DNA of 64,000 nucleotides from Candidatus Daviesbacteria bacterium (GTDB lineage: Bacteria; Patescibacteriota; Microgenomatia; Daviesbacterales; UBA10151), in assembly GCA_028715175.1 (NCBI GenBank), contig JAQUSJ010000001.1, positions 674,386 to 738,385 on the forward strand. Reading direction: 5' to 3'. Made by a program: the position numbers and the translations under genes. A model generated the notes under the pieces. It was not told the origin of the DNA, made no database searches, and was given only the letters and a program-made list of their open reading frames with translations. Positions 1 through 64,000 of this stretch are shown here, piece after piece; positions within the stretch are counted from its first letter, which is position 1, and every line of letters begins with the position of its first letter.

Positions 1-447
1 TTTCAACATTTGAGATAACCTTGGCGGCTCAGAATAGATAAATTCATCTCCCCAGACAACAGCGAAAGGTTCGTCTTCAATAACCGATTCTCCGGATAAA
101 ACCGGAGTTCCGTTCCCATAAGGACCTTTTTGTCTGATGTAAATAAAGTTTGCCATATCTGAAATATGCTTAATCTGTGCTAGAGCCTCAGCTTTTTTAC
201 CATTCATTAAATTCTGAACCAAATCCTCATTAGGAACATCAAAGTGGTCTTCAATTGCCCGCTTGGTTGCGCCGGTTACAATAATAATATTGTCTATTCC
301 GGAACCGACTATTTCTTCAACCACATACTGGATCACCGGTTTATCAACAATAGGAAGCATTTCCTTGGGCATAGCTTTGGTTTGAGGAAGAAATCTGGTG
401 CCAAATCCTGCAGCAGGTATTAAAGCTTTGGTTACCTTTTTAGCCAT
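1..447 (-). CDS. galU: UTP--glucose-1-phosphate uridylyltransferase (N-terminal part; gene runs off the window edge)
   Basis: Reverse translation from the ATG at 447 gives MAKKVTKALIPAAGFGTRFLPQTKAMPKEMLPIVDKPVIQYVVEE..., with the GxGTRFLP nucleotidyltransferase signature typical of GalU. No stop before position 1. Confidence 0.8.
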   Translation of the reverse strand, partial: MAKKVTKALIPAAGFGTRFLPQTKAMPKEMLPIVDKPVIQYVVEEIVGSGIDNIIIVTGATKRAIEDHFDVPNEDLVQNLMNGKKAEALAQIKHISDMANFIYIRQKGPYGNGTPVLSGESVIEDEPFAVVWGDEFIYSEPPRLSQMLK

Positions 448-555
448 AGTTTTGATTATATACTATTTCACCCTTTCAATATAGGTGTGCGCTTATGAAA
501 AAATCCAAATCTCTTTTCGCCAAAACGCAAAAATTTTAATATACTTCCTCCCAAC

Positions 556-583
556 CCCTACCCACCTTTTACAGTGGGTAGGG
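556..583. terminator. perfect 10-bp hairpin CCCTACCCAC-(8 nt)-GTGGGTAGGG between the Pro-rich ORF and galU
   Basis: Read directly. No adjacent U-tract, so function uncertain (terminator, attenuator or another small palindromic element). Confidence 0.3.
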
Positions 584-620
584 ATTTCAAACCTTCCCTC
601 AATAACCTTAACTAATTCAG

Positions 621-947
621 CTAAGGTCTTGGGTGAGGAGGTCTAGGCGATTCTGGATGCTCACCAGGAACCGGTGGCCTTGGATGTCCAGATCTTGGTT
701 CAACAGGCGGTTTTTTGAGTTCAAATCGACTCAACACATCAACTACGCCTTCTATCTTTAGATTAGGATCTCCAGATTCTAAAGCAGTAATTAGGTTTTC
801 CGCGATTGGTCTCAACTCGACCTCTCTCTTTGCCTCTACTGGCTCTGGCGGCCTTGGATCTCTATGATCAAGTGGTTCAGGTGGGCGTTGTTGTTGCCCC
901 AATTCATGAGGCAACGGTCCTGAACGTCCTCCTCGTCTTTCTTCCAT
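621..947 (-). CDS. hypothetical proline-rich small protein
   Basis: 108-aa ORF, locally GC-richer and rich in P/R/E (…RPPEPLDHRDPRPPEPVEAK…PRPPVPGEHPESPRPPHPRP). A canonical SD AAAGGAGGTGATT sits 6 nt upstream of the ATG. No recognisable domain. Confidence 0.4.
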   Translation of the reverse strand: MEERRGGRSGPLPHELGQQQRPPEPLDHRDPRPPEPVEAKREVELRPIAENLITALESGDPNLKIEGVVDVLSRFELKKPPVEPRSGHPRPPVPGEHPESPRPPHPRP

Positions 948-1000
948 CTTTAATCACCTCCTTTCGGAGAAGTAATAGTTCATATGAGCGTCTACAATAT

Positions 1001-1174
1001 CTATTTAGATTTTAAGCTCAATAAAACTTCAACTTTGCCTTCCAACCGTCCTACCTTTTCTTTCAAATCAAATATCTCTTTCAATATATGAGGCGGGACA
1101 TCATGCGGTTTCGGAGGAGGCGGTGGTGGTAGCTTAGGTTTTTTCTCTGGTTTATTAGATATTTCGTTAGCCAC
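1001..1174 (-). CDS. hypothetical 57-aa polyproline-containing small protein (GTG start; absent from the ATG-only ORF track)
   Basis: Hand translation gives VANEISNKPEKKPKLPPPPPPKPHDVPPHILKEIFDLKEKVGRLEGKVEVLLSLKSK*. It is preceded by the same SD AAGGAGGTGATT plus 6-nt spacer as ORF 621..947. Confidence 0.3.
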   Translation of the reverse strand: MANEISNKPEKKPKLPPPPPPKPHDVPPHILKEIFDLKEKVGRLEGKVEVLLSLKSK

Positions 1175-1209
1175 TATGAATCACCTCCTTTGTAATAAAA
1201 TTTAGCATA

Positions 1210-2520
1210 TTAAAATAGCTTCATGTACAATGGCAGAATCACGGCATAAAATAAGAGCATAAACAAGCTAAAGGGAATACCAAACTTAATATAACTAGCA
1301 AAATCAACCCTTGAATCTTTTTCATAAGTTGAGGTTTGATGAGCAAGAATGATTCCGGCAGAGGCTGCAGTTATAAGACTGGAGGAACCAGCACATATTC
1401 CAGCTCCCAAAGCCCATGCCCCTAAGTGGGTAGGGAAAAGTTTGGCTATGAGAGGTGATGTTGCTGTTGCCCATGAAGCTGCTTCAGTAGATAACGTTCC
1501 CAAATAAGAAAGGGCTAAAACCGGATAAATACTACCAGTGTTTGTTTGGAGAAAACCTTCAATTAACTTACCAATTCCGATTGCTGAGTGTCCAAATACT
1601 TGCGCCAAAACAAAAATAGAAATTAAAGTAAAATATGTTTCAATACCCAATGCATAGAGAGTTTTTGTCCTTCCAGCATTGGGGGTTCCAAGTAAAGCAA
1701 CTACAATTCCAAGTGCTGAAAGTGGAATTTCATATAGAGGAAAGAAAAGAGGACCCATAACTGCTATAAGTAATGCCATTATTCCAAAAGTAATCAGTCT
1801 ATTATCTACTGACATAAATCTACCTTCAGTTTTAAATTTGATCATTGAATAAGCTAGTTTAATTCTAGATACGTCACGGTTATTGCCAACCATTCTTTTT
1901 GTTAAGAAATAAGCTACAAATGCGAGTATAAAAACGAGAAGCATATTTACTGGAAGTATTTCTCTAAAAAAATCAACATGTTTCAAGCCCCACACTTGAG
2001 ATTCCACTATATTGGGCGTATCTCCCCATCTGGTACTAAATCCCCCCAAATTAGATGCAATTAAAGCAGCAGAAAGTATAAAAATGGCAGGTAGTTTATA
2101 CGCTTTTGATAAAACGTAAATTATGTAAGAGTTTACCAATATGCTTGTTGTGTTATGAAATAAAGCGGCCATAACATAAGTTGTAAAGATAGAAATAATA
2201 GATACCAAAAGAACAATATCTGCCTTAAATTTTAAATTTAAGGAGCCAATCATCGCTCCTATCCTAGTTCCTAAAAGATTGAATAAATTACTTTCTTGCA
2301 GCATATGAGCGGGAATAGCAACTGCAGTAAATAAAAGTCCCACTCTAGCAAATTCCTTAAAACCCCCTTCTAAACTACGCAAACCTTCATTTGGACCTGC
2401 TAATATAATTGCAATAAATGCGACAAGAGGGACAGCTATTTCCTGCGAGAGTTTTCTGGCAGTCATCAGGCCAAAGCCAGACAAGATGACCACAATTAGA
2501 AGCACTGTTTGTATACTCAT
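1210..2520 (-). CDS. ArsB/NhaD-superfamily anion/cation permease (polytopic membrane transporter)
   Basis: 436 aa with about 10-12 hydrophobic helices and two repeated halves typical of the ArsB/NhaD/CitMHS permease fold. Abuts the upstream gene (2520/2521). Confidence 0.55.
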   Translation of the reverse strand: MSIQTVLLIVVILSGFGLMTARKLSQEIAVPLVAFIAIILAGPNEGLRSLEGGFKEFARVGLLFTAVAIPAHMLQESNLFNLLGTRIGAMIGSLNLKFKADIVLLVSIISIFTTYVMAALFHNTTSILVNSYIIYVLSKAYKLPAIFILSAALIASNLGGFSTRWGDTPNIVESQVWGLKHVDFFREILPVNMLLVFILAFVAYFLTKRMVGNNRDVSRIKLAYSMIKFKTEGRFMSVDNRLITFGIMALLIAVMGPLFFPLYEIPLSALGIVVALLGTPNAGRTKTLYALGIETYFTLISIFVLAQVFGHSAIGIGKLIEGFLQTNTGSIYPVLALSYLGTLSTEAASWATATSPLIAKLFPTHLGAWALGAGICAGSSSLITAASAGIILAHQTSTYEKDSRVDFASYIKFGIPFSLFMLLFYAVILPLYMKLF

Positions 2521-3414
2521 CTATAAATCTATTATTTTTGCTAGAAAATTTTTATCGCTAATTAGGGCAAAGTTTTGGTCCTTAGGTAGGTGTGGTATAT
2601 TATGAAAGTAAATTCTTTTAATATTATTAATATATTGAGTTATTAAAGAAGCTACGTTTCTACGAATCATCACACCCCCTCTAGTTTTTATTCCATCGAT
2701 AATAATGATTTCAACCTTTTGAAATTTTTCGTGTAACTCTATGGGGTCTATAACATCAATATCAATGATCAATTCCTTAAACTCTTCCATATGCGGCGGT
2801 ATAATGTGGTCCGTATTAATAATCTGACCTTCGCGAAGGAATTCTAAAAAATTTAAAAATAGGTGAGGAGGAAGCGGTAACAAAACCAGTGCATTTTCAT
2901 TATAGGTCAAGTCCAGTAATAATTGTTTCTTAGTCTGCAAATTGTATATTTCTTCTTCTATAAACAAAAGGATTAAACTCTGTTTAATGGACAGGTTGTT
3001 TTCTTTAACGATTTTACTAAGCATTCTATGAAGTTTTTCATAATTTTCTTCCTGCAAAAATGAGAATATTTCTTCGGCCTCAATTGCATCTCCCAGAAGA
3101 GCTTCAAGAGTTTCTGCTTCAATTGAACTTAAGCCTGGTATTATGTATTTAACATGCTTTGACCTTGGGATATCTAGACCTTTAGATTCTTTTACAAGAG
3201 GCTTAACCGGAGTCGTTTCTTTGGAAATCTTGACAGTACTATCACCACCGTTTGGTATCTTCAAATACTTATCAACTTCTTCTTCGGATATTCTAATACT
3301 ATTACCAACTCTTACTGATTTTAATAATCCCTCCTTAATCTGTCGTCTTACCGTAGAAGTAGAAACATTTAACTTTTTTGAAACCTGCTTGATGCTGTAT
3401 AAATTATCCTGCAT
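2521..3414 (-). CDS. DNA-binding protein with N-terminal excisionase/MerR-type HTH fused to a domain of unknown function
   Basis: N-terminus YSIKQVSKKLNVSTSTVRRQIKEGLLKSVRVGNSIRISEEEVDKYL is a classic HTH_17/Xis-family helix-turn-helix. The C-terminal ~230 aa are unassigned. Co-directional with and abutting the permease. Confidence 0.55.
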   Translation of the reverse strand: MQDNLYSIKQVSKKLNVSTSTVRRQIKEGLLKSVRVGNSIRISEEEVDKYLKIPNGGDSTVKISKETTPVKPLVKESKGLDIPRSKHVKYIIPGLSSIEAETLEALLGDAIEAEEIFSFLQEENYEKLHRMLSKIVKENNLSIKQSLILLFIEEEIYNLQTKKQLLLDLTYNENALVLLPLPPHLFLNFLEFLREGQIINTDHIIPPHMEEFKELIIDIDVIDPIELHEKFQKVEIIIIDGIKTRGGVMIRRNVASLITQYINNIKRIYFHNIPHLPKDQNFALISDKNFLAKIIDL

Positions 3415-3503
3415 ATATTTGACTACAGTTGATACGGATATAATCTATCTTAGTCAACTTTATTCAAAAGTATCATAGATTAAAATGAAAGTCAAGCACG
3501 AAT

Positions 3504-3791
3504 ATGAGCCTAAAAAGTCTATATATAGACAATCTTATCGTTCGTTTTTGGCGAGAATTGTCATATATGGCGTATTATTTCACTGCCAAACAACGTAAGA
3601 AAATAGGTAATAGCCTAAAAAGAATTAGGAAGAAAAAAGAGTTAAAACAAGTTGAGGTAGCAGTAGAAGCAGGGATAAATACAAGTTATTACAGTAAAAT
3701 TGAAAGAGGCGAGGTAAATCCATCTTTAGAAAAAATTTATCGGATAATTAAAGCCCTTAAAATCCAATCTTCTAATATACTACCTTTCTAA
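3504..3791 (+). CDS. XRE-family helix-turn-helix transcriptional regulator
   Basis: …LKRIRKKKELKQVEVAVEAGINTSYYSKIERGEVNPSLEKIYRIIKALKI is a Cro/C1-type HTH. The true start may be the internal Met (MAYYF…). Divergent from 2521..3414. Confidence 0.6.
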   Translation: MSLKSLYIDNLIVRFWRELSYMAYYFTAKQRKKIGNSLKRIRKKKELKQVEVAVEAGINTSYYSKIERGEVNPSLEKIYRIIKALKIQSSNILPF

Positions 3792-3794
3792 TAA

Positions 3795-3826
3795 GTTTTA
3801 CTTATGTGTTGTATCTTTAGTAAAAC
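3795..3826. terminator. hairpin between convergent genes (8-bp stem GTTTTACT/AGTAAAAC, 16-nt loop)
   Basis: Inverted repeat read directly, lying between the XRE stop (3791) and the efp stop (3847). Possible bidirectional terminator; no strong U-tract. Confidence 0.3.
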
Positions 3827-3846
3827 CACAGGCTTTGCCAATACTG

Positions 3847-4416
3847 TCATTTCACTCTCTCAATATATTCCCCTGACCTGGTATCTACTTTAATTCTATC
3901 TCCAACTTTAATAAACATGGGAACTTTTATAACCAGACCATTATCCAAGCTAGCTTCTTTAAAAACATTAGAAACGCTGTTGCCTTTTTCCCCGGGACCG
4001 GTTTCAGCTACTGTGTAAGTCAAGCTCATTGGCAATTCCAACCCAAGAGCCTCATCTTCCGAAATAATCAATGTTACCTCTAGTCCATCTTTCAAATACT
4101 TTGCTTGATCCCCTAAAACACTGGCAGAAATTGAAAATTGCTCAAAACTTACTGGGTCCATAAAATTAAATCCGCCACTATCCTGATAAAGAAATTGGGC
4201 TTTTTTCTTTTCTACCGCAGCCTCATCAACTCTTGCTCCGGTAATAAAAGATTTCTCGTTTACGGTACCCGTCCTGACATTTCTCACTTTTACTTTGATA
4301 TTACCGGAACCACGACCGGTTTTAACGTGTTCATAAGTTAAAACAAGAAGAATATCCTTCCCTTCTTTAAAAAAAGTCCCGTTTCTAAGCTCAGTTACAT
4401 TTAATGCCATAATCAA
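3847..4416 (-). CDS. efp: translation elongation factor P
   Basis: MALNVTELRNGTFFKEGKD…KVRNVRTGTV…FMDPVSFEQF…VKVPMFIKVGDRIKVDTRSGEYIERV matches EF-P over the full length. The start is probably the second Met (4410). Confidence 0.9.
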   Translation of the reverse strand: MIMALNVTELRNGTFFKEGKDILLVLTYEHVKTGRGSGNIKVKVRNVRTGTVNEKSFITGARVDEAAVEKKKAQFLYQDSGGFNFMDPVSFEQFSISASVLGDQAKYLKDGLEVTLIISEDEALGLELPMSLTYTVAETGPGEKGNSVSNVFKEASLDNGLVIKVPMFIKVGDRIKVDTRSGEYIERVK

Positions 4417-4471
4417 TGGATTTTAGCATATAATGTCAACAATTATTTAAAAATCTTTAGCCACAAACTGT

Positions 4472-4486
4472 CCACCCCGGGGGTGG
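4472..4486. repeat. Family-B-related perfect palindrome CCACCCCGGGGGTGG, intergenic (upstream of efp)
   Basis: Read directly; part of a ~34-nt motif shared with 11945..11979. Confidence 0.7.
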
Positions 4487-4545
4487 ATTTGTATTGATAC
4501 CCTTCGATTTCACTCAGGGCAGGCCTGCGGATTTTTAAGACTTAT

Positions 4546-4938
4546 TTAATTCTTAATTTGATGGGCAATAATGGGGACTGCTTCAATTCTTTTAAATCTT
4601 TTTTCATGATCAGTAGTAGTTTTATCTACTTCACTTGCAAATTCCATAATGGTATCAACCTTGGTATTTAGTTCATCTATCTTTCTTCCTAGATTAATAC
4701 CTAAATCTGCTATCTTCCTTCCCAATCTGCTATCAACTTCGTCTATCCTGCTATCAACTTCGTCTATCCTGCTATCAACTTCGTCTATCCTGCTATCAAG
4801 CCTACTCTCAAGCCCTTTTAGATCCTGCTTAGTAGCTAATCCTTTGAGATCTTTCTTAGTAACTAAAGACTTACTTAGTCTGGATGCTAGTTTAGCGATA
4901 TCTTCATCGTTCATAGATTGATAGTAAGACAAGCACAT
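4546..4938 (-). CDS. hypothetical coiled-coil protein with heptad tandem repeats (DSRIDEV x3)
   Basis: 130 aa. The repeat block is encoded by a 21-bp unit x3 at 4741..4803. Confidence 0.45.
   Translation of the reverse strand: MCLSYYQSMNDEDIAKLASRLSKSLVTKKDLKGLATKQDLKGLESRLDSRIDEVDSRIDEVDSRIDEVDSRLGRKIADLGINLGRKIDELNTKVDTIMEFASEVDKTTTDHEKRFKRIEAVPIIAHQIKN
4722..4803. repeat. 21-bp tandem repeat (GTCTATCCTGCTATCAACTTC) x3 plus a partial copy, in frame
   Basis: Read directly from the sequence; encodes the repeated DSRIDEV heptads. Confidence 0.8.
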
Positions 4939-4964
4939 TTAAAACACAAGATAGACCATCTATA

Positions 4965-7712
4965 TCAAAACTGTTCTAAAAACTTTTTAATTTTATCCCT
5001 ATCCCTTTTTAGCCACTCTGCATTTGAATAAATTTGCTCCAGGGCTTGGGCGACAGTCCTCTTGGCTTCCGGCACAGGGTTTTTGGCAATAAAGTTTTCA
5101 ATATCAGAAGCATCTGAAACTTTTGTAAAATTACCCATTGGCAAAAAGATTCTGGGGAAGATATGTCCTCCGGCATATCTTTCTTTCAAGAGTTCCCAGT
5201 TCCTTTTGACAAACTCCCAAGCCAAGTACCGGCCCGCAGGATTATTCCAGACTGCTGCTATAATTTGCAATGAATTCTGGAACCTGACATGTTTGGAAAT
5301 GGCAAAATCCAAAGTCTTAGAAAGAAAAGTTTCGCTCTTAAATTTACCCAAAGCCCGACCAATTCTATCTTTCTCCTGCTGGTTATCTTCTTCTTTATAC
5401 ATCGCCATCAAAGTATCAAACTCTGTCTTTCCCCCATTTTCTGCTGCCAGATTATAGACAACACTCCGGAGATCCGGATCAATACTTTTGTCATTCTGAG
5501 GAGTCTTCGACGAAGAATCTCTCAACTTGTTTGAGATGTTACTGACATTCGTCAGAGATCCTTCACTACGCTCAGGATGACACAAAGAGGAAAATAGTTC
5601 CTGTGCTTTTTGGATTATCCCTTTATCACCAAAGGATCCCAATTTATACAAAACCAAACCACGAAGTAGTAAATCTGTATGTTTTTCCCCAGCCTTTTTC
5701 TGCCAGCCCATTTCTTTAACAATACTGCTAAAAATCTGCCTCCCGTAACTTCTAAAATTTTCGTAAAAAGGCTCATAGGCTAAAAGTGAATCTAACTCAC
5801 TCAAATGCTCTGTCAACACGCTCCAGACAGTGTAATCTTCTTCCGTTGCAAAAGATAAAGCCAGTTCTAAAGCCAAGCTCGTCGGCGAATCTCCGGACTT
5901 TGCCAGATCAAATGAGTCCCTAATCAAGCCTAACCTATCCGGTGCAGACAGTTTTCCATCTTTGATTGCCTCTTCCAGTCTTTTAAGATATTGCTGCGGA
6001 TAATCCACTCTGACTAAGGATGCTTCTCCTGCATTTAATTTAATCCATTCATTATCTTTAAGCCCTGGAAAGGTGATTGACTTTTTATCCATTAATAACC
6101 AGTTGTCATTGTGAGGATCCGGCGAAGCCGGAGACGAAGCAATCCGCCACGGCGGATCGCCACGCTTCGCTCGCGATGACATTATTTGTACTGGTATTGA
6201 CCAAACAGCATTATCTTTAGTTTCTTTTTTAGATATTGGACTTCCGAAGAATCTGGATTGAGTTAGCTGTAACCTGTTACCTGTAACCTGTAACCTTATC
6301 ACCGGATGACCTGGTTTTTGGGTCCAGTTCCTCATCAACTCTGCAACCGGTTTTTTAGACACCTCTGTTAAAGCTAGCCACAAATCTTCAGTCTTCGCAT
6401 TGCCATATGAGTGCTTCTTTAAATAATGTTGCAGCCCTTTTTGAAAAACTGCCGGTCCGAGATATGACATAAGCATGCGCAGAACCGATGCTCCTTTTGA
6501 ATAGCTAACCTTGTCAAAAATCTCGGAAATCTCTGCCGGATTACCAACTTCTACTTCAATCGGGTGGGTATTTTTCAAAGCATCCAAAGAGTAAGCAACT
6601 CCCATCTCCTCTGCCACAAATTGAGTCCAGATATCCCACTCAGGGAAAATATGATCTATAGCCAGATATTCAATGAATGAGGCAAACCCCTCATTAAGCC
6701 ATAAATGAGTCCACCACTCCATGGTTACCAAATCACCAAACCACATGTGGGCCAGTTCATGTGCAATCACCAAAGCTACCCATTGTTTATTGGCCGTGGA
6801 AGATCTTTCCTCATCAATCAAAAGCGTTGATTCACGGTAAGTAACAGCTCCCCAGTTCTCCATTGCTCCTGCGGCAAAATCAGGAATGGCTATCATATCC
6901 AACACCGGCAATGGATAGTCTATATCAAAATAGCCTTCGTAAAAATCCAGGCATTTCCTGGCTACATCCAAAGCAAACCTTGCTTGCTCTTTTTTTCCTT
7001 CAGTTGTAAAGACCCTTACCACTTTTCCCTTATCACTTTTCCCTTCCACATATTCAAACTCCCCCACAATAAAGGCCAAAAGATAGGTGGACATTTTGGG
7101 GGTGGGAGCAAATTCCACCATCTGATAACCGGATTCATGTTCTTTAACCACAGTTTCAATCGTATTTGATATGGCTGTGGTACCAGTTGGAATCATTAAA
7201 GTCACATCAAAAATAGCTTTCTGGGAAGGCTCATCAAAACAGGGAAAAGCCCGTCTGGCATCAGTTGATTCAAATTGGGTGGTAGCCAAATGTTTAGAAA
7301 TCCCCGCCATCTCGTATCGGGAACGGTAAAAACCTCTCATTTTATCGTTTAGGATTCCTTTAAAAATAAGTTTTAGCTTGCCTTTGCCCTTTTGGATTTG
7401 TTCTGGAAAAGTAAAAGTGGCTGTTTCCATTTCCTTGTTATACGAGATCTTTCCAGCCCAAATCTCTCTGTTGCCATGAATGAACTCAGCACTTTCTATT
7501 TCCAGTTCAATAGCATGGAGGGTAATTTGTTTAGTCGGCTTTTCCAGAGAGAGAAAAATTGTTTCCTCTCCGGTAAAGGTAAATTCATTCAAATCAGGCT
7601 TGAGCATGATTTTATAAGGAAATCTTGAAAACTCTCTTGAAAGGTTTACTTTCAAGCTTAGCTTATAACGCTCGGGCTTAACATGAGCCGAGAGCCTGAC
7701 ATTCTTTTTCAT
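4965..7712 (-). CDS. pepN: aminopeptidase N (M1 family zinc metallopeptidase), carrying in-frame repeat insertions
   Basis: GAMEN motif (AAGAMENWGAV) and HELAHMWFGDLVTMEWWTHLWLNEGFA (HEXXH-18-E). 915 aa. Contains palindromic element copies and a heptamer array (see repeats). Confidence 0.9.
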   Translation of the reverse strand: MKKNVRLSAHVKPERYKLSLKVNLSREFSRFPYKIMLKPDLNEFTFTGEETIFLSLEKPTKQITLHAIELEIESAEFIHGNREIWAGKISYNKEMETATFTFPEQIQKGKGKLKLIFKGILNDKMRGFYRSRYEMAGISKHLATTQFESTDARRAFPCFDEPSQKAIFDVTLMIPTGTTAISNTIETVVKEHESGYQMVEFAPTPKMSTYLLAFIVGEFEYVEGKSDKGKVVRVFTTEGKKEQARFALDVARKCLDFYEGYFDIDYPLPVLDMIAIPDFAAGAMENWGAVTYRESTLLIDEERSSTANKQWVALVIAHELAHMWFGDLVTMEWWTHLWLNEGFASFIEYLAIDHIFPEWDIWTQFVAEEMGVAYSLDALKNTHPIEVEVGNPAEISEIFDKVSYSKGASVLRMLMSYLGPAVFQKGLQHYLKKHSYGNAKTEDLWLALTEVSKKPVAELMRNWTQKPGHPVIRLQVTGNRLQLTQSRFFGSPISKKETKDNAVWSIPVQIMSSRAKRGDPPWRIASSPASPDPHNDNWLLMDKKSITFPGLKDNEWIKLNAGEASLVRVDYPQQYLKRLEEAIKDGKLSAPDRLGLIRDSFDLAKSGDSPTSLALELALSFATEEDYTVWSVLTEHLSELDSLLAYEPFYENFRSYGRQIFSSIVKEMGWQKKAGEKHTDLLLRGLVLYKLGSFGDKGIIQKAQELFSSLCHPERSEGSLTNVSNISNKLRDSSSKTPQNDKSIDPDLRSVVYNLAAENGGKTEFDTLMAMYKEEDNQQEKDRIGRALGKFKSETFLSKTLDFAISKHVRFQNSLQIIAAVWNNPAGRYLAWEFVKRNWELLKERYAGGHIFPRIFLPMGNFTKVSDASDIENFIAKNPVPEAKRTVAQALEQIYSNAEWLKRDRDKIKKFLEQF
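5489..5582. repeat. Family-A palindromic element, composite inverted pair (TGTCATTCTGAGG…GAAGAATCTC // GAGATCCTTCACTACGCTCAGGATGACA), in frame in pepN
   Basis: Read directly. Translated as …[30 protein letters not shown]… within pepN. Confidence 0.75.
6105..6182. repeat. Family-A palindromic element, second composite copy in pepN (GTCATTGTGAGGATCCGGCGAAGCC … GGATCGCCACGCTTCGCTCGCGATGAC)
   Basis: Read directly. Encodes …SRAKRGDPPWRIASSPASPDPHND… in frame. Confidence 0.75.
6267..6294. repeat. heptamer tandem array CTGTAAC x4 (one variant unit), in frame in pepN
   Basis: Read directly; encodes RLQVTGNRLQLTQ. Confidence 0.8.
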
Positions 7713-7754
7713 ATCGCTAGTTTAGCCTAAAAGCTGATATAATTCAATTTGAAA

Positions 7755-7837
7755 GCCGAGGTGGCGGAATGGTATACGCGATAGTCTCAAAAACTATTAG
7801 TCGCAAGGCTGTGAGGGTTCGACTCCCTCCCTCGGCA
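7755..7837 (+). tRNA. tRNA-Leu (anticodon CAA), type II with long variable arm, no encoded CCA
   Basis: Manual fold: acceptor GCCGAGG/CCTCGGC, D-arm GCG…CGC, anticodon stem ATAGT/ACTAT with loop CTCAAAA (anticodon CAA), variable arm AGTC…GGCT, T-arm GAGGG-TTCGACT-CCCTC, discriminator A. Confidence 0.85.
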
Positions 7838-7843
7838 CTCTTC

Positions 7844-9211
7844 CTACGCCGCTAATTCTTTGGATTCTGACTTCTCCGAGGATGAAGAAGGCCTGCCTCT
7901 GGTTTTTTCCATACCATAAAACTTGGTTCTATCAGCCCTAAAGATCAGGTTAATTTCCCCAATCGGACCATTGCGGTGTTTTTGAATATCCAAAGTGACC
8001 TGCTCCGGATGTTCCAGATCCTCCCGCCAGATAAACATGACCACATCCGCATCTTGTTCAATAGCTCCCGATTCTCTAAGATCAGCCAGTTGCGGTCTTC
8101 TTGTTCCCCGCTGTTCAACTGCACGGGAAAGCTGTGAGATTGCCAGGACCGGAATTTTTAATTCCCTTGCCAAATTTTTTAAATTTTGGGAAATTTCCGA
8201 AACTTCTTGTACCCTGTTATCCAAATTTCTACCTTTTATAAGCTGCAGATAATCCACAATCAACAATTTTAAGCCGTGTTCTATTTGCAATCTCCGCGCT
8301 TTTGTCCTCATTTCGGAAATGGAAATTCCCGGAGTATCATCAATATAGAGCGGCGCTTCTGCCAACTCTCCCATCGCCAAGCTCAATTTATCAAAATCAC
8401 TTTCTCCCAATTTGCCGGTTTTCAACTTCCATGCATCGATATTTGCCTGACCAACCAGTAATCTGTCAACCAGTTCTTCCTGACTCATTTCCAAAGAAAA
8501 TATTCCAACAGGCAATCCTTCAGAAACTGCTACGTATTGTGCGATATTTATAGCCATTGAAGTCTTGCCCTGGCCGGGACGGGAAGCTAAAATCAGGAGA
8601 TTTGAATTCTGCATTCCGGCAAGTTTTGAATCCAAATCCCGAAAACCTGTCGGGACACCCCGCAGTTTTCCGGAAGATTTCTGCAATTCATCCAAGCGGT
8701 CAAAAGATTCTGTCAGAGCATCTTTGATCGGCAAAAAATCCCTGCTTACATTTTCCTGCGACAAAGAGAATATTCCTGCCTCTGCAGTTTCCAAAAGTTC
8801 TTCTACAGATTCTCCTTCGTCGTAGGCTCGCTGGATCAAGCTTGTTGCCTGATCAATCAAATTTCTTCTTACTGCATGATCTTTTATAATTTTGGCATAG
8901 TGCTCAATATGAGCAGAAGTCGGGACGATATTAATCAAGGAAGTTAAATACGCAGACCCTCCGATCTTGTCATAAAAGCTTTTTCGCTTCAGCTCTTCTG
9001 TAACAGTTACCAAGTCTATCGGTTCGCGTCTTTCGAAAAGACTTTTGATTGCTTCAAATATAGCTCCATGCTGCTCGGACCGGTAAAAACTGGAAGAGTG
9101 CAGTATTTCGGCAATTCGAACAATCGCATCTTTATCAATCAAAAGCGAACCCAAAAGGGATTGTTCGGCTTCTATATTTTGTGGAGGGAGTTTGGTAATT
9201 GTATTTGCCAT
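7844..9211 (-). CDS. dnaB: replicative DNA helicase
   Basis: MANTITKLPPQNIEAEQSLLGSLLIDKDAI… N-terminal DnaB domain, Walker A RPGQGKTSMAIN, RecA-like C-terminal domain. 455 aa. Confidence 0.95.
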   Translation of the reverse strand: MANTITKLPPQNIEAEQSLLGSLLIDKDAIVRIAEILHSSSFYRSEQHGAIFEAIKSLFERREPIDLVTVTEELKRKSFYDKIGGSAYLTSLINIVPTSAHIEHYAKIIKDHAVRRNLIDQATSLIQRAYDEGESVEELLETAEAGIFSLSQENVSRDFLPIKDALTESFDRLDELQKSSGKLRGVPTGFRDLDSKLAGMQNSNLLILASRPGQGKTSMAINIAQYVAVSEGLPVGIFSLEMSQEELVDRLLVGQANIDAWKLKTGKLGESDFDKLSLAMGELAEAPLYIDDTPGISISEMRTKARRLQIEHGLKLLIVDYLQLIKGRNLDNRVQEVSEISQNLKNLARELKIPVLAISQLSRAVEQRGTRRPQLADLRESGAIEQDADVVMFIWREDLEHPEQVTLDIQKHRNGPIGEINLIFRADRTKFYGMEKTRGRPSSSSEKSESKELAA

Positions 9212-9261
9212 AAAATATTTCCTGTCATTCTAAGGCGATTAGCCAAAGAATCTCTTGATTC

Positions 9262-9310
9262 CGTGAAGATCTTTCGCTACGCTCAGGATGATTTTGCAAG
9301 CAAAATCACC
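9262..9310. repeat. Family-A element copy (…GATCTTTCGCTACGCTCAGGATGAT + TTTGCAAGCAAAATCA palindrome) at the 3' end of the metallo-hydrolase gene
   Basis: Read directly. The element encodes the last residues …QVILLAKSS and supplies the TGA stop. Confidence 0.7.
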
Positions 9311-9942
9311 TGTGGTTTCTCCGGCAATCTGTCTTTGGTTATTGAGAGCTTGGGCTGAGAAACTACTCCTTCTGTTCCCATTTCTTTCAAAAAGCCTTCA
9401 ATTCCTTCAAGCTCAAATTTGACTCCTTCTAATTTGTAATGCATTGGGATAATAATTTTTGGTTCAAGTTGGGAAACAATATCCGAAGCCTCCTTAGCAT
9501 TGATCGTATAAATACCCCCAACAGGAATAAGCACAATATCTGTTTGACCGATCGCTGCAACTTGTTCCTCTGTTAACCTGGATTGCCCCAAATCCCCCAG
9601 GTGAACAATATCCAAACCGTCAAACAGTAAATGAAAAATGGTATTCGATCCTTTTTCGCTGCCTTCCGAGCGATCATGAAAAGAATTTAACCCTGTTATT
9701 ACAACCCCCAAAACTTCATATTCTCCGGGTTTACTAAAAACCATGGGAGCACTCCCTTGCAACGCTGTAACTGCGGAAATAAAGTTGTGATCTTTATGTT
9801 CATGAGTTGTTAAAACTACGTCGGCTTGCAAATCCCGAGGCAGTTTCAATCCTGTAAAGTCCGGGTCATACGGGTCAATCACTACAGTTGCATTTTTACC
9901 TTTTAATTTAAAACAGGATTGTCCATACCAGTAGATATCCAT
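9283..9942 (-). CDS. metal-dependent hydrolase, metallo-beta-lactamase fold (UPF0173-like)
   Basis: MDIYWYGQSCFKLKGKNATVVIDPYDP…LTTHEHKDHN… Start re-set to the internal Met at 9942; the long N-terminal extension in the ORF track is implausible. Confidence 0.7.
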   Translation of the reverse strand: MDIYWYGQSCFKLKGKNATVVIDPYDPDFTGLKLPRDLQADVVLTTHEHKDHNFISAVTALQGSAPMVFSKPGEYEVLGVVITGLNSFHDRSEGSEKGSNTIFHLLFDGLDIVHLGDLGQSRLTEEQVAAIGQTDIVLIPVGGIYTINAKEASDIVSQLEPKIIIPMHYKLEGVKFELEGIEGFLKEMGTEGVVSQPKLSITKDRLPEKPQVILLAKSS

Positions 9943-10459
9943 GGCAAGTTGCATACTAACAAATATGCTAAAATTGTTCAATAAGCGAAGTTTTAAAACG
10001 GAGCTTACAAACTTGTTTATAATGATGCAACTTAATCGAAAACTCACTACAAAACATCTTATTCTTTCCCAGATTCTAATCTTGATCATAGGTTTAACAT
10101 TTCTGGGAACACTTTATTTCATTTTAAATATCCAATATCAAAAACCTAAAAACCTTTTCTTGGTTGGACCGGTTACTACTCTTCCCAAAAGCTTACTGCT
10201 GGATCTTGGGACGCCTGACCAGGATACCTTATCTTTTTCATCTTCAATAATTGTGTCCGGCAAAACAGGACCAAAAAAGGACGTCTTAATCTCAACTGAT
10301 ACCCGCGACCTTGTAATCCAATCAAAAGCAGACGGCTCCTTTTCTACGGTTTTGAATTTAGATGAAGGCGTTAATACAATCAAAGTCGTTGTTTTTGATA
10401 CAACAGGTGAGGCAAGGTCTGCTGAACGTACAGTTTACTTCTCAAAGGAGAAAATATGA
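9941..10459 (+). CDS. hypothetical membrane-anchored protein
   Basis: A TM helix (ILSQILILIIGLTFLGTLYFIL) followed by a soluble domain. Overlaps the next gene by ATGATGA. The true start may be downstream (MMQLNRK). Confidence 0.4.
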   Translation: MASCILTNMLKLFNKRSFKTELTNLFIMMQLNRKLTTKHLILSQILILIIGLTFLGTLYFILNIQYQKPKNLFLVGPVTTLPKSLLLDLGTPDQDTLSFSSSIIVSGKTGPKKDVLISTDTRDLVIQSKADGSFSTVLNLDEGVNTIKVVVFDTTGEARSAERTVYFSKEKI

Positions 10460-11196
10460 TGAGAAAATTTACAATTTTAATCGCAATTTTTGCTTTTTCA
10501 TTCTACATTCTACATTCTACATTCTACATTCCGAGCGCGCTAGCGCTTGAATCCACTCCATCCGCCGATATAAAAACCAAACTTGAAGAACTGAAAAAAG
10601 AGATTGCTTCCAAAGCCGCCAAACTGAAACAAGACGTTAACCGCAAGCTAAAAGATAAAGCATACATAGGTAAAATTAAACAAAAATCTGACAATTCTGT
10701 AACTATCTCAACAGCATCTAATCCAAAAATGGTCAGTTTAAATCAGGATACTGTCTTTGAGAGCAAGATTAAATCAAAACAAAAGTTTTCTCAGAAAACT
10801 ATCTCCGAAGAAGATTATGTTGCTGCGCTGGGAGATGCCGATGAAACCGGAGTGCTAACTGCAAAAAAAATTATTCTGCTACCCCAGCCAAAGACTGATC
10901 TGCCTCTGGCGGAAAAAACTTATTTATGGGGCCAGGTAATTTCTATTTCGGATCAGTTGGTAACCTTAAAAAATAGCGAATCAAAGGTTGTTGCCGTATC
11001 TTTACCTTCTGTGTCTGGAATCAAATTAAACACCTTTGTTATATTAACAGGAAATCAAGACAAAAATGATATTTTTAAAGCTGGTTTTGTCTATATAATA
11101 CCCCAGGGCGGAGTTATTAAACCTAAAAAGATGGCAACGCCTTCTGCACAAACTGCCAGCCCGTCTGCTAAACCTGCCTCCAAAAAAGCTAACTAA
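10456..11196 (+). CDS. hypothetical secreted protein (signal peptide, lysine-rich, low complexity)
   Basis: N-terminal hydrophobic signal, partly encoded by a heptamer array, then a K/S/A-rich sequence. No domain recognised. Confidence 0.45.
   Translation: MMRKFTILIAIFAFSFYILHSTFYIPSALALESTPSADIKTKLEELKKEIASKAAKLKQDVNRKLKDKAYIGKIKQKSDNSVTISTASNPKMVSLNQDTVFESKIKSKQKFSQKTISEEDYVAALGDADETGVLTAKKIILLPQPKTDLPLAEKTYLWGQVISISDQLVTLKNSESKVVAVSLPSVSGIKLNTFVILTGNQDKNDIFKAGFVYIIPQGGVIKPKKMATPSAQTASPSAKPASKKAN
10499..10531. repeat. heptamer tandem array CATTCTA x4.7, in frame in the signal-peptide region
   Basis: Read directly; encodes FSFYILHSTFYIP. Confidence 0.8.
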
Positions 11197-11896
11197 AATC
11201 TTGTTTGCCCGTTACTAAAAACTCCTCTGCCTCGGATTTATCTTTAATTACATCAACAGCCCGCCAGAATCCTTCATCTTTAAAGCCTAAAAATTTATTC
11301 TTAGGGATTTTTGGGAAAGTTTCTTTTTCGTGATCCCCAAGCTCCGGCAACATCGGTTCTACCTCTTTATTAAACAAATATATCCCGCCATTTATCCAAT
11401 AAGGCAGTTTTGGTTTTTCCTCAAACCCTGTTATATGACTATTTTCATCAACTTTCACAACTCCCCATCTTGAAATATAAGGAACCAAAAGAAGAGTTAC
11501 CAAAGCTTTTTGGCTTAGATGCTCCTCAATCATATTGGATAAGTTCAGCTTAGTAATAATATCGCCGTTACAAACTACAACATCGTTTTCGCCGGCAACC
11601 AAAGAACTTTTAAAAGCCTTTTTTATTCCTCCACCCCGCCCCAAAGGAGTTTCTTCGATGGAATAATCCACTTCAATGCCAAATTTTTCCCCCGTCCCAA
11701 AATACTCCTGAACTACTTCATACTTATAGCTGACAGTTAAAACAAACTTTGTAATTCCATAGGATTTAAGCCACTCTATCTGCCAGGCCAGAATCGGTTT
11801 ACTGTCCAACTCTACCATGACCTTGGGACGGTCATTAGTATACGGCCTAAGCCTCTCCCCCTTCCCCCCAGCCAAAATTATTGCCGTCTTAACCAT
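11189..11896 (-). CDS. sugar-phosphate nucleotidyltransferase (NTP_transferase family)
   Basis: MVKTAIILAGGKGERLRPYTNDRPKVMVEL… carries the G-x-G-x-R-L-x-P signature of glucose/mannose-1-phosphate nucleotidyltransferases. 235 aa. Confidence 0.75.
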   Translation of the reverse strand: MVKTAIILAGGKGERLRPYTNDRPKVMVELDSKPILAWQIEWLKSYGITKFVLTVSYKYEVVQEYFGTGEKFGIEVDYSIEETPLGRGGGIKKAFKSSLVAGENDVVVCNGDIITKLNLSNMIEEHLSQKALVTLLLVPYISRWGVVKVDENSHITGFEEKPKLPYWINGGIYLFNKEVEPMLPELGDHEKETFPKIPKNKFLGFKDEGFWRAVDVIKDKSEAEEFLVTGKQDFS

Positions 11897-11945
11897 GGAA
11901 TATATATTATCATATTATTATCGCATCTTATCCATCTCCGTTATG

Positions 11946-11960
11946 CCCACCCTGAGGTGA
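11946..11960. repeat. Family-B-related palindrome CCCACCCTGAGGTGA, intergenic (divergent promoter region)
   Basis: Read directly. Followed by TTGACA-N16/17-TATATG and SD GAGGAG for the HisRS-like gene. Confidence 0.65.
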
Positions 11961-12018
11961 ATTTGTATGTATTGACACTTTAATTTAAAAATGTATATGG
12001 TAATCTAGAGGAGAATTT

Positions 12019-12942
12019 ATGATTAAAGCACCGCCGACACCAAAAGGTTTCAGGGACATTAAACCAGACCTGGCCAAAAAAAGGCGTGAGACAATAAACA
12101 TTATTGTCAGCGTCTTAGAAAATTATGGTTTTGTCCCGATTGAAACCCCGACCATTGAATTTGCAGACACCCTCAAAGGCAAATATGGAGAGGAAGAAAG
12201 GTTGATATATGAATTTACAGACAGAGGCGGAAGAAGATTAGCGCTCCGCTACGATTTAACAGTACCCTTGGCGCGATATGTTGCCACTTACAACCCTCCC
12301 CTGCCGTTCCGGCGTTATCAAATCGGCCAGGTCTTCCGGGGTGAAAATCCTCAAAAAGGCAGATTTAGGGAATTTACCCAGGTTGATTTCGATATTGTAG
12401 GATCTTATGAACTGGAAGAAGATGCTAGGGTCATAGCTGCAACCATCAAAGTCTCAAAAGCAATAGGACTCAAAAGTGCAGTTATGTTTGTAAATGACCG
12501 CAGAAATTTCCAAGGCATTCCGGTAGAAGTAGTCCGTGTTATTGATAAAATTCCAAAGTTTGGTAAAGAAGCTGCAAAAAAAGAGCTTATGGATAAAGGT
12601 TTTTCTGAAAATGAATGTGAGGGCTATTTTACAAAAATCCAGAATTCTAAACCTACAAAAGAGCTTCAGGAAATTTTTAAAATTTTAGAAACGCAGTACG
12701 ATCTTAAACAAATCGAAGAGCCAGGTAAAACTGGTAATTTTATTTTTGATCCAACCCTTGCCCGTGGTTTGGATTATTATACGGGAAGTATTTTTGAGCT
12801 CAAAATAAGCCAAAATCCCACAGACCTTTCAGTTGGCGCCGGTGGCAGATACGATAATTTAATCGGAAGTTTTTCAAAAAAAGATATTCCGGCTGTCGGT
12901 TTCTCATTCGGACTTGACCGCCTCATTGAACTCATATCCTAA
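12019..12942 (+). CDS. class II aaRS histidyl-tRNA-synthetase-like catalytic core without anticodon-binding domain (HisZ-like paralog or truncated HisRS)
   Basis: Motif 2 FRGENPQKGRFREFTQVDFDIVG and motif 3 GGGRYDNL are present. Only 307 aa, with no C-terminal anticodon-binding domain. SD GAGGAG upstream. Confidence 0.7.
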   Translation: MIKAPPTPKGFRDIKPDLAKKRRETINIIVSVLENYGFVPIETPTIEFADTLKGKYGEEERLIYEFTDRGGRRLALRYDLTVPLARYVATYNPPLPFRRYQIGQVFRGENPQKGRFREFTQVDFDIVGSYELEEDARVIAATIKVSKAIGLKSAVMFVNDRRNFQGIPVEVVRVIDKIPKFGKEAAKKELMDKGFSENECEGYFTKIQNSKPTKELQEIFKILETQYDLKQIEEPGKTGNFIFDPTLARGLDYYTGSIFELKISQNPTDLSVGAGGRYDNLIGSFSKKDIPAVGFSFGLDRLIELIS

Positions 12943-12979
12943 GCTTGATTCTTAATCCGTGATTGCTTATTCTTAAATA

Positions 12980-13939
12980 GTGTCTTCCCAAATACTAAAA
13001 AAGCCAGCTCCGTATATTGCCCTCATCCTTGCCCATTTGATTTGGGGAGCTAATTTCGTGGTAGCAAAGGTAACTTTACAGGAATTCCCGCCTATGAGTT
13101 TGGCGCTGCTCCGGTTTGCTTTTGCTTCACTTCTTTTAGCACCTTTTTTCCTGGCAGAAACAACACACCCCTCCTTCGGAGGTAAAAAAGTCAAAATCGA
13201 GAAACAAGATCTCCCAAAACTTATTGCCATCGGGGTTTTAATTATTACTTTAAATATCACTTTTTTCTTTGAAGGGATTAAACGCACAACAGCCATAAAT
13301 GCATCAATTTTAAGCTTAGCAATCCCAATGTTAGCCGTACTTTCAGGTTGGTGGTTCTTAAAAGAAAAGGTCCGTCTGGTTAATCTTTTTGGCATAGCTT
13401 TAGGATTTATAGGAGCCACAATTATTATAGGTCTGCCCCAGATGATTAATGGAGGAACAACTTCATCAGTTATACTGGGGAATATCTTAATAATTCTGGC
13501 CTCGATTTCCTGGGTTGCAGGCGCAACTATTTCCAAAAAAATTCTTAAAACTTATTCTTCGCTGACAGTCACTGCGATAGCTTTTTTGGTTGGAACTATT
13601 TCCTTTTTAATACCTGCCGCAACTGAATATGTTCAAGACCCGACCTGGATAAACCAAATAACCATACTCGGTATCTTAGGATTAGCTTATATGACTTTTC
13701 TTTCCTCCATTTCTGCATATTTCCTGTTTGAATGGGGGCTTTCAAAAACCTCAGTCATTGCTGCAGACCTTTTTCAATACATTGAGCCGTTTGCGGCAAC
13801 AATTCTTGCGGTTTCCGTCTTGAACGAGACAATATCTACTCTATTCCTTCTAGGCGCTTCACTCATCGCCATAGGTGTCTATTTGGGCACATTAGCCAAA
13901 GAAGCTCACCATAGACACCACAAAGCCCACAGGGTATAA
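12980..13939 (+). CDS. EamA/DMT-family transporter
   Basis: 319 aa, about 10 TM helices, duplicated EamA-like halves. Confidence 0.75.
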   Translation: MSSQILKKPAPYIALILAHLIWGANFVVAKVTLQEFPPMSLALLRFAFASLLLAPFFLAETTHPSFGGKKVKIEKQDLPKLIAIGVLIITLNITFFFEGIKRTTAINASILSLAIPMLAVLSGWWFLKEKVRLVNLFGIALGFIGATIIIGLPQMINGGTTSSVILGNILIILASISWVAGATISKKILKTYSSLTVTAIAFLVGTISFLIPAATEYVQDPTWINQITILGILGLAYMTFLSSISAYFLFEWGLSKTSVIAADLFQYIEPFAATILAVSVLNETISTLFLLGASLIAIGVYLGTLAKEAHHRHHKAHRV

Positions 13940-13950
13940 TACTCTTTATC

Positions 13951-14277
13951 ATGAAAGCTAATCTACATCCTGCTTGGTTTCCTGAAGCGCAAGTAACTTG
14001 TGCTTGCGGAACAACTTTTACAGCAGGTTCAACACTATCTTCAATCCGAGTGGAAATTTGCAGCAAGTGTCACCCGCTTTTTACCGGACAACAAAAATTT
14101 GTCGACACATTAGGTCAAGTAGACAGGTTTGTTAAAAAAACCGAAGTTTCTAAAATCAGGCAAGAAGAAAGAAAGAAAATTCTAGAAGCCAGGAAATCAA
14201 AAGTTGAAGATAAAAAGAAAGAACGACCCTCGCTCAAGGACTTACTCATTCAAGCCCGCAAACAGATCCCTTCTTAG
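13951..14277 (+). CDS. rpmE: 50S ribosomal protein L31 with lysine-rich C-terminal extension
   Basis: [53 protein letters not shown]… (C-x-C…C-x-x-C-H-P zinc ribbon), followed by a ~40-aa K/E-rich tail. Confidence 0.85.
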
Positions 14278-14285
14278 CTACTCTT

Positions 14286-15251
14286 TTGTCATCGAGGGGT
14301 ATAATAATAATCAATCCTATGAATAATTATATAGAGGAACAGATAAATAAATTAGATAAACAAATCGAGGAGATCAAACCACTTCTGCAGGATCCTGAAA
14401 TGGCTGATCTGGCCAAGGGAGAAATTAAAGATCTAGAACAGCAAAAAGCAGAATTAGAGTCATCAGCTTTCAGCTTTCAGTCGTCAGAAAATTCAGAAAG
14501 TCTGACAGCTGACAGCGAAGCGATACTGAAGACTGACAGCTGTATTCTAGAAATCAGGAGTGCTGCCGGAGGCGACGAGGCCGGACTTTTTGCCGGTGAT
14601 TTATTGCGGATGTACACAAGATTTGCTCAAAATAAAGGGTGGAAAGTTGAAGAATTAGACCGGTCTGAAGGAAAACTGGGGCAAGTGAAAGAAATTGTAC
14701 TCAAACTTTCAGGTAAGGGTTCATACAGCCATCTTAAATATGAATCCGGTGTTCACCGGGTACAAAGAGTACCCGTTACAGAATCCTCGGGTAGAATTCA
14801 CACCTCAACAGCCACAGTAGCAGTGCTCCCTGAAATTACCGATGCTCAAGTTACCATAAATCCCTCTGATATAGCATTTGAAGCTTTCCGCTCCGGTGGT
14901 GCTGGCGGCCAAAATGTTAATAAGGTTTCTACTGCCGTAAGGCTTACTCATATCCCAACCGGAATCATTGTAACCTGTCAAACCGAGAGATCACAACTCC
15001 AAAATAGAGAAAATGCCCTAAGTCTCCTTCGATCTAAGCTTTGGGAGGCAGAACAACAAAAAAAGACTGGCAAAGTTATGGAACAAAGAGCTGTTCAAGT
15101 AGGATCTGGTATGAGATCGGAGAAAATTAGAACATATAATTTTCCTCAAAACAGAGTAACCGATCATAGAATCAACAAATCATGGCATAATCTGGACAAT
15201 ATATTAGAGGGGGATCTGGATGACATCATCAAAGCCATATCAGTATGTTAA
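14286..15251 (+). CDS. prfA: peptide chain release factor 1
   Basis: [18 protein letters not shown] (PxT tripeptide region, RF1-type) and GGQ motif ([27 protein letters not shown]). The start may be the Met at 14319. Confidence 0.9.
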
Positions 15252-15909
15252 AGGTTACACTGAATTTTACAAACTAAGATTCAAGGTTACACCCGATACT
15301 TTAATACCCCGCCCTGAAACAGAACTTTTAGTAGACGAAGTACTGCGCTTTGTTTCCCAACTACAACCTACAACCTACAACCTACAACCTATTACCATCC
15401 TCGATCTTGGAACCGGTGCCGGTAATATAGCTATTTCTGTTGCCAGGAATGCTCCTGATATAAAAATCATCGCTACTGATATATCTGTTGCTGCCTTAAG
15501 AATAGCCAAATATAATGCTAAACGCCATGGCGTAGAAGACAAAATAGAATTTATCCAAAGCGATTTACTTTCTGGTTTAAACTATACCCTACACCCTAAA
15601 CCCCATACCCTAATCATTGTTACAAACCTCCCTTATATCCCAACTGAGCGAATTCCTTATCTTGACTCATCTGTGAAAGATTTCGAACCGCACGTTGCTT
15701 TAGACGGCGGGGAAGACGGTTTTGAACTTTATAGAAAATTATTTAGTCAAATTAAAGAAAAATCCTGGCAGCCAAAATTAATCATCGGAGAAATTGACTA
15801 TACTCACGGCGAACTGGCGGTAAATGAATCTCAAAAATATTTTCCCTATTCGCAAATTGAAACTAAAAAAGACCTGGCTCACAAACAGAGAATATTACTG
15901 ATTAGTTAA
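15220..15909 (+). CDS. prmC: release-factor glutamine N5-methyltransferase (PrmC/HemK), N-terminally short
   Basis: IPRPETE motif, SAM-binding LGTGAGNIA and catalytic NLPY (NPPY variant). Overlaps the prfA 3' end. Contains a heptamer array. Confidence 0.8.
15361..15390. repeat. heptamer tandem array CTACAAC x4, in frame in prmC
   Basis: Read directly; encodes [13 protein letters not shown]. Confidence 0.8.
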
Positions 15910-17034
15910 TTCTTGTAAAACAGCATTCGCTGTTCTTTCTTTATTATCAGCCCAGATAGTTAAAGTCAACGTATCCCCAATTTTCTTACTGGCAATAGCC
16001 TCTGAAATTTTAGTCTCTGAATCAACTGTTTGTCCGTTAACTTTAGTAATAATATCTCCTTCTTTGATCCCGGCTTTGGAGGCTGCAGAATTTTCAATCA
16101 CTTCTTGCACGAAGGCTCCTTGCGGAACATCGTTTAAAATAGCGACATCTTTAGCAATAAATCTATACCTGATTCCCAAAACAGGTCTGGAGATTGAACC
16201 ATTTTGGATAAACTCATCAACGAATTTTTTGACTGAGTTAATAGGGATGGCAAAACCAATATTTTGTGCTCCTTCTGTCATTGCAACACTAACTCCAACC
16301 ACTTGTCCGGCTGAATTTAAGAGCGGTCCGCCAGAATTACCGGGATTAATAGCTGCATCAGTCTGGATTAAATTATCCAAACTTTCGGCTGATCCGGAAA
16401 AAGGATCACCTGCCACCACCTTCCTGCCCAATCCGGAAACTACACCTGTGGTGACACTGTTGGTAAACCGGCCTAAAGCATTCCCGATGACAATAGCCAA
16501 CTGTCCGACTTTTAATTTAGAAGAATCGCCCAACTCCAATGCTTTAAGCTTCTCCCCTTCGATTCGAACAATCGCAAAATCCAAAATTGGATCCCGGTAG
16601 ATCTTCTTAATTTCAAACTTCTTACCATCCTTGGTTACAATATTATAAACAGTATCCGTATCTGCTACCACATGCTTATTGGTCACAATGATGCCTTTAT
16701 CAGATACCACAAAACCGGTTCCTACTGTGCTAGTTTGATTTTTGGGAATTGAGAAAGGATCGAACGGGTTAAAAACTTTGCTAGTGGCCCCAATTGCCAC
16801 AACAGAAGGAGATACTTCCTCAACGACTGAGATGACTATATTCTCCTCTTGAACAACGGTTCTTGTTTCCAAATTTCCGGTCTTAGGTAAAAAGTCAGGT
16901 AAAAAATTAGACAAAGAAATCAAACCGTTAACTTGAGCCTGGTATAAACCAACAGCTACAATAATACCCAACGCCACTGCTACAAATAATCCACTAAAGT
17001 TTAATTTCGGTAATGGCAGTTTTGAGTAATCCAT
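15895..17034 (-). CDS. htrA: HtrA/DegP-family trypsin-like serine protease with PDZ domain
   Basis: GTGFVVSDKGIIVTNKHVV (His), GNSGGPLLN (Ser), C-terminal PDZ. N-terminal TM anchor. Confidence 0.9.
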   Translation of the reverse strand: MDYSKLPLPKLNFSGLFVAVALGIIVAVGLYQAQVNGLISLSNFLPDFLPKTGNLETRTVVQEENIVISVVEEVSPSVVAIGATSKVFNPFDPFSIPKNQTSTVGTGFVVSDKGIIVTNKHVVADTDTVYNIVTKDGKKFEIKKIYRDPILDFAIVRIEGEKLKALELGDSSKLKVGQLAIVIGNALGRFTNSVTTGVVSGLGRKVVAGDPFSGSAESLDNLIQTDAAINPGNSGGPLLNSAGQVVGVSVAMTEGAQNIGFAIPINSVKKFVDEFIQNGSISRPVLGIRYRFIAKDVAILNDVPQGAFVQEVIENSAASKAGIKEGDIITKVNGQTVDSETKISEAIASKKIGDTLTLTIWADNKERTANAVLQELTNQ

Positions 17035-17044
17035 AAGAGAACAA

Positions 17045-18265
17045 CTAATCCAAAAGCTCTATTGCTTTCTCAAGCTGCAGATCCTTTGTTGCATCTTCTT
17101 TGTCAGCCTCAATTATAACATCCGGATCTATGCCTTGGGAATCATTAACCCATCTGCCGTTTGGTGTTAACCACTTTGCTATTGTAATATGAATCCCTGC
17201 TCCGCCTGCAAGATCTTCAGCATTTTGGATAGTTCCTTTACCAAACGATTTTTCCCCAACCAACTTAGCCCGGCCTCGATCCTGAAGTGCACCTGCTACA
17301 ATTTCCGAAGCAGATGCCGAACCTTTGTTCACCAAAACCAGGAGTGGTATTTTTGTAAGTTTTCCTATTCTTGAAACTTTAAAAAGCGTCTTCGCTCCTT
17401 CACTATCTTCCTGCTGAACAACGCTTCCCCCTTCTAAAAACTCTGAAGCTATAAAAACTGCTCCATCCAAGAATCCGCCCGGATTATTCCGGAGGTCTAA
17501 GATAACTGCTTGCGATCCGGCAGCAAGTATCTCGGTAACCACGGAATTCCACTCATCTTCGGTCCTTTCTCCAAAACGGGATAATTTTATAATCGCCACT
17601 TTCTTTCCAAGCTTAGTTTCTTTGTAACTTACAGTTACACTTTTTACAACTATAGTATCTCTATCCAGGGTGAAAACTCTCGTATCAGATTCCCCTTCCC
17701 GGAAAATTGTTAAAGAAACCTTTGTTCCTTTTGGTCCTCTTATTAAATTTACAGCTTCCGGCAGACTTATCCCGGTTGTATCCTTATCGCCGATTTTAAC
17801 AATTGTATCTCCGGGCTCAATACCTGCTTTTAATGCCGGCGTACCATCAAGTGGAGCAACTACCACTAATCTCTTGTCTTTGTTAAAACCCAGCTGAATT
17901 CCTACCCCGTCAAAGCTGCCATTTAATTCTTCTTTAGAAAATTTTTGTTGATCAGGCGTCAAGAAAACCGTATAAGGATCTCCCAGCGAGGAAACCATTC
18001 CTGAAATAGCGCCGTAAAATAATTTATTGGGATCTATGGCTTTTTTATCAAGGTAGCTGCGGGACAAAAGATCCCAGGTGTTCCAAAATAATTTGAAATC
18101 TATATCAATATTTTTGGGAGGTTCTTTATTAACTATAGAGAGTGTCGGCCGGTAAGTTGCAAGCTTAAACTGTACATCCCGATGGCCCAATTGCCAACCC
18201 AGCAAAAAAGCCAAAATCAGAATCAAAACTATTTTTATATCTAAAGTTTTAAGGAAATTTCTCAT
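17045..18265 (-). CDS. ctpA: carboxyl-terminal processing protease (S41 family)
   Basis: PDZ domain plus LVNKGSASASEIVAGALQD with downstream K (S41 Ser/Lys dyad). N-terminal TM anchor. Confidence 0.85.
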   Translation of the reverse strand: MRNFLKTLDIKIVLILILAFLLGWQLGHRDVQFKLATYRPTLSIVNKEPPKNIDIDFKLFWNTWDLLSRSYLDKKAIDPNKLFYGAISGMVSSLGDPYTVFLTPDQQKFSKEELNGSFDGVGIQLGFNKDKRLVVVAPLDGTPALKAGIEPGDTIVKIGDKDTTGISLPEAVNLIRGPKGTKVSLTIFREGESDTRVFTLDRDTIVVKSVTVSYKETKLGKKVAIIKLSRFGERTEDEWNSVVTEILAAGSQAVILDLRNNPGGFLDGAVFIASEFLEGGSVVQQEDSEGAKTLFKVSRIGKLTKIPLLVLVNKGSASASEIVAGALQDRGRAKLVGEKSFGKGTIQNAEDLAGGAGIHITIAKWLTPNGRWVNDSQGIDPDVIIEADKEDATKDLQLEKAIELLD

Positions 18266-18289
18266 ACAAATATTTCTAATTTGTAAACT

Positions 18290-19438
18290 CTACCCTATTA
18301 TTTCTAAATTCGCAACCGGCACCTGAAGTTTTCTTCTGGTGGTTTCAACTGTCACCAGATAATCCTTAACTCCGGAGGGTAAAAGAGTCAAGGAATCATC
18401 TCTTGATACAATTTTACCCTGTTCCCCGAGACAGGAATTTCCAACTATCCTTACTTTTAAGCCAACTTTAAGTTCCTGAGCTTCCATGGAATAGCCACCA
18501 GATTCTCTTAACTTGTGATCGAGCAGTGGAGGCAATTTGGTATTTTTTATTTTTATTAAACTGGCTGATGAAAATGATGGAAGACTAATTAGAGCTTTAT
18601 TCCCGTCAATAAAAACAAATTTTCCTTCATATTCGGATAAAACCTCAAAAATATCATCTCCTATCGGGATCGAACCAAAACCTTCACACACCACAACTCC
18701 AATACCTATATCATTATCCAATTTCTTGGGGAAGACTAATCTGCCTCCGGCCATACCTTTGTAATCCTCTGCATTGATCCCGCCCGTAATAATTCCGCTA
18801 ACTCCCTGTGAAATACAAACAGAGATCGCATCTTTAAAAAATAAACTGCCTCCTACCAGTATCTGCCCGTCATATTTTGTTTGAATCTCTTCTTTGGATA
18901 CCAGACTATCTTTTTTGCCTAAAATATGAAGAATTCCGTCACGACTTCTTCCGGAACCGAACATACCATAGATTTTGCTAACAAGAGTCCGGATTATCAC
19001 TTGTCCTCTTTCCGTATCCACATCTTCCACGAACCCAAAAACTCCGGCCGGTAAGTCTGCTTTCTTGGACAAAAATGCGATTTTTAATTCTCCGGTTTTG
19101 GTATTTAAGAAATCCAATACACCATCTGCGGGAGAAGTTACTACTTTCTTTCCGAAAAGCAACCAACCTTTCTTGAAGGCTAACAGTTCGCCTTTATAAA
19201 TCCGCTGACCCAATTGCCTTGTTAAATATTTCTCAACCTCCTCCGGGGGCACGGAAAGCAGTGTAGATAAATTTAAAACCCGGAATCCCGAAGCAATGGT
19301 TCCATTGCCTATAATTTCATCCGGTGTAACTTGTTGACCCGCTTTCACGGTAAGAGAACCTTTACCTTTTAAAATTCTTACAACTCGAGTTACGACATTT
19401 TTCTCAACACGCAAACGGATATGCACAGAGTGCTTCAT
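18290..19438 (-). CDS. hypothetical protein (382 aa)
   Basis: No motif recognised by eye. Possible KOW-like C-terminal segment (ELKVGLKVRIVGN…). Overlaps the upstream gene by 4 nt, forming a two-gene operon. Confidence 0.45.
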   Translation of the reverse strand: MKHSVHIRLRVEKNVVTRVVRILKGKGSLTVKAGQQVTPDEIIGNGTIASGFRVLNLSTLLSVPPEEVEKYLTRQLGQRIYKGELLAFKKGWLLFGKKVVTSPADGVLDFLNTKTGELKIAFLSKKADLPAGVFGFVEDVDTERGQVIIRTLVSKIYGMFGSGRSRDGILHILGKKDSLVSKEEIQTKYDGQILVGGSLFFKDAISVCISQGVSGIITGGINAEDYKGMAGGRLVFPKKLDNDIGIGVVVCEGFGSIPIGDDIFEVLSEYEGKFVFIDGNKALISLPSFSSASLIKIKNTKLPPLLDHKLRESGGYSMEAQELKVGLKVRIVGNSCLGEQGKIVSRDDSLTLLPSGVKDYLVTVETTRRKLQVPVANLEIIG

Positions 19439-20103
19439 ACGCTCCTTCCGTCAATCACCAAACCTAATTTTCCGCCATAAATTTCAATTGCACTTTCCTC
19501 TTTACCCAAAATCTTACCTTTGTGGAGTTTGTATCTTATTTCACATCTGTCTTTGAAACAAGGCAACACTGTCAAACCTCCCGGGCGGATTTCATAATTT
19601 TTCCCCAGCAATTGACAACGCATCAGCGCATTTTTGTCTTCAAATTGGGGCAGGATAACAGATCCTACAACCTCATCACTAATACCTGTCAAAACTATAG
19701 TCCAGATATCCTGAAACCAATCCTTCCTTGTCCGATTAAGCAACAATGCATTTATAAAAACTGTCGTCAAAGCAGCAAGATTGGGTACAAAGTCAAGAAA
19801 CTTTGAAGGAATTAAGATTTTCCGCAGTGTAATATTTAAAAAAGGGTTATCGCCAAGTAAAGCATTTGATTTTTGAGATCCTTCGGGGGCATTCATTTTT
19901 AGCGCTTCGCAGAGAATTGCTAAATCTATCTGCATATCTTGTTTGGTCAGGGGAAGACTCCGGGGGTATAAAATTTTGTTTGCCAAGTAATTTTTAAGTT
20001 GAGCTAACTGAGGCGCTGGTTTTAACCAGGAAGATACGGCTTCAACTGAAATTTGATCCAGATTATCAAAGCTATCAAAAAGACCTGTTGGAATAATGGG
20101 CAT
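19435..20103 (-). CDS. hypothetical protein (222 aa)
   Basis: No recognisable domain. First gene of a two-gene operon, immediately downstream of the 20111..20155 repeat cluster. Confidence 0.45.
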   Translation of the reverse strand: MPIIPTGLFDSFDNLDQISVEAVSSWLKPAPQLAQLKNYLANKILYPRSLPLTKQDMQIDLAILCEALKMNAPEGSQKSNALLGDNPFLNITLRKILIPSKFLDFVPNLAALTTVFINALLLNRTRKDWFQDIWTIVLTGISDEVVGSVILPQFEDKNALMRCQLLGKNYEIRPGGLTVLPCFKDRCEIRYKLHKGKILGKEESAIEIYGGKLGLVIDGRSV

Positions 20104-20110
20104 AGATCTA

Positions 20111-20155
20111 GTTTACCACGTTCATGTAAACAACTGAACGTGGTTTACCACGTTC
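20111..20155. promoter_or_regulatory. direct plus inverted repeat cluster: GTTTACCACGTTC x2 (20111-20123, 20143-20155) and the palindrome GAACGTGG-TTTA-CCACGTTC
   Basis: Read directly. Fills the 53-bp gap between the rpsR stop (20157) and the start codon of 19435..20103. Candidate operator or terminator hairpin. Confidence 0.4.
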
Positions 20156-20156
20156 C

Positions 20157-20465
20157 TCAAACCTTGGGGGTAAAGGGAAAAAGGGCTAAATGTCTTGCAT
20201 ATTTTATCTGTTTAGTCGCTATCCGCTGGTGTTTGCTGCAAAGATTGCTCTTTAGCTTAGGTACTATTTTTGCCCGGTCGGTTACAAAACGGCGCAGAAC
20301 ATTCGTATCTGTATACGAAGGATTAGTTTTACTTTGGCAAAAAAGGCATGCTCTTTTAGGCCTACCGGCCTTTTGCAACTCTTCTGAGGGTTGTTTTACC
20401 TCTTCTCCCTCTTTTACAGAAACTGCAGGTTTAGAAATTACTCTTTTAATCCTTTTCTCTACCAT
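20157..20465 (-). CDS. rpsR: 30S ribosomal protein S18
   Basis: …CLFCQSKTNPSYTDTNVLRRFVTDRAKIVPKLKSNLCSKHQRIATKQIKYARHLALFP… is a conserved S18 core. Confidence 0.9.
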   Translation of the reverse strand: MVEKRIKRVISKPAVSVKEGEEVKQPSEELQKAGRPKRACLFCQSKTNPSYTDTNVLRRFVTDRAKIVPKLKSNLCSKHQRIATKQIKYARHLALFPFTPKV

Positions 20466-20508
20466 AATTTAGCGATTACATCGCGGAACGATTATATCTT
20501 AAATTGAG

Positions 20509-21036
20509 CTAGAATGGAAGATCGTCTTTAACTTCTTCTTGAGGGGGAGTTTCTTCCTGGGAGACTTCAGTTTCTTTCTTTGCTGATTTAGCTTCATCCT
20601 CTATCTTTTCTTTAACTGTAACTTTCTCTTCTGGTTCTGTCTCCTCTGTCTTGGCATGTTCTGCTTCCGCATCCTCTGGCGTTGCCGCCGTTTCTCCAAA
20701 ATTTTTGGGGGTCAATATGATCATATCTTCTACTACAATTTCCGTACTCTGCCTCTGAGTACCGTCCTGCGCTGTCCAGGATCTGGTTTGCAACCTGCCG
20801 GAAATAAATACCCTCATACCTTTTTTAAGCAGTTGATTACAAAGCTCTGCCAACTTATTCCAGGCTACTAATTTATGAAAATCTGCCTCTTCTTTACGCT
20901 CACCTTCTGTAACATAAGTTCGGTTAGTAGCCATACCGAAAGTAACAACTGCAGCACCATTTGGGGTATATCGAAGTTCGGGGTCCCTTGTTAAATTGCC
21001 TATAAGTTCAACTCTATTCCAAGATCTTGAAGCCAT
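20509..21036 (-). CDS. ssb: single-stranded DNA-binding protein
   Basis: OB-fold N-terminus (MASRSWNRVELIGNLTRDPELRYTPNGAAVVTF…) and acidic C-terminal tail …DDLPF. Confidence 0.9.
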   Translation of the reverse strand: MASRSWNRVELIGNLTRDPELRYTPNGAAVVTFGMATNRTYVTEGERKEEADFHKLVAWNKLAELCNQLLKKGMRVFISGRLQTRSWTAQDGTQRQSTEIVVEDMIILTPKNFGETAATPEDAEAEHAKTEETEPEEKVTVKEKIEDEAKSAKKETEVSQEETPPQEEVKDDLPF

Positions 21037-21093
21037 CTATCTTCCACCTTCCATCTTCAAAAGTCTATCTTCTACTTTCCATCATCTATCGTC
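21035..21093. repeat. Family-C element pair (CATCTATCTTCCACCTTCCATCTTC … TCTATCTTCTACTTTCCATCATCTATCGTC) between ssb and rpsF
   Basis: Read directly. Encodes the rpsF C-terminal …IRR plus its TAG stop, and carries the ssb SD and start region. Confidence 0.65.
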
Positions 21094-21367
21094 TGATCAA
21101 AAGATAACGCAATACATCTTCTTCTACTTTTAAGCTTTTGTCAAGACCTTTTGCGTCTTTGGGATCTGCTTGAATTTCAAAATGAGCATAGTAACCGGAG
21201 GTTTGCTTATTTATAGGATAAGCCAAAGCCCTCACTCCCCAAAGGTCTTCCTTTTCCATCTTGCCATCTTTCCCTACCAATTTTTTACTGATGGAATCCA
21301 AAAGAGCTTTTCTAACTTTTTCTTCCAAATCCGGCTTTAAAACTAATGTTAAATAATATGAATTCAT
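21086..21367 (-). CDS. rpsF: 30S ribosomal protein S6
   Basis: MNSYYLTLVLKPDLEE…YAHFEIQADP… Lies in the classic rpsF-ssb-rpsR arrangement. Confidence 0.9.
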   Translation of the reverse strand: MNSYYLTLVLKPDLEEKVRKALLDSISKKLVGKDGKMEKEDLWGVRALAYPINKQTSGYYAHFEIQADPKDAKGLDKSLKVEEDVLRYLLIRR

Positions 21368-21428
21368 ATTTATTGTGTGTAATTGTACTAAGAAGAAGTG
21401 AATAATTCAATAGAAGATTATACAGAAG

Positions 21429-22553
21429 TTAATTGCTAACCAAAAATTCAACCACATCCCCATCCTTAACCTCATAATCTTTTCCTTCAGTCCTAACCCA
21501 CCCTTTGGCCTTAGCTTCTGTATATGATCCAGCTTCTATCAATTTATCATAAGAGATAACCTGGGCCCTGATAAAATTTTTCTCAAAATCGCTGTGGATT
21601 ACCCCTGCTGCTTGGGGAGCTTTTGTTCCTCTCTTTATAGTCCAAGCCCTGACTTCTTTCGGACCGGCAGTTAAAAAAGAAATTAGGCCTAAAAGGTCAT
21701 AGGCTTTGACAATTAATCTTTCCAAACCTGTTTGATCAATCCCTAAAGTTCTTAAATATTCCAATCTTTCTTCTTCTGAATAATCAGCCAATTCTTCTTC
21801 CAATTTGGCAGAGATAACCATCTCATTCTGACCATTCCACCTCGGAGATGTAACTGCATTTTTTTCACCTCCGAGGTGTTCTGAAATTGCGCTTTCTGAA
21901 ACATTTAGAACATATAGCGTTGGTTTAATAGTCAGAAGTGGCAGGCGATCAAACCAATCCTGAAGTCTGTCATCTGCTATCTGGTATTTCCCAAGATTTC
22001 TCCCTTGATTCAACTCCTCTTTTATCTGATTTAAAATCTCTGCTTTCTGACTTGCTAGTGGATCCATTTCCTGTTTACCCGCCGAAGCTTTAGCGAAGGA
22101 GGGGGCAGCTATTAATTTTTCCAGAGTTTGAAGATCTGCCAATCCTAATTCTGTTTCCACTACCAATTTATCTGAGTCTGGATTTTCCGCTCCAGCCCGT
22201 ACCACATTTTCATCCTGAAAATCCCGCAGAACATGAATTATGGCATCCACTTCTCTAATGTGAGATAAAAACTGGTTACCCAAACCGGCTCCGGTTGAAG
22301 CACCTTTTACTAATCCGGCAATATCTACAAATTCCACCACAGCCGGAACAACAGGAGGTTTTTTTGACACCTCAGCCACCAGATCGGCCAGCTTGTTTAG
22401 CCTCTCATCAGGTACTGCCACCACCCCCACATTTGGTTCAACTGTGGCAAAAGGATAATTGGCAGAAAGAGCCACTCTTTTTTTCAAAAGAGCATTGAAC
22501 AAAGTACTTTTCCCAACATTTGGTAATCCAACTATCCCGACTTTTAAAGACAT
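21429..22553 (-). CDS. ychF: ribosome-binding ATPase YchF (Obg-like GTPase family) with in-frame palindromic insertion
   Basis: MSLKVGIVGLPNVGKSTLFNAL… G-domain, coiled-coil insert, C-terminal TGS domain. Family-B element at 21837..21878. Confidence 0.9.
   Translation of the reverse strand: MSLKVGIVGLPNVGKSTLFNALLKKRVALSANYPFATVEPNVGVVAVPDERLNKLADLVAEVSKKPPVVPAVVEFVDIAGLVKGASTGAGLGNQFLSHIREVDAIIHVLRDFQDENVVRAGAENPDSDKLVVETELGLADLQTLEKLIAAPSFAKASAGKQEMDPLASQKAEILNQIKEELNQGRNLGKYQIADDRLQDWFDRLPLLTIKPTLYVLNVSESAISEHLGGEKNAVTSPRWNGQNEMVISAKLEEELADYSEEERLEYLRTLGIDQTGLERLIVKAYDLLGLISFLTAGPKEVRAWTIKRGTKAPQAAGVIHSDFEKNFIRAQVISYDKLIEAGSYTEAKAKGWVRTEGKDYEVKDGDVVEFLVSN
21837..21878. repeat. Family-B palindromic element (CCACCTCGGAG-N19-CACCTCCGAGGTG), in frame in ychF
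   Basis: Read directly; encodes …SEHLGGEKNAVTSPRWNGQ…. Confidence 0.75.
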
Positions 22554-22610
22554 ACCTGGAAATTATAAGCAAAGCTTGAAATTTTCGCTACGCTCAAATT
22601 ATAACTTAAT

Positions 22611-23066
22611 TTATGGATTTAGTATAACAATGGATAAATTAAGGAATGAGGCAAAAGTAACCCAAAGTAGATATGGGATTAATAAATTACCAGCCAGCTT
22701 GTTAATTTTGGTAAAAGCCTTAATTGTTAAGAAAATTGCTATCCATAAGGCCACTATCTCTACTAAAGCCAAGGCAGGGTTTTTCATCTCAAAAAAGATA
22801 ATGGACCAAGCTACATTTAAAATAAGCTGAATCCAGAAAATAGTTGGAACTTTCTTCTTTGTCCAAACTAAATATAAAGAGAGCCCCATCATTATATAAA
22901 GTATTGTCCAAACAGGCCCAAAAACCCAATTAGGCGGAGAAAAGAAAGGTTTATTTAAAGTTTGATACCAGTCAGGAATGGAAGAAGTAATAAACAAACT
23001 CCCTACTCCTCCTGCTGCAAGACAAATAACAATGGATAGAATAAGTTTAAAAATATTCCTGGGCAT
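22611..23066 (-). CDS. tspO: TspO/MBR family tryptophan-rich sensory protein
   Basis: …PDWYQTLNKPFFSPPNWVFGPVWTILYIMMGLSLYLVW…NVAWSIIFF…IPYLLWVTFASFLN… carries the TspO signature. 5 TM helices, 151 aa. Confidence 0.85.
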   Translation of the reverse strand: MPRNIFKLILSIVICLAAGGVGSLFITSSIPDWYQTLNKPFFSPPNWVFGPVWTILYIMMGLSLYLVWTKKKVPTIFWIQLILNVAWSIIFFEMKNPALALVEIVALWIAIFLTIKAFTKINKLAGNLLIPYLLWVTFASFLNLSIVILNP

Positions 23067-23238
23067 TACTTTAACTTTATCATAAAATTAAAGAAAAGAA
23101 AAAAGTAGTCCTAAAAAGAAAATTAAATAAAAAAAGTTTTAAGACCAAGTAAGCAAGATAAAAAAATAAACAAAACTTGGGACTTTTGGGAAATATTGTC
23201 TGCATCAATCCTTTTAGGTTATTAACGAAGATTTTGAT

Positions 23239-23640
23239 CTAAAGCCCCCCGAATGTATTACGCCATTCTTGACCAAAAAGACAATTTGCTGCTCTTTCTG
23301 TTTCTATAATTAAATCTAAGAAAACATCTCCAGTTGTTCCATCCCTGAAATCTCCTTCATACGGCTTCGGTTGAAAAGCTATAACTCTACCGCTTCCGTC
23401 CCGCATGAGTGAACCTGTTATTCCAATTCCTAACTCATGTAGAGCATTTGCAAAATCTCTGAAATTAAATGGGGTCGTTCTTGCATCAACTCTCATTGGC
23501 CTTGGTGGATATTGTGTCTCTTGTCAGCTACTAATTCCACCTAATGCAACTCTAACAGCATTTTGTTCGCGCGGTCCTAATCTGTTAAATGAATCTAAAG
23601 TTGAAGGGTCTACTGCACCCCAATTTTTCACGGTTTCCAT
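23239..23640 (-). pseudogene. 133-codon reading frame interrupted by one in-frame TGA at 23524-23526 (38-aa ORF + TGA + 94 codons); hypothetical protein, possible pseudogene or recoding
   Basis: Hand translation: METVKNWGAVDPSTLDSFNRLGPREQNAVRVALGGISS-TGA-QETQYPPRP-MRVDARTTPFNFRDFANALHELGIGITGSL… Both segments lie in the same frame. Confidence 0.3.
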
Positions 23641-23714
23641 AATTTATGAGAAATATAGCAAAATAGATAACAAAAGTCAAAGCTTATAAAAACCGAGGTT
23701 AAAATTTTAGGGAT

Positions 23715-24206
23715 TTACTTGGCTTTTTTATTACCAGCTTCTTCTATTTGGGATTTGATGAATTTTAGATAGCCTAAAAATAAAGCAATTACTAAACCAA
23801 TGCTTACAACCAAAAAACGAAACTTTGCATCTTCGCTGGCAAATCCCCGGACAATAGAGTAGATTAAAGTTAATACTCCCCCAAGTAACATCCCATCGGC
23901 AATAACTAGGATGGCTTTGGCAAATGTTAAGCTAATAATTAAAATTGTTATCGCCGCTGCCAAAGAGATAATTGAAACATTACGGTTATAAATTTTATCT
24001 TTTTCCATAAAAATCTTTTCCTCAGCATCAAACTTTTCCTGCTCCTGCTTCACCTCTGGCGAAACCACATCTTTTGGAGGACAGTATTTTATTGATAGTG
24101 GCGGCTCCGGGGATTTGGGTCCAGGATAAAAAGCAGCAATACCTACTCCCACAAAGGCAGCAAGAAGTATTCCGATAAAAATAATGTAGACAAATTTTAA
24201 TATCAT
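23715..24206 (-). CDS. hypothetical membrane protein (N- and C-terminal TM helices)
   Basis: 163 aa, hydrophobic termini, no motif recognised. Confidence 0.4.
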   Translation of the reverse strand: MILKFVYIIFIGILLAAFVGVGIAAFYPGPKSPEPPLSIKYCPPKDVVSPEVKQEQEKFDAEEKIFMEKDKIYNRNVSIISLAAAITILIISLTFAKAILVIADGMLLGGVLTLIYSIVRGFASEDAKFRFLVVSIGLVIALFLGYLKFIKSQIEEAGNKKAK

Positions 24207-24284
24207 TTAATAATTTTTTCTTTTCCAGTTTCTGACATATAAATAATTATATATCTTTCAAAAATTAAAAATAGAGGCCAACTG

Positions 24285-25313
24285 TTATTTCAAGTATTTA
24301 TTAAAAAAATCTATTGATCTTTGCATTGCAAGGTTAAAGCTTGGTCCAGAGATATTATGGTCTGCCCCGTTATAGGTATAGAGTTCAACGGTTTTTCCTT
24401 GTTTCTCCAAATCATTTTTTAAACCTTCGGAAAATAAGAAAGGAACCTCAGCATCTGCTAAACCCTGATGCAGTTGCAAGGGACCGGAGATATCTTTTAG
24501 GAAAAACCGCGGATCAATGCTTTGCCAAAAACTTGGATTAGAACTTGGGGTACCGTATTTTAATATCAAGTTTTGTTTGATGGAACTGATATGTCCGGCT
24601 ATTTCTTGATTTGAGAATGTCGTAGGTCTTATTCCATGCCATTTATTTAAGAGCTCATCATAAGTCCCCACCACCCCCGCCCAAATAACTCCGGCTTTAA
24701 TATCGGAAGAAATAACCATCGCACGTAAAGTAATATTCCCTCCCATTGAATGACCCCACATGCCAATTTTTCCCGGATCTACGTCTTTATATCTCTTAAC
24801 AGATGCAAGGGCATTTAAGACATCAATCGTATAAGCCGGTGAGTAATATGCTCCCTCTGATATTCCTTCGGAATTCCCATTGCCCCGGTAATCGGGCTTA
24901 AAAACTACAAAACCTTCTCTTGCAAAACCGTCCACATAAGCCACATACCTTTCGGTAGTTTTATACTGTGCCGGCGGGATATAACCATGATTAAAAATAA
25001 TGGCAGGCCAACCGCTTTCAGGCATGACGCCAGTTGGAACTGTTAATAAACCATAAATCTTTAACCCGTCTGATTTATAGGAAGCAATATATTGTTTATA
25101 ATTTTCTCCCGAAGTTAAAGTTTCCTCAATGATTAAATCGCTTCCCTGGTAACTTCTAGCCCTCATTTGAGAAATTTGCAAAGGGTTAACTTGAATAGGT
25201 TTTGGTGAATTTGAATCCGGAACAGCTTTAGGTTGTAATCTTACCTGATAAATTAACAGCCCAAAAACTATGACGATAAAAGACAAAAAAATAAGCAGCT
25301 TCTTATTAAGCAT
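24285..25313 (-). CDS. alpha/beta-hydrolase (S9 prolyl-oligopeptidase / dienelactone-hydrolase-like), membrane anchored or secreted
   Basis: Nucleophile elbow GHSMGG, downstream D and H. N-terminal TM/signal. Confidence 0.7.
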   Translation of the reverse strand: MLNKKLLIFLSFIVIVFGLLIYQVRLQPKAVPDSNSPKPIQVNPLQISQMRARSYQGSDLIIEETLTSGENYKQYIASYKSDGLKIYGLLTVPTGVMPESGWPAIIFNHGYIPPAQYKTTERYVAYVDGFAREGFVVFKPDYRGNGNSEGISEGAYYSPAYTIDVLNALASVKRYKDVDPGKIGMWGHSMGGNITLRAMVISSDIKAGVIWAGVVGTYDELLNKWHGIRPTTFSNQEIAGHISSIKQNLILKYGTPSSNPSFWQSIDPRFFLKDISGPLQLHQGLADAEVPFLFSEGLKNDLEKQGKTVELYTYNGADHNISGPSFNLAMQRSIDFFNKYLK

Positions 25314-25319
25314 AAACCC

Positions 25320-25634
25320 TTACTTAGCCAAAAGTAAAAGCAAGAAAACCCCAGCCAGATAAAAAGAAATCCAGCCGATTGTCCAAAAAAGCAAAGGAAA
25401 AGCTTGCCTGTACCTTTTTTCCCAAAATAAAAAACCGGCTCTGCCCAAAACCAAAACAGAGGAAATAATGGCTGATAAAACAAAAATTAAAAGGAAAAGA
25501 ATGGGACCAAAATAATTATTCATCTTACCAAATATTTGATTTCCATAAAGGAAGATCAAAGAAACAAGGCTGATATAAATAAGTAATCCTGTGGCTTGCA
25601 GAAAAGCCAGGAAAGGAAGAGAGAACTTTTTCAC
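25320..25634 (-). CDS. hypothetical small membrane protein (3 TM)
   Basis: 104 aa, hydrophobic, no motif. Confidence 0.35.
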   Translation of the reverse strand: MKKFSLPFLAFLQATGLLIYISLVSLIFLYGNQIFGKMNNYFGPILFLLIFVLSAIISSVLVLGRAGFLFWEKRYRQAFPLLFWTIGWISFYLAGVFLLLLLAK

Positions 25635-25662
25635 CTAACTATTTTACCATATCTTCCCCTTT

Positions 25663-26775
25663 CTAATTTAAAAACCACTTTTTCATTTGAGCAATTATCT
25701 GTTCTCCGTTTGTAGTTTTCAAAACTGCCGGCATTGGATCAGACAAATATACTCCATTTAATTTTTTACTGCCTTCCTCCAAAACAATTCCGATATCTCC
25801 TGCAGGCCACATTTCATTGTTTCCCTTATAACCATGTTCAGCAACTACTACCTCCGGCACCACGTCCCTTTTAGCCCAAGCCGAAGCCTTATCCATATTA
25901 AAATCTATAACTTTGCGGAGTTCCTCTAAATCAGTTGGCGGCGGCGCAGGATGCGGCATAACCCCCAACACATCATAACCTTTAAAATTTAAGTTATCAC
26001 CTTCACCTTTATGTAAATCTCCTTTGTAAAAAATTTTACCTTGGTAATTTTTTCTAATTTTGGGAAGAATTTCCTGATTCCAGGAAGAGGCCACTTTGAT
26101 GCCAAAAATATTTTCCGGCTCACCCATTGGGGCAAACATTTCAATATGGTATTTTTGGGCAATTTTTGCCATATCCTCAACCACCTTGTCGAATTTGTCC
26201 AAATATCCGGGTTTTTCCACCACCTCCTTTGGCAACGGTATGGGTTCCCCAGCCCACTGCCCCTTTGGGTCAAAATTTTCTTTGTAGTGAACCAGGACTG
26301 TCATAGTCAGATGAATGTTAGCTGAATAAAACTTGGTGGCCAACTCTCCCACCCGCGCATCCAAATCTTCATTCGTGGGAAAATCAGGAGGGTAGCGCAC
26401 TTCACCTTTACTGTTTATCTCAAAACCGGGAGCAATATTGACAATATTTACTCCCCAGCTTTTGTACTTTTCAAGATCAAGTTTTAAACCTGTATATTGT
26501 TCCGGGTAAATTAAGTTTCCCGACCAGAGACCTTTATAAAAAGTTATTTTATCTTTTGGAGGATTAGGAATCGGACCACTCCAATGGGCTATTTTAGGAG
26601 GCATGGAAGGACCAAAATTTTCTGCCCCTCCAGGTCTTTGACCCCAACCCGGTTGATTTTGTTCTGGTCCTTTATTTTGTCCTGTAATTCCTGTAAACTT
26701 TGAAAAGCCCACTCCTACAACAACCGCCAATATAGCAACAATTAAAAAAATAGGGGCAAAACCTTTTTGAGTCAT
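25663..26775 (-). CDS. hypothetical membrane-anchored extracellular protein, possibly a TIM-barrel glycoside-hydrolase-like enzyme
   Basis: N-terminal TM anchor and a G/P-rich linker. …FAPMGEPEN… is vaguely reminiscent of the GH5 NEP motif (weak). 370 aa. Confidence 0.35.
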   Translation of the reverse strand: MTQKGFAPIFLIVAILAVVVGVGFSKFTGITGQNKGPEQNQPGWGQRPGGAENFGPSMPPKIAHWSGPIPNPPKDKITFYKGLWSGNLIYPEQYTGLKLDLEKYKSWGVNIVNIAPGFEINSKGEVRYPPDFPTNEDLDARVGELATKFYSANIHLTMTVLVHYKENFDPKGQWAGEPIPLPKEVVEKPGYLDKFDKVVEDMAKIAQKYHIEMFAPMGEPENIFGIKVASSWNQEILPKIRKNYQGKIFYKGDLHKGEGDNLNFKGYDVLGVMPHPAPPPTDLEELRKVIDFNMDKASAWAKRDVVPEVVVAEHGYKGNNEMWPAGDIGIVLEEGSKKLNGVYLSDPMPAVLKTTNGEQIIAQMKKWFLN

Positions 26776-28673
26776 TTATTTTCTCCTGAACAATCTTTGG
26801 GACAATTTTCTTTGGTCTCATCATTTGATGGTTCACAAATAGTGTCACCGCATTTGCCTGTGCCCTGTTTCTCCTCTCCTTGAGGTGAATTCTGGGTAGG
26901 TTGTTTAATTGCCTGATTTGGTTTTTGGCCCAACAATTGAAGAAAAAAGTTCAGGATTTTTTGCACCAAACCAATTTGCTTTCCCTCCGAAGATTGACTG
27001 TCTCCTACATTTCCCCCGCTGCCCATACCCTTTAAAGCTTCATCCATTGGTTTTGGCTCAATAACTGTTTTGCACTCATAAACCTTATTTCTATTGGGAG
27101 ATAAAATCTCTTCAAAAAAGTATGGGGAACCACCCGTACCGGCCGCTATATATTTACCATTTGCTGATACTGCCACTTCTTCCACAAATTCCTTAAACTC
27201 AACTGGGATATCTTTCTTTCCGCCAGCTGGCGGATTGGGATCCAGGATATGAACCTTACTATCTGTACTACCCAAAGCAATTACACTGCCATCATCGGAA
27301 ATATCAGCCGAACCAATAGTAGTATTTAAATGCCAATCTGAAATTGACTTGCCGTCTTTATTCAAAAGATAAACATCACCCACAGTATTGGCTGCCACAA
27401 TTGAATTTCCATCAGAAGTCATATCCATTGCCCTGGCAGCTTTAGAGCTGGAACCGGTAAATTTCCACAAGGGTTTGGAAGAATTTTTAGCAAACGCCAC
27501 CACCATAGAAGAATCAGGTCCGCCGTCAGTAGTGAAGCTCGCAAAACTTCCATCTTTAGTAATCCTAGCCCGCTGGACAGGTGAATCATAGGTTAACCTA
27601 CCAGAGACCATTACCGGCTTGTTGGAATCCTTACTAAAAATATAGGCCTGGCGGTCCGGACAACCGGTTGAACCTACCACAAAGCTACCGTCTTTTGAAA
27701 AAGCAATATCATGGAAATTTCCTGAAGCATGATACTGCCATAAGGGTTTTGAAGAACTCACCTTCCAGATAATTAGCAGGTTGCTGTTCAAGATTGTTTC
27801 TGAACCAGCTGTAGCTGCCCCAACATATTGACCATTTTCAGAAATAGCCACATTATAGGCATTATCTGTTGAATATTTCCAAACAGGCTTATTACTGGAT
27901 TTATCGAATAACAACACATTACTACTAATTGAGGCAAAAATCTTTGATCCGTCCCCGGAAATGGCTATCCCTCCTTTAACATCCCCACCAATCATTCCAC
28001 TAGTTCCATGCTCATAAATCCAAACTGGTTTTTCAGGCTTACTAGTATCAAACAACAAAACCTTGCGGGAAGTTTTAACGGCCAGATATTTCCCATCAGA
28101 AGATATAGCTATCCCGCCTACCCATTCATCGCCTACCGGATATTCCAGGATCTTCTTGCCGGAACCATCCATCACGGCTATCTCATTATGCAGAAAATCG
28201 CTTTCAAAAAGCACCGGCCCATTGCCCGGAGAATCAATTATCCCTTCCCGAGTTTTACCTAAACCGTTAGAGGCTTCAAAAAAGAAAAAATTGCCTCCAA
28301 TTTTGTTTGGGACAAATTTATAAATATACCTGATACCTTTTTTATAATCGTTGTCATTGGAATTTTCTTTTTGAGGAACGATCCAATCTCCGTTAAAATA
28401 CATTTTTACATATTCCGGCGGCCGACCTTCTTTATCACGATAAGTTGTGTAATACGTATATCTTTGACAGGGAGGTCCCCACATCGGGTAAACTCCGCCA
28501 TTTTCTAAAATTGGGTCATTGGCAGTTTTAGAAAGTTTTGGGATCATCTGACCTGGCCCGGGAGGAGGCTTTGACTCTGCTGAAACTACTTTAGAAAAAC
28601 CAAAAAGATGGCTGATTATAAAAAAAATCAAACTAATTATTAAAGCTAAGACGAGCAGTTTAATAATCTTCAT
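26772..28673 (-). CDS. secreted beta-propeller repeat protein (WD40/YVTN-like blades) with Cys-rich C-terminal tail
   Basis: Signal/TM at N-terminus. About 8 repeats of the form (I/F)S.DG(K/S)… Tail KCGDTICEPSNDETKENCPKDCSGENK. 633 aa. Confidence 0.55.
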   Translation of the reverse strand: MKIIKLLVLALIISLIFFIISHLFGFSKVVSAESKPPPGPGQMIPKLSKTANDPILENGGVYPMWGPPCQRYTYYTTYRDKEGRPPEYVKMYFNGDWIVPQKENSNDNDYKKGIRYIYKFVPNKIGGNFFFFEASNGLGKTREGIIDSPGNGPVLFESDFLHNEIAVMDGSGKKILEYPVGDEWVGGIAISSDGKYLAVKTSRKVLLFDTSKPEKPVWIYEHGTSGMIGGDVKGGIAISGDGSKIFASISSNVLLFDKSSNKPVWKYSTDNAYNVAISENGQYVGAATAGSETILNSNLLIIWKVSSSKPLWQYHASGNFHDIAFSKDGSFVVGSTGCPDRQAYIFSKDSNKPVMVSGRLTYDSPVQRARITKDGSFASFTTDGGPDSSMVVAFAKNSSKPLWKFTGSSSKAARAMDMTSDGNSIVAANTVGDVYLLNKDGKSISDWHLNTTIGSADISDDGSVIALGSTDSKVHILDPNPPAGGKKDIPVEFKEFVEEVAVSANGKYIAAGTGGSPYFFEEILSPNRNKVYECKTVIEPKPMDEALKGMGSGGNVGDSQSSEGKQIGLVQKILNFFLQLLGQKPNQAIKQPTQNSPQGEEKQGTGKCGDTICEPSNDETKENCPKDCSGENK

Positions 28674-28681
28674 TTACACTA

Positions 28682-29275
28682 CTACACTACCGCCACAGCA
28701 ATCAGGTTATATAAGCCATGTGCGGCCATAGAATAGATAAGGGAATTGCCTCCTTGTTCGTCTTTGGTAACCCCAAAATAAACACCAATTAACCCGGTCA
28801 TTGCCGTTGCCGCCAAGGAATAACCTTTAACAAAATGTACTAGCGCAAAAAGGATATTAGATAAAACCAGCGCAATCCAGATATTTCCGCCAAATCTTTT
28901 TTTGAAATCTTCCTGTAAGTACCCGCGGAAAAAGAATTCTTCGGCAAAGGAACCAATTAAAAGCATCAATGGAAACGTTGCGGGAGCTACAATTGGCCTG
29001 CCCGTCAAAGACCACCTGAAATATAAGACTACCGGCAGGAGGAAAACAAAAAAGATTCCCACAAGAGGTTTGCCAACCCGAAATCCTAAATCAACAAAAG
29101 AAAATTTCTTAAAAAGAATCAAAAGAATTGGTAAAGCAAAAAGAACAGTGTAATAAGGGTCAATCGGCAAACCGCTCTGTTGCAGATATTGTCGGAAGCC
29201 GTAGGCTGCTATTACTAGCACTGATAAACCAATCGGAAGCAGGACAGAATTTTGCTTCATAATTTTACTGTACAT
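28682..29275 (-). CDS. CPBP-family intramembrane metalloprotease (CAAX protease / Abi domain)
   Basis: EEFFFRGYLQ (motif 1 EExxxR), FALVH (motif 2), HGLYN (motif 3). 197 aa, multi-TM. Confidence 0.8.
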   Translation of the reverse strand: MYSKIMKQNSVLLPIGLSVLVIAAYGFRQYLQQSGLPIDPYYTVLFALPILLILFKKFSFVDLGFRVGKPLVGIFFVFLLPVVLYFRWSLTGRPIVAPATFPLMLLIGSFAEEFFFRGYLQEDFKKRFGGNIWIALVLSNILFALVHFVKGYSLAATAMTGLIGVYFGVTKDEQGGNSLIYSMAAHGLYNLIAVAVV

Positions 29276-29291
29276 CGCTCTTAGTAAAGAG

Positions 29292-29903
29292 TCAACATTT
29301 TTTAATTTGTTTGCTTAAAATTTTCCCGTTTGTATCCATCTGGTAAATAATAATTTCCCCTGTGGAAATTTCTAAATTGGGGATATCACTATCAGTAATA
29401 TTTTCCAGATATTTAACTAATGCTCTCAGATTATTCCCATGGGAAACAATTAAAATATTTTTCCCTTCTTTTAATTTTGGCAAAATTTGTTCTTCATAAA
29501 ATGGAACTACTCTTTGATAAACATCTTTTAAGCTCTCCCCATTCCAAATCGGAACATCCCATCCTCTCCTGATTCTTAAAAATTCTTCCTCCCCTATTTT
29601 CTCTCTTATCTCCCATTTATTTTTTCCAGTAAATTCTCCATAATTTCTTTCTTTTAGAGCATCATTTTCTAAAATCTGTTGGTCGCCCTTCTCCAACTCT
29701 TCTAAAATTCCCACCAGAGTATTTTTTGCCCTTTTTAAGGGGGAAGTAAAATAGAGATTAAAGGAAATATCTTTCAACATACTGCCAACTTTCCTGGCTG
29801 CATTTTTCCCAACTTCATCCAAATCAATATCAGTCCAACCGGTCCAAAGCCCTTTTTTATTCCAAACTGATTCTGTGTGTCTGACCAAAACTAGATATGC
29901 CAT
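29292..29903 (-). CDS. gpmA: histidine-phosphatase-family phosphoglycerate mutase (dPGM-like, short form)
   Basis: MAYLVLVRHTESVWNKKGLWTGWTDIDLDEVGKNAARKVG closely matches the GpmA N-terminus (RHGES variant RHTES). Confidence 0.75.
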   Translation of the reverse strand: MAYLVLVRHTESVWNKKGLWTGWTDIDLDEVGKNAARKVGSMLKDISFNLYFTSPLKRAKNTLVGILEELEKGDQQILENDALKERNYGEFTGKNKWEIREKIGEEEFLRIRRGWDVPIWNGESLKDVYQRVVPFYEEQILPKLKEGKNILIVSHGNNLRALVKYLENITDSDIPNLEISTGEIIIYQMDTNGKILSKQIKKC

Positions 29904-31033
29904 GTTTTTTCTATCTCCACAAGTCTTTCATATTTTACCATCCGTTCTTTTTGCAGCGGGCAGCCGGATTTTAATCCATCTGCTCCTATCCCTACTGCCA
30001 GATCCGCAATAAAAGTATCCATGGTTTCCTCGCCACGATTAGCAACTACTATTTTCCAACCATAAGATTTAGCCAAATTTACTGCCTGAATAGTTTCAGT
30101 TACTGTCCCTATTTGAGTAGGTTTGATAATCACGGCGTTGACAGCATTTTTATCTGCTGCCATTTTGAGGCGTTTAGGGTTGGTCGTAGTCAGATCATCT
30201 CCAATTATCCAGATCTTTTCGCCAAGGCTGGCGGTAATTTTGGAAAATCCATCCCAGTCATCTTCGGAATATGGATCTTCAATAGCCAGTAGATTGTAGT
30301 TGGTAGTAAGTAGTTGATAGTAAGAAAGATCAATTTTATTTTCTAATTTCGTAGCAGCGCAGTCCAGACCAAACTGTGCATTAGAAGAAATTTCCTGCAT
30401 AATTTTTAAACCATCTTCAGCATTTTTAGAGGGAATCGTATAGCCTCCTTCAGATCCCATTTCCACTTCCCCATAACCATCCTTTATTTTATCTCCCAAA
30501 AGTTTAAGAAAATCATTCGCTTCATCTAGACTTTTTTGAGGTGAATTAGTTTTAGGGATAAACCAGTATTCCTGAAAAGGTAATCCGCCAGCTGGCGGAT
30601 TACCATGCACCCCACCTTCTATGACATTAAAAAAACAAAGTGGCAAAGATGGTTTTGCGCCAGAAATTTTAGAAACGAGCTGCCAAACTTCCATACCAGC
30701 ACTTTTTGCCAGAAGTTTGGCAAAAGCCATACTTAACGCAATAATCAAATTACCTCCCAGGTTTGATTTATCTTCTGTCCCGTCTAAAGTAGTAAGTAAT
30801 CCATCAAATTGATCTAAGGTAGCAAAATCGTGATCTTTAATTTGTGAGAAAATCCAATCCGTCTTTTCCAGGGCTTTTTGAGGAGGGATAACCTTTGCTT
30901 CATTTTTTCCAGTACTTTCTCCTGTGGGCACGGACGCAATCACACTTGTTCCATCTGACAGCATTTGAGCCTCCAGAGTATCTTTACCTTTGGAATCAGG
31001 AATAATCTGAAAGTGAATCCTATCAATTTTCAT
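29891..31033 (-). CDS. eno: enolase (phosphopyruvate hydratase), divergent short form
   Basis: N-terminal …IIPDSKGKDTLEAQ…ASVPTGESTGKNEA… and a C-terminal TIM-barrel region (VANRGEETMDTFIADLAVG, a variant of SHRSGETED). Confidence 0.75.
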   Translation of the reverse strand: MKIDRIHFQIIPDSKGKDTLEAQMLSDGTSVIASVPTGESTGKNEAKVIPPQKALEKTDWIFSQIKDHDFATLDQFDGLLTTLDGTEDKSNLGGNLIIALSMAFAKLLAKSAGMEVWQLVSKISGAKPSLPLCFFNVIEGGVHGNPPAGGLPFQEYWFIPKTNSPQKSLDEANDFLKLLGDKIKDGYGEVEMGSEGGYTIPSKNAEDGLKIMQEISSNAQFGLDCAATKLENKIDLSYYQLLTTNYNLLAIEDPYSEDDWDGFSKITASLGEKIWIIGDDLTTTNPKRLKMAADKNAVNAVIIKPTQIGTVTETIQAVNLAKSYGWKIVVANRGEETMDTFIADLAVGIGADGLKSGCPLQKERMVKYERLVEIEKTWHI

Positions 31034-33435
31034 CTTTGTTCTAATTTATGAACTTGAAGGGTTGTTTGAACAAGTGAATCAGGGTTTAGCGAAATGCTAT
31101 CTATTCCCTCCTTAATCAGGAATTCTACAAATCCAGGATAATCAGAAGGGGCTTGACCGCAAATACCGATATATTTATCCCTGGCTTTACATTTTTTTAT
31201 TACTTGCGAAATTAATACCTTTACAGCCGGATCATTTTCATTAGCAATACCCTTTATTTTTTCATTACCATCCCTGTCAATACCTAAAGTCAACTGAGTC
31301 AGGTCATTACTCCCAATACTCATCCCATCAAAAATATCCAAAAACTTATCAGCCAAAATAACATTAGAAGGTATTTCACACATCACATAAATCTTTAAAT
31401 GCTTAAATTTACTCTTAGAAAGGCCATGATCTTCCATTAGTCTCAAAACTTTTTTCCCTTCATCAGGTGTCCTGCAAAATGGAACCATCACTAAAATATT
31501 ATCTAAACCCATCTCATTAATTACCTTTTTAATAGCTTCAATTTCCAGCAAAAAGGCGGGCGCAAAATCCCCCGAATAATACCTGGATGCCCCTCTCCAA
31601 CCGATCATCGGATTTTCCTCGCTTGGCTCAAACAAATCCCCTCCCAAAAGTTTCCTGTATTCGTTAGTCTTAAAATCGGAAAAACGCACTATGATGGGAT
31701 TCGGATAAAAAGCCGCTCCGATCCTGGCAATGCCGAAAGCTAATTTATCAATATAGAACTTTTTTTTATCAGGATATCCTAAAGTAATTTTTCCGACCAG
31801 ATCTTTAACACTTTCAGGCAGTTTGTCGTAATTTAAGAGCGCCAGGGGATGTATGCCGATATTTGACGCTATTATAAACTCCTCTCTGGCCAGCCCAACT
31901 CCCTTATTTGGCAGAAATGATTTCTCAAAGGCTGTCTCAGGAGTCGCTATATTCATCATAATGCGGGTTTTAGTTTCAGGAATTTTCTTAACATCGTGTT
32001 CTATAATTTTAAAATCCAACTTGCCCTTGTAAACGACCCCTTCATCCCCCGAACAATCTACAGTTATCTCCTGACCGTCTGGTATTCTTGTAGTAGCTTT
32101 TATACACCCGACAATTGCCGGAATACCGAGCTCCCTCGACACTATTGCCGCATGAGAAGTTCTTCCTCCCTCATCTGTTACAATTGCCGCGGCAATCTTC
32201 ATGATCGGTTCCCAATCCGGATCCGTCATTTTGGTAATCAAAATTTCTCCTTTTTCAAATGATTCAATATCTTTGGCATCCAAGATGATCTTTGCCTTAC
32301 CAACAGCAATTTTGCTGCCAACAGAAGCTCCACTAACAAGCTTCATTCCGTCGCCGACTCTTACGTAATCTTTGATCTTTGAAAAATCCCTGACTGCATG
32401 AACTGTTTCAGGTCTTGCCTGAATAATATGGAGCTTACCGTCTAATCCATCTTTAGCCCATTCAAGATCCATCGGAGTCCAACCGCCCTTTTTTCTGCTG
32501 TAGTGATCCTCAACCTGCACTCCCCATCTTGCCAGCTTTAAAATTTCTTCATCCGAGAGGGTAAAAGAATTTTTTTCTTTATCTGTTGTTGTAATAACTT
32601 TAGTTGGTTTATCTTCACCGTAAATCATTTTCTTAAATTTTCTACCCAATTTCTTTTCGATGATGGGCTTGAAATGTTTAAACAAAGATTTTCGTTTGTT
32701 TAAGTTTCTTTTAAAAACCAAAAACTCATCAGGTATAACTTCTCCCTGGACGATCATTTCTCCCAGTCCCCAGGAAGCATTGATCAAAACCACATCTTTA
32801 AAACCGGTTTCTGTATCCAGGGTAAACATGATCCCGGAGCAGCCTAAATCCGAGCGGATCATTTTTTGTACACCGACTGATAAATAAACTTTGAGATGGT
32901 CAAATCCCTTGTCTACCCTGTAGGAAATTGCCCTGTTTGTAAAAAGTGAAGCCATAGCTTTTCTGATCGCCAGCAGGATATCATCTTGCCCTCTGACGTT
33001 AAGATAAGTTTCGTGTTCGCCGGCAAATGAAGCTTCCGGCAAATCTTCAGATGTAGCAGATGAACGAACCGCAAAATCTGCATTTTTACCATATTTTCTC
33101 TCGGCATCTTTTAAGGCTTCCCTAATCACAGCTTTCAAATCTTCAGGGAACTCGGTGCTTTTGATTTTTTCCCGGATACTTTGACCCTTGTTTGCCAAAT
33201 CTGCCAGATTGCTAATATTTAAACCTTTTAACTCCTGTTTGATAAAATTATCTAGACCTGTCTTTGATAAAAAATATTTATAGGCAGTTGCTGTAACTAC
33301 AAACCCGCCGGGGATGCTGATATCCGTACCCTTAAAACTTCTAATCATTTCCCCTAAAGAAGCATTTTTCCCGCCTACCTCAGAAATATCATCAATATTT
33401 ATTTCCTCAAAAAGTTTTATGAAGCTTGTGCTCAT
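31030..33435 (-). CDS. ppsA: phosphoenolpyruvate synthase (pyruvate, water dikinase)
   Basis: ATP-grasp N-terminal domain, phospho-His mobile domain TDEGGRTSHAAIVSRELGIPAIVG, C-terminal PEP-utilising TIM barrel. 801 aa. Confidence 0.9.
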   Translation of the reverse strand: MSTSFIKLFEEINIDDISEVGGKNASLGEMIRSFKGTDISIPGGFVVTATAYKYFLSKTGLDNFIKQELKGLNISNLADLANKGQSIREKIKSTEFPEDLKAVIREALKDAERKYGKNADFAVRSSATSEDLPEASFAGEHETYLNVRGQDDILLAIRKAMASLFTNRAISYRVDKGFDHLKVYLSVGVQKMIRSDLGCSGIMFTLDTETGFKDVVLINASWGLGEMIVQGEVIPDEFLVFKRNLNKRKSLFKHFKPIIEKKLGRKFKKMIYGEDKPTKVITTTDKEKNSFTLSDEEILKLARWGVQVEDHYSRKKGGWTPMDLEWAKDGLDGKLHIIQARPETVHAVRDFSKIKDYVRVGDGMKLVSGASVGSKIAVGKAKIILDAKDIESFEKGEILITKMTDPDWEPIMKIAAAIVTDEGGRTSHAAIVSRELGIPAIVGCIKATTRIPDGQEITVDCSGDEGVVYKGKLDFKIIEHDVKKIPETKTRIMMNIATPETAFEKSFLPNKGVGLAREEFIIASNIGIHPLALLNYDKLPESVKDLVGKITLGYPDKKKFYIDKLAFGIARIGAAFYPNPIIVRFSDFKTNEYRKLLGGDLFEPSEENPMIGWRGASRYYSGDFAPAFLLEIEAIKKVINEMGLDNILVMVPFCRTPDEGKKVLRLMEDHGLSKSKFKHLKIYVMCEIPSNVILADKFLDIFDGMSIGSNDLTQLTLGIDRDGNEKIKGIANENDPAVKVLISQVIKKCKARDKYIGICGQAPSDYPGFVEFLIKEGIDSISLNPDSLVQTTLQVHKLEQR

Positions 33436-33471
33436 ATTGTATTAGAACTTATTATCTATATTTATTATAGC

Positions 33472-34329
33472 TTAAATCTTAGAGTGAAGTTCAAAATAAT
33501 CATAAACAGCTTTTGACAACAAAGCAATTTTTTCTTGAGCGCCCGGAGGGTAATCACTTTCCGACAAAACCACTATCAAGTAATCGCTGTAAATTGAGTA
33601 AACAATGCCGGCATCGTGTTTAAACCAACCTATATCTCCGGTTTTATGAGCAATTTTGATTTCGGGTAAATATTTAGGCAAACCATCGTTTAACTTTTGG
33701 TTTTGCAACAATTCAATCATCTTGTCTGCAAACTTAAGGCCGACTAACTGCCTTTTGTATAGCTTCTCGTAAAAAAGAGCAATATCAAAAGGGGTAGTCG
33801 TTGGAGAACCACCAGCAGCATCAACCAGTGATTCAACAAAATCGTTCTCTTTCAAGAAAGCTTCTATTGAAGATAATTTTATTTCCTCAGTCAAAAGCAA
33901 CGCCGCATAGTTATGAGAAATAGTAATCATTTGATTTAATGCTTGAGAAACAGACAAAGAGATGGAACCCGTTTGCAATTCAGCTTCCTTGGGTTCAATG
34001 CCAAATTTTTCATTCAGCACTTCAATATCCTCAGACAAAATTTTATCTTCTTTTAAGTTACCCTCTTTAATCTTTTGCAACGCCGTCCCCATCACCCAAA
34101 GTTTATATAAACTTCCCGCTTCAAAAACTTGATGTTCATTTGATTGATAGCTCTCCCCGGTTTTAAAATTTTTAATCACTATCCCATACTTCCCCTTTGA
34201 ATCAGCCATTACATGTTCCACTACACTTTTTAAAGAAGGCTTAGGTGCTTTAATCTCTTCCTTTTTTAAAAGACCTATCCCCAACAAAACAATAACTAAC
34301 GCCCACAAAATAGATTTTTTCAATGACAA
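33472..34329 (-). CDS. class A beta-lactamase-family serine hydrolase (penicillin-binding fold)
   Basis: SxxK (AGSLYKLW), S(H)N (ISHNYAA) and KTG (HKTGDIGW) motifs in correct order. N-terminal TM/signal. Confidence 0.65.
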   Translation of the reverse strand: MSLKKSILWALVIVLLGIGLLKKEEIKAPKPSLKSVVEHVMADSKGKYGIVIKNFKTGESYQSNEHQVFEAGSLYKLWVMGTALQKIKEGNLKEDKILSEDIEVLNEKFGIEPKEAELQTGSISLSVSQALNQMITISHNYAALLLTEEIKLSSIEAFLKENDFVESLVDAAGGSPTTTPFDIALFYEKLYKRQLVGLKFADKMIELLQNQKLNDGLPKYLPEIKIAHKTGDIGWFKHDAGIVYSIYSDYLIVVLSESDYPPGAQEKIALLSKAVYDYFELHSKI

Positions 34330-34361
34330 TTGTCTCTCCGTTTCTCTTGTAAGCCAAAAAA

Positions 34362-35228
34362 TTATCTGAATAATTCCAAAAGGGATTCTCCTGCTTTTAC
34401 ACCCGGCCTAACCCGGTAAAGGAAAAACCTGTTTACATCAAGGGCAAAAATACCGGAAATCGCCGTCACCGCAGATTTAAATCCTGCTTTTTTAACAACG
34501 TCAATAATCTGATTATCAAAAGCCCCATAAGGATAAGCAAAAGAAACTACTTTAATGCCAAAATTACTTTCAAAGTATTCTTTACTTTGTTTTATTTCAT
34601 ATTCAACTCTTTCCAGGGGTAACCCACTCAAATAAGTATGATCCATAGTATGCGCCCCGATTTCCACCAAACCGCTTTGCGCAATCTCTTTGAGTTGCCA
34701 GGAAGTTAAATTATTTGACCGATCCAGGAAATTTGGCACAATATATACTACTGCTTTAACTTGATATTTTTTTAGAATGGGAAATACATCCGTATAAAAA
34801 TCCCTGTAGCCGTCGTCAAAAGTTAAGATGACTGATTTTGGATCGATGCTTGCTTTATTATCTAAAGCATCGGCTAAATCGGCAGTTGTAATAAAAGAAA
34901 ATCCTGCATCTTTTAGGGTCTTCACTTGCTGGTCAAAGATAAAAGGAACGATATTAAGTGATTTGCGAATAGTATCTCCTTCATCTTTAACATACTCTAC
35001 ATAATGATACATAAGTATTGGCACTCGCAAGGATTTTTGAGGTTTTACATTTTTAATTGATTCTTGAACTTCTTTAGGTATTTCCACAATATCAGGAATC
35101 TGCTTGCTAAAATTTGATTCTTTAAGAATAAAAAAAGAAACCAGGATTAAAGTAATGAGGATAGTGAATAAGGTGAAATTTAGCTGATTAGATTGATGTT
35201 TTTTTGCCTTGATTATCATAGCTCTCAC
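34362..35228 (-). CDS. polysaccharide deacetylase (CE4 / NodB homology domain), membrane anchored
   Basis: ILTFDDGYRDFYTDVFPILKKY (TFDDG motif) plus downstream His motifs. Confidence 0.8.
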   Translation of the reverse strand: MRAMIIKAKKHQSNQLNFTLFTILITLILVSFFILKESNFSKQIPDIVEIPKEVQESIKNVKPQKSLRVPILMYHYVEYVKDEGDTIRKSLNIVPFIFDQQVKTLKDAGFSFITTADLADALDNKASIDPKSVILTFDDGYRDFYTDVFPILKKYQVKAVVYIVPNFLDRSNNLTSWQLKEIAQSGLVEIGAHTMDHTYLSGLPLERVEYEIKQSKEYFESNFGIKVVSFAYPYGAFDNQIIDVVKKAGFKSAVTAISGIFALDVNRFFLYRVRPGVKAGESLLELFR

Positions 35229-35288
35229 CAGATAAAACCTCGGATGGTTCTATTGTTGTTTCTTTATAACACAATTTCTAACCATGTT

Positions 35289-36029
35289 TCATAAACGAGA
35301 AGCGAATTCTTTGATAGACCAAAATCCGGAAACCTTGATCCTTGGCATATTAAAAGATGAACCCCATGTTTTCCCATACCATACTCCCACTCCCCCCGCA
35401 TATCCTGCCTGCCTGGCAGCTGCTTGAACTATTCCATTGGTAAACCCATTTGGATAAGAGATAAAATTAACAGGATATCCGGTATTTGCCTGTATAACAT
35501 TCTTAGAATCTATCAGTTGTTTCAACATATCTGCATAACTTAAGGAGGCCAAATTTGCATGATTTACTGTGTGTCCTTCAAAAGTAACTAAACCGGAAGA
35601 GGCGATTTCTTTAATTTGACCCCAATTCATATAGTAACTTCCGCCAATTAAACCTGTTGGAATAAAAGAAACCGCATGAAAGTTAAACCTGCGAAGTATG
35701 GGAAAAGCATTGGTATAAAAATCAATATAGCCATCATCAAAAGTTAAAACAACCGGCTTTGCAGGGACAGATGTTTGTCTGCTGAAAATTCCATATAAAG
35801 TATCCAAAGTTATCGGGGTGTAGCCATTTTGGGCAAGATATTGCATTTGCGCTTCAAATTTATCAGGAGAAACAGATAAAGAATCCCTTGCTATATCCTT
35901 AGCATTCGGATTTCCTGCAATATAGTGATAAGTCAAAATTGGCACACGCCAACCAGCTGCCGCAACTCGACCTGGAGTAAAAATAGGTATTAAAAAAAGA
36001 ATGGCCAGAATCAGCCATAAATTTCGCAT
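35289..36029 (-). CDS. polysaccharide deacetylase (CE4 / NodB homology domain), second paralog
   Basis: VVLTFDDGYIDFYTNAFPILRRFNFHAVSF, same architecture as its neighbour. Confidence 0.8.
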   Translation of the reverse strand: MRNLWLILAILFLIPIFTPGRVAAAGWRVPILTYHYIAGNPNAKDIARDSLSVSPDKFEAQMQYLAQNGYTPITLDTLYGIFSRQTSVPAKPVVLTFDDGYIDFYTNAFPILRRFNFHAVSFIPTGLIGGSYYMNWGQIKEIASSGLVTFEGHTVNHANLASLSYADMLKQLIDSKNVIQANTGYPVNFISYPNGFTNGIVQAAARQAGYAGGVGVWYGKTWGSSFNMPRIKVSGFWSIKEFASRL

Positions 36030-36059
36030 AAAGTATACTAATTATGGTATATTAACAAA

Positions 36060-37190
36060 ATGCAGAAGTCAAAAATTAGTTATCCTTCAACAGGAGTCAA
36101 TTATAATATCATGGACCCCTTAAAAAAATTGGCCCAAAAAGCAGGCAAACAAACTGCCCAAAATCTTATCAATTTTGGGATCAAAGAAGTTGAGATGAGC
36201 CGGGGGGAATCAGCCTATGTTTGGGAAGAAGAAAATTCATACAGAGCATTAGTTGTCGAAGGTCTGGGGACTAAAAACCTGGTGGCTGATGAGATGGCAA
36301 AAATCACCGGCAAAACTTATTACAACACTATCGCCCAAGATACCATTGCCATGATTGTCAATGACATCATAACAGTTGGCGCCCTTCCTCAAATCTTAAA
36401 TGCTTATTTTGCCTCGGGTGGACCCGATTGGTTTAAGGATACAAAACGCTCCAGCGCCCTGATAGAAGGTTGGGCCAAAGCTTGTGAAATGGCGGGAGTT
36501 ACATGGGGCGGAGGCGAAACCCCGGCACTTACAGGAATTATCAACCCCCAAACAATTGACCTGGCCGGTGCTTGTATTGGCATTATTAAACCCAAAGAAA
36601 GATTAATGCTGGGAAACAAACTTCAAGATGGTGATGCCATTTTACTGATAGAAAGCAGCGGCATTCATGCAAATGGATTATCGCTGGCAAGGGCTGTTGC
36701 TGACAAACTTCCGGAAAGATATATGACAAAGCTATCTAACGGCACATTATATGGCGACGCCTTACTCGCTCCTACATATATATATGTAAACTTGGTTAAA
36801 GGTCTTTTTGACGGCGGAGTCGATATTCATTATATGGTAAATATCACAGGACACGGCTTTAGAAAATTAATGAGGGCAAACCGGGAATTTAGTTATGTTA
36901 TCAATGAATTACCCGATCCTCAACCAATTTTTAAGTTTTTACAGCAACAATCCGAAAGTAGTGATAAAGATATGTATGGGAATTTTAATATGGGTGTCGG
37001 GTTTGCAATATATTTACCGGCGCAGCAAGTAGAAAAAGCCAAGGAAATAGCGAAACAACATAATTTAAAATCCTGGAATGCTGGAATAATTCAAACCGGT
37101 CCAAAACAAGTTGTAATAAGACAAGCTTCTTGCTCCGCAATAAAACCAAAAAATATTACCTTTCAAGCTGAAACTTTAGATATCCGTTAA
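36060..37190 (+). CDS. purM: phosphoribosylformylglycinamidine cyclo-ligase (AIR synthetase)
   Basis: PurM N- and C-domains, …DTIAMIVNDIITVGALPQILNAYFASGG… The TAA stop is embedded in a Family-A element. Confidence 0.85.
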   Translation: MQKSKISYPSTGVNYNIMDPLKKLAQKAGKQTAQNLINFGIKEVEMSRGESAYVWEEENSYRALVVEGLGTKNLVADEMAKITGKTYYNTIAQDTIAMIVNDIITVGALPQILNAYFASGGPDWFKDTKRSSALIEGWAKACEMAGVTWGGGETPALTGIINPQTIDLAGACIGIIKPKERLMLGNKLQDGDAILLIESSGIHANGLSLARAVADKLPERYMTKLSNGTLYGDALLAPTYIYVNLVKGLFDGGVDIHYMVNITGHGFRKLMRANREFSYVINELPDPQPIFKFLQQQSESSDKDMYGNFNMGVGFAIYLPAQQVEKAKEIAKQHNLKSWNAGIIQTGPKQVVIRQASCSAIKPKNITFQAETLDIR

Positions 37191-37215
37191 TCCTGAGCGT
37201 AGTCGAAGGACTAAT
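37186..37215. repeat. Family-A element copy (GTTAATCCTGAGCGTAGTCGAAGGACTAAT) providing the purM stop codon
   Basis: Read directly. Confidence 0.65.
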
Positions 37216-38191
37216 TTCTTTCTTCTCTATGACTTTTGGGAATTAACTTTTCGGACATCGAATCACCATTATAAATACAAGTTATAGCTTCCGCCAAAAG
37301 TTTGGCAACAGAAATTATCAAAACTTTCGGATTTTCTAACATTTCTTTTCTAATCGGTACTGTATCTGTTATAAAAATTTTATCTAAGGAAACAGCTTTA
37401 ATTTTTTCCGGCGCAGAACCGGAAAAAAGTCCATGCGTGGCAGCAACAGATACGCTTTTTGCCCCTCTTTCTTTAAATAATTTTGCAGCATCGCACAATG
37501 TTCCAGCCGTATCAATCATATCATCAACAATTAATACATCTTTACCTCTAACATCACCAATCATATTCACAATTTTACTCTCATTCCTTTTCATTACATC
37601 TCTCTCTTTAAAAACAATAGCAACACCGTCGGCACCAAGCAGATCCGCATAAAATGTGGCTTTCGGAACTCCGCCCTTATCAGGAGATGCAACCACTAAA
37701 TTTGATGCAAAATGTTTTTTTAACTCCGGAAGAAATGAATAACTGCTGTATAAATTATCCCAGGGAATTTCAACAAATCCGGGTTCCTGTTCCGAATGAA
37801 CATCAACTGTTAAAATTCTGGCTGCCCCCGCATATTCAATAAGTCTTGCGATAATCGATGCAGAAATTGGAACTCGAGGTCTATCTTTTCTATCCTGCCT
37901 TGAATATCCAAAATAAGGAATAATTGCGGAAACCTCAGAAGCTGATGATCTTTTAGCTGCATCTATTATCAAAAAAAGCTCTATAATGTTTGCGTCAACA
38001 GGCGGACAAGTCGGTTGAATTATAAAAACATCACGTTTACGTAAATTTTCTGGTATGGTAATTCTTTTTTCACCATCTGCAAAAACAGTAACAGTTTCAT
38101 CTACGTCTTTTCCTAAAATTTTAGCAATATCTTTCGCGAGAGGTAAATTTGCAGTTCCTGTTAAAAGTACGAAACCATTATCATTTGGCAT
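37211..38191 (-). CDS. prs: ribose-phosphate pyrophosphokinase (PRPP synthetase)
   Basis: …FADGEKRITIPENLRKRDVFIIQPTCPPVDANIIELFLIIDAAKRSSA…PYFGYSRQDRK… and PRPP-binding loop DDMIDTAGTL. Confidence 0.9.
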   Translation of the reverse strand: MPNDNGFVLLTGTANLPLAKDIAKILGKDVDETVTVFADGEKRITIPENLRKRDVFIIQPTCPPVDANIIELFLIIDAAKRSSASEVSAIIPYFGYSRQDRKDRPRVPISASIIARLIEYAGAARILTVDVHSEQEPGFVEIPWDNLYSSYSFLPELKKHFASNLVVASPDKGGVPKATFYADLLGADGVAIVFKERDVMKRNESKIVNMIGDVRGKDVLIVDDMIDTAGTLCDAAKLFKERGAKSVSVAATHGLFSGSAPEKIKAVSLDKIFITDTVPIRKEMLENPKVLIISVAKLLAEAITCIYNGDSMSEKLIPKSHREERN

Positions 38192-38198
38192 AGACTAT

Positions 38199-39179
38199 TT
38201 AAATTATATCACGTAAATTATCCATAATTCTAAGGTTAACATTTTTTGTCATATCCGGAATAAACCTTTTACCAGTTATTTTTTCATAAATCCCCATGTA
38301 AAGCCTGCTCATTTTGGCAATAAAACTTGGGGGCATCTTGGGGATTTTTCCTTTGCCAGTATATCCATGCTCTTTAAACCAAATCCTAAGAGGCTCTTTG
38401 TCATAGCTTTCCGGCTCCAACCCTTTTTTAAATTTTTCATTGTAAGTTTTCTTGACCCAATATCTTGAGGAATCAGGTGTATGAAGTTCATCAACCAGCA
38501 TCAGTTCCCCTTCATTATCAAAACCAAATTCATATTTTGTATCAACTAAAATTATACCGGCCTTATCACAAATCTTTTGTCCTCTTGCAAACAAAGCCAA
38601 GGCTGCAGTTTCCATCTGTTTCCATATCGCCGGTGTCACAATTTTTCTTTGTATGATATCTTTTTCGCTTAATTTTTCATCGTGATGTCCTGATTTGGCT
38701 TTAGTGGTAGGAGTAATTACAGGTTTTGGCAACTTTTGGTTTTTTCTTAAACCTTCTGGAAATTTAATGCCGTAAATTACTCTTTCTCCTTTTTCATAAG
38801 ACCCCCAAATTGATGTATCTGTCACACCGGTGATATAACCTCGAACGACCATTTCAACAGGAATAACCTGGCAATTCTTAACTACCATTACATTTGGATC
38901 CGGCACACAAAGTAAGTGGTTTTGAATAATATCAGAAGTTTTATTAAACCAAAAAGCTGAAAGCTGATTAAGGACTTGCCCTTTAAATGGAATATAACCT
39001 AGGACATGATCAAAAGCAGATTGCCGGTCAGTGGTAATGATCACTCTTTTATCATCTAATTCATAACTGTCCCGGACTTTACCGCTATATTTCTTCCCCA
39101 AATTCGGGATATCAACTGTTTTAAGTACATGAGCGATGTTTTCTATAATTATTCTTTTAGCAACCATATCTTGCGTCAT
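38199..39179 (-). CDS. purC: phosphoribosylaminoimidazole-succinocarboxamide synthase (SAICAR synthetase, long form)
   Basis: …GKVRDSYELDDKRVIITTDRQSAFD… 326 aa. The ATG overlaps the purE stop as ATGA. Confidence 0.9.
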   Translation of the reverse strand: MTQDMVAKRIIIENIAHVLKTVDIPNLGKKYSGKVRDSYELDDKRVIITTDRQSAFDHVLGYIPFKGQVLNQLSAFWFNKTSDIIQNHLLCVPDPNVMVVKNCQVIPVEMVVRGYITGVTDTSIWGSYEKGERVIYGIKFPEGLRKNQKLPKPVITPTTKAKSGHHDEKLSEKDIIQRKIVTPAIWKQMETAALALFARGQKICDKAGIILVDTKYEFGFDNEGELMLVDELHTPDSSRYWVKKTYNEKFKKGLEPESYDKEPLRIWFKEHGYTGKGKIPKMPPSFIAKMSRLYMGIYEKITGKRFIPDMTKNVNLRIMDNLRDII

Positions 39180-39206
39180 TGCGAGGAGTGTAGCGACGTG
39201 GCAATC
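39174..39206. repeat. Family-A element copy (CGTCATTGCGAGGAGTGTAGCGACGTGGCAATC) spanning the purE/purC junction
   Basis: Read directly. Encodes the purE C-terminal …IATSLHSSQ, its TGA stop and the overlapping purC ATG. Confidence 0.75.
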
Positions 39207-39682
39207 TTTTTCGCTTTTTCCTCCACATCCTCTACCAATTTCTTTTTATATGCCGCAATTTTTTCTTCCAAATTTTTATCAGAAGTTGCTAAAATTTGTA
39301 CTGCTAAAAGCCCAGCATTTTTGGCGCCATTAATAGCAACTGTTGCAACAGGCACTCCCGGCGGCATCTGCATAGTTGACAAAAGTGAATCTACCCCGTT
39401 TAATGTTCCACTTTGTATTGGAACCCCAATTACCGGCAAAGGAAACTCTGCTGCTATAACCCCTGCCAAGTGCGCTGCCATTCCTGCGCCGGCAATTATA
39501 ACTTTTACTCCTTCTGTTTTCGCTTTTTCTACCAACTCTTTAGTTCTTTCCGGAGAGCGATGAGCTGAAGAAATTGTCATTTCATACTCCACCCCAAACT
39601 CATCTAAAACTTTGCCGGCATTACACATCACTTCTAAATCAGAATCCGAAGCAGCGATAACGAGCACTTGCACGCTTTTCAT
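39176..39682 (-). CDS. purE: N5-carboxyaminoimidazole ribonucleotide mutase
   Basis: …VLVIAASDSDLEVM…TISSAHRSPERT…VIIAGAGMAAHLAGVIAAEFPLPVIGVPI… is a canonical PurE. Confidence 0.9.
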   Translation of the reverse strand: MKSVQVLVIAASDSDLEVMCNAGKVLDEFGVEYEMTISSAHRSPERTKELVEKAKTEGVKVIIAGAGMAAHLAGVIAAEFPLPVIGVPIQSGTLNGVDSLLSTMQMPPGVPVATVAINGAKNAGLLAVQILATSDKNLEEKIAAYKKKLVEDVEEKAKKIATSLHSSQ

Positions 39683-41088
39683 ATTCTTTTTATTATATCA
39701 ACCAATTCTAAAGACTTTTTTGCGGCATTACCAACATGATTTTTAGCATTCAATATCTCTGTAACTTCTATTGGTTTTAAATATTTTCTTATTTCGGAAT
39801 TTTCCGAAATCAAATCTTCCATCGGATTTGGATTTCCATCCTGGACACTTTCCCAAGCCCTCATGGAAATTTCTCGGAGTATTTCATGGATTTTTTGCCG
39901 ATCTGCACCTTTCTTAACTGCTTCTAAAATAATTCCTTCTGTGGCAGAAAACGGCCAGTAAATATCCAAATTTTTCCTTATTCGTTTATCGTTTATCGTT
40001 AAACTCTCAATAATATTTTTTGCAGAAGTTAACATCTCATCCGTTGCCAAAAACATTTCCGCACTAACTACTCTTCTGTTAGCCGAATCATCTAAGGTCC
40101 GCTCCAACAAAGTCTGGGAGGCATTATCCCAAGATACCCGTGACAGAGCAGCTACCAGTCTTGCGAGTGAACAAATCTGCTCGGATTTTATCGGGTTTTT
40201 CTTAAAAGGCATGGCCGATGAACCAACTTGCAAACTACCAAAAGGCTCCTGCCATTCACCGAATCCGGGTGATTGTATAATCCTTAAATCAAAAGCAAAT
40301 TTATTTAGAGACTGGGCAATAGATGCTAACAAATTCCCAATCCAAACTTCTATTTTTCGCGGAGCGGTTTGGTTGGTAATACTAGCCGCCTTAATTCCTA
40401 AATCCCCCATTACTTCATTTTCTAACTCATTCGCTCTACTTTCATCCAATAACTTTACGAAACTGGCTCCGGTCCCGACTGCCCCTTTTATCCCCTTGCT
40501 CTTTAAATTCTTTTTAACGAATTGTAAAAGTTCTAAATCCATTAACAAATCCTGTGCATAAAAAGCAAACCTGTATCCTAAAGTCGTAGGTTCAGCGGGT
40601 TGCAGATGAGTATATCCCATACAAGGTAGTTCCGCATATTTTTCAATTTTTTCTCCGAATACTTTTAGTAATTTTTGCAAATTATTTTCCATCAAATTCA
40701 AAGCTTCGGAAACTCTGATGGTTTCCGCATTATCCGAAATATCCATACTGGTGGCACCAAGGTGAATTTTTCCTCCGCCGACTTTAGCTTTTTCTGCAAA
40801 TTCTCTAATTGCCGCAACAACATCATGATTAGTATCTTTCTCTATTTCCCAAATCCTTTCAATATCTATATTATTCTGATTGTCTTCCAGATCTTTAAGT
40901 TCTTCTTTTGATACCAAACCCTCTTTTGCCTGGGCCCTTGCCAGAGCAACCCAAATCTTTCTCCAGAGTTTATATTTGTTTTCTTCAGAGAATATCGCCC
41001 TCATCTCCTCTGACCCATATCTCCAAGAGAAAGGGCTTTGGTAGCTATCATAGTTTTGACATTTGACATTTAAGTTTTGAGTTTTCAT
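39679..41088 (-). CDS. purB: adenylosuccinate lyase
   Basis: Fumarate-lyase fold with signature SSAMPFKKNP. 469 aa. Confidence 0.9.
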   Translation of the reverse strand: MKTQNLNVKCQNYDSYQSPFSWRYGSEEMRAIFSEENKYKLWRKIWVALARAQAKEGLVSKEELKDLEDNQNNIDIERIWEIEKDTNHDVVAAIREFAEKAKVGGGKIHLGATSMDISDNAETIRVSEALNLMENNLQKLLKVFGEKIEKYAELPCMGYTHLQPAEPTTLGYRFAFYAQDLLMDLELLQFVKKNLKSKGIKGAVGTGASFVKLLDESRANELENEVMGDLGIKAASITNQTAPRKIEVWIGNLLASIAQSLNKFAFDLRIIQSPGFGEWQEPFGSLQVGSSAMPFKKNPIKSEQICSLARLVAALSRVSWDNASQTLLERTLDDSANRRVVSAEMFLATDEMLTSAKNIIESLTINDKRIRKNLDIYWPFSATEGIILEAVKKGADRQKIHEILREISMRAWESVQDGNPNPMEDLISENSEIRKYLKPIEVTEILNAKNHVGNAAKKSLELVDIIKRI

Positions 41089-42617
41089 CAGTGTCTAAAT
41101 GCTCTCCTTCCTGAGAATATCATAGGGATTCCTGCTTCATTTGCCGCTTCAATTGACGCTTTGTCATTGACAGATCCGCCCTGCTCCAAAATTGCTCCGA
41201 TGCCAAACTTTGCTGCCAACTCTACCGAGTCTTGAAACGGAAAAAAACTATCACTTATCAGCATACCACCTTTGGCAAAATCCTTGGCCTGCTCCAGCGC
41301 AATCCTTGTTGCACCAATCCTGGATGTTTGCCCGGAACCAATGCCCCGCGTCATCGGGATATCCTTATCAATTACCAAAACTGCATTAGATCGCACAGCT
41401 TTAACACATTTAAAACCAAATCTAATCTGTTCGAGCTGTTTTTGAGTTGGTTTTTTCTTGGTCACCACTTTCCAGTATTTAAAACTTTCTTCAACATTAT
41501 CATCAAAATCCTGCAAAAGCACAGATCCTCCAAAATATTTCAGATCCCATTTTTCGCTTCTTGTTTTTGGAATTTCGCCAAAAGTATAAACTCCCATACT
41601 TTTTCTAACCTTTTTTAAAAGTTCCAACGCATCGTCTGTTACAAAAGGAACTGCCACAATATCAATATTTTCTTCCCTCTCGTTTTTGAAAGTAGCTACA
41701 TTTTTGGCTGCTTTTAAATCCATAGGTTTGTTTGTCACTATCACTCCGCCAAAAGCAGAAACCGGATCTGCTTCTATTGCAAAATAAAGTGCTTGATGAA
41801 CATCTTTACCTGTGGCAATTCCGCAAGGGCTTAAATGTTTTATCACGCAAGCCGCCGGCTCTTTAAATTGCCTGACAGCTTCCAGACCCGCATAAATATC
41901 TCCAGTGTTTGTGCCGGAAAGTTCCCTTCCCCAAAGATGTTTTAATTTCGCAATTGGAGAATTTGTTTTTGGCATATTGTATAGGGCACCTTCCTGGTGA
42001 GGATTTTCTCCATAGCGCAATACATTTGTTTTCCTAAGAGGAAGAGTTAATTCTTTAGGAAACTTTTCTTTGGAAAAAAACTTGCCGATTTGGCTGTCGT
42101 AAAATGACAGATGATAAAAAGCTTTTGCAGCCAATTCTTCCCTTAACTGCTTTGTGACTTTATTTTTTTGTAAGTTATCCAACACCAATTCATAATCATC
42201 AGGACTGACCACCACTAAAACATTTGCATTATTTTTAGCAGCTGCCCTAATCATGGTCGGTCCCCCTACATCTATTGTCTCAATACTAGGCCTATCCTCA
42301 AATGGATAAAGGTTGCAAACCACAATATCTATTTGCGGAACAACCAGTTCTTTTGCCTGTTTAGCATGAGCGGGATTTTGCCGGTCAAATAATATACCGG
42401 ACTCAATTTGAAAACTTATGGTTTTCATCCTACCGTCAAATGAATCCCTGGGGTTGCCCGTAATTTCATCAATAAGTGTAACTTTTATTCCGTTTTCTTT
42501 TAATACACTAGATGTACCGCCGGTAGAAATAATTTCATAACCCAAACCAAGAAGTACCTTGGCAAAATCAGCGATTCCTGTTTTATCATAAACACTAAGT
42601 AGCGCATATTTTTTCAT
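41088..42617 (-). CDS. purH: bifunctional AICAR transformylase / IMP cyclohydrolase
   Basis: MGS-like N-terminus MKKYALLSVYDKTGIADFAKVLLGLGYEIISTGGTS… plus the AICARFT domain. 509 aa. Confidence 0.9.
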   Translation of the reverse strand: MKKYALLSVYDKTGIADFAKVLLGLGYEIISTGGTSSVLKENGIKVTLIDEITGNPRDSFDGRMKTISFQIESGILFDRQNPAHAKQAKELVVPQIDIVVCNLYPFEDRPSIETIDVGGPTMIRAAAKNNANVLVVVSPDDYELVLDNLQKNKVTKQLREELAAKAFYHLSFYDSQIGKFFSKEKFPKELTLPLRKTNVLRYGENPHQEGALYNMPKTNSPIAKLKHLWGRELSGTNTGDIYAGLEAVRQFKEPAACVIKHLSPCGIATGKDVHQALYFAIEADPVSAFGGVIVTNKPMDLKAAKNVATFKNEREENIDIVAVPFVTDDALELLKKVRKSMGVYTFGEIPKTRSEKWDLKYFGGSVLLQDFDDNVEESFKYWKVVTKKKPTQKQLEQIRFGFKCVKAVRSNAVLVIDKDIPMTRGIGSGQTSRIGATRIALEQAKDFAKGGMLISDSFFPFQDSVELAAKFGIGAILEQGGSVNDKASIEAANEAGIPMIFSGRRAFRH

Positions 42618-43708
42618 GTTAAAACCTTTTTGAGTTCCCCTTTCTCTAAAGCTTCTTTTATTTCCATTGCTACTCTTTTTCCCATACTTAAATTTTGCCC
42701 GTATAAATACATACCATAAGGTGTAGCAAAGATACCAGGACTGCCGGGCATTCTCGGGGAAACATCAAACACAATTATTTCTTTTTTAGGAGGACCGGCA
42801 GTGATCATGGTTTGCAAACCGAATGGACCTATGACACCAGGTTTATATAATTTTTGGGTAGTTGCTACAAATCTTTCCCCCATATCAAATGCGTCTTCAA
42901 GAAGCGATTCCAAAACAGTTACGGCAATGTGTCCTGCTTCTTCGTATTTTACCTGTAAGCGACCTGCCTTCTCTAACTCCTCTTGTACTATGGCTGGACT
43001 ATGTACAACACCTTCTAGATTAGTTTGCCTTCTTGTGTCTGTTCCTATCAATTCCAATCTATCATTTAATGGGTCATAAAAGAAATTGAAGTTTACCTGT
43101 ACTCCCAAAAGAAATTCTTCAATAACAGCATTTTCTAAATTAGCTTTAGAGATAATACCCTTTTGTAAAAGAAAATCGCTCTTCTTAGTGTAAACTTCAT
43201 ATGAGTCGCATAGGAAGAACGAGCGTTCAAATCCTCTCGTCTTTTCCAAGACTTTAACAATACAAAGTCGGTCTATATCTTTAGGATTTTTAAATTGTTT
43301 GGGATATCTAATATTTGCAGCATCCAGCAAGTCATACTGATTCGGTTTAACTCCTCTTTCTTCGGCTTTCAGTAGAAATCTATTTCCAAACATCGGCACT
43401 TTAAATTTTTTCTCAATGGCATTGTAATCATTTATGTAAACCTCAAAAGACCGATGAGGCACAAATATGCAATTTCTTTTTAACAGCTGCTTTTGAACTT
43501 CCGGTTTTAAAACATCAGCAAATTTGTCTAACTCGATTACTTCATCAATGCAACCGAGCATACCTTGGCTTTTATAATATTTTACATAAGTTTTATCCCG
43601 ACCCTTTTGAACAATAACTAAAGTTTTAAACCCTAAATCCTTTGCACCACGGCATACATCCAAAGCGGAGTGTGAACCTAATACAGCAATGGTGTATTGT
43701 TTATTCAT
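42614..43708 (-). CDS. purP: archaeal-type ATP-grasp FAICAR synthetase paralog (PurP family)
   Basis: MNKQYTIAVLGSHSALDVCRGAKDLGFKTLVI…PHRSFEVY…MFGNR…GPFGLQ… is a PurP-like architecture (my recall of Methanocaldococcus PurP). More divergent than its neighbour. Confidence 0.65.
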   Translation of the reverse strand: MNKQYTIAVLGSHSALDVCRGAKDLGFKTLVIVQKGRDKTYVKYYKSQGMLGCIDEVIELDKFADVLKPEVQKQLLKRNCIFVPHRSFEVYINDYNAIEKKFKVPMFGNRFLLKAEERGVKPNQYDLLDAANIRYPKQFKNPKDIDRLCIVKVLEKTRGFERSFFLCDSYEVYTKKSDFLLQKGIISKANLENAVIEEFLLGVQVNFNFFYDPLNDRLELIGTDTRRQTNLEGVVHSPAIVQEELEKAGRLQVKYEEAGHIAVTVLESLLEDAFDMGERFVATTQKLYKPGVIGPFGLQTMITAGPPKKEIIVFDVSPRMPGSPGIFATPYGMYLYGQNLSMGKRVAMEIKEALEKGELKKVLT

Positions 43709-44720
43709 CCAAAACTTCCTTTAGTCTATTCTGCTCTATAGCATTCTTTATCTCTCTTGCAATACGTCTTCCTGTTGACATTGGCTCTTCATAATTTAAA
43801 TACGTGTATGGGGAACCGTCAATAAAACAATTTGTTCCTGCCACAATTCGGGCAGAAATTTCGATTACATAAATCTCTTCTGTCGAGGTAATGATTGTCT
43901 CCAAACAAAATGGCCCAAAAAGCCCTTTTGCTGGCATCAATTTCTGAGATGTCTCAACCACCCTTTCTGCCATTGAGATTGCCTCGGGAAGTAGTGATTC
44001 TCTAATTGCCATAGGAATATTGGCAACTACTTCAAAAGACGGTTCTATATTTAAACCTCTTTGGTTTTTTGCAGGAATACGGCCTAGCGAGTCAACATTT
44101 GTTTCATATCGTTTGTCCAAACTCATCATCTCCACCTTTTTCGTTAAAGGCGAATAAAAGAAATGAAAATAAACAGGCACTCCGATAACATATTCCTGAA
44201 CCATAAACTTCTGTTCGCTGAAACTAATTAATTTGGTATCAAACTCTTTTTGATTTCTGGCAGTGAAATAACCCTTGCCTCCTGCCGCCCCGTATGATTT
44301 AACGATAACCGGACGGTCTATTTTATCTCCTCTTTTGAAAAGATGAGGAACTTTTATTCTTGCTTTCTCCATCCACTTCCTTTGCATTTTGCGGTTTTCT
44401 TCCCAATCCAAAACTTTCTTATTGCCAAAATATAAAGTCTTCATACTTTTATTATTGTCCATACCTAAATAGGCCACAAATGAGCCATGTGGAATTATGA
44501 TGGCATTTCTTTTTAGAAGTTCTTTTTCTAACTTAAGAAAATCGCTCCATCTATCAATTTCTAAAATCTCATCAATAAAATTACCGTAAGATTTATAAAG
44601 CGGAATTCTGTCTTTAGTGGAAACTACTGCAGTTTTAAAGCCTTCATCTTTTGCCCCTTTGAGGATTTGCAGGGCGGAGTGAGAACCTAAAGTTACAATT
44701 GTATGGTTTATGATTCCCAT
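43701..44720 (-). CDS. purP: 5-formaminoimidazole-4-carboxamide ribonucleotide (FAICAR) synthetase, archaeal-type PurP
   Basis: MGIINHTIVTLGSHSALQILKGAKDEGFKT…IIPHGSFVAY…YFGNKK…YFHFFYSPL…DKRYETN…GRIPAKNQ…NIPMAIRESLLP…GPFCLE… Near-colinear similarity to archaeal PurP over the full length. Confidence 0.8.
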   Translation of the reverse strand: MGIINHTIVTLGSHSALQILKGAKDEGFKTAVVSTKDRIPLYKSYGNFIDEILEIDRWSDFLKLEKELLKRNAIIIPHGSFVAYLGMDNNKSMKTLYFGNKKVLDWEENRKMQRKWMEKARIKVPHLFKRGDKIDRPVIVKSYGAAGGKGYFTARNQKEFDTKLISFSEQKFMVQEYVIGVPVYFHFFYSPLTKKVEMMSLDKRYETNVDSLGRIPAKNQRGLNIEPSFEVVANIPMAIRESLLPEAISMAERVVETSQKLMPAKGLFGPFCLETIITSTEEIYVIEISARIVAGTNCFIDGSPYTYLNYEEPMSTGRRIAREIKNAIEQNRLKEVLDE

Positions 44721-44795
44721 AGCTTATTATAACTAACATGCATTAAAATTACAAATTTTTGTTAGTTACAGTCTTCCGCAGGAAGTATATATTAA

Positions 44796-46205
<1,410 letters not shown>

Positions 46206-46206
46206 T

Positions 46207-47805
46207 TTATTCCCATTCCATAGTGGCCGGGGGTTTGTTGGTGATATCGTAAACCACACGGTTTACTTCACGAACTTCATTTACAATTCTTGTTGAAATT
46301 TTTTCTAAAAGATCAAAAGGAAGTTTAGCAAAATTGGCAGACATGGCATCTTGGGCTTCAATGGCTCGAATAGCAATTGTTTCCCCATACGCTCTTTCGT
46401 CTCCTCTGACTCCTGTTGTTTTAATTCCTGTAAAAATTGCAAATACTTGCCAAAGATTTTTAGCTAAATCAGTTTTTTCAATTTCCTGCTGAATAATTTT
46501 ATCTGCTTTTCTTAAAATTTCTAATTTCTTTTCAGTAATTTCACCAATAATTCTTACTGCCAATCCCGGTCCTGGAAAAGGTTGTCTATTTAAAATTTGC
46601 TCAGGCAATCCCAAAATCTTCCCAATTTTCCTGACTTCATCTTTATAAAAATTCCTTAAGGGTTCTATTAAAACAAGATTCATTTTTTTAGGTAAAGCCC
46701 CGACATTATGATGTGATTTAATCACTCGTGCATGTTTGGTGCCGGCACTTTCTATCACATCAGGATAAATGGTACCTTGGACCAAAAATTTTGCTCCACT
46801 TTCTTTAGCTAATCTTTCAAAAACCTCAATAAAAATTTTGCCTATTACTTTTCTTTTTTGTTCAGGATCTGCTACCTCTTTTAATGCTTTTAAGAATTCT
46901 TTTTTTGCATCTATAATTTTTATATCCATATTGTAATGTTTGGCAAAAACCCCTCTTAAGGTATCTGTCTCACCATCTCTCATCAATCCCGAATCTATGT
47001 AATAACAAGTTAAATTTTTACCAATGGCTTTATAAACTAAAAGAGCAGCTACCGAAGAATCCACCCCGCCAGACAGTGCGCATATTGCTTTTTCTCTTCC
47101 TACAGAATCTTTAATATCGGAAATTATATTTTCTACAAATTTTTCATCTATTGTTGATCTTTTGGGATTTAATCCGCAGATCTTTAAAAAATTTTCCAAA
47201 ATTTCTGTTCCAAATTCCGTATGCATAACTTCGGGATGAAACTGTATTCCATATATTTTTTTATTTTTATTTTCCACAACAGCATGAGGAATTGTTTTTG
47301 TAGTAGCAATTGTCTCAAAATTCTCTGGTATTTTAACGACCTCATCACCATGACTCATCCAAACCGTGATACCACTTGGAACTGTGGATAATAAATTAGA
47401 AGATTTTTTTATAGTAAGTTCTGCCGGACCATATTCTTTTTTATACCCTGGTTTAACTTCGCCACCCAAAAGCTGACACATTAACTGTTGTCCGTAACAA
47501 ATACCTAAAATTGGAATACCTAACTCAAATATTTTTTTGTCAATTGTCGGCGCGCCTTTTTCATAATCGCTTGCGATTATATCGCGACGCTTCTTGTAAC
47601 GCGGTGCGTTATAAACAGATGCTGGCCCTCCTGAAAATATTATTCCTTTTACTTTCTTGTCATTCTGGAGCCCTTCGCTACGCTCGAGGGTAAACTCCGC
47701 GATAGAATCTTCCGGTGCAACAATTTCACAATCCACCCCCAACTCTCTTATTCTTCTCCCAATCAAATGCGCTGTTTGCGATCCAAAATCAACTAAGACA
47801 ATCAC
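46207..47805 (-). CDS. guaA: GMP synthase (glutamine-hydrolysing), with in-frame palindromic insertions in the GATase domain
   Basis: MIVLVDFGSQTAHLIGRRIRELG…, GICYGQQ (catalytic Cys), SGGVDSS PP-loop, C-terminal …PPATMEWE. Confidence 0.9.
   Translation of the reverse strand: MIVLVDFGSQTAHLIGRRIRELGVDCEIVAPEDSIAEFTLERSEGLQNDKKVKGIIFSGGPASVYNAPRYKKRRDIIASDYEKGAPTIDKKIFELGIPILGICYGQQLMCQLLGGEVKPGYKKEYGPAELTIKKSSNLLSTVPSGITVWMSHGDEVVKIPENFETIATTKTIPHAVVENKNKKIYGIQFHPEVMHTEFGTEILENFLKICGLNPKRSTIDEKFVENIISDIKDSVGREKAICALSGGVDSSVAALLVYKAIGKNLTCYYIDSGLMRDGETDTLRGVFAKHYNMDIKIIDAKKEFLKALKEVADPEQKRKVIGKIFIEVFERLAKESGAKFLVQGTIYPDVIESAGTKHARVIKSHHNVGALPKKMNLVLIEPLRNFYKDEVRKIGKILGLPEQILNRQPFPGPGLAVRIIGEITEKKLEILRKADKIIQQEIEKTDLAKNLWQVFAIFTGIKTTGVRGDERAYGETIAIRAIEAQDAMSANFAKLPFDLLEKISTRIVNEVREVNRVVYDITNKPPATMEWE
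47564..47611. repeat. cluster of small GC-rich palindromes (ATAATCGCTTGCGATTAT; AACGCGGTGCGTT) in frame in guaA
   Basis: Read directly. Encodes …NAPRYKKRRDIIASDYEK…, not expected in the GATase domain. Confidence 0.6.
47658..47709. repeat. Family-A element copy in frame in guaA (TGTCATTCTGGAGCCCTTCGCTACGCTCGAGGGTAAACTCCGCGATAGAATC)
   Basis: Read directly; encodes …SIAEFTLERSEGLQNDKK…. Confidence 0.7.
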
Positions 47806-48590
47806 GGCTTTGCCTCCTTAACAAACTTTACAATGTTTTCAAACAAAGGTAAACCTTGTGGTTTTGTAATATTTCCCCTTCGCCAGTTTGGGTGCTGTTC
47901 CACCCGGACAAAACATTCAGGATGCGGCATCATCCCTAAAATCCTGCCTGTTGTATCTGTTATTCCTACTATCGAATTTAAGGAACCATTTGGATTTTCT
48001 GGATATTCCATTGTTGGATTTCCATTTTCATCAACATATCTGAATGCCACTAAATTTTGATCTTCAATTTCTTTTAGAATTTCCTCATCGGCAATAAATT
48101 TACCTTCGCCATGGGCAATCGGCAACCAGATTATTTCATTATCCATTTCTCTCAAAAATTGGCTGTTATTTTTATTATTAACTTTAACTTTTATCCATCG
48201 GCATTCAAAATGTCCCGAATCGTTATTTGTTAAACTAACTCTCATTTTTCCAATTTCTCTAAATGGCAAAAGACCAGTCCTAACTAAAACCTGGAAACCA
48301 TTACAAACTCCCAAGATGGCAGTATTTTTTCGTTCAATAAATTTCTGCAATTCTTCTTTAAAAAATGAAGTTAGCTCAATTGCCAAAATTTTTCCGGAAA
48401 CTATGTCGTCCCCATAGGCAAAACCGCCGGGCAAAGCAAGAATTTGATAATCCTTCAGTTTTACAGAACCGTCTCTTAATTGATTTACATGCACTATTTT
48501 TGAATCCCCGCCGGCAATCTTAAAAGCATAAGCCATCTCTTCGTCTCTATTTGTCCCATCTGCTTTTAAAACTAAAACTTTTGGTTTCAT
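47802..48590 (-). CDS. purQ: phosphoribosylformylglycinamidine synthase, glutaminase subunit
   Basis: MKPKVLVLKADGTNRDEEMAYAF… and GVCNGFQ (class I GATase Cys). 262 aa. Confidence 0.9.
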   Translation of the reverse strand: MKPKVLVLKADGTNRDEEMAYAFKIAGGDSKIVHVNQLRDGSVKLKDYQILALPGGFAYGDDIVSGKILAIELTSFFKEELQKFIERKNTAILGVCNGFQVLVRTGLLPFREIGKMRVSLTNNDSGHFECRWIKVKVNNKNNSQFLREMDNEIIWLPIAHGEGKFIADEEILKEIEDQNLVAFRYVDENGNPTMEYPENPNGSLNSIVGITDTTGRILGMMPHPECFVRVEQHPNWRRGNITKPQGLPLFENIVKFVKEAKP

Positions 48591-51466
48591 GAAAACATCT
48601 CCTTCATTGGTTTCTGCCAGACTTTTTTCAAATTTGGAACTTCCGCACTAAAGAAATTCTTAACATCAATAATAGGAGCTTTTTGTGTTTTACCTAAAGT
48701 TATGTAAGGAATATTTTTGAATAATTGTTTGGCAACTTTTTCATCTTTCACCTCAACAATAAAACATCCTGTTGTCTCATTAAATAGCAACTCACTCACC
48801 TCCGAGGAACCCATTCGGCCACCTCGGAGGTGTGACGAAGTTACTCCTCCGAGGTGGATATTTACCCCGCAATTTCCCCCAACACACATCTCAAAAATAG
48901 CTGAAATTACCCCACCTTCAGATATATCATGACATGACAATATTTGTCCATTTCGTATTCCCTTGTAGATTGCATCAAAAGTTTTTGGCAGTAACTTTAG
49001 GTCTATTCTTGGAACAGAATCTGTCTCCAGATTATTTACTTGATGATATACAGATCCTCCTAAATTCTTATCCATTTCCCCAACCAAAACAATTGTTGAA
49101 CCGACCTTTTTCAAATCGGCAGTAACAGTCTTTCTTGTATCCTCTATTTTCCCTAGAACCGAAATGCAAAGCGTTGGTGGAATTTTAATAACGCTTCCAT
49201 CTGCCCCACGGTAAGTTGAAGACAGGCTATCTTTACCGGAAATCACCGGAATTTTAAAAATTTTCATAAAATCCACCACCGCATCAACTGATCTATCAAG
49301 CGACCAAAGAGACTCTTGATCTGGAAAAGGCCAAATATAATTGTTTATTAAAGAAGCATTTTTGTAGTCTCCGCCAACTGCGACAAAATTTGATAAGGCT
49401 TCAGTCGCTGCCCAGATACTTCCCCAGTATGGATCTATATTATTAAAAACCGGATTTAATCCGTGTGAAATAATCATGCCATATTGTTTGGAAAGTACGG
49501 GACGCAAAACCGGAGAATCATTAGGCCCATCTAAATTTTTTCCTGAATATGGCTGAAGGTCATTTGTTCCCTGAACTAAATGGTCATACAACCGGACAAT
49601 TGGCTCTTTTGAACAGACATTTCCGTGAGATAATACTTTTCGCAAAACCTTGATCCATTCTTCCTCTGATTTTGGTTGTATTGGTTCTTTGATCTGACGA
49701 CTGACGACTGACGACTGACGACTTGCTTTCAAAACCCGTTTCGGCAACCCATGGTGCAAAAACTGCATATCCAAATGGCCCACTACTTTACCACCAAAAT
49801 AAACTTTTAATTTTTTACTGCCATCAAATTTTCCTAAAACCGTACTTTCAACATTATATTTTTTACAGATCATTTCAAAAACCTTAAGGTTTTTCGGATC
49901 CAATACTACAATCATTCTTTCCTGTGATTCTGACAAAAAAATTTCCCAGGGAGCTAAACCTTGATATTTTAAAAGGGCATTTTTTATGTCAACCGTAACT
50001 CCTAAAGTTTCACCAATCTCGCCAATGGCAGATGAAAATCCTCCTCCGCCGCAATCTTGCACTAACCTTATTAAATCTTGATCTCTTGCTTCAAGCAGCG
50101 CATCAAACATCCGTTTTTCTTCAATTGCGTTTCCGATTTGCACTGCCGAAGAGTGTGTCGTATAAGTATCTGCAGTCATTTCCCCGGACGAAAAGGTAGC
50201 ACCATGAATCCCATCCCTGCCAGTTCTACCCCCTACACAAATTATTAAATCATTTCTTTCAGGTTTATCTTTTATCGCATATTTTTTTGGCACTATTCCA
50301 TATGCTCCTACAATAACCGTTGGTCTAGCCCTAAAATCTTTGTGAAAATGGACTGATCCGTTATTAGTAGGAATCCCCATTCTGTTTCCGTAATCCCTTA
50401 CCCCTGAAACTACTCTTTTCAATAAATATTCCGGTGGAAGACATCCTGCTGGTAACTGGGAAGCCGGCAAATCAATCGGAGCAAAACAAAAGATATCTGT
50501 TGAGGCAATATTTTTGGCTCCTTTACCTGTTGCAGCAATGTCGCGGAACACTCCGCCTGATCCGGTCATCGCTCCACCATATGGCTCAATAGCTGATGGA
50601 GCATTATGGGTTTCGACTTTACCACAAATCCCAAAACCGCCGTAGAAATCCATCACACCCGAATTGTCAACAAATGCTGAAACAATATTTTTATCATGCT
50701 TTAGCGCTTCTTTTTTCAATCTATCAATGAGCGGCTCTTTCTTTTTTCCATCAACTAATAACTCAGCTTTAAAAGTTTTATGCCCCGAGTGTTCACTCCA
50801 AGTTTGGGCTAAAGTTTCCAGTTCTAAATCAGTGGGGTCCCTTTTTTCTGCTGCAAAATATTCTTGGATCTTTTTCATCTCTTCCAAATTAAGAAAAAGC
50901 TGATCTTTAGATAAATCCCGCAACTCTTGATCATTCAAACTTCTTATAGGAATTGTTTGAATTTTGCCAGGTTGTCCTTTCAAAATAAGCGTTTGCGGCT
51001 CATCTTTCACGATATGCTCGATAAGCGAGTTATAGAGTTTCAGTTTTTCTACGATCTTTTCGACTTCTGCTTTTTTTAAGCTTCCGTAAAATGCATACTC
51101 AAAGGATGAATCGCATGCCGGCAGTTTAATTCCCAAATCATCTGCAGCTTTGATAATGGATGTAACTTCCGGATTCATCACCCCTGGCTTGTAAGCTATT
51201 TCAATAATCACAGACTTCACCTCCGAGGTGGGCTTTGACTCCTCGGAGGTGGAATTAATCGTATATCTTTGATTAATTGATTCAGATAATAATTTTTCAG
51301 CCAAAATTTTGGCCTCTTTTTCAGATATTCCTTCCAATCTATAAACTTTGATCGCAGAAACTCTGGTAATATTTTTAATTCCCAACATCCGATGGATGTC
51401 ATTTAAGATACCATCTCCTTTTAAATCTGGTCCAACTATTGTTTGTACTCTGACTTTTTGTATCAT
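48587..51466 (-). CDS. purL: phosphoribosylformylglycinamidine synthase: tandem PurS-PurS N-terminal domains fused to PurL (FGAM synthase II)
   Basis: Two PurS-like ~75-aa modules at the N-terminus, then a small-PurL body. 959 aa. Family-B palindromes in frame at 51218..51252 and 48797..48857; heptamer array at 49694..49721. Confidence 0.9.
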   Translation of the reverse strand: MIQKVRVQTIVGPDLKGDGILNDIHRMLGIKNITRVSAIKVYRLEGISEKEAKILAEKLLSESINQRYTINSTSEESKPTSEVKSVIIEIAYKPGVMNPEVTSIIKAADDLGIKLPACDSSFEYAFYGSLKKAEVEKIVEKLKLYNSLIEHIVKDEPQTLILKGQPGKIQTIPIRSLNDQELRDLSKDQLFLNLEEMKKIQEYFAAEKRDPTDLELETLAQTWSEHSGHKTFKAELLVDGKKKEPLIDRLKKEALKHDKNIVSAFVDNSGVMDFYGGFGICGKVETHNAPSAIEPYGGAMTGSGGVFRDIAATGKGAKNIASTDIFCFAPIDLPASQLPAGCLPPEYLLKRVVSGVRDYGNRMGIPTNNGSVHFHKDFRARPTVIVGAYGIVPKKYAIKDKPERNDLIICVGGRTGRDGIHGATFSSGEMTADTYTTHSSAVQIGNAIEEKRMFDALLEARDQDLIRLVQDCGGGGFSSAIGEIGETLGVTVDIKNALLKYQGLAPWEIFLSESQERMIVVLDPKNLKVFEMICKKYNVESTVLGKFDGSKKLKVYFGGKVVGHLDMQFLHHGLPKRVLKASRQSSVVSRQIKEPIQPKSEEEWIKVLRKVLSHGNVCSKEPIVRLYDHLVQGTNDLQPYSGKNLDGPNDSPVLRPVLSKQYGMIISHGLNPVFNNIDPYWGSIWAATEALSNFVAVGGDYKNASLINNYIWPFPDQESLWSLDRSVDAVVDFMKIFKIPVISGKDSLSSTYRGADGSVIKIPPTLCISVLGKIEDTRKTVTADLKKVGSTIVLVGEMDKNLGGSVYHQVNNLETDSVPRIDLKLLPKTFDAIYKGIRNGQILSCHDISEGGVISAIFEMCVGGNCGVNIHLGGVTSSHLRGGRMGSSEVSELLFNETTGCFIVEVKDEKVAKQLFKNIPYITLGKTQKAPIIDVKNFFSAEVPNLKKVWQKPMKEMFS
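48797..48857. repeat. Family-B palindromic element cluster (CACCTCCGAGG / CCACCTCGGAGGTG / CCTCCGAGGTGG), in frame in purL
   Basis: Read directly; encodes …HLGGVTSSHLRGGRMGSSEVSE…. Confidence 0.75.
49694..49721. repeat. heptamer tandem array CTGACGA x4, in frame in purL
   Basis: Read directly; encodes …SRQSSVVSRQ…. Confidence 0.8.
51218..51252. repeat. Family-B palindromic element (CACCTCCGAGGTGGG-N8-CCTCGGAGGTGG), in frame between the two PurS modules of purL
   Basis: Read directly; encodes …TSEESKPTSEVKS…. Confidence 0.75.
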
Positions 51467-51470
51467 TTTT

Positions 51471-52802
51471 TCATCCTTTTTTACCTCGCCGTAGCGTCTC
51501 GCGAAGACGGGCTACATCCCTCCAGCCAATATCTGTTCTATAGTGTAAATTATTTCCTTCAATGTTAACTTTTCTCAATGCCCGATATGCCCTCTCTCTT
51601 GCCTCTATCACATTTTTTCCCTCATCCATCACAAACAAAATCCTACCCCCCGCTACCATATAACCCCCATTAACTTTTTTAATACCAGCCCCGTAAATTT
51701 TGGCTTCAGCCTTAATAGCTTTATCAATTCCAAAAACTTTTTTACCTTTAACTGATTGATAATCAACAGGATAACCTTTTGCCACTGCCGCTACCACTAC
51801 CCTTACCTTTTTATCTATCTTCAAATTTAATTTTCCAATAGTACCATTGATAATATCCTGGCTGACCTCATATAAATCATTTTTAATACTCGGTAAAATG
51901 ACCTCTGCTTCAGGATCTCCCCATCTGGCATTGAATTCTATAACAAAAACCGCTCCTCTAATCACAATGCCCCCTAAATATAAAACCCCCTTGTATGGTC
52001 GCCCATCTATCTTTAACCCATCCACAGCCTTTTTGAAAATTTCCTTGACTTGTTTCCTGATATTTTCATCAACAATTAACGGGTTTGAAACACAACCCAT
52101 TCCTCCGGTATTTGGACCTTCATCACCATCAAATACTTGCTTATGATCTTGTGCAAAACCCACTACTTGAAAATTTTTCCCATCACACAGTGCAAAAGCG
52201 GAAAACTCTTCACCGATTAACCACTGCTCCAAAAGATAAGTCTCTCCACTTTTACCAAATCTCGCCATTTGTTTTATAGCATCAATTGCCTGACGCCCAT
52301 TTTTTGCAGGAATTGCTCCCTTGCCTTCCGCCAGCCCTGATGCTTTAACAAACCAACTAGCTTTAGATTTGCTATTTACAAACTTAATCCCATCTTTTGT
52401 TGATGAAAAAACATGATAGTCAGGAGAGGGAATTTGATACTTTTTCATAAAACCCCTGGCCCATGCTTTATCCCACTCAAGCTGTCCGGCTTTTTTGGTT
52501 GGTCCCACTACCTTAATTCCCTCCGCCAGTAAAGTATCTGCTAAACCTGCTTCCACTGCATTATCTTGTGCAACATCTACCAAATCAACTTGCTCTTTTT
52601 TGCAAATTTCCAATATTTCTTTAATGCTGGTTGTTTTTAAGTATTGGTAAGTTACAACCGGCTTTTTAGTATTAATCTGCATTAAATCATTTCCCGGTAC
52701 CACTAGAATTTTTCCCACACGTTTGCTTTGTCCATACTTATCTACTAGAGTTGCACCTCTTCCTCCCCCATCTATTATCATTATTGTCTTTAATTTATTC
52801 AT
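51471..52802 (-). CDS. purD: phosphoribosylamine--glycine ligase
   Basis: MNKLKTIMIIDGGGRGATLV…, ATP-grasp. 443 aa. The C-terminal …RLRETLRRGKKG overlaps a degenerate Family-A-like GC-rich motif at 51476-51512. Confidence 0.9.
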   Translation of the reverse strand: MNKLKTIMIIDGGGRGATLVDKYGQSKRVGKILVVPGNDLMQINTKKPVVTYQYLKTTSIKEILEICKKEQVDLVDVAQDNAVEAGLADTLLAEGIKVVGPTKKAGQLEWDKAWARGFMKKYQIPSPDYHVFSSTKDGIKFVNSKSKASWFVKASGLAEGKGAIPAKNGRQAIDAIKQMARFGKSGETYLLEQWLIGEEFSAFALCDGKNFQVVGFAQDHKQVFDGDEGPNTGGMGCVSNPLIVDENIRKQVKEIFKKAVDGLKIDGRPYKGVLYLGGIVIRGAVFVIEFNARWGDPEAEVILPSIKNDLYEVSQDIINGTIGKLNLKIDKKVRVVVAAVAKGYPVDYQSVKGKKVFGIDKAIKAEAKIYGAGIKKVNGGYMVAGGRILFVMDEGKNVIEARERAYRALRKVNIEGNNLHYRTDIGWRDVARLRETLRRGKKG

Positions 52803-52803
52803 A

Positions 52804-53403
52804 TTAGTTACATAGTTTTGCTAAAATATCCACATATAACTTATTCTCTTTAACTTTTAATCTTTTATATAAAGATTCCACGGTGTCTTCTGGCTTAATC
52901 TTCTCAAAGCATCTACCTAGAACCGGCCCAAAGTCAAATTCATGAGATAGAAGATGATTTGTACATCCGGCATAAGTGGCATGATTATCAAGAAATTTTT
53001 GAATCGCCTCATCAGTCATTTTCTTCCTATTCCATAAAGCAAGTGTCCCATCGGGGCTTCTGACAACGCCACTCATTGTATCCGGTATTAACCCGGGGTG
53101 AGTATTTAAAATTCTGTTAGAGAATGCGTCAATGACCTCATCTAAAATAATCTGTTTCCAACCTGCAAGACAAATATAATCAGGATTTATTTTTTTCAAA
53201 AAGGGTAACAAATTCTTTTTTCTTGACAATATTTTAATTGGTAACTTATGTTTTCTTGCCCTCTTAAGACCCAGTGCTCCAGGAGTATCGCTGACAACTA
53301 CCGCAATCTTAGCATTAATCTTTCCCTGTTTTATCCCGTCAATAATTGCTTGAAGATTCGTTCCTGTGCCGGTATTGGATATCAAAATAGCAATTCTTTT
53401 CAT
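52804..53403 (-). CDS. purN: phosphoribosylglycinamide formyltransferase
   Basis: MKRIAILISNTGTGTNLQAIIDGIKQGKINAKIAVVVSDTPGALGLKRARKHKLP… 199 aa. Confidence 0.85.
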   Translation of the reverse strand: MKRIAILISNTGTGTNLQAIIDGIKQGKINAKIAVVVSDTPGALGLKRARKHKLPIKILSRKKNLLPFLKKINPDYICLAGWKQIILDEVIDAFSNRILNTHPGLIPDTMSGVVRSPDGTLALWNRKKMTDEAIQKFLDNHATYAGCTNHLLSHEFDFGPVLGRCFEKIKPEDTVESLYKRLKVKENKLYVDILAKLCN

Positions 53404-54809
53404 TTGCCTAAAACATCATAATCTATTTCTTTTCTTCGCTCACCAATATCCACCGGATAATTACCGTTAAATAAAGCCGTACATAATAGATCCTCTGATA
53501 ATCCGATTGCTTTTATTAATCCCTGATAAGACAAATAATGCATCGAGTCAACTCCTAACTCTTTCTCTATCTGCTTAATATTCTTAACAGCTGCAATTAA
53601 TTCTTTTTGGTCCGGAGTATCGATTCCGTAAAAATCAGGAAACTTAACCGGCGGTGAGGAAACTAACAAATGGACCTCCTTTGCTCCGGCGCTCCTTATC
53701 ATCTTAATAATTTCTTTGGAAGTTGTCCCTCTGACAATCGAGTCATCTACCACTATTACTTTTTTACCATTTAGTACATACCTTACCGGATTAAGTTTTA
53801 GCTGGACAATATGCCCCCGGGTATGTTTTTCAGGAGAAATAAATGTTCTGTGAATATAACGGTTTTTAATTAAACCCATTTCAAAAGGGATTCCTGATTG
53901 TTTGGAAAAACCAATTGCTGCAGGAATGGCAGAATCGGGAACGGGAATTACTATGTCAGCCTTAATATTATTCTCCTTTGCTAACTCCCTACCCAAATTT
54001 TGTCTGACCTGGTCAACACTTTTTCCTAAAATTATACTGTCCGGTCTGGCAAAATATACATATTCAAATACATCCAACTTTTGCGTCCCTTTTTCTATTT
54101 GAACACTTTTCAAACCTTTATCATCAATTACTATCATCTCGCCAGGTTTGACTTCCCTCACAAATTCTGCACCAACAATATCCAAGGCGCAAGTCTCTGA
54201 TGCAATAATATATCCGCCGTTTAATTTACCCAGACTCAAAGGTCTGATACCAAAACTATCACGCAGAGCAATAAGTTTTTCTTCATCCATTATTAACAAA
54301 CAAAATACACCGGTAAACAGCGGGTAAGCTTTTTTGATTGCATCCTCCATCTTAAAACCTTCCCGCATTAACACTGCAATAGCTTTAGCAATCATCTCCG
54401 AATCATTCAGTCCGTCTGTAGTAACTTTTTTAGTTTTTAAAAATTCTTCTAATTTTTTAGTTGAAGGAAGGTTACCATTATGGACTAAAGCAATAGAATT
54501 ATTGGCGGAAACTTTTTCTATAATTGGTTGGGCGTGGGATTCTATTGAATCACCCGAGGTAGAATAACGGTTGTGACCAATTGCTAAATGACCTTTTAAT
54601 CTTTTTAAATCTTCTTCAGCGAAAACATGCGCAACTAAACCCATGCCTTTGTGTAGATAGATTTTTTTGCCGTCAGAAGATGCTATACCAGAAGATTCTT
54701 GACCTCTGTGTTGAAGCGCCCAAAGGCCTGGATGAACTAAACGGGCTGCCTCAAAACCCTGCCCGTATACTCCAAATATCCCACATTTTTCTCTAATGCT
54801 AGTTCCCAT
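53400..54809 (-). CDS. purF: amidophosphoribosyltransferase
   Basis: N-terminal nucleophile MxxxxxxKCGIFGV, Ntn-GATase domain and PRTase domain. 469 aa. Confidence 0.9.
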   Translation of the reverse strand: MGTSIREKCGIFGVYGQGFEAARLVHPGLWALQHRGQESSGIASSDGKKIYLHKGMGLVAHVFAEEDLKRLKGHLAIGHNRYSTSGDSIESHAQPIIEKVSANNSIALVHNGNLPSTKKLEEFLKTKKVTTDGLNDSEMIAKAIAVLMREGFKMEDAIKKAYPLFTGVFCLLIMDEEKLIALRDSFGIRPLSLGKLNGGYIIASETCALDIVGAEFVREVKPGEMIVIDDKGLKSVQIEKGTQKLDVFEYVYFARPDSIILGKSVDQVRQNLGRELAKENNIKADIVIPVPDSAIPAAIGFSKQSGIPFEMGLIKNRYIHRTFISPEKHTRGHIVQLKLNPVRYVLNGKKVIVVDDSIVRGTTSKEIIKMIRSAGAKEVHLLVSSPPVKFPDFYGIDTPDQKELIAAVKNIKQIEKELGVDSMHYLSYQGLIKAIGLSEDLLCTALFNGNYPVDIGERRKEIDYDVLGK

Positions 54810-54871
54810 AGTTTAATATAACTATTTTGGCCTCGAAAGTCAAGTGTCTCACAAAATGGTATACTTAAATC

Positions 54872-55249
54872 ATGGTTCTGGAAAAGATCTCTAGCCGAAG
54901 AATATTGTCTTTCAAATATGCCTTTGCTGGGATAATTACGGCTTTAAAAGAAGAGCCGAATTTAAAATTTCATTTTCTTGCGGGACTGCTGGTGGTAGTT
55001 TTGGCAATTGTTTTAAAAATCTCCACCATAGATTGGATCATTATTATCTTCCTCATCGGGTTTGTCACCTCAGTTGAATTAACAAATACTGCAATAGAAG
55101 CAGTAGTTGACGCATTCACAGATCAAGAACATCCTAGGGCAAAAATTGCCAAAGATATATCAGCAGGAGCAGTACTTATTGCCGCCATCACGTCTTTCAT
55201 CATTGGCGCAATGATCTTCCTCCCATACCTTTTGCAATGGACAACATAA
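54872..55249 (+). CDS. dgkA: diacylglycerol kinase / undecaprenol kinase (DgkA family)
   Basis: …SFKYAFAGIITALKEEPNLKFHFLAGLLVVVLAI…VELTNTAIEAVVD… 3 TM, 125 aa. Confidence 0.85.
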   Translation: MVLEKISSRRILSFKYAFAGIITALKEEPNLKFHFLAGLLVVVLAIVLKISTIDWIIIIFLIGFVTSVELTNTAIEAVVDAFTDQEHPRAKIAKDISAGAVLIAAITSFIIGAMIFLPYLLQWTT

Positions 55250-55758
55250 CCTTATTCTTCCTTGTTCAAAGTTTAATAGGCCAAAGCCCTATCTTAGATG
55301 GTTTAATGAGATTCGGTGCCGAGCCGTTGATCTATATCATGATTTTACTAACTCTCATACTTGGCATTAAAGGAAAAATTGAAGACAAAAAAGCTTTTCT
55401 TATTATTATTCTTACCATTCCTATTGCATTTTTACTTATCCGAATTATTCATATTTTTATTTTTAAACCCCGACCTTTTGTTACTTTCAATTTTATACCC
55501 CTGGTACAAGAAACCGCCAATACATGTTTTCCGTCAAGGCATACCACAATCTCAGCAGTAATTGCTTTTGCTTTTACCTATTTTAAATCAAAACGGTCAT
55601 TACTTTTCTTAATTTTAATGTTATGGGTAGGAATATCCAGAGTATATGTTGGTGTCCATTATCCTTTAGATATTTTAGGAGGATTTCTGGTGGCAGCAAT
55701 TTCTTTAAGCTTAGCTTTACAAATTAAACGAATTCTTAAAAAGTTTTTACTCACTTAA
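55237..55758 (+). CDS. PAP2-family lipid phosphatase (undecaprenyl-diphosphatase-like)
   Basis: KPRPF, PSRHT and SRVYVGVHYPLDILGG motifs (KxxxxxxRP / PSGH / SRxxxxxHxxxD). Confidence 0.8.
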   Translation: MDNITLFFLVQSLIGQSPILDGLMRFGAEPLIYIMILLTLILGIKGKIEDKKAFLIIILTIPIAFLLIRIIHIFIFKPRPFVTFNFIPLVQETANTCFPSRHTTISAVIAFAFTYFKSKRSLLFLILMLWVGISRVYVGVHYPLDILGGFLVAAISLSLALQIKRILKKFLLT

Positions 55759-57012
55759 AATATTTTCAAATTTATCAGCACTTTTAAGCGGTCCGATGAT
55801 TTGCAGGTTATATCTATTCTTAACAAATAATTCTTCTGCCAAATTTTGGACATCTTCATTGGTTACTTTATCTATCTTTTTTAATATTTCTTCAAAAGTC
55901 TCTACTTTTCTATCCAAAACAAAGGTTGTCCCAAAATATTCTGCCAAAAAATTAGTTGATTCGCTCTGAAGAGCAATCCGTCCCCGGATCATTTCTTTAG
56001 CTTTTTGTAATTCTTCATCTGCAATTTTTTCTGAAATTAACCTTTTAAACTCCGCAAGAATTACTTCCAATCCTTCATACATTTTTTCCAATTTCAGACC
56101 GCCATAAACAGTAAATGCACCTGTATCCTTGTAATTACCATTGAAGGCGCCTATATTGTAAGCTAGACCTCGCCGCTCTCTTATTTGAATAAATAATCTT
56201 GAAGACATCCCTTCACCCAAAAGAGACGCTAAAACTCTGGCTGTATATTTCTTCTCATCATACCGGTCAAAACCTTCAACCCCTAAAACAAGATTTACCT
56301 GATCCGTATCTTTATAAAAAACATCAACTTTAGATTTTTTCTGATCTACCTTCTTAAAAGGTTTGAATTTATAGTTTGACCTTTTCGGTAAACTCAGGAA
56401 ATATTTTTCAGCAAGTTTTTCAATATCTCTCGGTAGCTTACCTACAATAACTAAAGCCATATTACTTGGCGAATAAAGCGAATCCATATAAGAAATAAAG
56501 TCTCCACGATTAAAAGAAGTAATTATTTTTTCCGTTCCACCAATATCCCAACCCAAAGGCTGATCTCCGTATTGTAATCTTTCATACAATTCCCAAACAT
56601 ATTTTGCTGGATTATCCCGATACATTCTGAGTTCCTCTACAATAACGCCTTTTTCCCGATCAATTTCTTCCTGATTAAGCAAAGATTCTTTAACCATCGA
56701 AGAAAGGATATCCAAAGATAAATCTATATGTTTTACTGCAGATTTAATCCAATAGTAAGTTACCTCCTTATCTGTTGCGGCATTATTAACTGCGCCAATA
56801 CTATCAACTAAAGTAGCAATTTTTTCAGCTGTTGGGAATTTGCTTGAACCTTTAAAAAACATGTGCTCCAAAAAGTGGGAAATACCGTTGATTTTTCTTG
56901 TTTCATATCTTGAACCAGCCCCAACCGCCACCAGAGTCGTCACTGAATCAAGATGAGGAAGATCAATAGTAATTAAAGTTAGACCATTTGCTAAAGTTTT
57001 AATTTGGTGCAT
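55747..57012 (-). CDS. M16-family zinc peptidase (insulinase-like)
   Basis: Inverted zinc motif HFLEH (GISHFLEHMFFKGS) plus a downstream E. 421 aa. Confidence 0.85.
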   Translation of the reverse strand: MHQIKTLANGLTLITIDLPHLDSVTTLVAVGAGSRYETRKINGISHFLEHMFFKGSSKFPTAEKIATLVDSIGAVNNAATDKEVTYYWIKSAVKHIDLSLDILSSMVKESLLNQEEIDREKGVIVEELRMYRDNPAKYVWELYERLQYGDQPLGWDIGGTEKIITSFNRGDFISYMDSLYSPSNMALVIVGKLPRDIEKLAEKYFLSLPKRSNYKFKPFKKVDQKKSKVDVFYKDTDQVNLVLGVEGFDRYDEKKYTARVLASLLGEGMSSRLFIQIRERRGLAYNIGAFNGNYKDTGAFTVYGGLKLEKMYEGLEVILAEFKRLISEKIADEELQKAKEMIRGRIALQSESTNFLAEYFGTTFVLDRKVETFEEILKKIDKVTNEDVQNLAEELFVKNRYNLQIIGPLKSADKFENILSE

Positions 57013-57664
57013 TGATGTGTTTTAACATTTCTTCCACCGTTTGCTCAACTGTCAAATCTGAATTGTCTATCACAACTGCATTTTCCGGAACCCTCAAAGG
57101 AGATACCTCTCTTGTCGTATCTTTTTGATCCCTTTCTTTCATAGCTTTTAAGACGTCTTCATATCTTACATTAGAATCTTTTTTAACAAGTTGCTTAAAA
57201 CGCCTGTTGGCTCTGATTTCTACGTTGGCAGTTAAATAAAATTTATGTTTTGCATCGGGGAAAATTTCCGAACCGATATCTCTTCCTGTCATAACCGTAT
57301 TTTTGGAATGAACTAATTTATATTGTATTAGCTTTGTTACCTCACGTACTTGTCTGATTGCAGAAACAGCAGGAACTATTCCAGTCACTTCCGGATCATG
57401 TAAGCTTTCAGTTATATCCTCACCGTTTGCCAAAAACCTTGGCTGTCCATTTTGTTTAACCTCTATCTGAAGATTTTTAAAAACTCCAACTAACTTTTCT
57501 AAATCATCCAAAGGGATTTTATTCCGCAGAATGAAAATGCAACCGGCCCGGTAAATGGAACCAGAATCAATATATTGATAACCTAATTTTTGAGAAAGTA
57601 AAAATCCGACGCTATTTTTGCCGGAAGAAGTTGGCCCATCAATAGTTATAACTTGCATTTCCAC
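56999..57664 (-). CDS. cmk: cytidylate kinase
   Basis: MEMQVITIDGPTSSGKNSVGFLLSQKLGYQYIDSGSIYRA… (P-loop and CMP-binding region). Confidence 0.85.
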   Translation of the reverse strand: MEMQVITIDGPTSSGKNSVGFLLSQKLGYQYIDSGSIYRAGCIFILRNKIPLDDLEKLVGVFKNLQIEVKQNGQPRFLANGEDITESLHDPEVTGIVPAVSAIRQVREVTKLIQYKLVHSKNTVMTGRDIGSEIFPDAKHKFYLTANVEIRANRRFKQLVKKDSNVRYEDVLKAMKERDQKDTTREVSPLRVPENAVVIDNSDLTVEQTVEEMLKHINAPN

Positions 57665-57679
57665 TAATTTTTAAGTTTA

Positions 57680-59080
57680 TCACAACTTACTAATAATTCT
57701 AGGACCAGCTGAGGTATCCTCTATCTCATATCCTAATTTTTTGATTCTGTGACGGAGTTGATCAGATTCTTTAAAATTACCTGCTTTTCTGGCTTGCTCC
57801 CGCTTTTCAACCAATTCCATCACGTTTTTAGGGACTTCTATTGATTTGCCTAAATATTCATCTAATTTTAATCCCAAAATTTTATCCATTTCCAAAATAC
57901 TTTTGGCTTTGGCAGATGTTGGACACTCGGATCTAACCATATCCCACATCACAGCCAGTGCTTGTGGCATATTTAAATCATAATTTAGCGCATCCATAAA
58001 TTTTTGATAATAAGATTGCCACGCCCCTTCGGGGCTCGCAATGACAGAAGAAGGTAAATCTCGGATAATCTCCCTTAAATTATCCAAGGCATTTTGGGCT
58101 GCCTCCAAACTTTTCCAGGTAAAATTTAATTTATCTCTATAATGGGCTGTTAAAAACAAGTACCTGAGAGCCAGTGGGTCAAATCCTTTCTGTTCTATTT
58201 CATCTATTTTATAAAAATTCTTTTTTGATTTACTCATTTTTTCTCCATCAACCAATAAAAATTCAAAGTGCACCCAGAATCTTACAAACTGCTTTCCTGT
58301 AGCTGCCTCACTTTGAGCAATCTCATTTGTGTGATGTACTGGAATATGATCAATACCTCCTGTATGAATATCAAGGCAGTCATCCAGATATTCCATACTC
58401 ATAGCAGAGCACTCAATATGCCAGCCGGGAAATCCCTCGCCCCAGGGAGACGGCCACCTCATGCTATGGTCTTTAAAATGCCCTACTGTAAAAAACCAAA
58501 GCGCAAAATCATACGGGTTTTTCTTTTGCTTATCTACCACCACATCAACCCTTACTCCAACTTGCTTTTCCTGCAATTTTTGTCCTGATAATTCTGTATA
58601 GTTTGGAAATTTACTTATATCAAAATAAACTGCCTGGTCTGTTTGATAAATAAAACCGTTTTTTTCTAACTTATGAATTAATTTAATCTGTTCTGCAATA
58701 TGATCTGTAGCTTTAGCAACAATACTTGGTCTTTCTATATTAACCGTATCAACCGATTTCCAAAAATAATCTTCAAAGAATTTGGCAACTTCCCAGACAG
58801 TTCTACCGAATTCCCTTGCTCCTTTTTCCATTTTATCCTCACCCGAATCTTCGTCAGAAACCAAATGTCCCACATCAGTGATATTCATCACATGTTTAAC
58901 TTCATATTTATTAGCTTCCAGAATTCTTCTTAAAATATCGTTGCCTACATATGTACGAAGGTGACCAATATGGGTATAGTCGTAAACAGTTGGTCCGCAA
59001 GAATACATACCCACCTTAGGTGGATTTAAAGGAGCAAATTTTTCAATCTTTCGGCTTAATGTATTATAGAGGTTTAACAT
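57680..59080 (-). CDS. cysS: cysteine--tRNA ligase
   Basis: HIGH (YTHIGHLRTYV), KMSKS (KMSKSKKN), zinc-binding Cys (YSCGPTVY) and the CysRS anticodon-binding C-terminus. 466 aa. Confidence 0.9.
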   Translation of the reverse strand: MLNLYNTLSRKIEKFAPLNPPKVGMYSCGPTVYDYTHIGHLRTYVGNDILRRILEANKYEVKHVMNITDVGHLVSDEDSGEDKMEKGAREFGRTVWEVAKFFEDYFWKSVDTVNIERPSIVAKATDHIAEQIKLIHKLEKNGFIYQTDQAVYFDISKFPNYTELSGQKLQEKQVGVRVDVVVDKQKKNPYDFALWFFTVGHFKDHSMRWPSPWGEGFPGWHIECSAMSMEYLDDCLDIHTGGIDHIPVHHTNEIAQSEAATGKQFVRFWVHFEFLLVDGEKMSKSKKNFYKIDEIEQKGFDPLALRYLFLTAHYRDKLNFTWKSLEAAQNALDNLREIIRDLPSSVIASPEGAWQSYYQKFMDALNYDLNMPQALAVMWDMVRSECPTSAKAKSILEMDKILGLKLDEYLGKSIEVPKNVMELVEKREQARKAGNFKESDQLRHRIKKLGYEIEDTSAGPRIISKL

Positions 59081-59086
59081 TCCTTC

Positions 59087-59491
59087 CTACCCTCCTACTC
59101 CTCTTTTGAACTCGGCCTTTCCGGCATAAAAAGTTGCCGGATTAATAGGCTGGTTTTTCTTTTGTTCTTTTTTTATTTCAATAACTTGTTTTTCTTGCTG
59201 TTGAGTTTGTAACTTCTGCATTTCTTTTTGTTTATTTTGCTGCCTTACTGCTTTTTGTTCCTGATCTATTTTTTGATAAAAGGCAATTTTTCGTCTTGCC
59301 TCTGTCAATTTTTTTTGATCTTCCAATTGTTTTTGTTGAATTTGTTGAGGAGTTAGTTGTGTTCCAACTACGGATTGCACCCCTTGTTCCAAAGCCTCTC
59401 CCACTGAATCCTTAACATCTTTTGCAACTTCACCAGCTGCTTGGGCTACTTCTCCGCCAAATTGTTTAATAGCATTTCCACCATCAGCCAT
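59087..59491 (-). CDS. hypothetical Q/K-rich coiled-coil protein
   Basis: 134 aa, low complexity (…QQIQQKQLEDQKKL…KQKEMQKLQTQQQEKQ…). 6 bp downstream of cysS. Confidence 0.4.
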   Translation of the reverse strand: MADGGNAIKQFGGEVAQAAGEVAKDVKDSVGEALEQGVQSVVGTQLTPQQIQQKQLEDQKKLTEARRKIAFYQKIDQEQKAVRQQNKQKEMQKLQTQQQEKQVIEIKKEQKKNQPINPATFYAGKAEFKRGVGG

Positions 59492-59508
59492 GAATACATT
59501 CTAGCATA

Positions 59509-60105
59509 TTAATACTCTTTTCTTCCCTCCAGCGCCCTAGATAAAGTTGTCTCGTCCGCATATTCCAGATCAGATCCAACCGGCAACCCCCTGGCAATTC
59601 TTGTTATTTTTACTCCTAAAGGTTGAATCAATCTTTGAATATACATGGCAGTTGCCTCTCCTTCCATGGTCGGATTTGTGGCCAAAATTATTTCCTTAAC
59701 AGCGCCGCTTTTAAGTCTTGGCAAAAGTTCTTTAATATGAATTTCCGATGGACCGATATTTTCTAAAGGAGAAATTACTCCATGTAAAACATGGTAAAGT
59801 CCTTTAAAATTTGCTTTTTCCAGCGCCAATACATCCAACGGATCCTCTACGATAGCGATCACCGATGCATCACGGGAGGAATCGGAACAAATCTGGCATT
59901 GATCTTCTTCTCCAACGTTAAAACAAATTGAACAGATTTTCGTTTTCTCTTTCATTCCAACAGCAGCTTCGGCCAAAGCTTTTGCTTCTTCTAAAGGTGC
60001 ATGCAAAAGATAGTAAGTGAGTCTTTGAGCAGTCTTCGGTCCAATGCCGGGGAGTCTTTCAAATGCCTCAATTAAATTTTGTACAGACTTTGGAACTTGC
60101 GCCAT
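59509..60105 (-). CDS. recR: recombination protein RecR
   Basis: HhH (LPGIGPKTAQRL), C4 zinc finger (CSICFNVGEEDQCQIC), Toprim domain. 198 aa. Confidence 0.9.
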   Translation of the reverse strand: MAQVPKSVQNLIEAFERLPGIGPKTAQRLTYYLLHAPLEEAKALAEAAVGMKEKTKICSICFNVGEEDQCQICSDSSRDASVIAIVEDPLDVLALEKANFKGLYHVLHGVISPLENIGPSEIHIKELLPRLKSGAVKEIILATNPTMEGEATAMYIQRLIQPLGVKITRIARGLPVGSDLEYADETTLSRALEGRKEY

Positions 60106-60156
60106 TTCGAAGCCAATTTTACCAAGTATATTGTATTATGTATAGTGTATATAGGG

Positions 60157-60528
60157 ATGCAAGAAAAAATTCAATCTTTTACTGATCTAAATGCCTGGAA
60201 AGAAGCTCATAAATTAGCTCTGTTAGTTTATAGATTAACTAGTGATTTTCCTATCAGCGAAAAATACTCTTTAATTGATCAAATGAGACGAGCTGCTGTA
60301 TCAATTAGTTCCAATATCGCAGAAGGATTTTCAAGACAAAGCAATAAAGAAAAACTTCAATTTTATTATACTGCCAAAGGATCTTTAACTGAACTGCAAA
60401 ATCAACTATTGCTAAGCCAAGATATTGGCTACATTAAAAAGGATATTTTTAACAAAATCGCGGAGCAAACAGTAGTAGTTGGAAAATTATTAACAGGCTT
60501 AATTAAAGCAATCAAATCCCGTTCTTGA
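60157..60528 (+). CDS. four-helix-bundle protein (23S rRNA intervening-sequence protein family)
   Basis: …DQMRRAAVSISSNIAEGFSRQSNKEKLQFYYTAKGSLTELQNQLLLSQDIGYI… is characteristic of this family. Start set to the internal Met. Confidence 0.75.
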   Translation: MQEKIQSFTDLNAWKEAHKLALLVYRLTSDFPISEKYSLIDQMRRAAVSISSNIAEGFSRQSNKEKLQFYYTAKGSLTELQNQLLLSQDIGYIKKDIFNKIAEQTVVVGKLLTGLIKAIKSRS

Positions 60529-60567
60529 CCCAATATACTTTATACTCTATACGCTATACTAATTTGG

Positions 60568-60846
60568 TCACATTCCAGGAATACCCATACCACCCATTAA
60601 ACCTTTCATTTCATCAGCTGCAACTTTTTGGGATTGTTTTAATGCTTCATTAACAGCCTCTGTAACTTTATTTGGATCCATATCCCCTGAAATCGATTGA
60701 ACTTTTTGATCCGCAGTCATTACAACAGTGACGCCTTTGTGTTCAATTGTAATCTTGATCCCTGCCAGTTTCTTTTGCACTTCCATTGCCTGATCTCTCA
60801 TCTTTTTGAGATCCCCAAGCTGTTTTAGATTATCCATTATTCCCAT
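60568..60846 (-). CDS. ybaB: nucleoid-associated protein YbaB/EbfC
   Basis: MGIMDNLKQLGDLKKMRDQAMEVQKKLA…VTVVMTADQKVQSISGD… plus C-terminal MGGMGIPGM. Confidence 0.85.
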   Translation of the reverse strand: MGIMDNLKQLGDLKKMRDQAMEVQKKLAGIKITIEHKGVTVVMTADQKVQSISGDMDPNKVTEAVNEALKQSQKVAADEMKGLMGGMGIPGM

Positions 60847-60900
60847 AATTAGTTATTGGTTGGTAGTTATGAGTTCGTAGTGATTTATTATTTTTTCTAT

Positions 60901-60928
60901 GAACTACGAACTATGAACTCTGAACCCT
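60901..60928. repeat. heptamer tandem array GAACTMY x4 at the 3' end of folD
   Basis: Read directly. Encodes the folD C-terminal …RRVQSS and its TAG stop. An inverted partial copy (GAGTTCGTAG) lies at 60871..60880. Confidence 0.8.
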
Positions 60929-61753
60929 CCTTGCTGATTCTATCACATTTTCCAAAAGCGACACAATTGTTAAAGGCCCAATTCCGCCGATAGTCGGACA
61001 ATACAATTTGGCTTTTTGAGAAACTGTCGCTTCCTCAATATCACCAAAGATTTTTTCTTCTTGATCTACTAATTCTTTTCCCACCCCAACTCCAATTACG
61101 AAACTGCCTTTTTTAATTTTTTCTCCTGTGATAATGTTCTTTCTTCCTGTTGCAGATATTATTACATCAGCATTTTTAATTAGTTTATCAGGATTTTCTG
61201 TTTTGGAATCAATCAAAGCAAAAAATATGCCCTTCTCTTCTAATAAGCCTCTAATTGGTCCACCAGCAGTTTTTCCTTTTCCCAAAAGAACTATACTTTT
61301 GCCTTTTAAAAATTTTTCTGCAGAAGAAAATCCTTCCAAGGAAGCAAAAGCCTTCAGCATTTCCCAGACAGCCAATGCTGTAGCCCCTCTATAGGGGGAA
61401 TCATTGCGGAATCCATCTACGTCTTTTCCGGAATCGATTTTGGAAATTAGATTATCAAAATCCCAATCCTCATATGTTGGATATTGGACAATTATTCCAT
61501 GAATCTTTTTGTCCTCATTTAATTTTTGTATCGCCATTAAACAATCATTAAATTGATTCCGGGAGAATTCAAGCAGCCGTGTTTTAATACCAAGTTGCTG
61601 CGCTCTTTTGATCTTGTTATTTACATAAATCCTGGATGCAGGGTTATTTCCTGCTAAAATTATTGCCAAGCAGGGTTTAATTTTTAATTTTCCTACTTGT
61701 TTTTTTAAGTTTTTTGAAATAGCATCTGCAACGTCTTTTCCGGATACTTTCAC
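60911..61753 (-). CDS. folD: bifunctional methylenetetrahydrofolate dehydrogenase / methenyl-THF cyclohydrolase
   Basis: …CLAIILAGNNPASRIYVNNKIKRAQQLGI… and NAD(P) Rossmann domain VVLLGKGKTAGGP. 280 aa. Confidence 0.9.
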   Translation of the reverse strand: MKVSGKDVADAISKNLKKQVGKLKIKPCLAIILAGNNPASRIYVNNKIKRAQQLGIKTRLLEFSRNQFNDCLMAIQKLNEDKKIHGIIVQYPTYEDWDFDNLISKIDSGKDVDGFRNDSPYRGATALAVWEMLKAFASLEGFSSAEKFLKGKSIVLLGKGKTAGGPIRGLLEEKGIFFALIDSKTENPDKLIKNADVIISATGRKNIITGEKIKKGSFVIGVGVGKELVDQEEKIFGDIEEATVSQKAKLYCPTIGGIGPLTIVSLLENVIESARRVQSS

Positions 61754-61755
61754 TT

Positions 61756-63060
61756 TTATTTGATCCCTGGAACCGGAAATTTTCCGGCAAATTTTTCAAC
61801 TTCTTTTCTGATTATTTTAAGATTTTTGTTTTTGTGAATTTCTTTTTTAACTTCCTTTAAAAAATCTTTTCTTTTTTCCTGCTCTTTTGGCAAATCAAGA
61901 CCTCTTATCTCTTCCAAAACTCTTTTGATCCAACCGGCAATTTTAATCATATCACTGGCTTTCATTCCTCTTGAAGTTAGTGCCGGTGTCCCCAGACGAA
62001 TACCTGAAGGATAAAAAGGAGAAGCCGGTTCACCGGGGATTGTATTTTTGTTAACTGTAATCCCTGCTTCTTCCAGTGCATATTGCGCCTGATATCCCAT
62101 TCCATATCCGTATTTGGTTAAACTTAAAAGTATCAGGTGAGTTTCCGAAACAGTACCTAGTTCTTTCGCCAAAACCGATGCATTTTTGGCAATTTGAGCA
62201 GCGTATTTCTTAAATGAAGGTTTCAAAGCCTCTTCCAAACTGACAGCGATTGCTGCTGTTTGGTGATTATGCGGACCTCCCTGGATACCGGGAATTATTG
62301 CCCTTTCTATTTTCCCTTTTATTTCCGGATCTCTTTTTAACCCTCGCTCCGTTACTAAAATCATCGCCCCTCTCGGACCTCTTAATGTCTTATGCGTTGT
62401 CGTCATAACTATATCAACATAAGGCACCGGTGATTCATGTACGCCACCTATTATTAACCCTGTGATATGCGAACAGTCCGCAACAAGCGTTGCATCAACC
62501 ATATCAGCGATTTTTCTAAATTTTTTGTAATCCAGCTTAAAAGGGTATGCTGTTGTTCCCACCCAGATTAATTTTGGTTTGTGCTTTTTGGCCAAAGTTT
62601 CTAACTCTTTGAAATCTATTTTCCAATCTTTGCCAACAGAATAGTTGACTGCCTTATAAAAAATACTGGAAAAACTTAAATGAGCACCGTGAGTTAAGTG
62701 TCCTCCTGAGGATAGTGCAAGCCCCATTACCACATCCCCCGGCTCACAAACTGCCATAGTAATTGCCATATTTGCCGGAGAACCGGAGTAGGATTGTACA
62801 AATGCGGCTGGAACTCCGAATAATTTTTTTGCCAAATCTACTGCATAACTTTCAATTTTATCTATAACTTCATTACCGCCATAATACCTTCTGCCCGGAA
62901 AACCTTCCGAGTACTTATTAGTCAAAATTGAACCCAAAGCTTTTAGAACATCAGAAGAAACATAGTTCTCAGAAGGTATCATTTCCAAGCCGTATTTCTG
63001 TCGGTAAGCTTCTTCCGCAATTAACTTAAATACCTTTTTTGTAGCAACGTGTGATGACAT
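61756..63060 (-). CDS. glyA: serine hydroxymethyltransferase
   Basis: …GLEMIPSENYVS… and the PLP-lysine region TTTHKTLRGPRGAMIL. 434 aa. Confidence 0.9.
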   Translation of the reverse strand: MSSHVATKKVFKLIAEEAYRQKYGLEMIPSENYVSSDVLKALGSILTNKYSEGFPGRRYYGGNEVIDKIESYAVDLAKKLFGVPAAFVQSYSGSPANMAITMAVCEPGDVVMGLALSSGGHLTHGAHLSFSSIFYKAVNYSVGKDWKIDFKELETLAKKHKPKLIWVGTTAYPFKLDYKKFRKIADMVDATLVADCSHITGLIIGGVHESPVPYVDIVMTTTHKTLRGPRGAMILVTERGLKRDPEIKGKIERAIIPGIQGGPHNHQTAAIAVSLEEALKPSFKKYAAQIAKNASVLAKELGTVSETHLILLSLTKYGYGMGYQAQYALEEAGITVNKNTIPGEPASPFYPSGIRLGTPALTSRGMKASDMIKIAGWIKRVLEEIRGLDLPKEQEKRKDFLKEVKKEIHKNKNLKIIRKEVEKFAGKFPVPGIK

Positions 63061-63124
63061 GAATGAAAGTATTGTTGACTACAAAACGTTAATTGTCAAT
63101 ACTTCACTTCAACTTTGTTCAGTA

Positions 63125-63153
63125 TTGACCCTGAGCGAAGCCGAATGGGTCAA
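63125..63153. repeat. Family-A element copy (TTGACCCTGAGCGAAGCCGAATGGGTCAA), intergenic upstream of glyA
   Basis: Read directly. A neighbouring AAGTATTG…CAATACTT hairpin lies at 63068..63103. Confidence 0.65.
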
Positions 63154-63188
63154 GATACAACTATGTAAACTGCTTGTACAAGGGGAAA

Positions 63189-64000
63189 TTAATTTACAAT
63201 ATCGGAATTAAAGATTTCGGCAGCGGCTCTGATTATTTCATCATCCGCCGCCAATTCTACATTAGCAACATCTTCCGCTTTTGAGGGACGGTTACCCAAT
63301 ATAGTAGATATTCTGATGCTCCTTCCCAAAATATCGGAAAGAATTGATTCCAACAAATCCTTATTTTTAGGAGCTTCCAAAATTCGCTGGTGAAAAGAAT
63401 AAGGAACCTCCATTATGACCGAAGTATCCGTGCATTCTCTAACATTGATAGACCGCAGTAGCGCTTCCAGAGAAAAATTAAACGGCCGGATAGTTTCCAG
63501 TACAAAAGTCCACTTTTCTTTTATTTTTAAAATATCAGAAGAAACAGAAGGTGACGGATCAACGAGCGCGCTTTCCACCTTCAAACTTCTATCTTCTACA
63601 TCTATCTTCAATTTTCCATCATCTATCGTCGCATCTGGTTTCTTCCTATCATCTGACGACTGTTCCCCACAAATTTCCACCACAGCCAATTCCAATGGCA
63701 GTGACGGAATGGAGGTAAATTTTAATTTTTCTATAGCTTCCTGCAGGATATTCAAGTCCAGAATTAATTCCTGATTGGTAAAATTTTCAGCAATCCTTAA
63801 AAGTTTCTGGTACTTATCTTCGGTTAATTGATGTTTAACTAATTGTTCACCCACCCCATTTTTAATTAGTATCAAACTCCTCAAAACATCCATCAAAGAC
63901 AAAGTTAATTCTTTAATATCTCCTCCATTTTCCATATATTTGCCGATATCCAACAGTCCGGCGTCTGCATTTTTGTTTTTAAGATTTTGAATAAAGTTTA
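63189..64000 (-). CDS. dnaX: DNA polymerase III subunit gamma/tau, C-terminal portion (gene presumably continues past the window end)
   Basis: …KWTFVLETIRPFNFSLEALLRSINVRECTDTSVIMEVPYSFHQRIL…ILGRSIRI… matches the DnaX C-terminal domain, and the conserved dnaX-ybaB-recR neighbourhood supports it. Contains a Family-C element in frame. Confidence 0.7.
   Translation of the reverse strand, partial: NFIQNLKNKNADAGLLDIGKYMENGGDIKELTLSLMDVLRSLILIKNGVGEQLVKHQLTEDKYQKLLRIAENFTNQELILDLNILQEAIEKLKFTSIPSLPLELAVVEICGEQSSDDRKKPDATIDDGKLKIDVEDRSLKVESALVDPSPSVSSDILKIKEKWTFVLETIRPFNFSLEALLRSINVRECTDTSVIMEVPYSFHQRILEAPKNKDLLESILSDILGRSIRISTILGNRPSKAEDVANVELAADDEIIRAAAEIFNSDIVN
63588..63630. repeat. Family-C element (TCTATCTTCTACATCTATCTTCAATTTTCCATCATCTATCGTC), in frame in dnaX
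   Basis: Read directly; encodes …TIDDGKLKIDVEDRSLKV… in the variable linker. Confidence 0.65.

Follow-up and report, generated by a model that had tools for sequence, protein, structure and literature searches.

The window analysed here, a stretch of 64 kb from a Candidatus Daviesbacteria genome with a GC content of about 38%, contains two genes on the reverse strand, ychF (21429–22553) and purSL (48587–51466), which harbour seven units of a 13-bp odd palindrome, CACCTC[C/G]GAGGTG, of the form CACCTCSGAGGTG, termed Family B in the following. The units are arranged in three clusters, with two units in ychF, three in the C-terminal part of purSL and two in its N-terminal part, which corrects the one to three copies per cluster counted in a preliminary description of this DNA. 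Every Family B copy of the window is located in frame within one of the two genes, and a search with a 14-mer and up to two mismatches yielded 11 strand matches in the window, while shuffled sequences gave 0.05 on average and never more than one. The observation of a palindromic family in frame is real. This excess, the recovery of the same elements at the same sites in independent ENA, JGI, NCBI and Logan assemblies and the reading frames that stay open all speak against chance or an assembly artefact, for which no supporting point was found and which we regard as practically negligible. The sole match outside the clusters is a sister palindrome, CACCCCGGGGGTG, a single unit of the sister family CACCCCSGGGGTG in the intergenic region between efp and the next open reading frame (4473–4485). 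The host genes had been called AT-rich, which holds only in relative terms as the window has about 38% GC. Depending on the reading frame, the window units are translated into HLGG/HLRG, TSEE/TSEV/SSEV or SPRW. Since its units occur in each of the three reading frames, Family B is conserved as DNA and not as peptide.

The ychF gene encodes the ribosome-binding ATPase YchF (Pfam MMR_HSR1 and YchF-GTPase_C; E = 1e-104 to Thermus YchF 2DBY). Its 41-nt Family B hairpin on the reverse strand (21838–21878; arms 21838–21850 and 21866–21878, loop 21851–21865) folds as RNA with −24.5 kcal/mol (z = −5.4) and encodes (E)HLGGEKNAVTSPRW directly after the NVSE/G4 motif. Thus, the insertion is not located in the inter-domain region, as had been proposed, but just past NVSE (G4) inside what we take, from the YchF structures aligned here, to be the second half of the G domain. 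Equally, the gain of about 15 residues assumed earlier is reduced to eight compared to element-free Daviesbacteria orthologs and to zero compared to the YchF proteins of Thermus and Escherichia coli. An element with identical site and loop is present in four orthologs (L001, L002, L004 and L005) and, by ortholog alignment, missing from L006 and most Daviesbacteria, while its loop subfamily (TAACTGCATTTYTT) recurs in unrelated genes at five other loci (L146, L174, L177, L191 and L194). Among the ychF orthologs, a G–C pair has changed to A–T on both arms, which breaks the palindromy of each unit itself, and the element with its pairing, including a G·U pair on the sense strand, is kept across orthologs of 77–83% identity, a retention that could point to a local function. 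A second ychF element is intact in the relatives L001 and L002 (KSTSEESKPTSEV). In the codon alignment, ychF of the window is devoid of 33 nt that L001 possesses and has a six-base remnant (GAGGTG in gene sense; 22368–22373, reverse strand), at which the downstream sequence is still of the derived form, GAGGTG TCA AAA AAA CCT CCT, and not of the ancestral EEKMDQLPP type. The second copy has accordingly been deleted in the window, with 6 nt left behind.

In purSL, a PurS-PurS-like N-terminus is fused to FGAM synthase II (PurL; Pfam PurS, FGAR-AT_linker, AIRS and AIRS_C), and its product matches NCBI MDD5416112.1, which comes from a Candidatus Daviesbacteria MAG, at 100% identity. The 34-nt hairpin on its reverse-strand coding sequence (51218–51251; arms 51218–51230 and 51239–51251, loop GGCTTTGA on the forward strand) has an RNA fold of −21.9 kcal/mol (z = −4.3) and encodes STSEESKPTSEV. 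As described previously, this copy is located in the linker that separates two PurS-like modules, of which residues 1–70 match Pfam PurS weakly with 18.3 bits, below the cut-off, and residues 86–159 with 22.4 bits. It is missing from most orthologs, while its subfamily is found in ychF of L001 and L002 and at six further loci (L141, L182, L192, L196, L207 and L228). The other cluster, placed in the PurL body before, is a tripartite element in the C-terminal PurL domain (48797–48856, reverse strand; units 48797–48809, with a degenerate 3' end, 48820–48832 and 48844–48856) with the loops GGCCGAATGGGTT and TAACTTCGTCA in gene sense, an RNA fold of −33 kcal/mol (z = −3.3) and the encoded peptide HLGGVTSSHLRGGRMGSSEV. 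The tripartite element is common to the orthologs P0122, P0131 and P0165 and missing from the baseline orthologs P0123, P0126 and P0128; P0122, which is 90% identical, carries one extra copy, and copies have decayed in P0130 and P0145. Its layout with both loop subfamilies is also seen in unrelated genes at eight loci (L079, L126, L134, L181, L186, L206, L224 and L244). The encoded residues are hence not conserved in orthologs, as alignment shows them to be missing from most.

A common architecture underlies these elements. Two, sometimes three, 13-bp units in alternating inverted orientation are separated by subfamily-specific loops of 8–30 nt into whole elements of 29–60 bp, with the window elements folding at −22 to −33 kcal/mol (z −3.3 to −5.4). 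The pairing of units into hairpins had been absent from the preliminary description, as had the link to a transposase considered below. The motif is abundant elsewhere: public scans of low-GC CPR contigs (722 kb) uncovered at least 126 further paired copies, a sample retrieved by perfect arms and as such uninformative on whether arms are more conserved than loops, in addition to the three loci of the 64-kb window. Complementarity between the centres of adjacent units holds for all four pairs of the window and, among 126 non-redundant metagenomic pairs, for 122 (94 C..G and 28 G..C; Fisher P = 2e-23), and one and the same loop may occur with C–G or with G–C centres. At least six loop subfamilies, including all four loop types of the window, each recur in many unrelated genes and genomes, with Davies-, Curtiss-, Roizman-, Beckwith- and Saccharibacteria as hosts. 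About three quarters of the copies (97 of 130) reside within long open frames of unrelated genes and about 20–25% are intergenic; the elements, stop-free in almost any frame, have entered dozens of unrelated genes, where both orientations and all frames are seen. At the insertion hotspots of YchF and PurSL, ortholog alignments reveal that the variants and their frames differ between Daviesbacteria. Selection for the inserted peptides themselves, acting as Gly-, Ser- and Pro-rich flexible linkers or interaction motifs, would agree with the location of the insertions in linkers and with small, polar peptides, but is very improbable in our estimation, as one DNA unit gives rise to three unrelated peptides by frame, both orientations occur, conservation resides at the nucleotide level and intergenic copies exist.

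A role in mRNA or translation, by slowing of ribosomes at domain boundaries, mRNA stability or internal Shine-Dalgarno-like pausing, might equally explain why hairpins are kept, considering the very stable stems in mRNA sense, the placement of elements at inter-domain linkers and the pairing, G·U included, preserved among the ychF orthologs. We nevertheless judge such a role to be rather improbable, since elements are missing from most orthologs, have decayed in P0130 and P0145 and, with one ychF copy, have been deleted in the window, since a fifth to a quarter of the copies are intergenic and since dozens of unrelated genes carry them irrespective of orientation and frame. Moreover, the coding sequences of this genome show no avoidance of GGAGG, and a strong Shine-Dalgarno sequence is used by only a small part of the genes: sense GGAGG occurs 64 times in the coding sequences of the window versus about 47 times expected by composition, with four to five occurrences derived from the elements, GGAG is present upstream of only 11 of 60 genes and the GGAGG of the element is placed within the 13-bp stem. 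The earlier idea of Shine-Dalgarno pausing finds no support in these numbers.

What might mobilise these hairpins is indicated by three loci with a direct association of Family B with a transposase gene. The 20.7 kb of L255 contain just four perfect units, which read TTACACCTCSGAGGTGTAA and bracket the gene of a 222-aa Y1 transposase (9916/9959 and 10679/10722). A Y1 transposase gene is bracketed in the same way at L168, while bracketing is partial at L162, with one element within the transposase gene and three units just past its stop. A transposase paralog with 64% identity, located at L257 in the same genome, has pairs of CACCCCSGGGGTG on both sides instead, the sister family, which at L257 is also found in frame in a dinB-like gene. 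Each of three Daviesbacteria homologs of the transposase is flanked on both sides by CACC...GGTG-type palindromes of its own, not by Family B, and in Chloroflexota (L019 and L036) compact ACCTCSGAGGT hairpins bracket RAYT-like genes, too. The transposases score 30–40 bits with Pfam Y1_Tnp (gathering score 23), and the NCBIfam REP-associated tyrosine transposase (NF047646) is their sole significant family match (E < 0.001), although at 39–56 bits they miss its curated cut-off of 80 bits. The best solved relative of the transposase profile is E. coli TnpA-REP (4ER8; E = 1e-4); the HUH motif (NHFH) is invariant and the tyrosine of SYTRYFN nearly so. Against the link weighs, besides the other palindromes at the three Daviesbacteria loci examined, that no RAYT-like gene is present in the 64-kb window itself, which covers part of a 743,708-bp contig. 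The genomes in which Family B brackets a transposase gene belong to CPR lineages only distantly related to the window, such as L255 (FolD 31% and L31 59% identity), or are unplaced metagenome contigs.

Mobile hairpins might alternatively have spread without the Y1 transposase, by recombination or gene conversion, by palindrome template switching or through another enzyme, with transposase genes merely attracting hairpins or sharing hotspots with them. In line with such a spread, no target-site duplication longer than 2 nt was detected, a 2-nt match being seen in only 23 of 126 copies, and GTAG was not found in or beside the arms. Furthermore, arms are shared in composite and tripartite arrays, hotspots are overwritten and not cleanly filled, and the A–T arm variant, seen in ychF orthologs and in other elements, fits conversion. 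However, perfect units bracket transposase genes symmetrically at three independent loci (at L162 in part), and paralogs of the same genome each possess their own palindrome, a specificity signature of REP-RAYT systems that passive attraction would hardly produce. Overall, we consider a spread independent of the transposase unlikely.

Family B is thus best regarded, quite probably in our view, as a REP/REPIN-type family of small mobile DNA hairpins, which are carried by Microgenomates and other CPR bacteria, are non-autonomous and use a RAYT-like transposase in trans. The Y1/HUH gene flanked by Family B units, its relation to TnpA-REP and the paralog with the sister palindrome point to a system like REP/REPIN-RAYT. 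A RAYT-like Y1 (HUH) tyrosine transposase, with its own gene bracketed by Family B units, would spread copies of the elements through the genome, probably in the form of single-stranded hairpins. The coding fraction of these genomes is about 92%; copies would survive mostly where insertion or trimming left them in frame, within linkers and surface loops of proteins that tolerate them. There, the elements would simply be translated into HLGG, TSEV or PPRW-type peptides, presumably in a near-neutral fashion, and subsequently drift, be replaced or be deleted. The three clusters of the window would be such passengers in YchF and PurSL, and the genome of the window presumably has or had such a transposase. 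The repeat nature, the hairpin pairing, the presence or absence among orthologs and identical subfamilies in unrelated genes are observed directly, as are transposase genes flanked by Family B units in other CPR genomes; that the RAYT-like transposase actually moves the elements is what we infer from them. The interpretation given in the preliminary description is in sum partly supported.

REP/REPIN-RAYT systems have been described in E. coli, Pseudomonas and Stenotrophomonas (PMC3116915, PMC3337134, PMC5581495, PMC3733652; structure 4ER8). Family B resembles them in its short palindromic units forming hairpins as inverted doublets, presumably also in its dispersal in many copies (three loci in the 64-kb window and at least 126 pairs over 722 kb of CPR contigs), in the Y1/HUH transposase gene bracketed by cognate units, with each paralog having its own palindrome, and in the lack of target-site duplication. 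Unlike those systems, Family B has no GTAG (or CGTC) tag at the unit end, its 13-bp units are near-perfect palindromes in themselves, most copies (about 75%) are intragenic and in frame while REPs are predominantly extragenic, the linked transposases of about 222 aa stay below the NCBIfam RAYT cut-off and the hosts are CPR bacteria. In the literature searched, no link of RAYTs or REPINs to CPR bacteria was found. That a divergent REPIN-RAYT system devoid of GTAG exists in CPR bacteria including Microgenomates, has protein-coding genes as its main niche and is accompanied by sister systems for further CACC...GGTG palindromes is, in our assessment, as likely as not.

With Rickettsia palindromic elements (RPE), Family B shares the in-frame position of palindromes within housekeeping genes, in a genome that is small, low in GC and densely packed with genes, presumably the translation as extra loops, and the presence or absence among orthologs. 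RPEs have a size of about 100–150 bp. They are set apart by description from Family B with its 29–60 bp and absence of CGTC ends, as RPEs end in CGTC according to a part of the cited work (PMC3733652). CGTC-type repeats have no known transposase of their own (PMC3733652), whereas a candidate has been identified for Family B. In Xanthomonas and other species, intragenic REPs can be found wholly within open reading frames whose protein products are known, in some cases with orthologs carrying them at the same position (PMC3733652); these are, however, a minority in a mostly extragenic population, while the intragenic state is the rule in Family B. Like DDE-derived MITEs, Family B elements are short and non-autonomous with terminal inverted repeats and a variable interior, but they are far shorter, have no target-site duplication and are associated with an enzyme of the Y1/HUH and not the DDE type. 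The 'byps' of Magnusiomyces are GC-rich hairpin insertions in AT-rich mitochondrial genes that are bypassed by ribosomes. Family B elements are likewise short GC-rich hairpins in coding sequences of a lower-GC genome, but need no translational bypass, as the frame runs straight through.

Since 2000, Rickettsia has been known for palindromes inserted in frame into its proteins, and we know of no mobilising enzyme that has been tied to them. REP/RAYT systems, on the other hand, have been treated as extragenic and studied mostly in Proteobacteria. The two phenomena meet in a mainly intragenic repeat family that also brackets a RAYT-like gene, which makes this gene a candidate enzyme for in-frame palindrome insertions, with a mechanism that is directly testable with the protein and hairpin oligonucleotides. 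If the CPR system outlined above exists, RPE-like palindromes inserted in frame would for the first time have an enzyme assigned to them, and a dedicated Y1 transposase would drive much of the lineage-specific insertion and linker turnover in CPR housekeeping proteins. Such a process could account for part of the odd insertions in CPR proteins that hamper annotation, alignment and structure prediction, and would provide a natural system in which to study how sequence inserted at linker hotspots is tolerated and recycled by proteins.

Family B, the palindromic repeat in ychF and purSL, is a mobile element of REP-like type, and CPR bacteria encode a candidate cognate transposase for it. In the window, which has a GC content of about 38% and is coding to about 92%, seven units of the sequence CACCTC[C/G]GAGGTG occur in three clusters at exactly the positions of the preliminary description. 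The cluster in ychF (gene 21429-22553) comprises two units, and purSL (gene 48587-51466) contains two clusters, one of three units in its C-terminal part and one of two units in its N-terminal part; both genes are located on the minus strand. When the 14-mer is searched with up to two mismatches, 11 matches are obtained versus 0.05 expected. Each unit is a 13-bp palindrome with a central C or G, and adjoining units, which always alternate C and G centres and are therefore mutually inverted copies, pair to stems of 13-18 bp (I6, I10). The predicted folds in mRNA sense amount to -24.5, -33 and -21.9 kcal/mol (z scores -5.4, -3.3 and -4.3), with similar values for the opposite strand. The units are read differently by frame, as HLGG or HLRG, TSEE, TSEV or SSEV, or SPRW, and therefore the DNA and not the peptide is conserved; junction-spanning peptides of the inserts would include ...SEHLGGEK... 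and ...STSEESKPTSEVK.... An Rfam search of the window gave no match over the Family-B elements, its sole match being a tRNA at 7755-7837.

The window element in ychF is located directly after the NVSE/G4 motif and has been retrieved with the same site and loop in four relatives of 77-83% identity (L001, L002, L004 and L005), but is missing from most other Daviesbacteria orthologs (alignment A1). The 15 residues that it had been thought to add turned out to be a net gain of eight versus element-free Daviesbacteria and of zero versus Thermus or Escherichia coli YchF. In L002, L004 and L005, one stem pair is changed from G-C to A-T in both arms, whereby the pairing between the arms is kept and each unit's own palindromy is lost. 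A second element near the N-terminus, KSTSEESKPTSEV, is present in L001 and L002; the window gene is without 33 nt of it, and the persistence of its last six bases together with derived downstream sequence indicates deletion. More generally, the length of YchF in Daviesbacteria ranges from 353 to 405 residues, with differences clustering at few hotspots occupied by various repeat-derived peptides. The ortholog P0003 (L004, 1125-2312) shows short duplications flanking the shared element (NVSE...YNVSE and RWNNQRWNG). Another GC-rich insert, unrelated to Family B, encodes PSFAKASAGKQ in the coiled-coil region (window 22071-22106) and is patchy in Daviesbacteria, being found in L004, P0006, P0010 and P0016 and missing from the closest relative L001. 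An exact-protein look-up of the window YchF returned no record, and an AlphaFold2 model built from A1 was poor (mean pLDDT 55; residues 229-240 below 50) and not relied on.

The window PurSL is 100% identical to NCBI MDD5416112.1, and homologs of YchF and PurSL assign the window to Candidatus Daviesbacteria (Microgenomates, CPR). Both purSL elements are missing from the baseline orthologs (alignment A2), with a net gain of about five to seven residues at the N-terminal site, which lies between the two PurS-like modules as had been proposed, and of 14 to 16 residues at the C-terminal site. The reading of the palindromes as in-frame insertions is correct and the finding real. Both elements are shared with the ortholog P0122 (approximately 90% identical), and elsewhere in Daviesbacteria these two sites plus two more contain Family-B variants read in different frames (HLEGVKAHLRG, HLGGVKAHPPGG, HLRGEAKTLPGSHLGG). 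At a third hotspot, P0122/L128 (90-91% identical) possesses an extra Family-B copy versus a heptamer repeat in the window, a tandem run of (GACGACT)n on the plus strand at 49693-49722 that encodes SRQSSVVSRQ; because different repeats occupy both alleles, a clean comparison of an empty and a filled site between the window and L128 (91% identical) was not obtained there.

As judged from the sequence, no feature appears to mark the Family-B sites as ribosome pause sites, and the suggestion of Shine-Dalgarno-like pausing at the inserts is unsupported: GGAGG is common in the coding sequences of the window (64 occurrences versus about 47 expected, four to five due to Family-B elements), few genes possess an upstream Shine-Dalgarno sequence and the motif itself is enclosed in a long stem. 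Translational bypass or frameshifting was rejected because the frames continue through the elements and those copies that are not within long frames lie between genes or at gene ends.

Other repeats are in frame in the window as well. The perfect 26-nt palindrome GGTAATCCGCCAGCTGGCGGATTACC (30579-30604) and related ATCCGCC...GGCGGAT copies (27219-27234 and 6142-6157), in frame in three genes with NPPAGG-type peptides, are probably the other palindrome family of the preliminary description. Repeat-derived, CPR-typical peptides (CHPERSEGS...RDSSSKTPQNDK, SRAKRGDPPWRIASSPASPDPHNDN, LERSEGLQNDKK and VIASPEGAWQS) are found in further housekeeping genes at 4965-7712 (aminopeptidase N-like), 44808-46205, 46207-47805 and 57680-59080, and in-frame repeat insertions appear pervasive in the Daviesbacteria source genome.

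A scan of species-representative genomes for paired units revealed two classes among the matches listed. The CACC...GGTG form occurs in Davies-, Curtiss-, Roizman-, Beckwith- and Saccharibacteria and in two low-GC MAGs; all eight assessable copies are in frame in long open reading frames, with two others too close to the locus end. A compact 29-nt hairpin, RACCTCSGAGGTYT-loop-ARACCTCSGAGGTY, shares the ACCTCSGAGGT core and occurs, among the matches listed, in Chloroflexota, Thiotrichaceae (relatives of Thiomargarita and Beggiatoa), Desulfobacterales, cyanobacteria, Bacteroidota and Ignavibacteria (loci L009-L127; for example, L011 652-680; L019 4251-4279 and 4516-4544; L036 26-54 and 709-737). 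It is mostly intergenic, with 56 of the 70 copies listed outside long open reading frames, and Rfam matched nothing at the hairpins in 18 of these loci. In metagenomes, at least 126 non-redundant CPR-type pairs were recovered from 722 kb of sequence (median GC 0.40). Among the metagenomic matches listed, 122 of 126 pairs have complementary unit centres (Fisher P = 2e-23), and 97 of 130 copies are situated within long open frames, with the remainder intergenic or at gene ends. The loops form recurrent subfamilies, each in many unrelated genes, and the four loop types of the window (TCARAGCC, GCCGAATGGA, TGACGAAGTTA and TAACTGCATTTYTT) are among them; the three-unit arrangement seen at the C-terminal site of purSL also recurs. 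As this search required perfect arms, it is silent on the conservation of arms versus loops. The paired pattern was not found in viral contigs and there is thus no sign of phage carriage.

Neither target-site duplication nor extended pairing beyond the arms was found in the 126 metagenomic elements (L129-L248). G hardly ever precedes the first arm and C hardly ever follows the last one, these two flanking bases are complementary in 14 copies versus about 40 expected, and the arm-to-arm length equals 1 modulo 3 in 73 copies (58%); these biases may indicate where the element truly ends or what cleavage requires. Counted from the loop, the second stem pair is a T.T or A.A mismatch in 53 elements (GAG opposite CAC, or GTG opposite CTC) and a compensated A-T combination in none, which resembles a mismatch conserved within a sub-lineage; the observation also covers the window units at 48844-48856 and 51239-51251.

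Clustering of the open reading frames adjoining compact hairpins identified a small HUH-motif protein family bracketed by hairpins in Chloroflexota (L019, L036); in L019, one hairpin copy is also in frame inside the RAYT-like gene. With this family, tblastn detected homologs in four CPR-type loci. In L168, Family-B pairs bracket the transposase gene on both sides, with CACCCCGGGGGTG units farther out, and L162 harbours one Family-B element inside the transposase gene and three units after its stop. Within 20.7 kb of L255, there are four perfect Family-B units only, and these bracket the gene of a homolog that emerged from a database search with the L168 protein, to which it is 76% identical; this gene starts with ATG CCT CGG AGG (10001-10012), the CCTCGGAGG core in the first codons, which may be coincidence. 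A paralog from the same genome (L257, 64% identical) is bracketed by pairs of CACCCCSGGGGTG, not by Family B, and another pair of this palindrome is in frame in an adjoining dinB-like gene (L257 pairs at 8073-8110, 9916-9953, 10665-10702 and 11627-11664). Apart from the Family-B units, the window contains a single intergenic relative, CACCCCGGGGGTG at 4473 (4468-4488; sister family CACCCCSGGGGTG).

This database search yielded 5,509 relatives of about 222 amino acids with Pfam Y1_Tnp, including named ones from Woese-, Gottesman-, Davies- and Levybacteria. The RAYT-like proteins exceed the Y1_Tnp threshold; the only significant NCBIfam match (E < 0.001) is 'REP-associated tyrosine transposase', under its curated cut-off. 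The best match to their profile is E. coli TnpA-REP (4ER8), which scores above ISDra2 TnpA; 4ER8 was reached by profile search only, and phmmer with one protein gave no match in the PDB. Invariant motifs are YH..N.G, NHFH and YIHLNP, and the tyrosine of SYTRYFN is nearly invariant.

The hairpin doublets would be dispersed in trans by a Y1 transposase encoded by a gene lying between them, and each transposase paralog would have its own cognate palindrome. That the enzyme moves Family-B elements is what we infer, since tblastn with a RAYT query found no RAYT-like gene in the 64-kb window, three Daviesbacteria homologs are each bracketed by other CACC...GGTG-type palindromes, and the Family-B-RAYT link comprises three loci, one in a distantly related CPR genome and two on unplaced metagenome contigs. 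The architecture of hairpin doublets and a bracketed Y1 gene is that of REP/REPIN-RAYT systems (PMC3116915, PMC3337134, PMC5581495). Unlike the described systems, however, Family B is without a GTAG or CGTC tag, every unit is itself palindromic and most copies lie within genes and in frame, a location that resembles those of the Rickettsia palindromic elements and of the intragenic REPs that Di Nocera et al. (PMC3733652) reported as a minority. A literature search found no paper that lists the motif as a bacterial repeat and none that connects RAYTs or REPINs with CPR. If the transposase reading is true, the source genome would be expected to hold a single-copy RAYT bracketed by CACCTCSGAGGTG.

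Follow-up and report, generated by a model that had tools for sequence, protein, structure and literature searches.

The only PurP for which formate- and ATP-dependent formylation of AICAR has been shown, as cited in Brown 2011 (PMC3261824), is MJ0136 of M. jannaschii, a cluster Ia enzyme. Of the two P. furiosus proteins, neither PF1517 of cluster Ib nor PF0421 of cluster II was reported to be active alone as an AICAR formyltransferase (PMC3261824). The cluster Ib and cluster II pair corresponds to groups II and III of Cruz 2019 (PMC6486802), and in 61 archaea both types are found together, 1:1 (PMC6486802). Methanosarcinales have two PurP-like genes together with full-length PurH, PurN and folates (PMC3261824). 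Methanomicrobiales, Methanocella and some Methanococcus encode 'mdPurL', an smPurL core with ~200 extra N-terminal residues in a PurS-like role; their PurQ is separate, and the neighbourhood lacks a purS gene (Brown et al. 2011, PMC3261824). Of 399 CPR genomes, ~32% have been reported to encode de novo purine synthesis in full (PMC11608272).

We analysed a 64 kb window of a ~0.74 Mb contig from Candidatus Daviesbacteria (Microgenomates), which belongs to the CPR, as the preliminary description had surmised from the DNA. All of the named genes of its pur block are intact ORFs at the positions originally assigned. The upper operon begins with purF (53400-54809, minus strand; amidophosphoribosyltransferase, 469 aa; TIGR01134 484.9 bits, cut-off 350), followed on the same strand by purN (52804-53403; folate-dependent GAR formyltransferase, 199 aa; TIGR00639 123.7 bits, below the cut-off of 150, Pfam Formyl_trans_N 1e-31), purD (51471-52802; GAR synthetase, 443 aa; TIGR00877 381.6 bits, cut-off 288), purL, purQ and guaA (46207-47805; GMP synthase, 532 aa; NF000848 706.6 bits). 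On the plus strand, purA (44808-46205; adenylosuccinate synthase) is a 465-aa ORF whose true start may lie downstream of the ORF start, since the family model begins at aa 46 (NF002223 568.5 bits over aa 46-463). The two PurP genes head a second minus-strand series that continues with purH (41088-42617; bifunctional AICAR transformylase/IMP cyclohydrolase, 509 aa; NF002049 521 bits, cut-off 402), purB (39679-41088; adenylosuccinate lyase, 469 aa; TIGR00928 420.6 bits), purE (39176-39682; 168 aa; TIGR01162 198 bits), purC (38199-39179; SAICAR synthetase, 326 aa; NF009251 435 bits, cut-off 371) and prs (37211-38191; ribose-phosphate diphosphokinase, 326 aa; NF002320 361.6 bits). PurE carries the motifs SSAHRSP and AGMAAHLAG, which we take to be of class I type, and stands alone with no adjoining purK. 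The block ends with purM on the plus strand (36060-37190; AIR synthetase, 376 aa; Pfam AIRS and AIRS_C; TIGR00878 213 bits, below the cut-off of 236). Beyond purF by 6.1 kb lie, on the minus strand, folD (60911-61753; 280 aa; NF010786 191 bits, below equivalog cut-offs), assigned as the 10-formyl-THF maker for PurN and PurH, and glyA (61756-63060; serine hydroxymethyltransferase, 434 aa; NF000586 479 bits, cut-off 335).

By these assignments the block covers PRPP synthesis and all steps to IMP bar a dedicated PurK, along with the AMP branch (PurA, PurB) and the final GMP step (GuaA). Near-complete, as the pathway was first described, means here that purK, purT, guaB and formate-THF ligase were not found in the 64 kb. 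That a CPR genome should encode the whole pathway had been thought unusual, which is at odds with the proportion reported for the CPR (PMC11608272). The block is a conserved, lineage-typical purine operon pair, real but mostly ordinary for the Daviesbacteria lineage.

The two PurP genes, PurP-A (43701-44720, minus strand; 339 aa) and PurP-B (42614-43708, minus strand; 364 aa), both encode the two PurP domains, Pfam DUF1246 and DUF1297, and their matches to crystal structures of PurP have E-values from 1e-69 to 1e-104. The products are true PurP-family ATP-grasp proteins rather than PurK or PurT. PurP-A scores 351 bits to PF1517 (2r84) and 297 bits to MJ0136 (2r7k), and PurP-B 238 bits to MJ0136. 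Both fall below every NCBIfam PurP equivalog cut-off (best scores 406.8 bits against 580 for PurP-A and 293.5 bits against 556 for PurP-B). A PurK match was obtained for PurP-A only (E = 2e-4), and PurP-B groups firmly within PurP, away from PurK and PurT. Alignment assigns PurP-A to cluster I by its AGGKG loop and Asn258, and PurP-B to cluster II by a loop longer by two residues (TRGFERS) and His258; with zero exceptions, loop and residue 258 together tell the 72 sequences of cluster I from the 80 of cluster II. His27, Arg314, Ser94 and Ser266, named as formyl and phosphate contacts (PMC3261824), are kept in both proteins. PurP-B is without the glycine-rich loop, and Glu230, Asn320 and Asn258 are replaced in it by Gln, Gly and His, respectively; judged from these sequence changes, the chemistry of PurP-B may differ from that of canonical PurP. 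Cluster II has a set of invariant residues of its own, in keeping with a retained function.

The genes had been presented as two divergent tandem paralogs; far from arbitrary, they are the known archaeal pair of cluster Ib (group II) and cluster II (group III) types, with no fresh duplication. As in PF1517/PF0421, Sulfolobales, Pyrobaculum and Korarchaeum, there is one gene per class, adjacent and within a purine cluster, with a (K/R)GG(K/R)G-type loop and Asn258 in one protein and the two-residue-longer loop and His258 in the other. The Daviesbacteria pair differs from these in its CPR host, in being part, by transcriptional fusion, of a pur operon of bacterial style, adjoining purH, and in having Ala at loop position 1 of PurP-A and Leu at the Arg264 position of PurP-B. 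MJ0136 is of the same fold family and has its formyl, phosphate and carboxamide contact residues in common with PurP-A, but there a single PurP is accompanied by PurO rather than a Ib and II pair by PurH. The Methanosarcinales likewise combine PurN and a PurP pair with a bifunctional PurH that is intact, which makes AICAR formylation look redundant there too (PMC3261824); in the window PurP-A, PurP-B and purH are contiguous with overlapping ends, and in a bacterium.

Contrary to the initial view that PurP is rare in bacteria, it is not rare in this lineage, being present in all 40 Microgenomates loci examined, with relatives in at least 589 species genomes. The end of PurP-A and the beginning of PurP-B overlap by 8 nt (ATGAATAA), and of 80 loci, 70 contain both genes, mostly spaced by less than 300 nt. 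The PurP-A and PurP-B subtrees are congruent; in 100 bootstraps the split between them received 100, monophyly of the Microgenomates PurP-B 90, and the grouping of Microgenomates PurP-A with one further locus (L048) 93. The pair was probably acquired once near the base of the Microgenomates, presumably from DPANN-like archaea or in common with them, and has since been passed down as a two-gene unit.

Considered as a whole, the locus is best explained, in a reading that we hold with moderate confidence, by a lineage-typical operon pair encoding a cooperating PurP pair, a parallel PurH, and mdPurL with PurQ. PurP-A and PurP-B would cooperate, probably as a hetero-oligomer, with a canonical ATP-grasp site from PurP-A and a remodelled one from PurP-B, and would formylate AICAR using formate and ATP independently of folate. 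The Daviesbacteria PurH, in which the equivalents of human ATIC K66, Y104, D125, K137, K266 and H267 are conserved, is full-length beside the PurPs as first described, its catalytic residues intact. It would provide IMP cyclohydrolase and, in parallel, a transformylase that depends on 10-formyl-THF supplied through FolD and GlyA. AICAR formylation would thereby draw on two one-carbon sources, formate through the PurP pair and 10-formyl-THF through PurH. As PurH, FolD, GlyA and PurN are all present, a route independent of folate is not a strict necessity in this case, and no formate source was found within the window.

Alternatively, PurP-B, like other cluster II proteins, could bind FAICAR and close the ring to IMP, or be the cyclase half of an AICAR-to-IMP synthase made up of two proteins, so that the pair replaces both halves of PurH and is redundant in Daviesbacteria; we consider this unlikely. 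Most non-Daviesbacteria Microgenomates loci carry the pair between purQ and purB, in the place of purH, with neither purH nor PurO nor any other candidate within ~10 kb, although purH may lie elsewhere in those genomes. Crenarchaea, for which the IMP cyclohydrolase was not yet identified as of 2019 (PMC6797443), possess exactly the Ib and II pair (PMC3261824, PMC6486802), and methanogens with a single cluster Ia PurP have PurO instead. Cluster II also keeps the formyl (His27, Arg314) and phosphate contacts while the carboxamide-contacting Asn258 has become an invariant His and the glycine-rich ATP loop is lost, but its ATP-grasp lysine (K156) and EE hinge are still present and position 310 is still acidic, which suggests that nucleotide is still bound. 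The reported inactivity of cluster Ib alone would be unexpected for a self-sufficient formyltransferase, and the pair coexists with PurH or PurH2 in Archaeoglobi, Methanosarcinales, Daviesbacteria, Peribacteria and loci L029 and L036.

It appears quite improbable that the Daviesbacteria pair is a roleless leftover beside PurH, or serves a purpose other than de novo synthesis, such as AICAR/ZMP salvage or detoxification. The intact PurH and the folate one-carbon genes close by are in keeping with such a view, as is Korarchaeum, in which the pair is kept and the rest of the pathway is absent (PMC3261824), hinting at use on imported AICAR. Against it, PurP-A, PurP-B and purH are under purifying selection (dN/dS 0.06-0.16), as strong as that on purB and purL. 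Moreover, the PurP ORFs are intact and overlapping in 13/13 Daviesbacteria-type loci, and they head the operon, behind a promoter-like site; in the window this is TTGTAA-17-TATAAT (44726-44754, minus strand), directly upstream of PurP-A, a consensus match only (10/12 positions).

A second PurP acting as a PurT-like formate-dependent GAR formylase, as had been suggested, or as a PurK-like N5-CAIR synthetase making up for the missing purK, is very improbable, even with a PurE presumably of class I type, no purT or purK in the 64 kb, and the arguable chemical resemblance of AIR to AICAR and of formate to bicarbonate. The former role is unnecessary because a PurN with its N-x-H and D catalytic motif sits in the operon, here and in related clusters, and the latter is contradicted by a bona fide purK (ATP-grasp plus PurK_C) alongside both PurPs in L029 and L036 and by PurK plus the pair in most Crenarchaeota, which leaves no anticorrelation (PMC3261824); PurK can also be dispensable at high CO2 (PMC3261824), and PurP-B falls inside PurP without a PurK match.

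The favoured reading, a cooperating PurP pair beside PurH, also includes a two-protein FGAM synthase, which would consist of an mdPurL (PurS-dimer-like N-domain, linker and FGAM core) and a free PurQ. PurL (48587-51466, minus strand; 959 aa) comprises a PurS-dimer-like N-domain (aa 1 to ~165), a linker (~187-230) and an smPurL core (TIGR01736 531 bits over aa 193-957), with Pfam linker, AIRS and AIRS_C domains. PurQ is its own gene, as noted at the outset (47802-48590, minus strand; glutaminase subunit, 262 aa; TIGR01737 201 bits, cut-off 178; 4-nt overlap with purL), and no separate purS was found in the 64 kb. The proposed PurS-PurS duplication is not visible by sequence self-comparison (BLASTP E = 1.0); it finds support in a Pfam PurS hit at aa 86-151, in which no single stretch is above threshold, a weak NCBIfam match at aa 26-72, and the predicted structure. 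The AF2 model (pLDDT 85.7) places two beta-alpha-beta-alpha-beta repeats in the N-domain, which matches the lgPurL N-domain in Foldseek (E ~2e-9), and phmmer aligns aa 89-240 with residues 84-238 of Salmonella lgPurL. In the model, the N-domain and linker resemble those of lgPurL (Salmonella 1t3t), and each half of the N-domain resembles the PurS monomer of the three-subunit PurLQS (T. maritima 3d54), but PurL has no fused glutaminase domain as in lgPurL and there is no free PurS as in PurLQS. A frameshift artefact is ruled out by the single continuous reading frame of the N-terminal 190 aa and by relatives in which this region is likewise continuous with the linker and AIRS domain. First presented as an intermediate between three-subunit and single-chain FGAM synthases, the protein has the form described in 2011 as mdPurL (PMC3261824), differing from that of methanogens in being bacterial and in an N-domain that is colinear with the N-domain and linker of Salmonella lgPurL. 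A 959-aa PurL with separate PurQ is the norm among these CPR loci, and lgPurL-like fusions occur in relatives as PurL-PurQ (L016) and PurD-PurL-PurQ (L038).

ORF listing and profile searches recovered every purine gene named in the preliminary description, at the coordinates it gave, in a block (36060-54809) that comprises two reverse-strand operons, purF-purN-purD-purL-purQ-guaA (54809 to 46207) and PurP-A-PurP-B-purH-purB-purE-purC-prs (44720 to 37211), together with purA (44808-46205) and purM (36060-37190) on the forward strand. Profile search also placed folD (60911-61753) 6.1 kb past purF, with glyA beside it (61756-63060). Adjacent genes overlap by 1 to 8 nt or are separated by 1 to 7 nt, and the PurP-A stop and PurP-B start share bases (ATGAATAA). 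Nearly all the other long ORFs were scanned with profiles, and no purK, purT, guaB or formate-THF ligase was detected in the window, in agreement with the earlier statement that the cluster has neither purT nor purK. A sequence match to a promoter-like element, TTGTAA-17-TATAAT, lies immediately 5' of PurP-A. Searched against Rfam, the entire window gave no riboswitch or leader (ZTP, purine, PRPP) at gathering thresholds, and at E ≤ 1 the region 35900-55300 returned a single chance ALIL match and nothing else. The family model starts approximately 45 residues into the purA ORF, and relatives measure 425 to 455 aa; the true purA start is probably downstream of the ORF start, in which case the intergenic region between the divergent purA and PurP-A would be wider.

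The host was correctly anticipated to be CPR-like, being a Candidatus Daviesbacteria; PurP-B matches, at 100% identity, an NCBI protein of a Daviesbacteria MAG encoded on a 743,708-bp contig. A full pathway in such a genome was described as unusual, a view that does not hold, as complete de novo IMP synthesis is reported for 32% of 399 CPR genomes (PMC11608272). The observations of the preliminary description stand and its interpretation is supported in part only: the content of the cluster, the form of its PurL and the presence of the full pathway are ordinary, and the block is typical of its lineage, being a bacterial representative of a known pair of PurP types and of a known PurL architecture (mdPurL).

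Both tandem PurP genes, PurP-A (43701-44720, reverse strand) and PurP-B (42614-43708, reverse strand), encode DUF1246 (~4e-42) followed by DUF1297 (4e-62 and 4e-68) according to Pfam, and both match three solved PurP structures, with PDB matches at 1.6e-69 and 5.8e-104 for the two ORFs, confirming the initial reading of two PurP genes. Their scores fall below the NCBIfam PRK13278 cut-offs for FAICAR synthetase equivalogs (406.8 against 580 for PurP-A; 293.5 against 556 for PurP-B). Archaeal PurPs of clusters Ia and Ib are distinguished by a (K/R)GG(K/R)G loop at M. jannaschii (MJ) positions 161-165 and by Asn258, which touches the AICAR carboxamide, and those of cluster II by a glycine-free loop with two additional residues and by His258; cluster II is represented by exactly one gene in each genome having a cluster Ib gene (PMC3261824). 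Clusters Ib and II correspond to groups II and III of Cruz et al. (2019), which co-occur in the same 61 archaea (PMC6486802). We scored these positions in the numbering of the M. jannaschii PurP, MJ0136, after Brown et al. (2011; PMC3261824), in an alignment of the window proteins, PDB sequences and 50%-identity family representatives. PurP-A has the loop AGGKG, which retains every glycine and begins with Ala, and its residue at MJ 258 is Asn; it belongs to cluster I. PurP-B has the loop EKTRGFERS (TRGFERS, two residues longer) and His260 aligned to MJ 258, and belongs to cluster II. His27, Ser94, Ser266 and Arg314 are conserved in both. Across 80 related PurP loci, loop type and residue 258 were never mixed (72 cluster I and 80 cluster II sequences), every cluster II sequence (80/80) having the long loop and His258, and both types occur together in 70 of the 80 loci, as they do in the window, where they adjoin and overlap. 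Invariant residues of cluster II are, in PurP-B numbering, E155, R158, E161, R162, N206, N208, R227, Q228, E257, H260, D315, S323 and P324. The loop and residue 258 signatures identify the tandem genes as the classic archaeal Ib and II pair rather than a recent duplication, so that the divergent tandem paralogs reported beside a full-length PurH are indeed present, as already known types.

The PurP family is small: in a set of 1.84 billion representatives it makes up 587 clusters at 50% identity. When one genome per GTDB species was scanned with an alignment of 10 sequences as the query, PurP-B relatives turned up in at least 589 genomes. The best 40 matches to PurP-B (59-81% identity) are all Microgenomates-type, their informative titles naming Daviesbacteria, Curtissbacteria, Roizmanbacteria, Levybacteria, Gottesmanbacteria and Woesebacteria, and a tier at 54-58% identity includes DPANN archaea, Thermoplasmatota, Methanosarcinales-labelled MAGs, Saccharibacteria, Peribacteria and Parcubacteria. 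In a neighbour-joining tree with 100 bootstraps, PurP-A and PurP-B are separated with a bootstrap of 100 and Microgenomates PurP-B is monophyletic (bootstrap 90), as is Microgenomates PurP-A with the inclusion of one contig labelled 'Micrarchaeota' (bootstrap 93). The A and B subtrees are largely congruent, indicating that the two genes are transferred and inherited together. PurPs from other CPR groups are interleaved with those of Woesearchaeota and Nanoarchaeota, a pattern that points to several exchanges between CPR and DPANN. Across Microgenomates the Ib and II pair is a regular component of the purine operon, passed on vertically, and it is found in other CPR groups as well; the earlier remark that PurP is rare in bacteria does not apply to this lineage. 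According to a 2019 survey covering 1,403 complete genomes, PurP is confined to archaea (PMC6486802), a restriction that fails once CPR genomes are counted; no paper linking purP to CPR was found in the literature searched. These findings extend a supposed archaeal signature to bacteria and document CPR-DPANN gene sharing in core metabolism.

The gene order of the window, with purH directly after PurP-B, is common to twelve Daviesbacteria-type loci over the contig parts covered. The remaining Microgenomates loci have the order purF-N-D-L-Q-PurP-A-PurP-B-purB-E-C-purM without purH in the cluster, as judged at the cluster level within 10 kb on either side of the matches; the exceptions are L029 and L036, with purH between the two PurPs, and L030, with a purH fragment. 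In L018 and L034 the genes flanking the cluster are not purine-related. Three variants of the arrangement were seen. Curtissbacteria-type loci have purA between PurP-A and PurP-B (L014, L019-L021, L023, L026 and L035), L029 and L036 have purK in addition to the intervening purH, which in L029 is followed by a histidine-phosphatase gene, and a third set has an adjacent pair in a cluster without purH (L017-L018, L022, L024-L025, L028, L033-L034 and L037-L040).

Some locus labels call for caution. Many of the 'binchicken' TPA MAGs among L001-L040, L064, L068, L072 and L080 are titled 'uncultured Gammaproteobacteria' or 'uncultured Methanosarcinales', titles which look like placeholders because the loci match Microgenomates or Woesearchaeota in gene order and in their placement in the tree, and which we treated as unreliable. 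The 'Micrarchaeota' contig nested among Microgenomates PurP-A (L048, CAYVQS010000054.1) has the order purB-PurP-A-PurP-B-purA-purC-purE-purF and is either a CPR-to-DPANN transfer or mis-binned. The pair is also carried by a 1.9-Mb contig labelled 'Spirochaetota' (L049), in which PurP-A is split into two ORFs, and by a 'Nevskiaceae' locus (L062). In a Woesearchaeota locus that lacks purH (L044), an ORF of ~206 aa without a Pfam match (9327-9944) lies between PurP-A and PurP-B and is possibly an unannotated pathway gene; comparable gaps of 500-850 nt separate the two genes in L067, L069, L074, L077 and L080.

PurH of the window scores 521 bits, above the equivalog cut-off of 402, and contains MGS-like IMPCH and AICARFT domains in which the catalytic residues are identical by alignment to those of human ATIC, which we take to be K266/H267 for the transformylase and K66, Y104, D125 and K137 for the cyclohydrolase. 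PurN keeps its N-x-H...D residues. Comparison with five relatives gave dN/dS values of 0.06-0.16 for PurP-A, PurP-B and purH, with purB and purL in the same range; by this measure all three genes appear to be maintained, and their functional overlap to be real rather than a product of decay. Over the PurP pair (42614-44720), comparison with the Daviesbacteria STB_119 locus (L003) shows uneven divergence: PurP-A is 98% identical (dS 0.08), PurP-B 77% identical (dS 1.2), and purH, purB and later genes 87-94% identical, and in the tree the window PurP-B groups with L001 and not L003. This mosaic divergence is suggestive of a recombination breakpoint where PurP-A meets PurP-B.

On the best-supported reading, which we consider reasonably probable, PurP-A and PurP-B act jointly as a formate- and ATP-dependent AICAR formyltransferase, in which case PurH would supply the subsequent ring closure and a parallel folate-dependent route. 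We infer this activity, and a complex of the two proteins, from MJ0136, the strict pairing, the gene overlap and the position in the operon. Formate- and ATP-dependent AICAR formylation has been shown for MJ0136 only, and the main weakness of a joint formyltransferase is that the P. furiosus cluster Ib and II proteins, PF1517 and PF0421, were each reported to be inactive alone and that characterised enzymes are lacking for clusters Ib and II alike (PMC3261824). Of the rivals the most interesting, although we regard it as unlikely, makes the cluster II protein PurP-B the long-missing IMP cyclohydrolase or, within a formate-dependent synthase of two proteins that converts AICAR to IMP, the cyclase half; the pair would then stand in fully for PurH in most Microgenomates, as it would in Crenarchaeota. 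As late as 2019 no crenarchaeal IMP cyclohydrolase had been identified (PMC6797443), the pair occupies the purH position in most Microgenomates clusters, and cluster II has kept its formyl and phosphate contacts while the carboxamide contact has become His and the glycine loop has been lost; against this, the lysine of the ATP-grasp fold, the glutamates of the hinge and an acidic residue at position 310 are all kept in cluster II. Were ring closure by PurP-B true, the Daviesbacteria operon, having both systems, would be a natural bacterial test bed.

PurE carries the SAHR and AAHL-type motifs of class I PurE (N5-CAIR mutase), an enzyme with a PurK partner, and may belong to that class. Neither the window nor the Daviesbacteria loci yielded a purK, and with L029 PurK as the query the few named matches were to Acidobacteria and Chloroflexota, none being Daviesbacteria. 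We reject PurP-B as a substitute for PurK, since L029 and L036 have a true purK (ATP-grasp and PurK_C) alongside both PurPs and most Crenarchaeota have PurK together with the PurP pair (PMC3261824). Absence of PurK is tolerated at high CO2 (PMC3261824).

The value of the block is that it places an archaeal enzyme pair in a bacterial operon amenable to testing. This context sharpens the questions of the function of cluster Ib and II PurPs and of how the ring is closed where PurH and PurO are absent, and as the proteins are of mesophilic origin and should express easily, the role of the pair is directly testable.

The window PurL is an mdPurL, that is, a small PurL core with a PurS-like N-domain and a separate PurQ. 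The core match (TIGR01736) begins at residue 193 of 959, leaving an N-terminal extension of ~200 aa in which Pfam finds PurS (4e-06, aa 86-151), no single stretch passing the threshold by itself, followed by an FGAR-AT linker (aa 187-230). The N-terminal part is colinear with residues 84-238 of the large PurL (lgPurL) of Salmonella (phmmer). An AF2 model (pLDDT 85.7) has two beta-alpha-beta-alpha-beta units, and Foldseek matched it to the lgPurL N-domain and linker (~232 columns, E ~2e-9) and to several PurS monomers (~80 columns, with weak E-values but probabilities of 0.96-0.99 for the best of them). The duplicated PurS module proposed earlier is thus seen as a repeat in the structure prediction, but not by BLASTP of the two halves (E = 1.0). 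A word-index search for N-domain homologues returned contig-end fragments only, which served as an alignment and not for distribution. Relatives share the continuous PurL N-terminus, so the duplication is not an artefact of a frameshifted separate purS, a possibility raised at the outset. Separate purQ lies next to purL, the gaps around purL being at most 4 nt, and no stand-alone purS was matched among the window proteins scanned (ORFs of at least 100 aa, a few overlapping or marginal ones excepted). The architecture first regarded as an intermediate, a fused PurS with separate PurQ, is therefore real but already described, mdPurL having been described in six methanogens, in which PurQ is separate and purS usually absent (Brown et al., PMC3261824). 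In the CPR loci nearly all complete PurL ORFs measure 930-1050 aa, and those of two Woesearchaeota loci and one Micrarchaeota locus fall in the same range. Two fusions, which may be real or assembly artefacts, were also seen: a single 1660-aa frame in Woesebacteria with PurD, PurL and PurQ segments in order (L038:1-4980) and a 1278-aa lgPurL-like PurL-PurQ (L016:2674-6507).

Elsewhere in the window, this small CPR genome encodes a TspO/MBR family membrane protein (22611-23066, reverse strand) and a WD40/beta-propeller protein of 633 aa (26772-28673, reverse strand), with several ORFs nearby (18290-19438, 19435-20103, 23715-24206 and 25663-26775) that gave no family match in profile scans. A 307-aa protein (12019-12942, forward strand) matches the HisRS catalytic core only (Pfam tRNA-synt_His), with no anticodon-binding domain reported, and is a candidate HisZ-like protein or truncated HisRS paralog. 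A lower-glycolysis cluster (29292-33435, reverse strand) lies immediately upstream of the purine block and consists of PEP synthase (801 aa, 1106 bits), an enolase (252 bits, under its cut-off of 300) and a dPGM-type phosphoglycerate mutase.

Follow-up and report, generated by a model that had tools for sequence, protein, structure and literature searches.

The purE/purC junction

In the stretch of Candidatus Daviesbacteria DNA analysed here (64 kb, called the window), a short palindromic repeat sits across the border of two purine genes, and this raises the question of whether the repeat was taken into service as their translational coupling junction or was only tolerated where it landed. Sequence lookup in the window placed the 33-mer CGTCATTGCGAGGAGTGTAGCGACGTGGCAATC exactly at 39174-39206 on the plus strand, and the genes around the junction are all on the minus strand. 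The features of the junction are as follows.

39174..39207, plus: CGTC-tagged REP unit, classed by sequence, repeat pattern and architecture against PMC3733652
39174-39177, plus: REP tag CGTC
39178-39182, plus: REP 5' arm ATTGC
39183-39199, plus: REP core, purine-rich, with a GTGTAGC mini-hairpin
39200-39204, plus: REP 3' arm GCAAT
39205-39207, plus: REP tail CTT
39176..39682, minus: purE (N5-CAIR mutase), ORF of 168 aa with the AIRC domain at residues 5-149
39179..39205, minus: PurE tail IATSLHSSQ, 27 nt of translated REP
39176..39178, minus: purE stop TGA, opposite the TCA of the REP tag region
39177..39179, minus: REP-borne ATG overlapping the purE TGA (ATGA), the purC start in the NCBI annotation
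39165..39167, minus: ancestral purC start codon (MVAKRIIIENI...), which aligns with the purC starts of relatives
38199..39179, minus: purC (SAICAR synthetase, SAICAR_synt domain), longest ORF, starting at the ATG of ATGA

The 3' end of purE reads ...AAG ATT GCC ACG TCG CTA CAC TCC TCG CAA TGA on the minus strand. From the REP to the ancestral purC ATG the letters are ATG ACG CAA GAT ATG G, a distance of 12 nt in frame, and the purC product has 326 aa from the REP ATG and 322 aa from the ancestral ATG. The NCBI products agree (PurE, MDD5416104.1, 168 aa; PurC, MDD5416103.1, 326 aa). Thus the letters, the ORFs and the NCBI annotation confirmed the claim of the sequence-only reading that the element encodes IATSLHSSQ, the purE TGA and the overlapping purC ATG. 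The purB/purE junction in the window is an ATGA overlap too, and other operon neighbours there overlap by 1-8 nt.

A family of tagged repeats in the window

The exact 33-mer occurs only once in the window, but its ends, GTCATTGCGAG... and ...CGTGGCAATCTT (11 nt and 12 nt, identical), recur at 58014-58046 on the minus strand in cysS, where they enclose another core (CCCCGAAGGGG) than in the purE copy. The family was counted with the pattern YGTCAT-N3-GAR...N3'-ATC, in which N3' is complementary to N3, and 200 shuffles were used as the baseline. This analysis gave 9 tagged matches in the 64-kb window against 0.08 expected, and the matching 3' arm was present at 9 of the 10 sites with tag and GAR, so the repeat status of the family is far beyond chance.

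The three variable stem bases covary among copies (TGC/GCA, CCT/AGG, TCT/AGA, CGC/GCG), and the apex is almost always C-GNA-G (CGAAG, CGTAG) between G.A/A.G mismatches, therefore the hairpin is strand-asymmetric. The stem has five Watson-Crick pairs, then the G.A/A.G mismatches, two to four more pairs and a 3-nt GNA loop, and the arms reach about 9 nt only when the mismatches are counted; the core of the purE copy is about 17-18 nt. All nine tagged window copies have the form AT-NNN...N'N'N'-AT, with the stem beginning A-T at positions 1-2. The tag is CGTC in the purE copy and TGTC in the 8 other tagged window copies, and the tails are CTT, CTC, CCG and CCC. Every family copy has a GTCAT/ATGAC terminus, including the copy at the purE end of locus L004 and the copies that are missing from the sister genome described below. 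Other units in the window are listed here.

58014..58046, minus: closest paralogous REP copy (TGTCATTGCGAGCCCCGAAGGGGCGTGGCAATCTT), in frame in cysS, peptide SSVIASPEGAWQSYY
5489..5582 (5489-5521 plus, 5555-5582 minus): inverted REP pair, in frame within the M1 aminopeptidase ORF
6104..6181 (6104-6146 plus, 6153-6181 minus): inverted REP pair, in frame within the M1 aminopeptidase ORF
44834..44919 (44834-44861 plus, 44890-44919 minus): inverted REP pair upstream of purA
9215..9291, minus: REP dimer filling the MBL-hydrolase/dnaB spacer, with the MBL stop TGA inside
47658..47711, plus: long REP variant (…GGAG-CCCTTCGCTACGCTCGAGGG-TAAACTCCGCGA…), with the architecture of the purE REP of sister contig L001
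37191..37209, plus: untagged 19-nt minimal hairpin (TCCTGAGCGTAGTCGAAGG) between the convergent purM and prs stops

Four of these are inverted pairs (5489-5582, 6104-6181, 44834-44919 and 9215-9291). Units lie at the ends of purE, the MBL gene and purM/prs, and others within the coding sequences of cysS and the M1 peptidase; both orientations relative to the genes occur. The peptides of REPs inside window coding sequences include VIASPEGAWQS, ..PQNDK and ..PHNDN. The cysS copy lies between the catalytic and DALR domains, and in an alignment with solved structures it falls in a variable linker.

For the pair upstream of purA the predicted fold is much more stable than in shuffles (-42.6 kcal/mol, z -7.1). 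By itself, the purE copy was no better than shuffles, with -9.5 kcal/mol and z -0.2 in the sense direction and -7.5 kcal/mol and z +1.15 in the mRNA sense. That this copy is no unusually stable hairpin in standard energy models is a point against the explanation that we prefer below. A generic hairpin scan of the window gave 83 hairpins versus 83.6 in shuffles, so generic hairpins are not enriched and only the tagged pattern is specific. Rfam, at the gathering threshold and at E<=5, gave no family overlapping any repeat copy in the window, where the one true match was tRNA-Leu, and Pfam on a subset of the window ORFs gave housekeeping domains and no transposase domain. Likeness to a hammerhead, k-turn, C/D-box or CRISPR repeat was dropped by eye, with the core motifs incomplete. 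Literature searches with the element DNA and the encoded peptides returned primers and noise only.

The repeat at the end of purE is an insertion

The best PurE and MBL hydrolase homologs all belong to Daviesbacteria/Patescibacteria. Among the best 120 PurE homologs, a tail like IATSLHSSQ is missing in 117, and related tails were seen only in P0001 (..KKIATSRSLH*), P0011 (..RKITTSLRSSQ*) and P0015 (..RKIATSLRSSQ*). The other homologs have 158-166 aa and ends such as ..KLE*, ..KI*, ..NLENK* and ..KLENDQ*, the closest element-free relatives in this set have the C-termini ...KLE* or ...NLENK*, and homology to solved PurE structures ends at residue 160 (..EKAKKI). At every tail-bearing locus checked, a complete REP was present in the DNA. 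The claim that an inserted repeat forms the end of purE was therefore borne out, and orthologs that share the C-terminus carry the repeat signature as well. A chance resemblance to the repeat consensus, with a native PurE tail, has nothing further in its favour than the uniqueness of the exact 33-mer in the window, and is refuted by the identical ends common to the cysS copy, the 117 tailless homologs and the full REP at all tail-bearing loci.

A scan of genome contigs with full-length PurE was dominated by universal PurE motifs and gave only one Daviesbacteria locus, and a metagenome search with the PurE C-terminal alignment gave mostly distant relatives. In locus L004 a Na+/H+ exchanger, not purC, follows purE, and the REP end still reads ...CTCGCAATGAC; this is a short contig, and a mis-join at the repeat is possible. 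In a weak neighbour-joining tree of the 156-residue core, the window and P0001 are nested among the element-free P0002-P0005, and P0011 and P0015 form a separate pair, which suggests two gains of the purE REP, or one gain and later losses.

The finding that all copies end in GTCAT/ATGAC supports the reading that the purE TGA and the overlapping ATG are probably element-borne. An insert of about 33 nt that brought ATGAC with it is favoured over one of 27 nt placed in frame beside a pre-existing AAATGAC, because other polymorphic copies carry their own ends. Deleting the 27 nt leaves AAA AAA TGA (..KK*). If only 27 nt had been inserted, the ATGA would be a pre-existing target and not element-borne, and a REP-free site reading ...AAATGACGCAAGATATGG is what such an ancestral or target ATGA would look like.

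Presence and absence of units in a sister genome

The sister genome GCA_028712705.1 has two contigs, L001 and L131, that cover about 31 kb of the window. Nucleotide identity is about 88-96% in the main aligned blocks and lower in places, and PurE is 95% identical. Several units differ between the two genomes. The 19-nt untagged unit between the purM and prs stops is present in the window and absent from L001, whereas a 30-nt unit in frame in a purP-like coding sequence is found only in L001. A 72-nt inverted pair in the M1 aminopeptidase is present in the window (ORF of 915 aa) and absent from L131 (873 aa), and both ORFs are intact. The REP dimer in the MBL/dnaB spacer is in the window and not in the sister genome, a 24-nt unit near 4525 is in the window only, and a dimer at about position 3110 of L131 is in L131 only. 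These presence/absence differences within about 31 kb indicate that the family was recently active in a CPR lineage, and it would be mobile, or at least gained and lost over a short time.

The tagged polymorphic insertions supply their own GTCAT/ATGAC ends, and the empty sites are without them. AAGAT flanks the purE insert in the window and in locus L085, and ATCTY is part of the 3' consensus of the family; no target-site duplication was seen at the other copies or polymorphic sites. TCAT as an IS200/IS605-like insertion target found no support, since GTCAT/ATGAC arrives with the polymorphic dimers themselves and no TCAT is needed where untagged minimal units insert. The C-GNA-G apex and the G.A pairs argue for recognition of the unit as a single-stranded DNA hairpin.

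The overlap of purE and purC is older than the repeat

Element-free relatives already overlap purE and purC by ATGA (L086, aaATGAtt; L087, gaATGAta; L005, aaATGAtt; L114, aaATGAtc), element-free L003 has a TAATG overlap, and the overlaps are longer in others (L089, L091). Thus the predicted coupling by overlap is ancestral and predates the REP, which did not create it. The overlapping purC ATG of the element-free relatives aligns with the second ATG of the window (39167-39165). With MVAKRIIIENIAHV-LKTV there are 14 residues before LKTV in the window, as in L086, L114, L089, L091, L005 and the called start of L001, and a lineage with a short N-terminus has 4 residues in L003 and L087 and 4 from the second ATG in L085. 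Comparison of C-termini and purE-purC spacing with element-free relatives, which the sequence-only reading had proposed as a check, therefore came out in two ways: the tail is specific to the element, but the overlap was there before.

The old purC start of the window now reads ATGG, so the old TGA is gone. The ancestral ATG itself is intact and in frame, and purC could start there without the REP-borne ATG, although the latter could be the only start used. No obvious Shine-Dalgarno-like sequence was found before either purC ATG (mRNA, CUCCUCGCA). In L085 the REP ATG likewise lies 12 nt upstream of the old ATG and in frame (ATG ACA AGA TGT ATG G), with ATGA kept, and this same arrangement in two independent lineages, the window and L085, could reflect selection. 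In L001 the REP at purE has a core 24 nt longer than that of the window, with the architecture seen at 47658-47711, and its purE stop (..IATSRSLH*) lies inside the REP, with the REP ATG 24 nt and the ancestral ATG 36 nt further downstream and no overlap. The gene caller took the ancestral ATG as the purC start of L001. The inner part of the REP at purE differs freely between the window and L001, and the REP-made overlap, which is not conserved in this sister, gives no evidence of selection.

Stop codons supplied by other copies

The same reading had named two further genes whose stops were donated by the element, and only one of them stood. The window MBL hydrolase ends in ..ILLAKSS*, with its TGA (9283-9285) inside the CCTGAGCG of the dimer (also given as TCATCCTGAGCG), whereas the MBL gene of the sister genome is without the dimer and ends in ..VVVLNKS* at a TAA, so this stop does come from the element. 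The same dimer occupies the same site in a 78%-identical Daviesbacteria species (L132-L135), and the ..KSS* tail was found in 19 of the 60 best MBL homologs listed. At purM, the 19-nt hairpin lies exactly between the purM TAA (37188-37190, plus) and the prs TAG (37211-13, minus). In L001, purM and prs end at the same codons with their stops one T apart and the unit absent, so the purM TAA was not donated and the window has simply gained 19 nt.

How often a unit ends a gene was seen in 133 short-form copies recovered from IMG/VR viral contigs. In 33 of the 133, an antisense ORF of at least 60 codons ends at the tag TGA, which is about one third of the long ORFs that enter a copy on that strand. 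This is the random-frame expectation, so these ends are a by-product. Of the six frames across the short unit only the one that ends in the tag TGA is closed, and stop donation is an automatic outcome of landing site and frame. On the phage-like contig L177, an 81-aa ORF (..EIASLRSQ*) overlaps a 124-aa ORF matching PHROG 5 (tail completion/Neck1) by a REP-borne ATGA, and this is one independent candidate junction of this type.

Explanations of the junction

We consider it likely that the purE/purC junction is a tolerated by-product of the insertion of a CGTC-type REP, and not an adaptation, with the coupling older than the insertion. A REP unit would have landed antisense on the extreme 3' end of purE and replaced a short, unconstrained native tail with nine REP residues, and PurE would now end at the TGA that lies opposite the GTCAT end in all units of the family. 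The ATG of the same end would have recreated the 4-nt ATGA overlap 12 nt upstream of the old purC start and in frame with it. Ribosomes that reach the REP UGA would most likely reinitiate at the overlapping AUG, by which PurC is lengthened with MTQD, or 8 nt further on at the ancestral AUG. In a genome that is 95% coding, such an insertion may have been tolerated when its frame happened to meet the REP TGA, and because the extreme C-terminus of PurE is unconstrained, as shown by tails that vary freely among relatives; the other two frames would fuse PurE to PurC or run into purC. The comparisons show the family features of the unit, its insertion, the earlier overlap, the kept ATG and the overlap lost in the sister, whereas the neutrality and the reinitiation route of the purE/purC REP are what we infer from them.

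That the REP-made ATGA is a functional coupling junction kept by selection, with PurC made from the REP-borne ATG, seems unlikely, although several findings are in line with it. ATGA is intact in the window and L085, NCBI annotates the REP ATG, which is in frame, as the purC start, and the lack of a Shine-Dalgarno-like sequence at either ATG makes reinitiation at the overlapping AUG mechanistically reasonable; the ATGA of another copy joins the 81-aa ORF to the Neck1-like gene on L177. But the coupling is older than the REP, the ancestral ATG is kept 12 nt downstream, at the same REP of L001 the overlap is gone and the ancestral ATG is the start called there, and ORFs end at the tag TGA as frequently as in a random frame. 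The statement of the sequence-only reading that the repeat had been co-opted as the coupling junction was for these reasons not upheld.

A wider idea, which we regard as improbable, is that the GTCAT end (ATGAC on the other strand) is a portable stop-plus-start cassette, or that ATGA junctions are preferred targets. If this were true, CGTC REPs could spread, with no polar effects, into operons that are tightly coupled, as in the streamlined genomes of CPR bacteria and phages, and some copies, such as those at purE/purC and at the L177 phage junction, would be a working coupling signal.

Very improbable in our view is a regulatory role in cis for the hairpin, as an RNA or DNA structure (attenuator, mRNA stabiliser or ribosome-stalling REP) that would tune the purE:purC ratio. 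In E. coli, ribosome stalling can be caused by REPs that lie within 15 nt of a stop codon (PMC12306157), and the AU of the REP ATG lies within the 3' arm of the stem. However, the fold in the mRNA sense is weak and no better than shuffles (-7.5 kcal/mol, z +1.15), the G.A-rich hairpin forms on the opposite strand only, copies are found within coding sequences and in either orientation to the genes, and a comparison of the window with L001 shows that the inside of the REP varies freely.

With the by-product reading, purE/purC is a case in which a REP took the place of a stop/start overlap and left the operon unbroken, which is an example and no new principle. For the annotation of REP-rich genomes, including Daviesbacteria, the tails ..IATSL(R/H)SSQ* or ..KSS* and the N-terminal extension MTQD are repeat-derived, as are inserts of 10-40 residues within conserved enzymes, and such tails, extensions and inserts should not be taken as lineage-specific protein features.

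Comparison with known repeats

Two superfamilies of prokaryotic REPs, tagged GTAG and CGTC, have been distinguished (Di Nocera, De Gregorio & Rocco 2013, BMC Genomics 14:522; PMC3733652). The CGTC superfamily includes Neisseria dRS3 (CGTC-1) and Rickettsia RPE-4 and RPE-6 (CGTC-4/CGTC-1 in R. conorii), its tag has the variants TGTC and CCTC and its consensus tail is CCA, and it is described with frequent inverted dimers, some intragenic copies and no dedicated transposase (PMC3733652). The units of the window appear to fit this superfamily by an unpaired YGTC tag at one end (CGTC/TGTC) and a stem starting with A-T at positions 1-2; their 3-nt tail may correspond to that of the superfamily, and they share with it the many dispersed copies, the inverted dimers and the sites at ORF 3' ends and within genes. 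In the 133 copies on viral contigs, GTCAT is preceded by C (57%) or T (39%), together 96%, and the tail has C at its first place, C or T (55/41%) at its second and A or C (55/36%) at its third, which is CCA-like. Near-identical 26-mers were found on at least 120 IMG/VR contigs and at loci labelled Acidobacteria, Thermoanaerobaculia and deltaproteobacteria.

There are also differences. CGTC families have perfect stems of 8-9 bp and loops of 4-5 nt (PMC3733652), whereas here a 5-bp Watson-Crick stem is followed by tandem mismatches, and the apex is a C-GNA-G mini-hairpin, or the cores are longer and nested. Tails in the window read CTY or CCN, against CCA in the superfamily. The host is a CPR bacterium, from a group without sampling in the 2013 survey of CGTC repeats. 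We therefore regard the family as a variant of the CGTC REPs in a phylum that was unsampled in 2013; such units are probably selfish, non-autonomous hairpin repeats without a known transposase.

Neisseria dRS3 has the form ATTCCC-N8-GGGAAT and is an integration site for IS110-type recombinases and prophages. It shares the layout of tag, AT and tail with the window units but is described with 8-bp stems and 4-nt loops (PMC3733652). Like Rickettsia RPE-4 and RPE-6, the window units are short palindromes that lie in frame within protein genes and are translated, as seen in the M1 peptidase, whose ORF stays intact, in cysS and in the purP-like coding sequence of L001; PurE homolog P0100 carries an insert, SLEFSLRSNS. 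The R. conorii CGTC-1 peptides VIPAKAGI and DSRFCRND (supplement of PMC3733652) imply GTCAT.../...AATGAC ends, as do the window peptides. RPE-4 and RPE-6 differ from the window units in stem and loop sequences and in their alphaproteobacterial host, and for them no case of a stop/start overlap was reported.

The repeat terminus of GTAG REPs also gives the flanking ORF its stop codon, and their termini "often provide" TAG stops (PMC3733652); E. coli REPs near stop codons are similar in position. Unlike TAG of the GTAG REPs, the stop at the window is a TGA from the complement of the CGTC-AT end, with an ATG on the same end. Stop codons from REP ends and intragenic REPs were known before; the finding holds but is an ordinary one. 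Its relevance to REP biology lies in the recent activity of the family in a CPR lineage, which bears on two questions left by the 2013 survey, the continued formation of CGTC repeats and the agent of their movement (PMC3733652).

REP units inside coding sequences

Besides the purE-purC junction, we found REP units (palindromic hairpin repeats with an unpaired YGTC tag) within the reading frames of the following genes:

4965-7712 (-), M1 aminopeptidase ORF, 915 aa, with inverted REP pairs at 5489-5582 and 6104-6181
57680-59080, cysS (cysteinyl-tRNA synthetase), with a REP unit at 58014-58046 (-)

Both pairs of the aminopeptidase were in frame, and of the peptides encoded by them one ended in ...KTPQNDKS, while the other was ..IMSSRAKRGDPPWRIASSPASPDPHNDN. 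The sister MAG (GCA_028712705.1) had an intact M1 aminopeptidase of 873 aa, without the 72-nt pair found at 6104-6181. The unit in cysS was translated as SSVIASPEGAWQSYY, which sits in the linker from the catalytic domain to the DALR domain, and alignment to solved CysRS structures put it in a variable region, which leaves it a putative insertion relative to orthologs.

A 10-residue insert, SLEFSLRSNS, was also observed within the C-terminal helix region of a PurE homolog of 175 aa (P0100). Its back-translation gives a unit of the GAGCGAAGCGA type, the stem being ATTC/GAAT, so this insert is a further case of a REP in purE, from a separate lineage.

Variation of REP units between related genomes

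Two places hold a long form of the REP, whose middle stem is GGAG...CTCC and whose core contains an antisense minimal unit:

47658-47711 (+), long REP variant in the window
5690-5745 of L001 (a sister MAG contig), the same long variant, here as the purE REP

The purE REP of the window was 24 nt shorter than that of the sister MAG, and this length difference may come from deletion, nested insertion or gene conversion between copies.

The spacer between the MBL-hydrolase gene and dnaB is filled by a REP dimer:

9215-9291, REP dimer in the window
about 3650-3725 of L132-L135 (another Daviesbacteria species), REP dimer

Since this dimer is common to the window and the 78%-identical species, but absent in the 94%-identical sister MAG, its distribution reflects either recurrent insertion at one site, or loss, or recombination between lineages.

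Minimal hairpins and unrelated repeats

Untagged minimal hairpins of 19-30 nt share the core TGAGYGWARTCGAA:

37191-37209, minimal hairpin
about 4525-4550, minimal hairpin
about 1323-1352 of L001, minimal hairpin

Their stems of 3-4 bp differed (TCC/GGA, CCC/GGG and GTCC/GGAC). Comparison of the window with the sister MAG showed these hairpins to be polymorphic, and one of them was in frame within a CDS.

A second palindromic family, unrelated to REP, is built on CACCTC(C/G)GAGGTG and mostly paired; there was also a tandem repeat:

21840-21876, 48799-48854 and 51220-51249, CACCTC(C/G)GAGGTG family
about 4275 of L131 (sister MAG) and after purE in L112 (another compared locus), same family
4727-4799, 21-nt tandem repeat CTGCTATCAACTTCGTCTATC, at least 3 exact copies, inside ORF 4546-4938 (-)

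Palindromes of the second family were hosted by long ORFs, namely the YchF GTPase and a 959-aa ORF (48587-51466), and this family was likewise polymorphic when the window was compared with the sister MAG. The entire region of ORF 4546-4938, which holds the tandem repeat, was missing from the sister MAG (gaps of 131 and 284 nt).

Distribution in viral contigs and other hosts

The 26-mer GTCATTGCGAGCG(A/T)AGCGAAGCAATC was found in at least 120 viral-labelled IMG/VR contigs (L136-L2xx), and 120 of 133 copies among the matches listed had a TGC/GCA stem. One phage-like contig carried a family copy with an ATGA junction:

about 2065-2095 of L177, REP copy with ATGA stop/start overlap

This ATGA links an 81-aa ORF, whose tail reads ..EIASLRSQ*, with an ORF of 124 aa that matches PHROG 5 (tail completion/Neck1), which makes the junction a second candidate REP-borne stop/start overlap. 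Related units were held by loci labelled Acidobacteria, Thermoanaerobaculia and deltaproteobacteria (L015, L016, L047 and L048). For a REP, such sequence conservation between hosts is unusually high.
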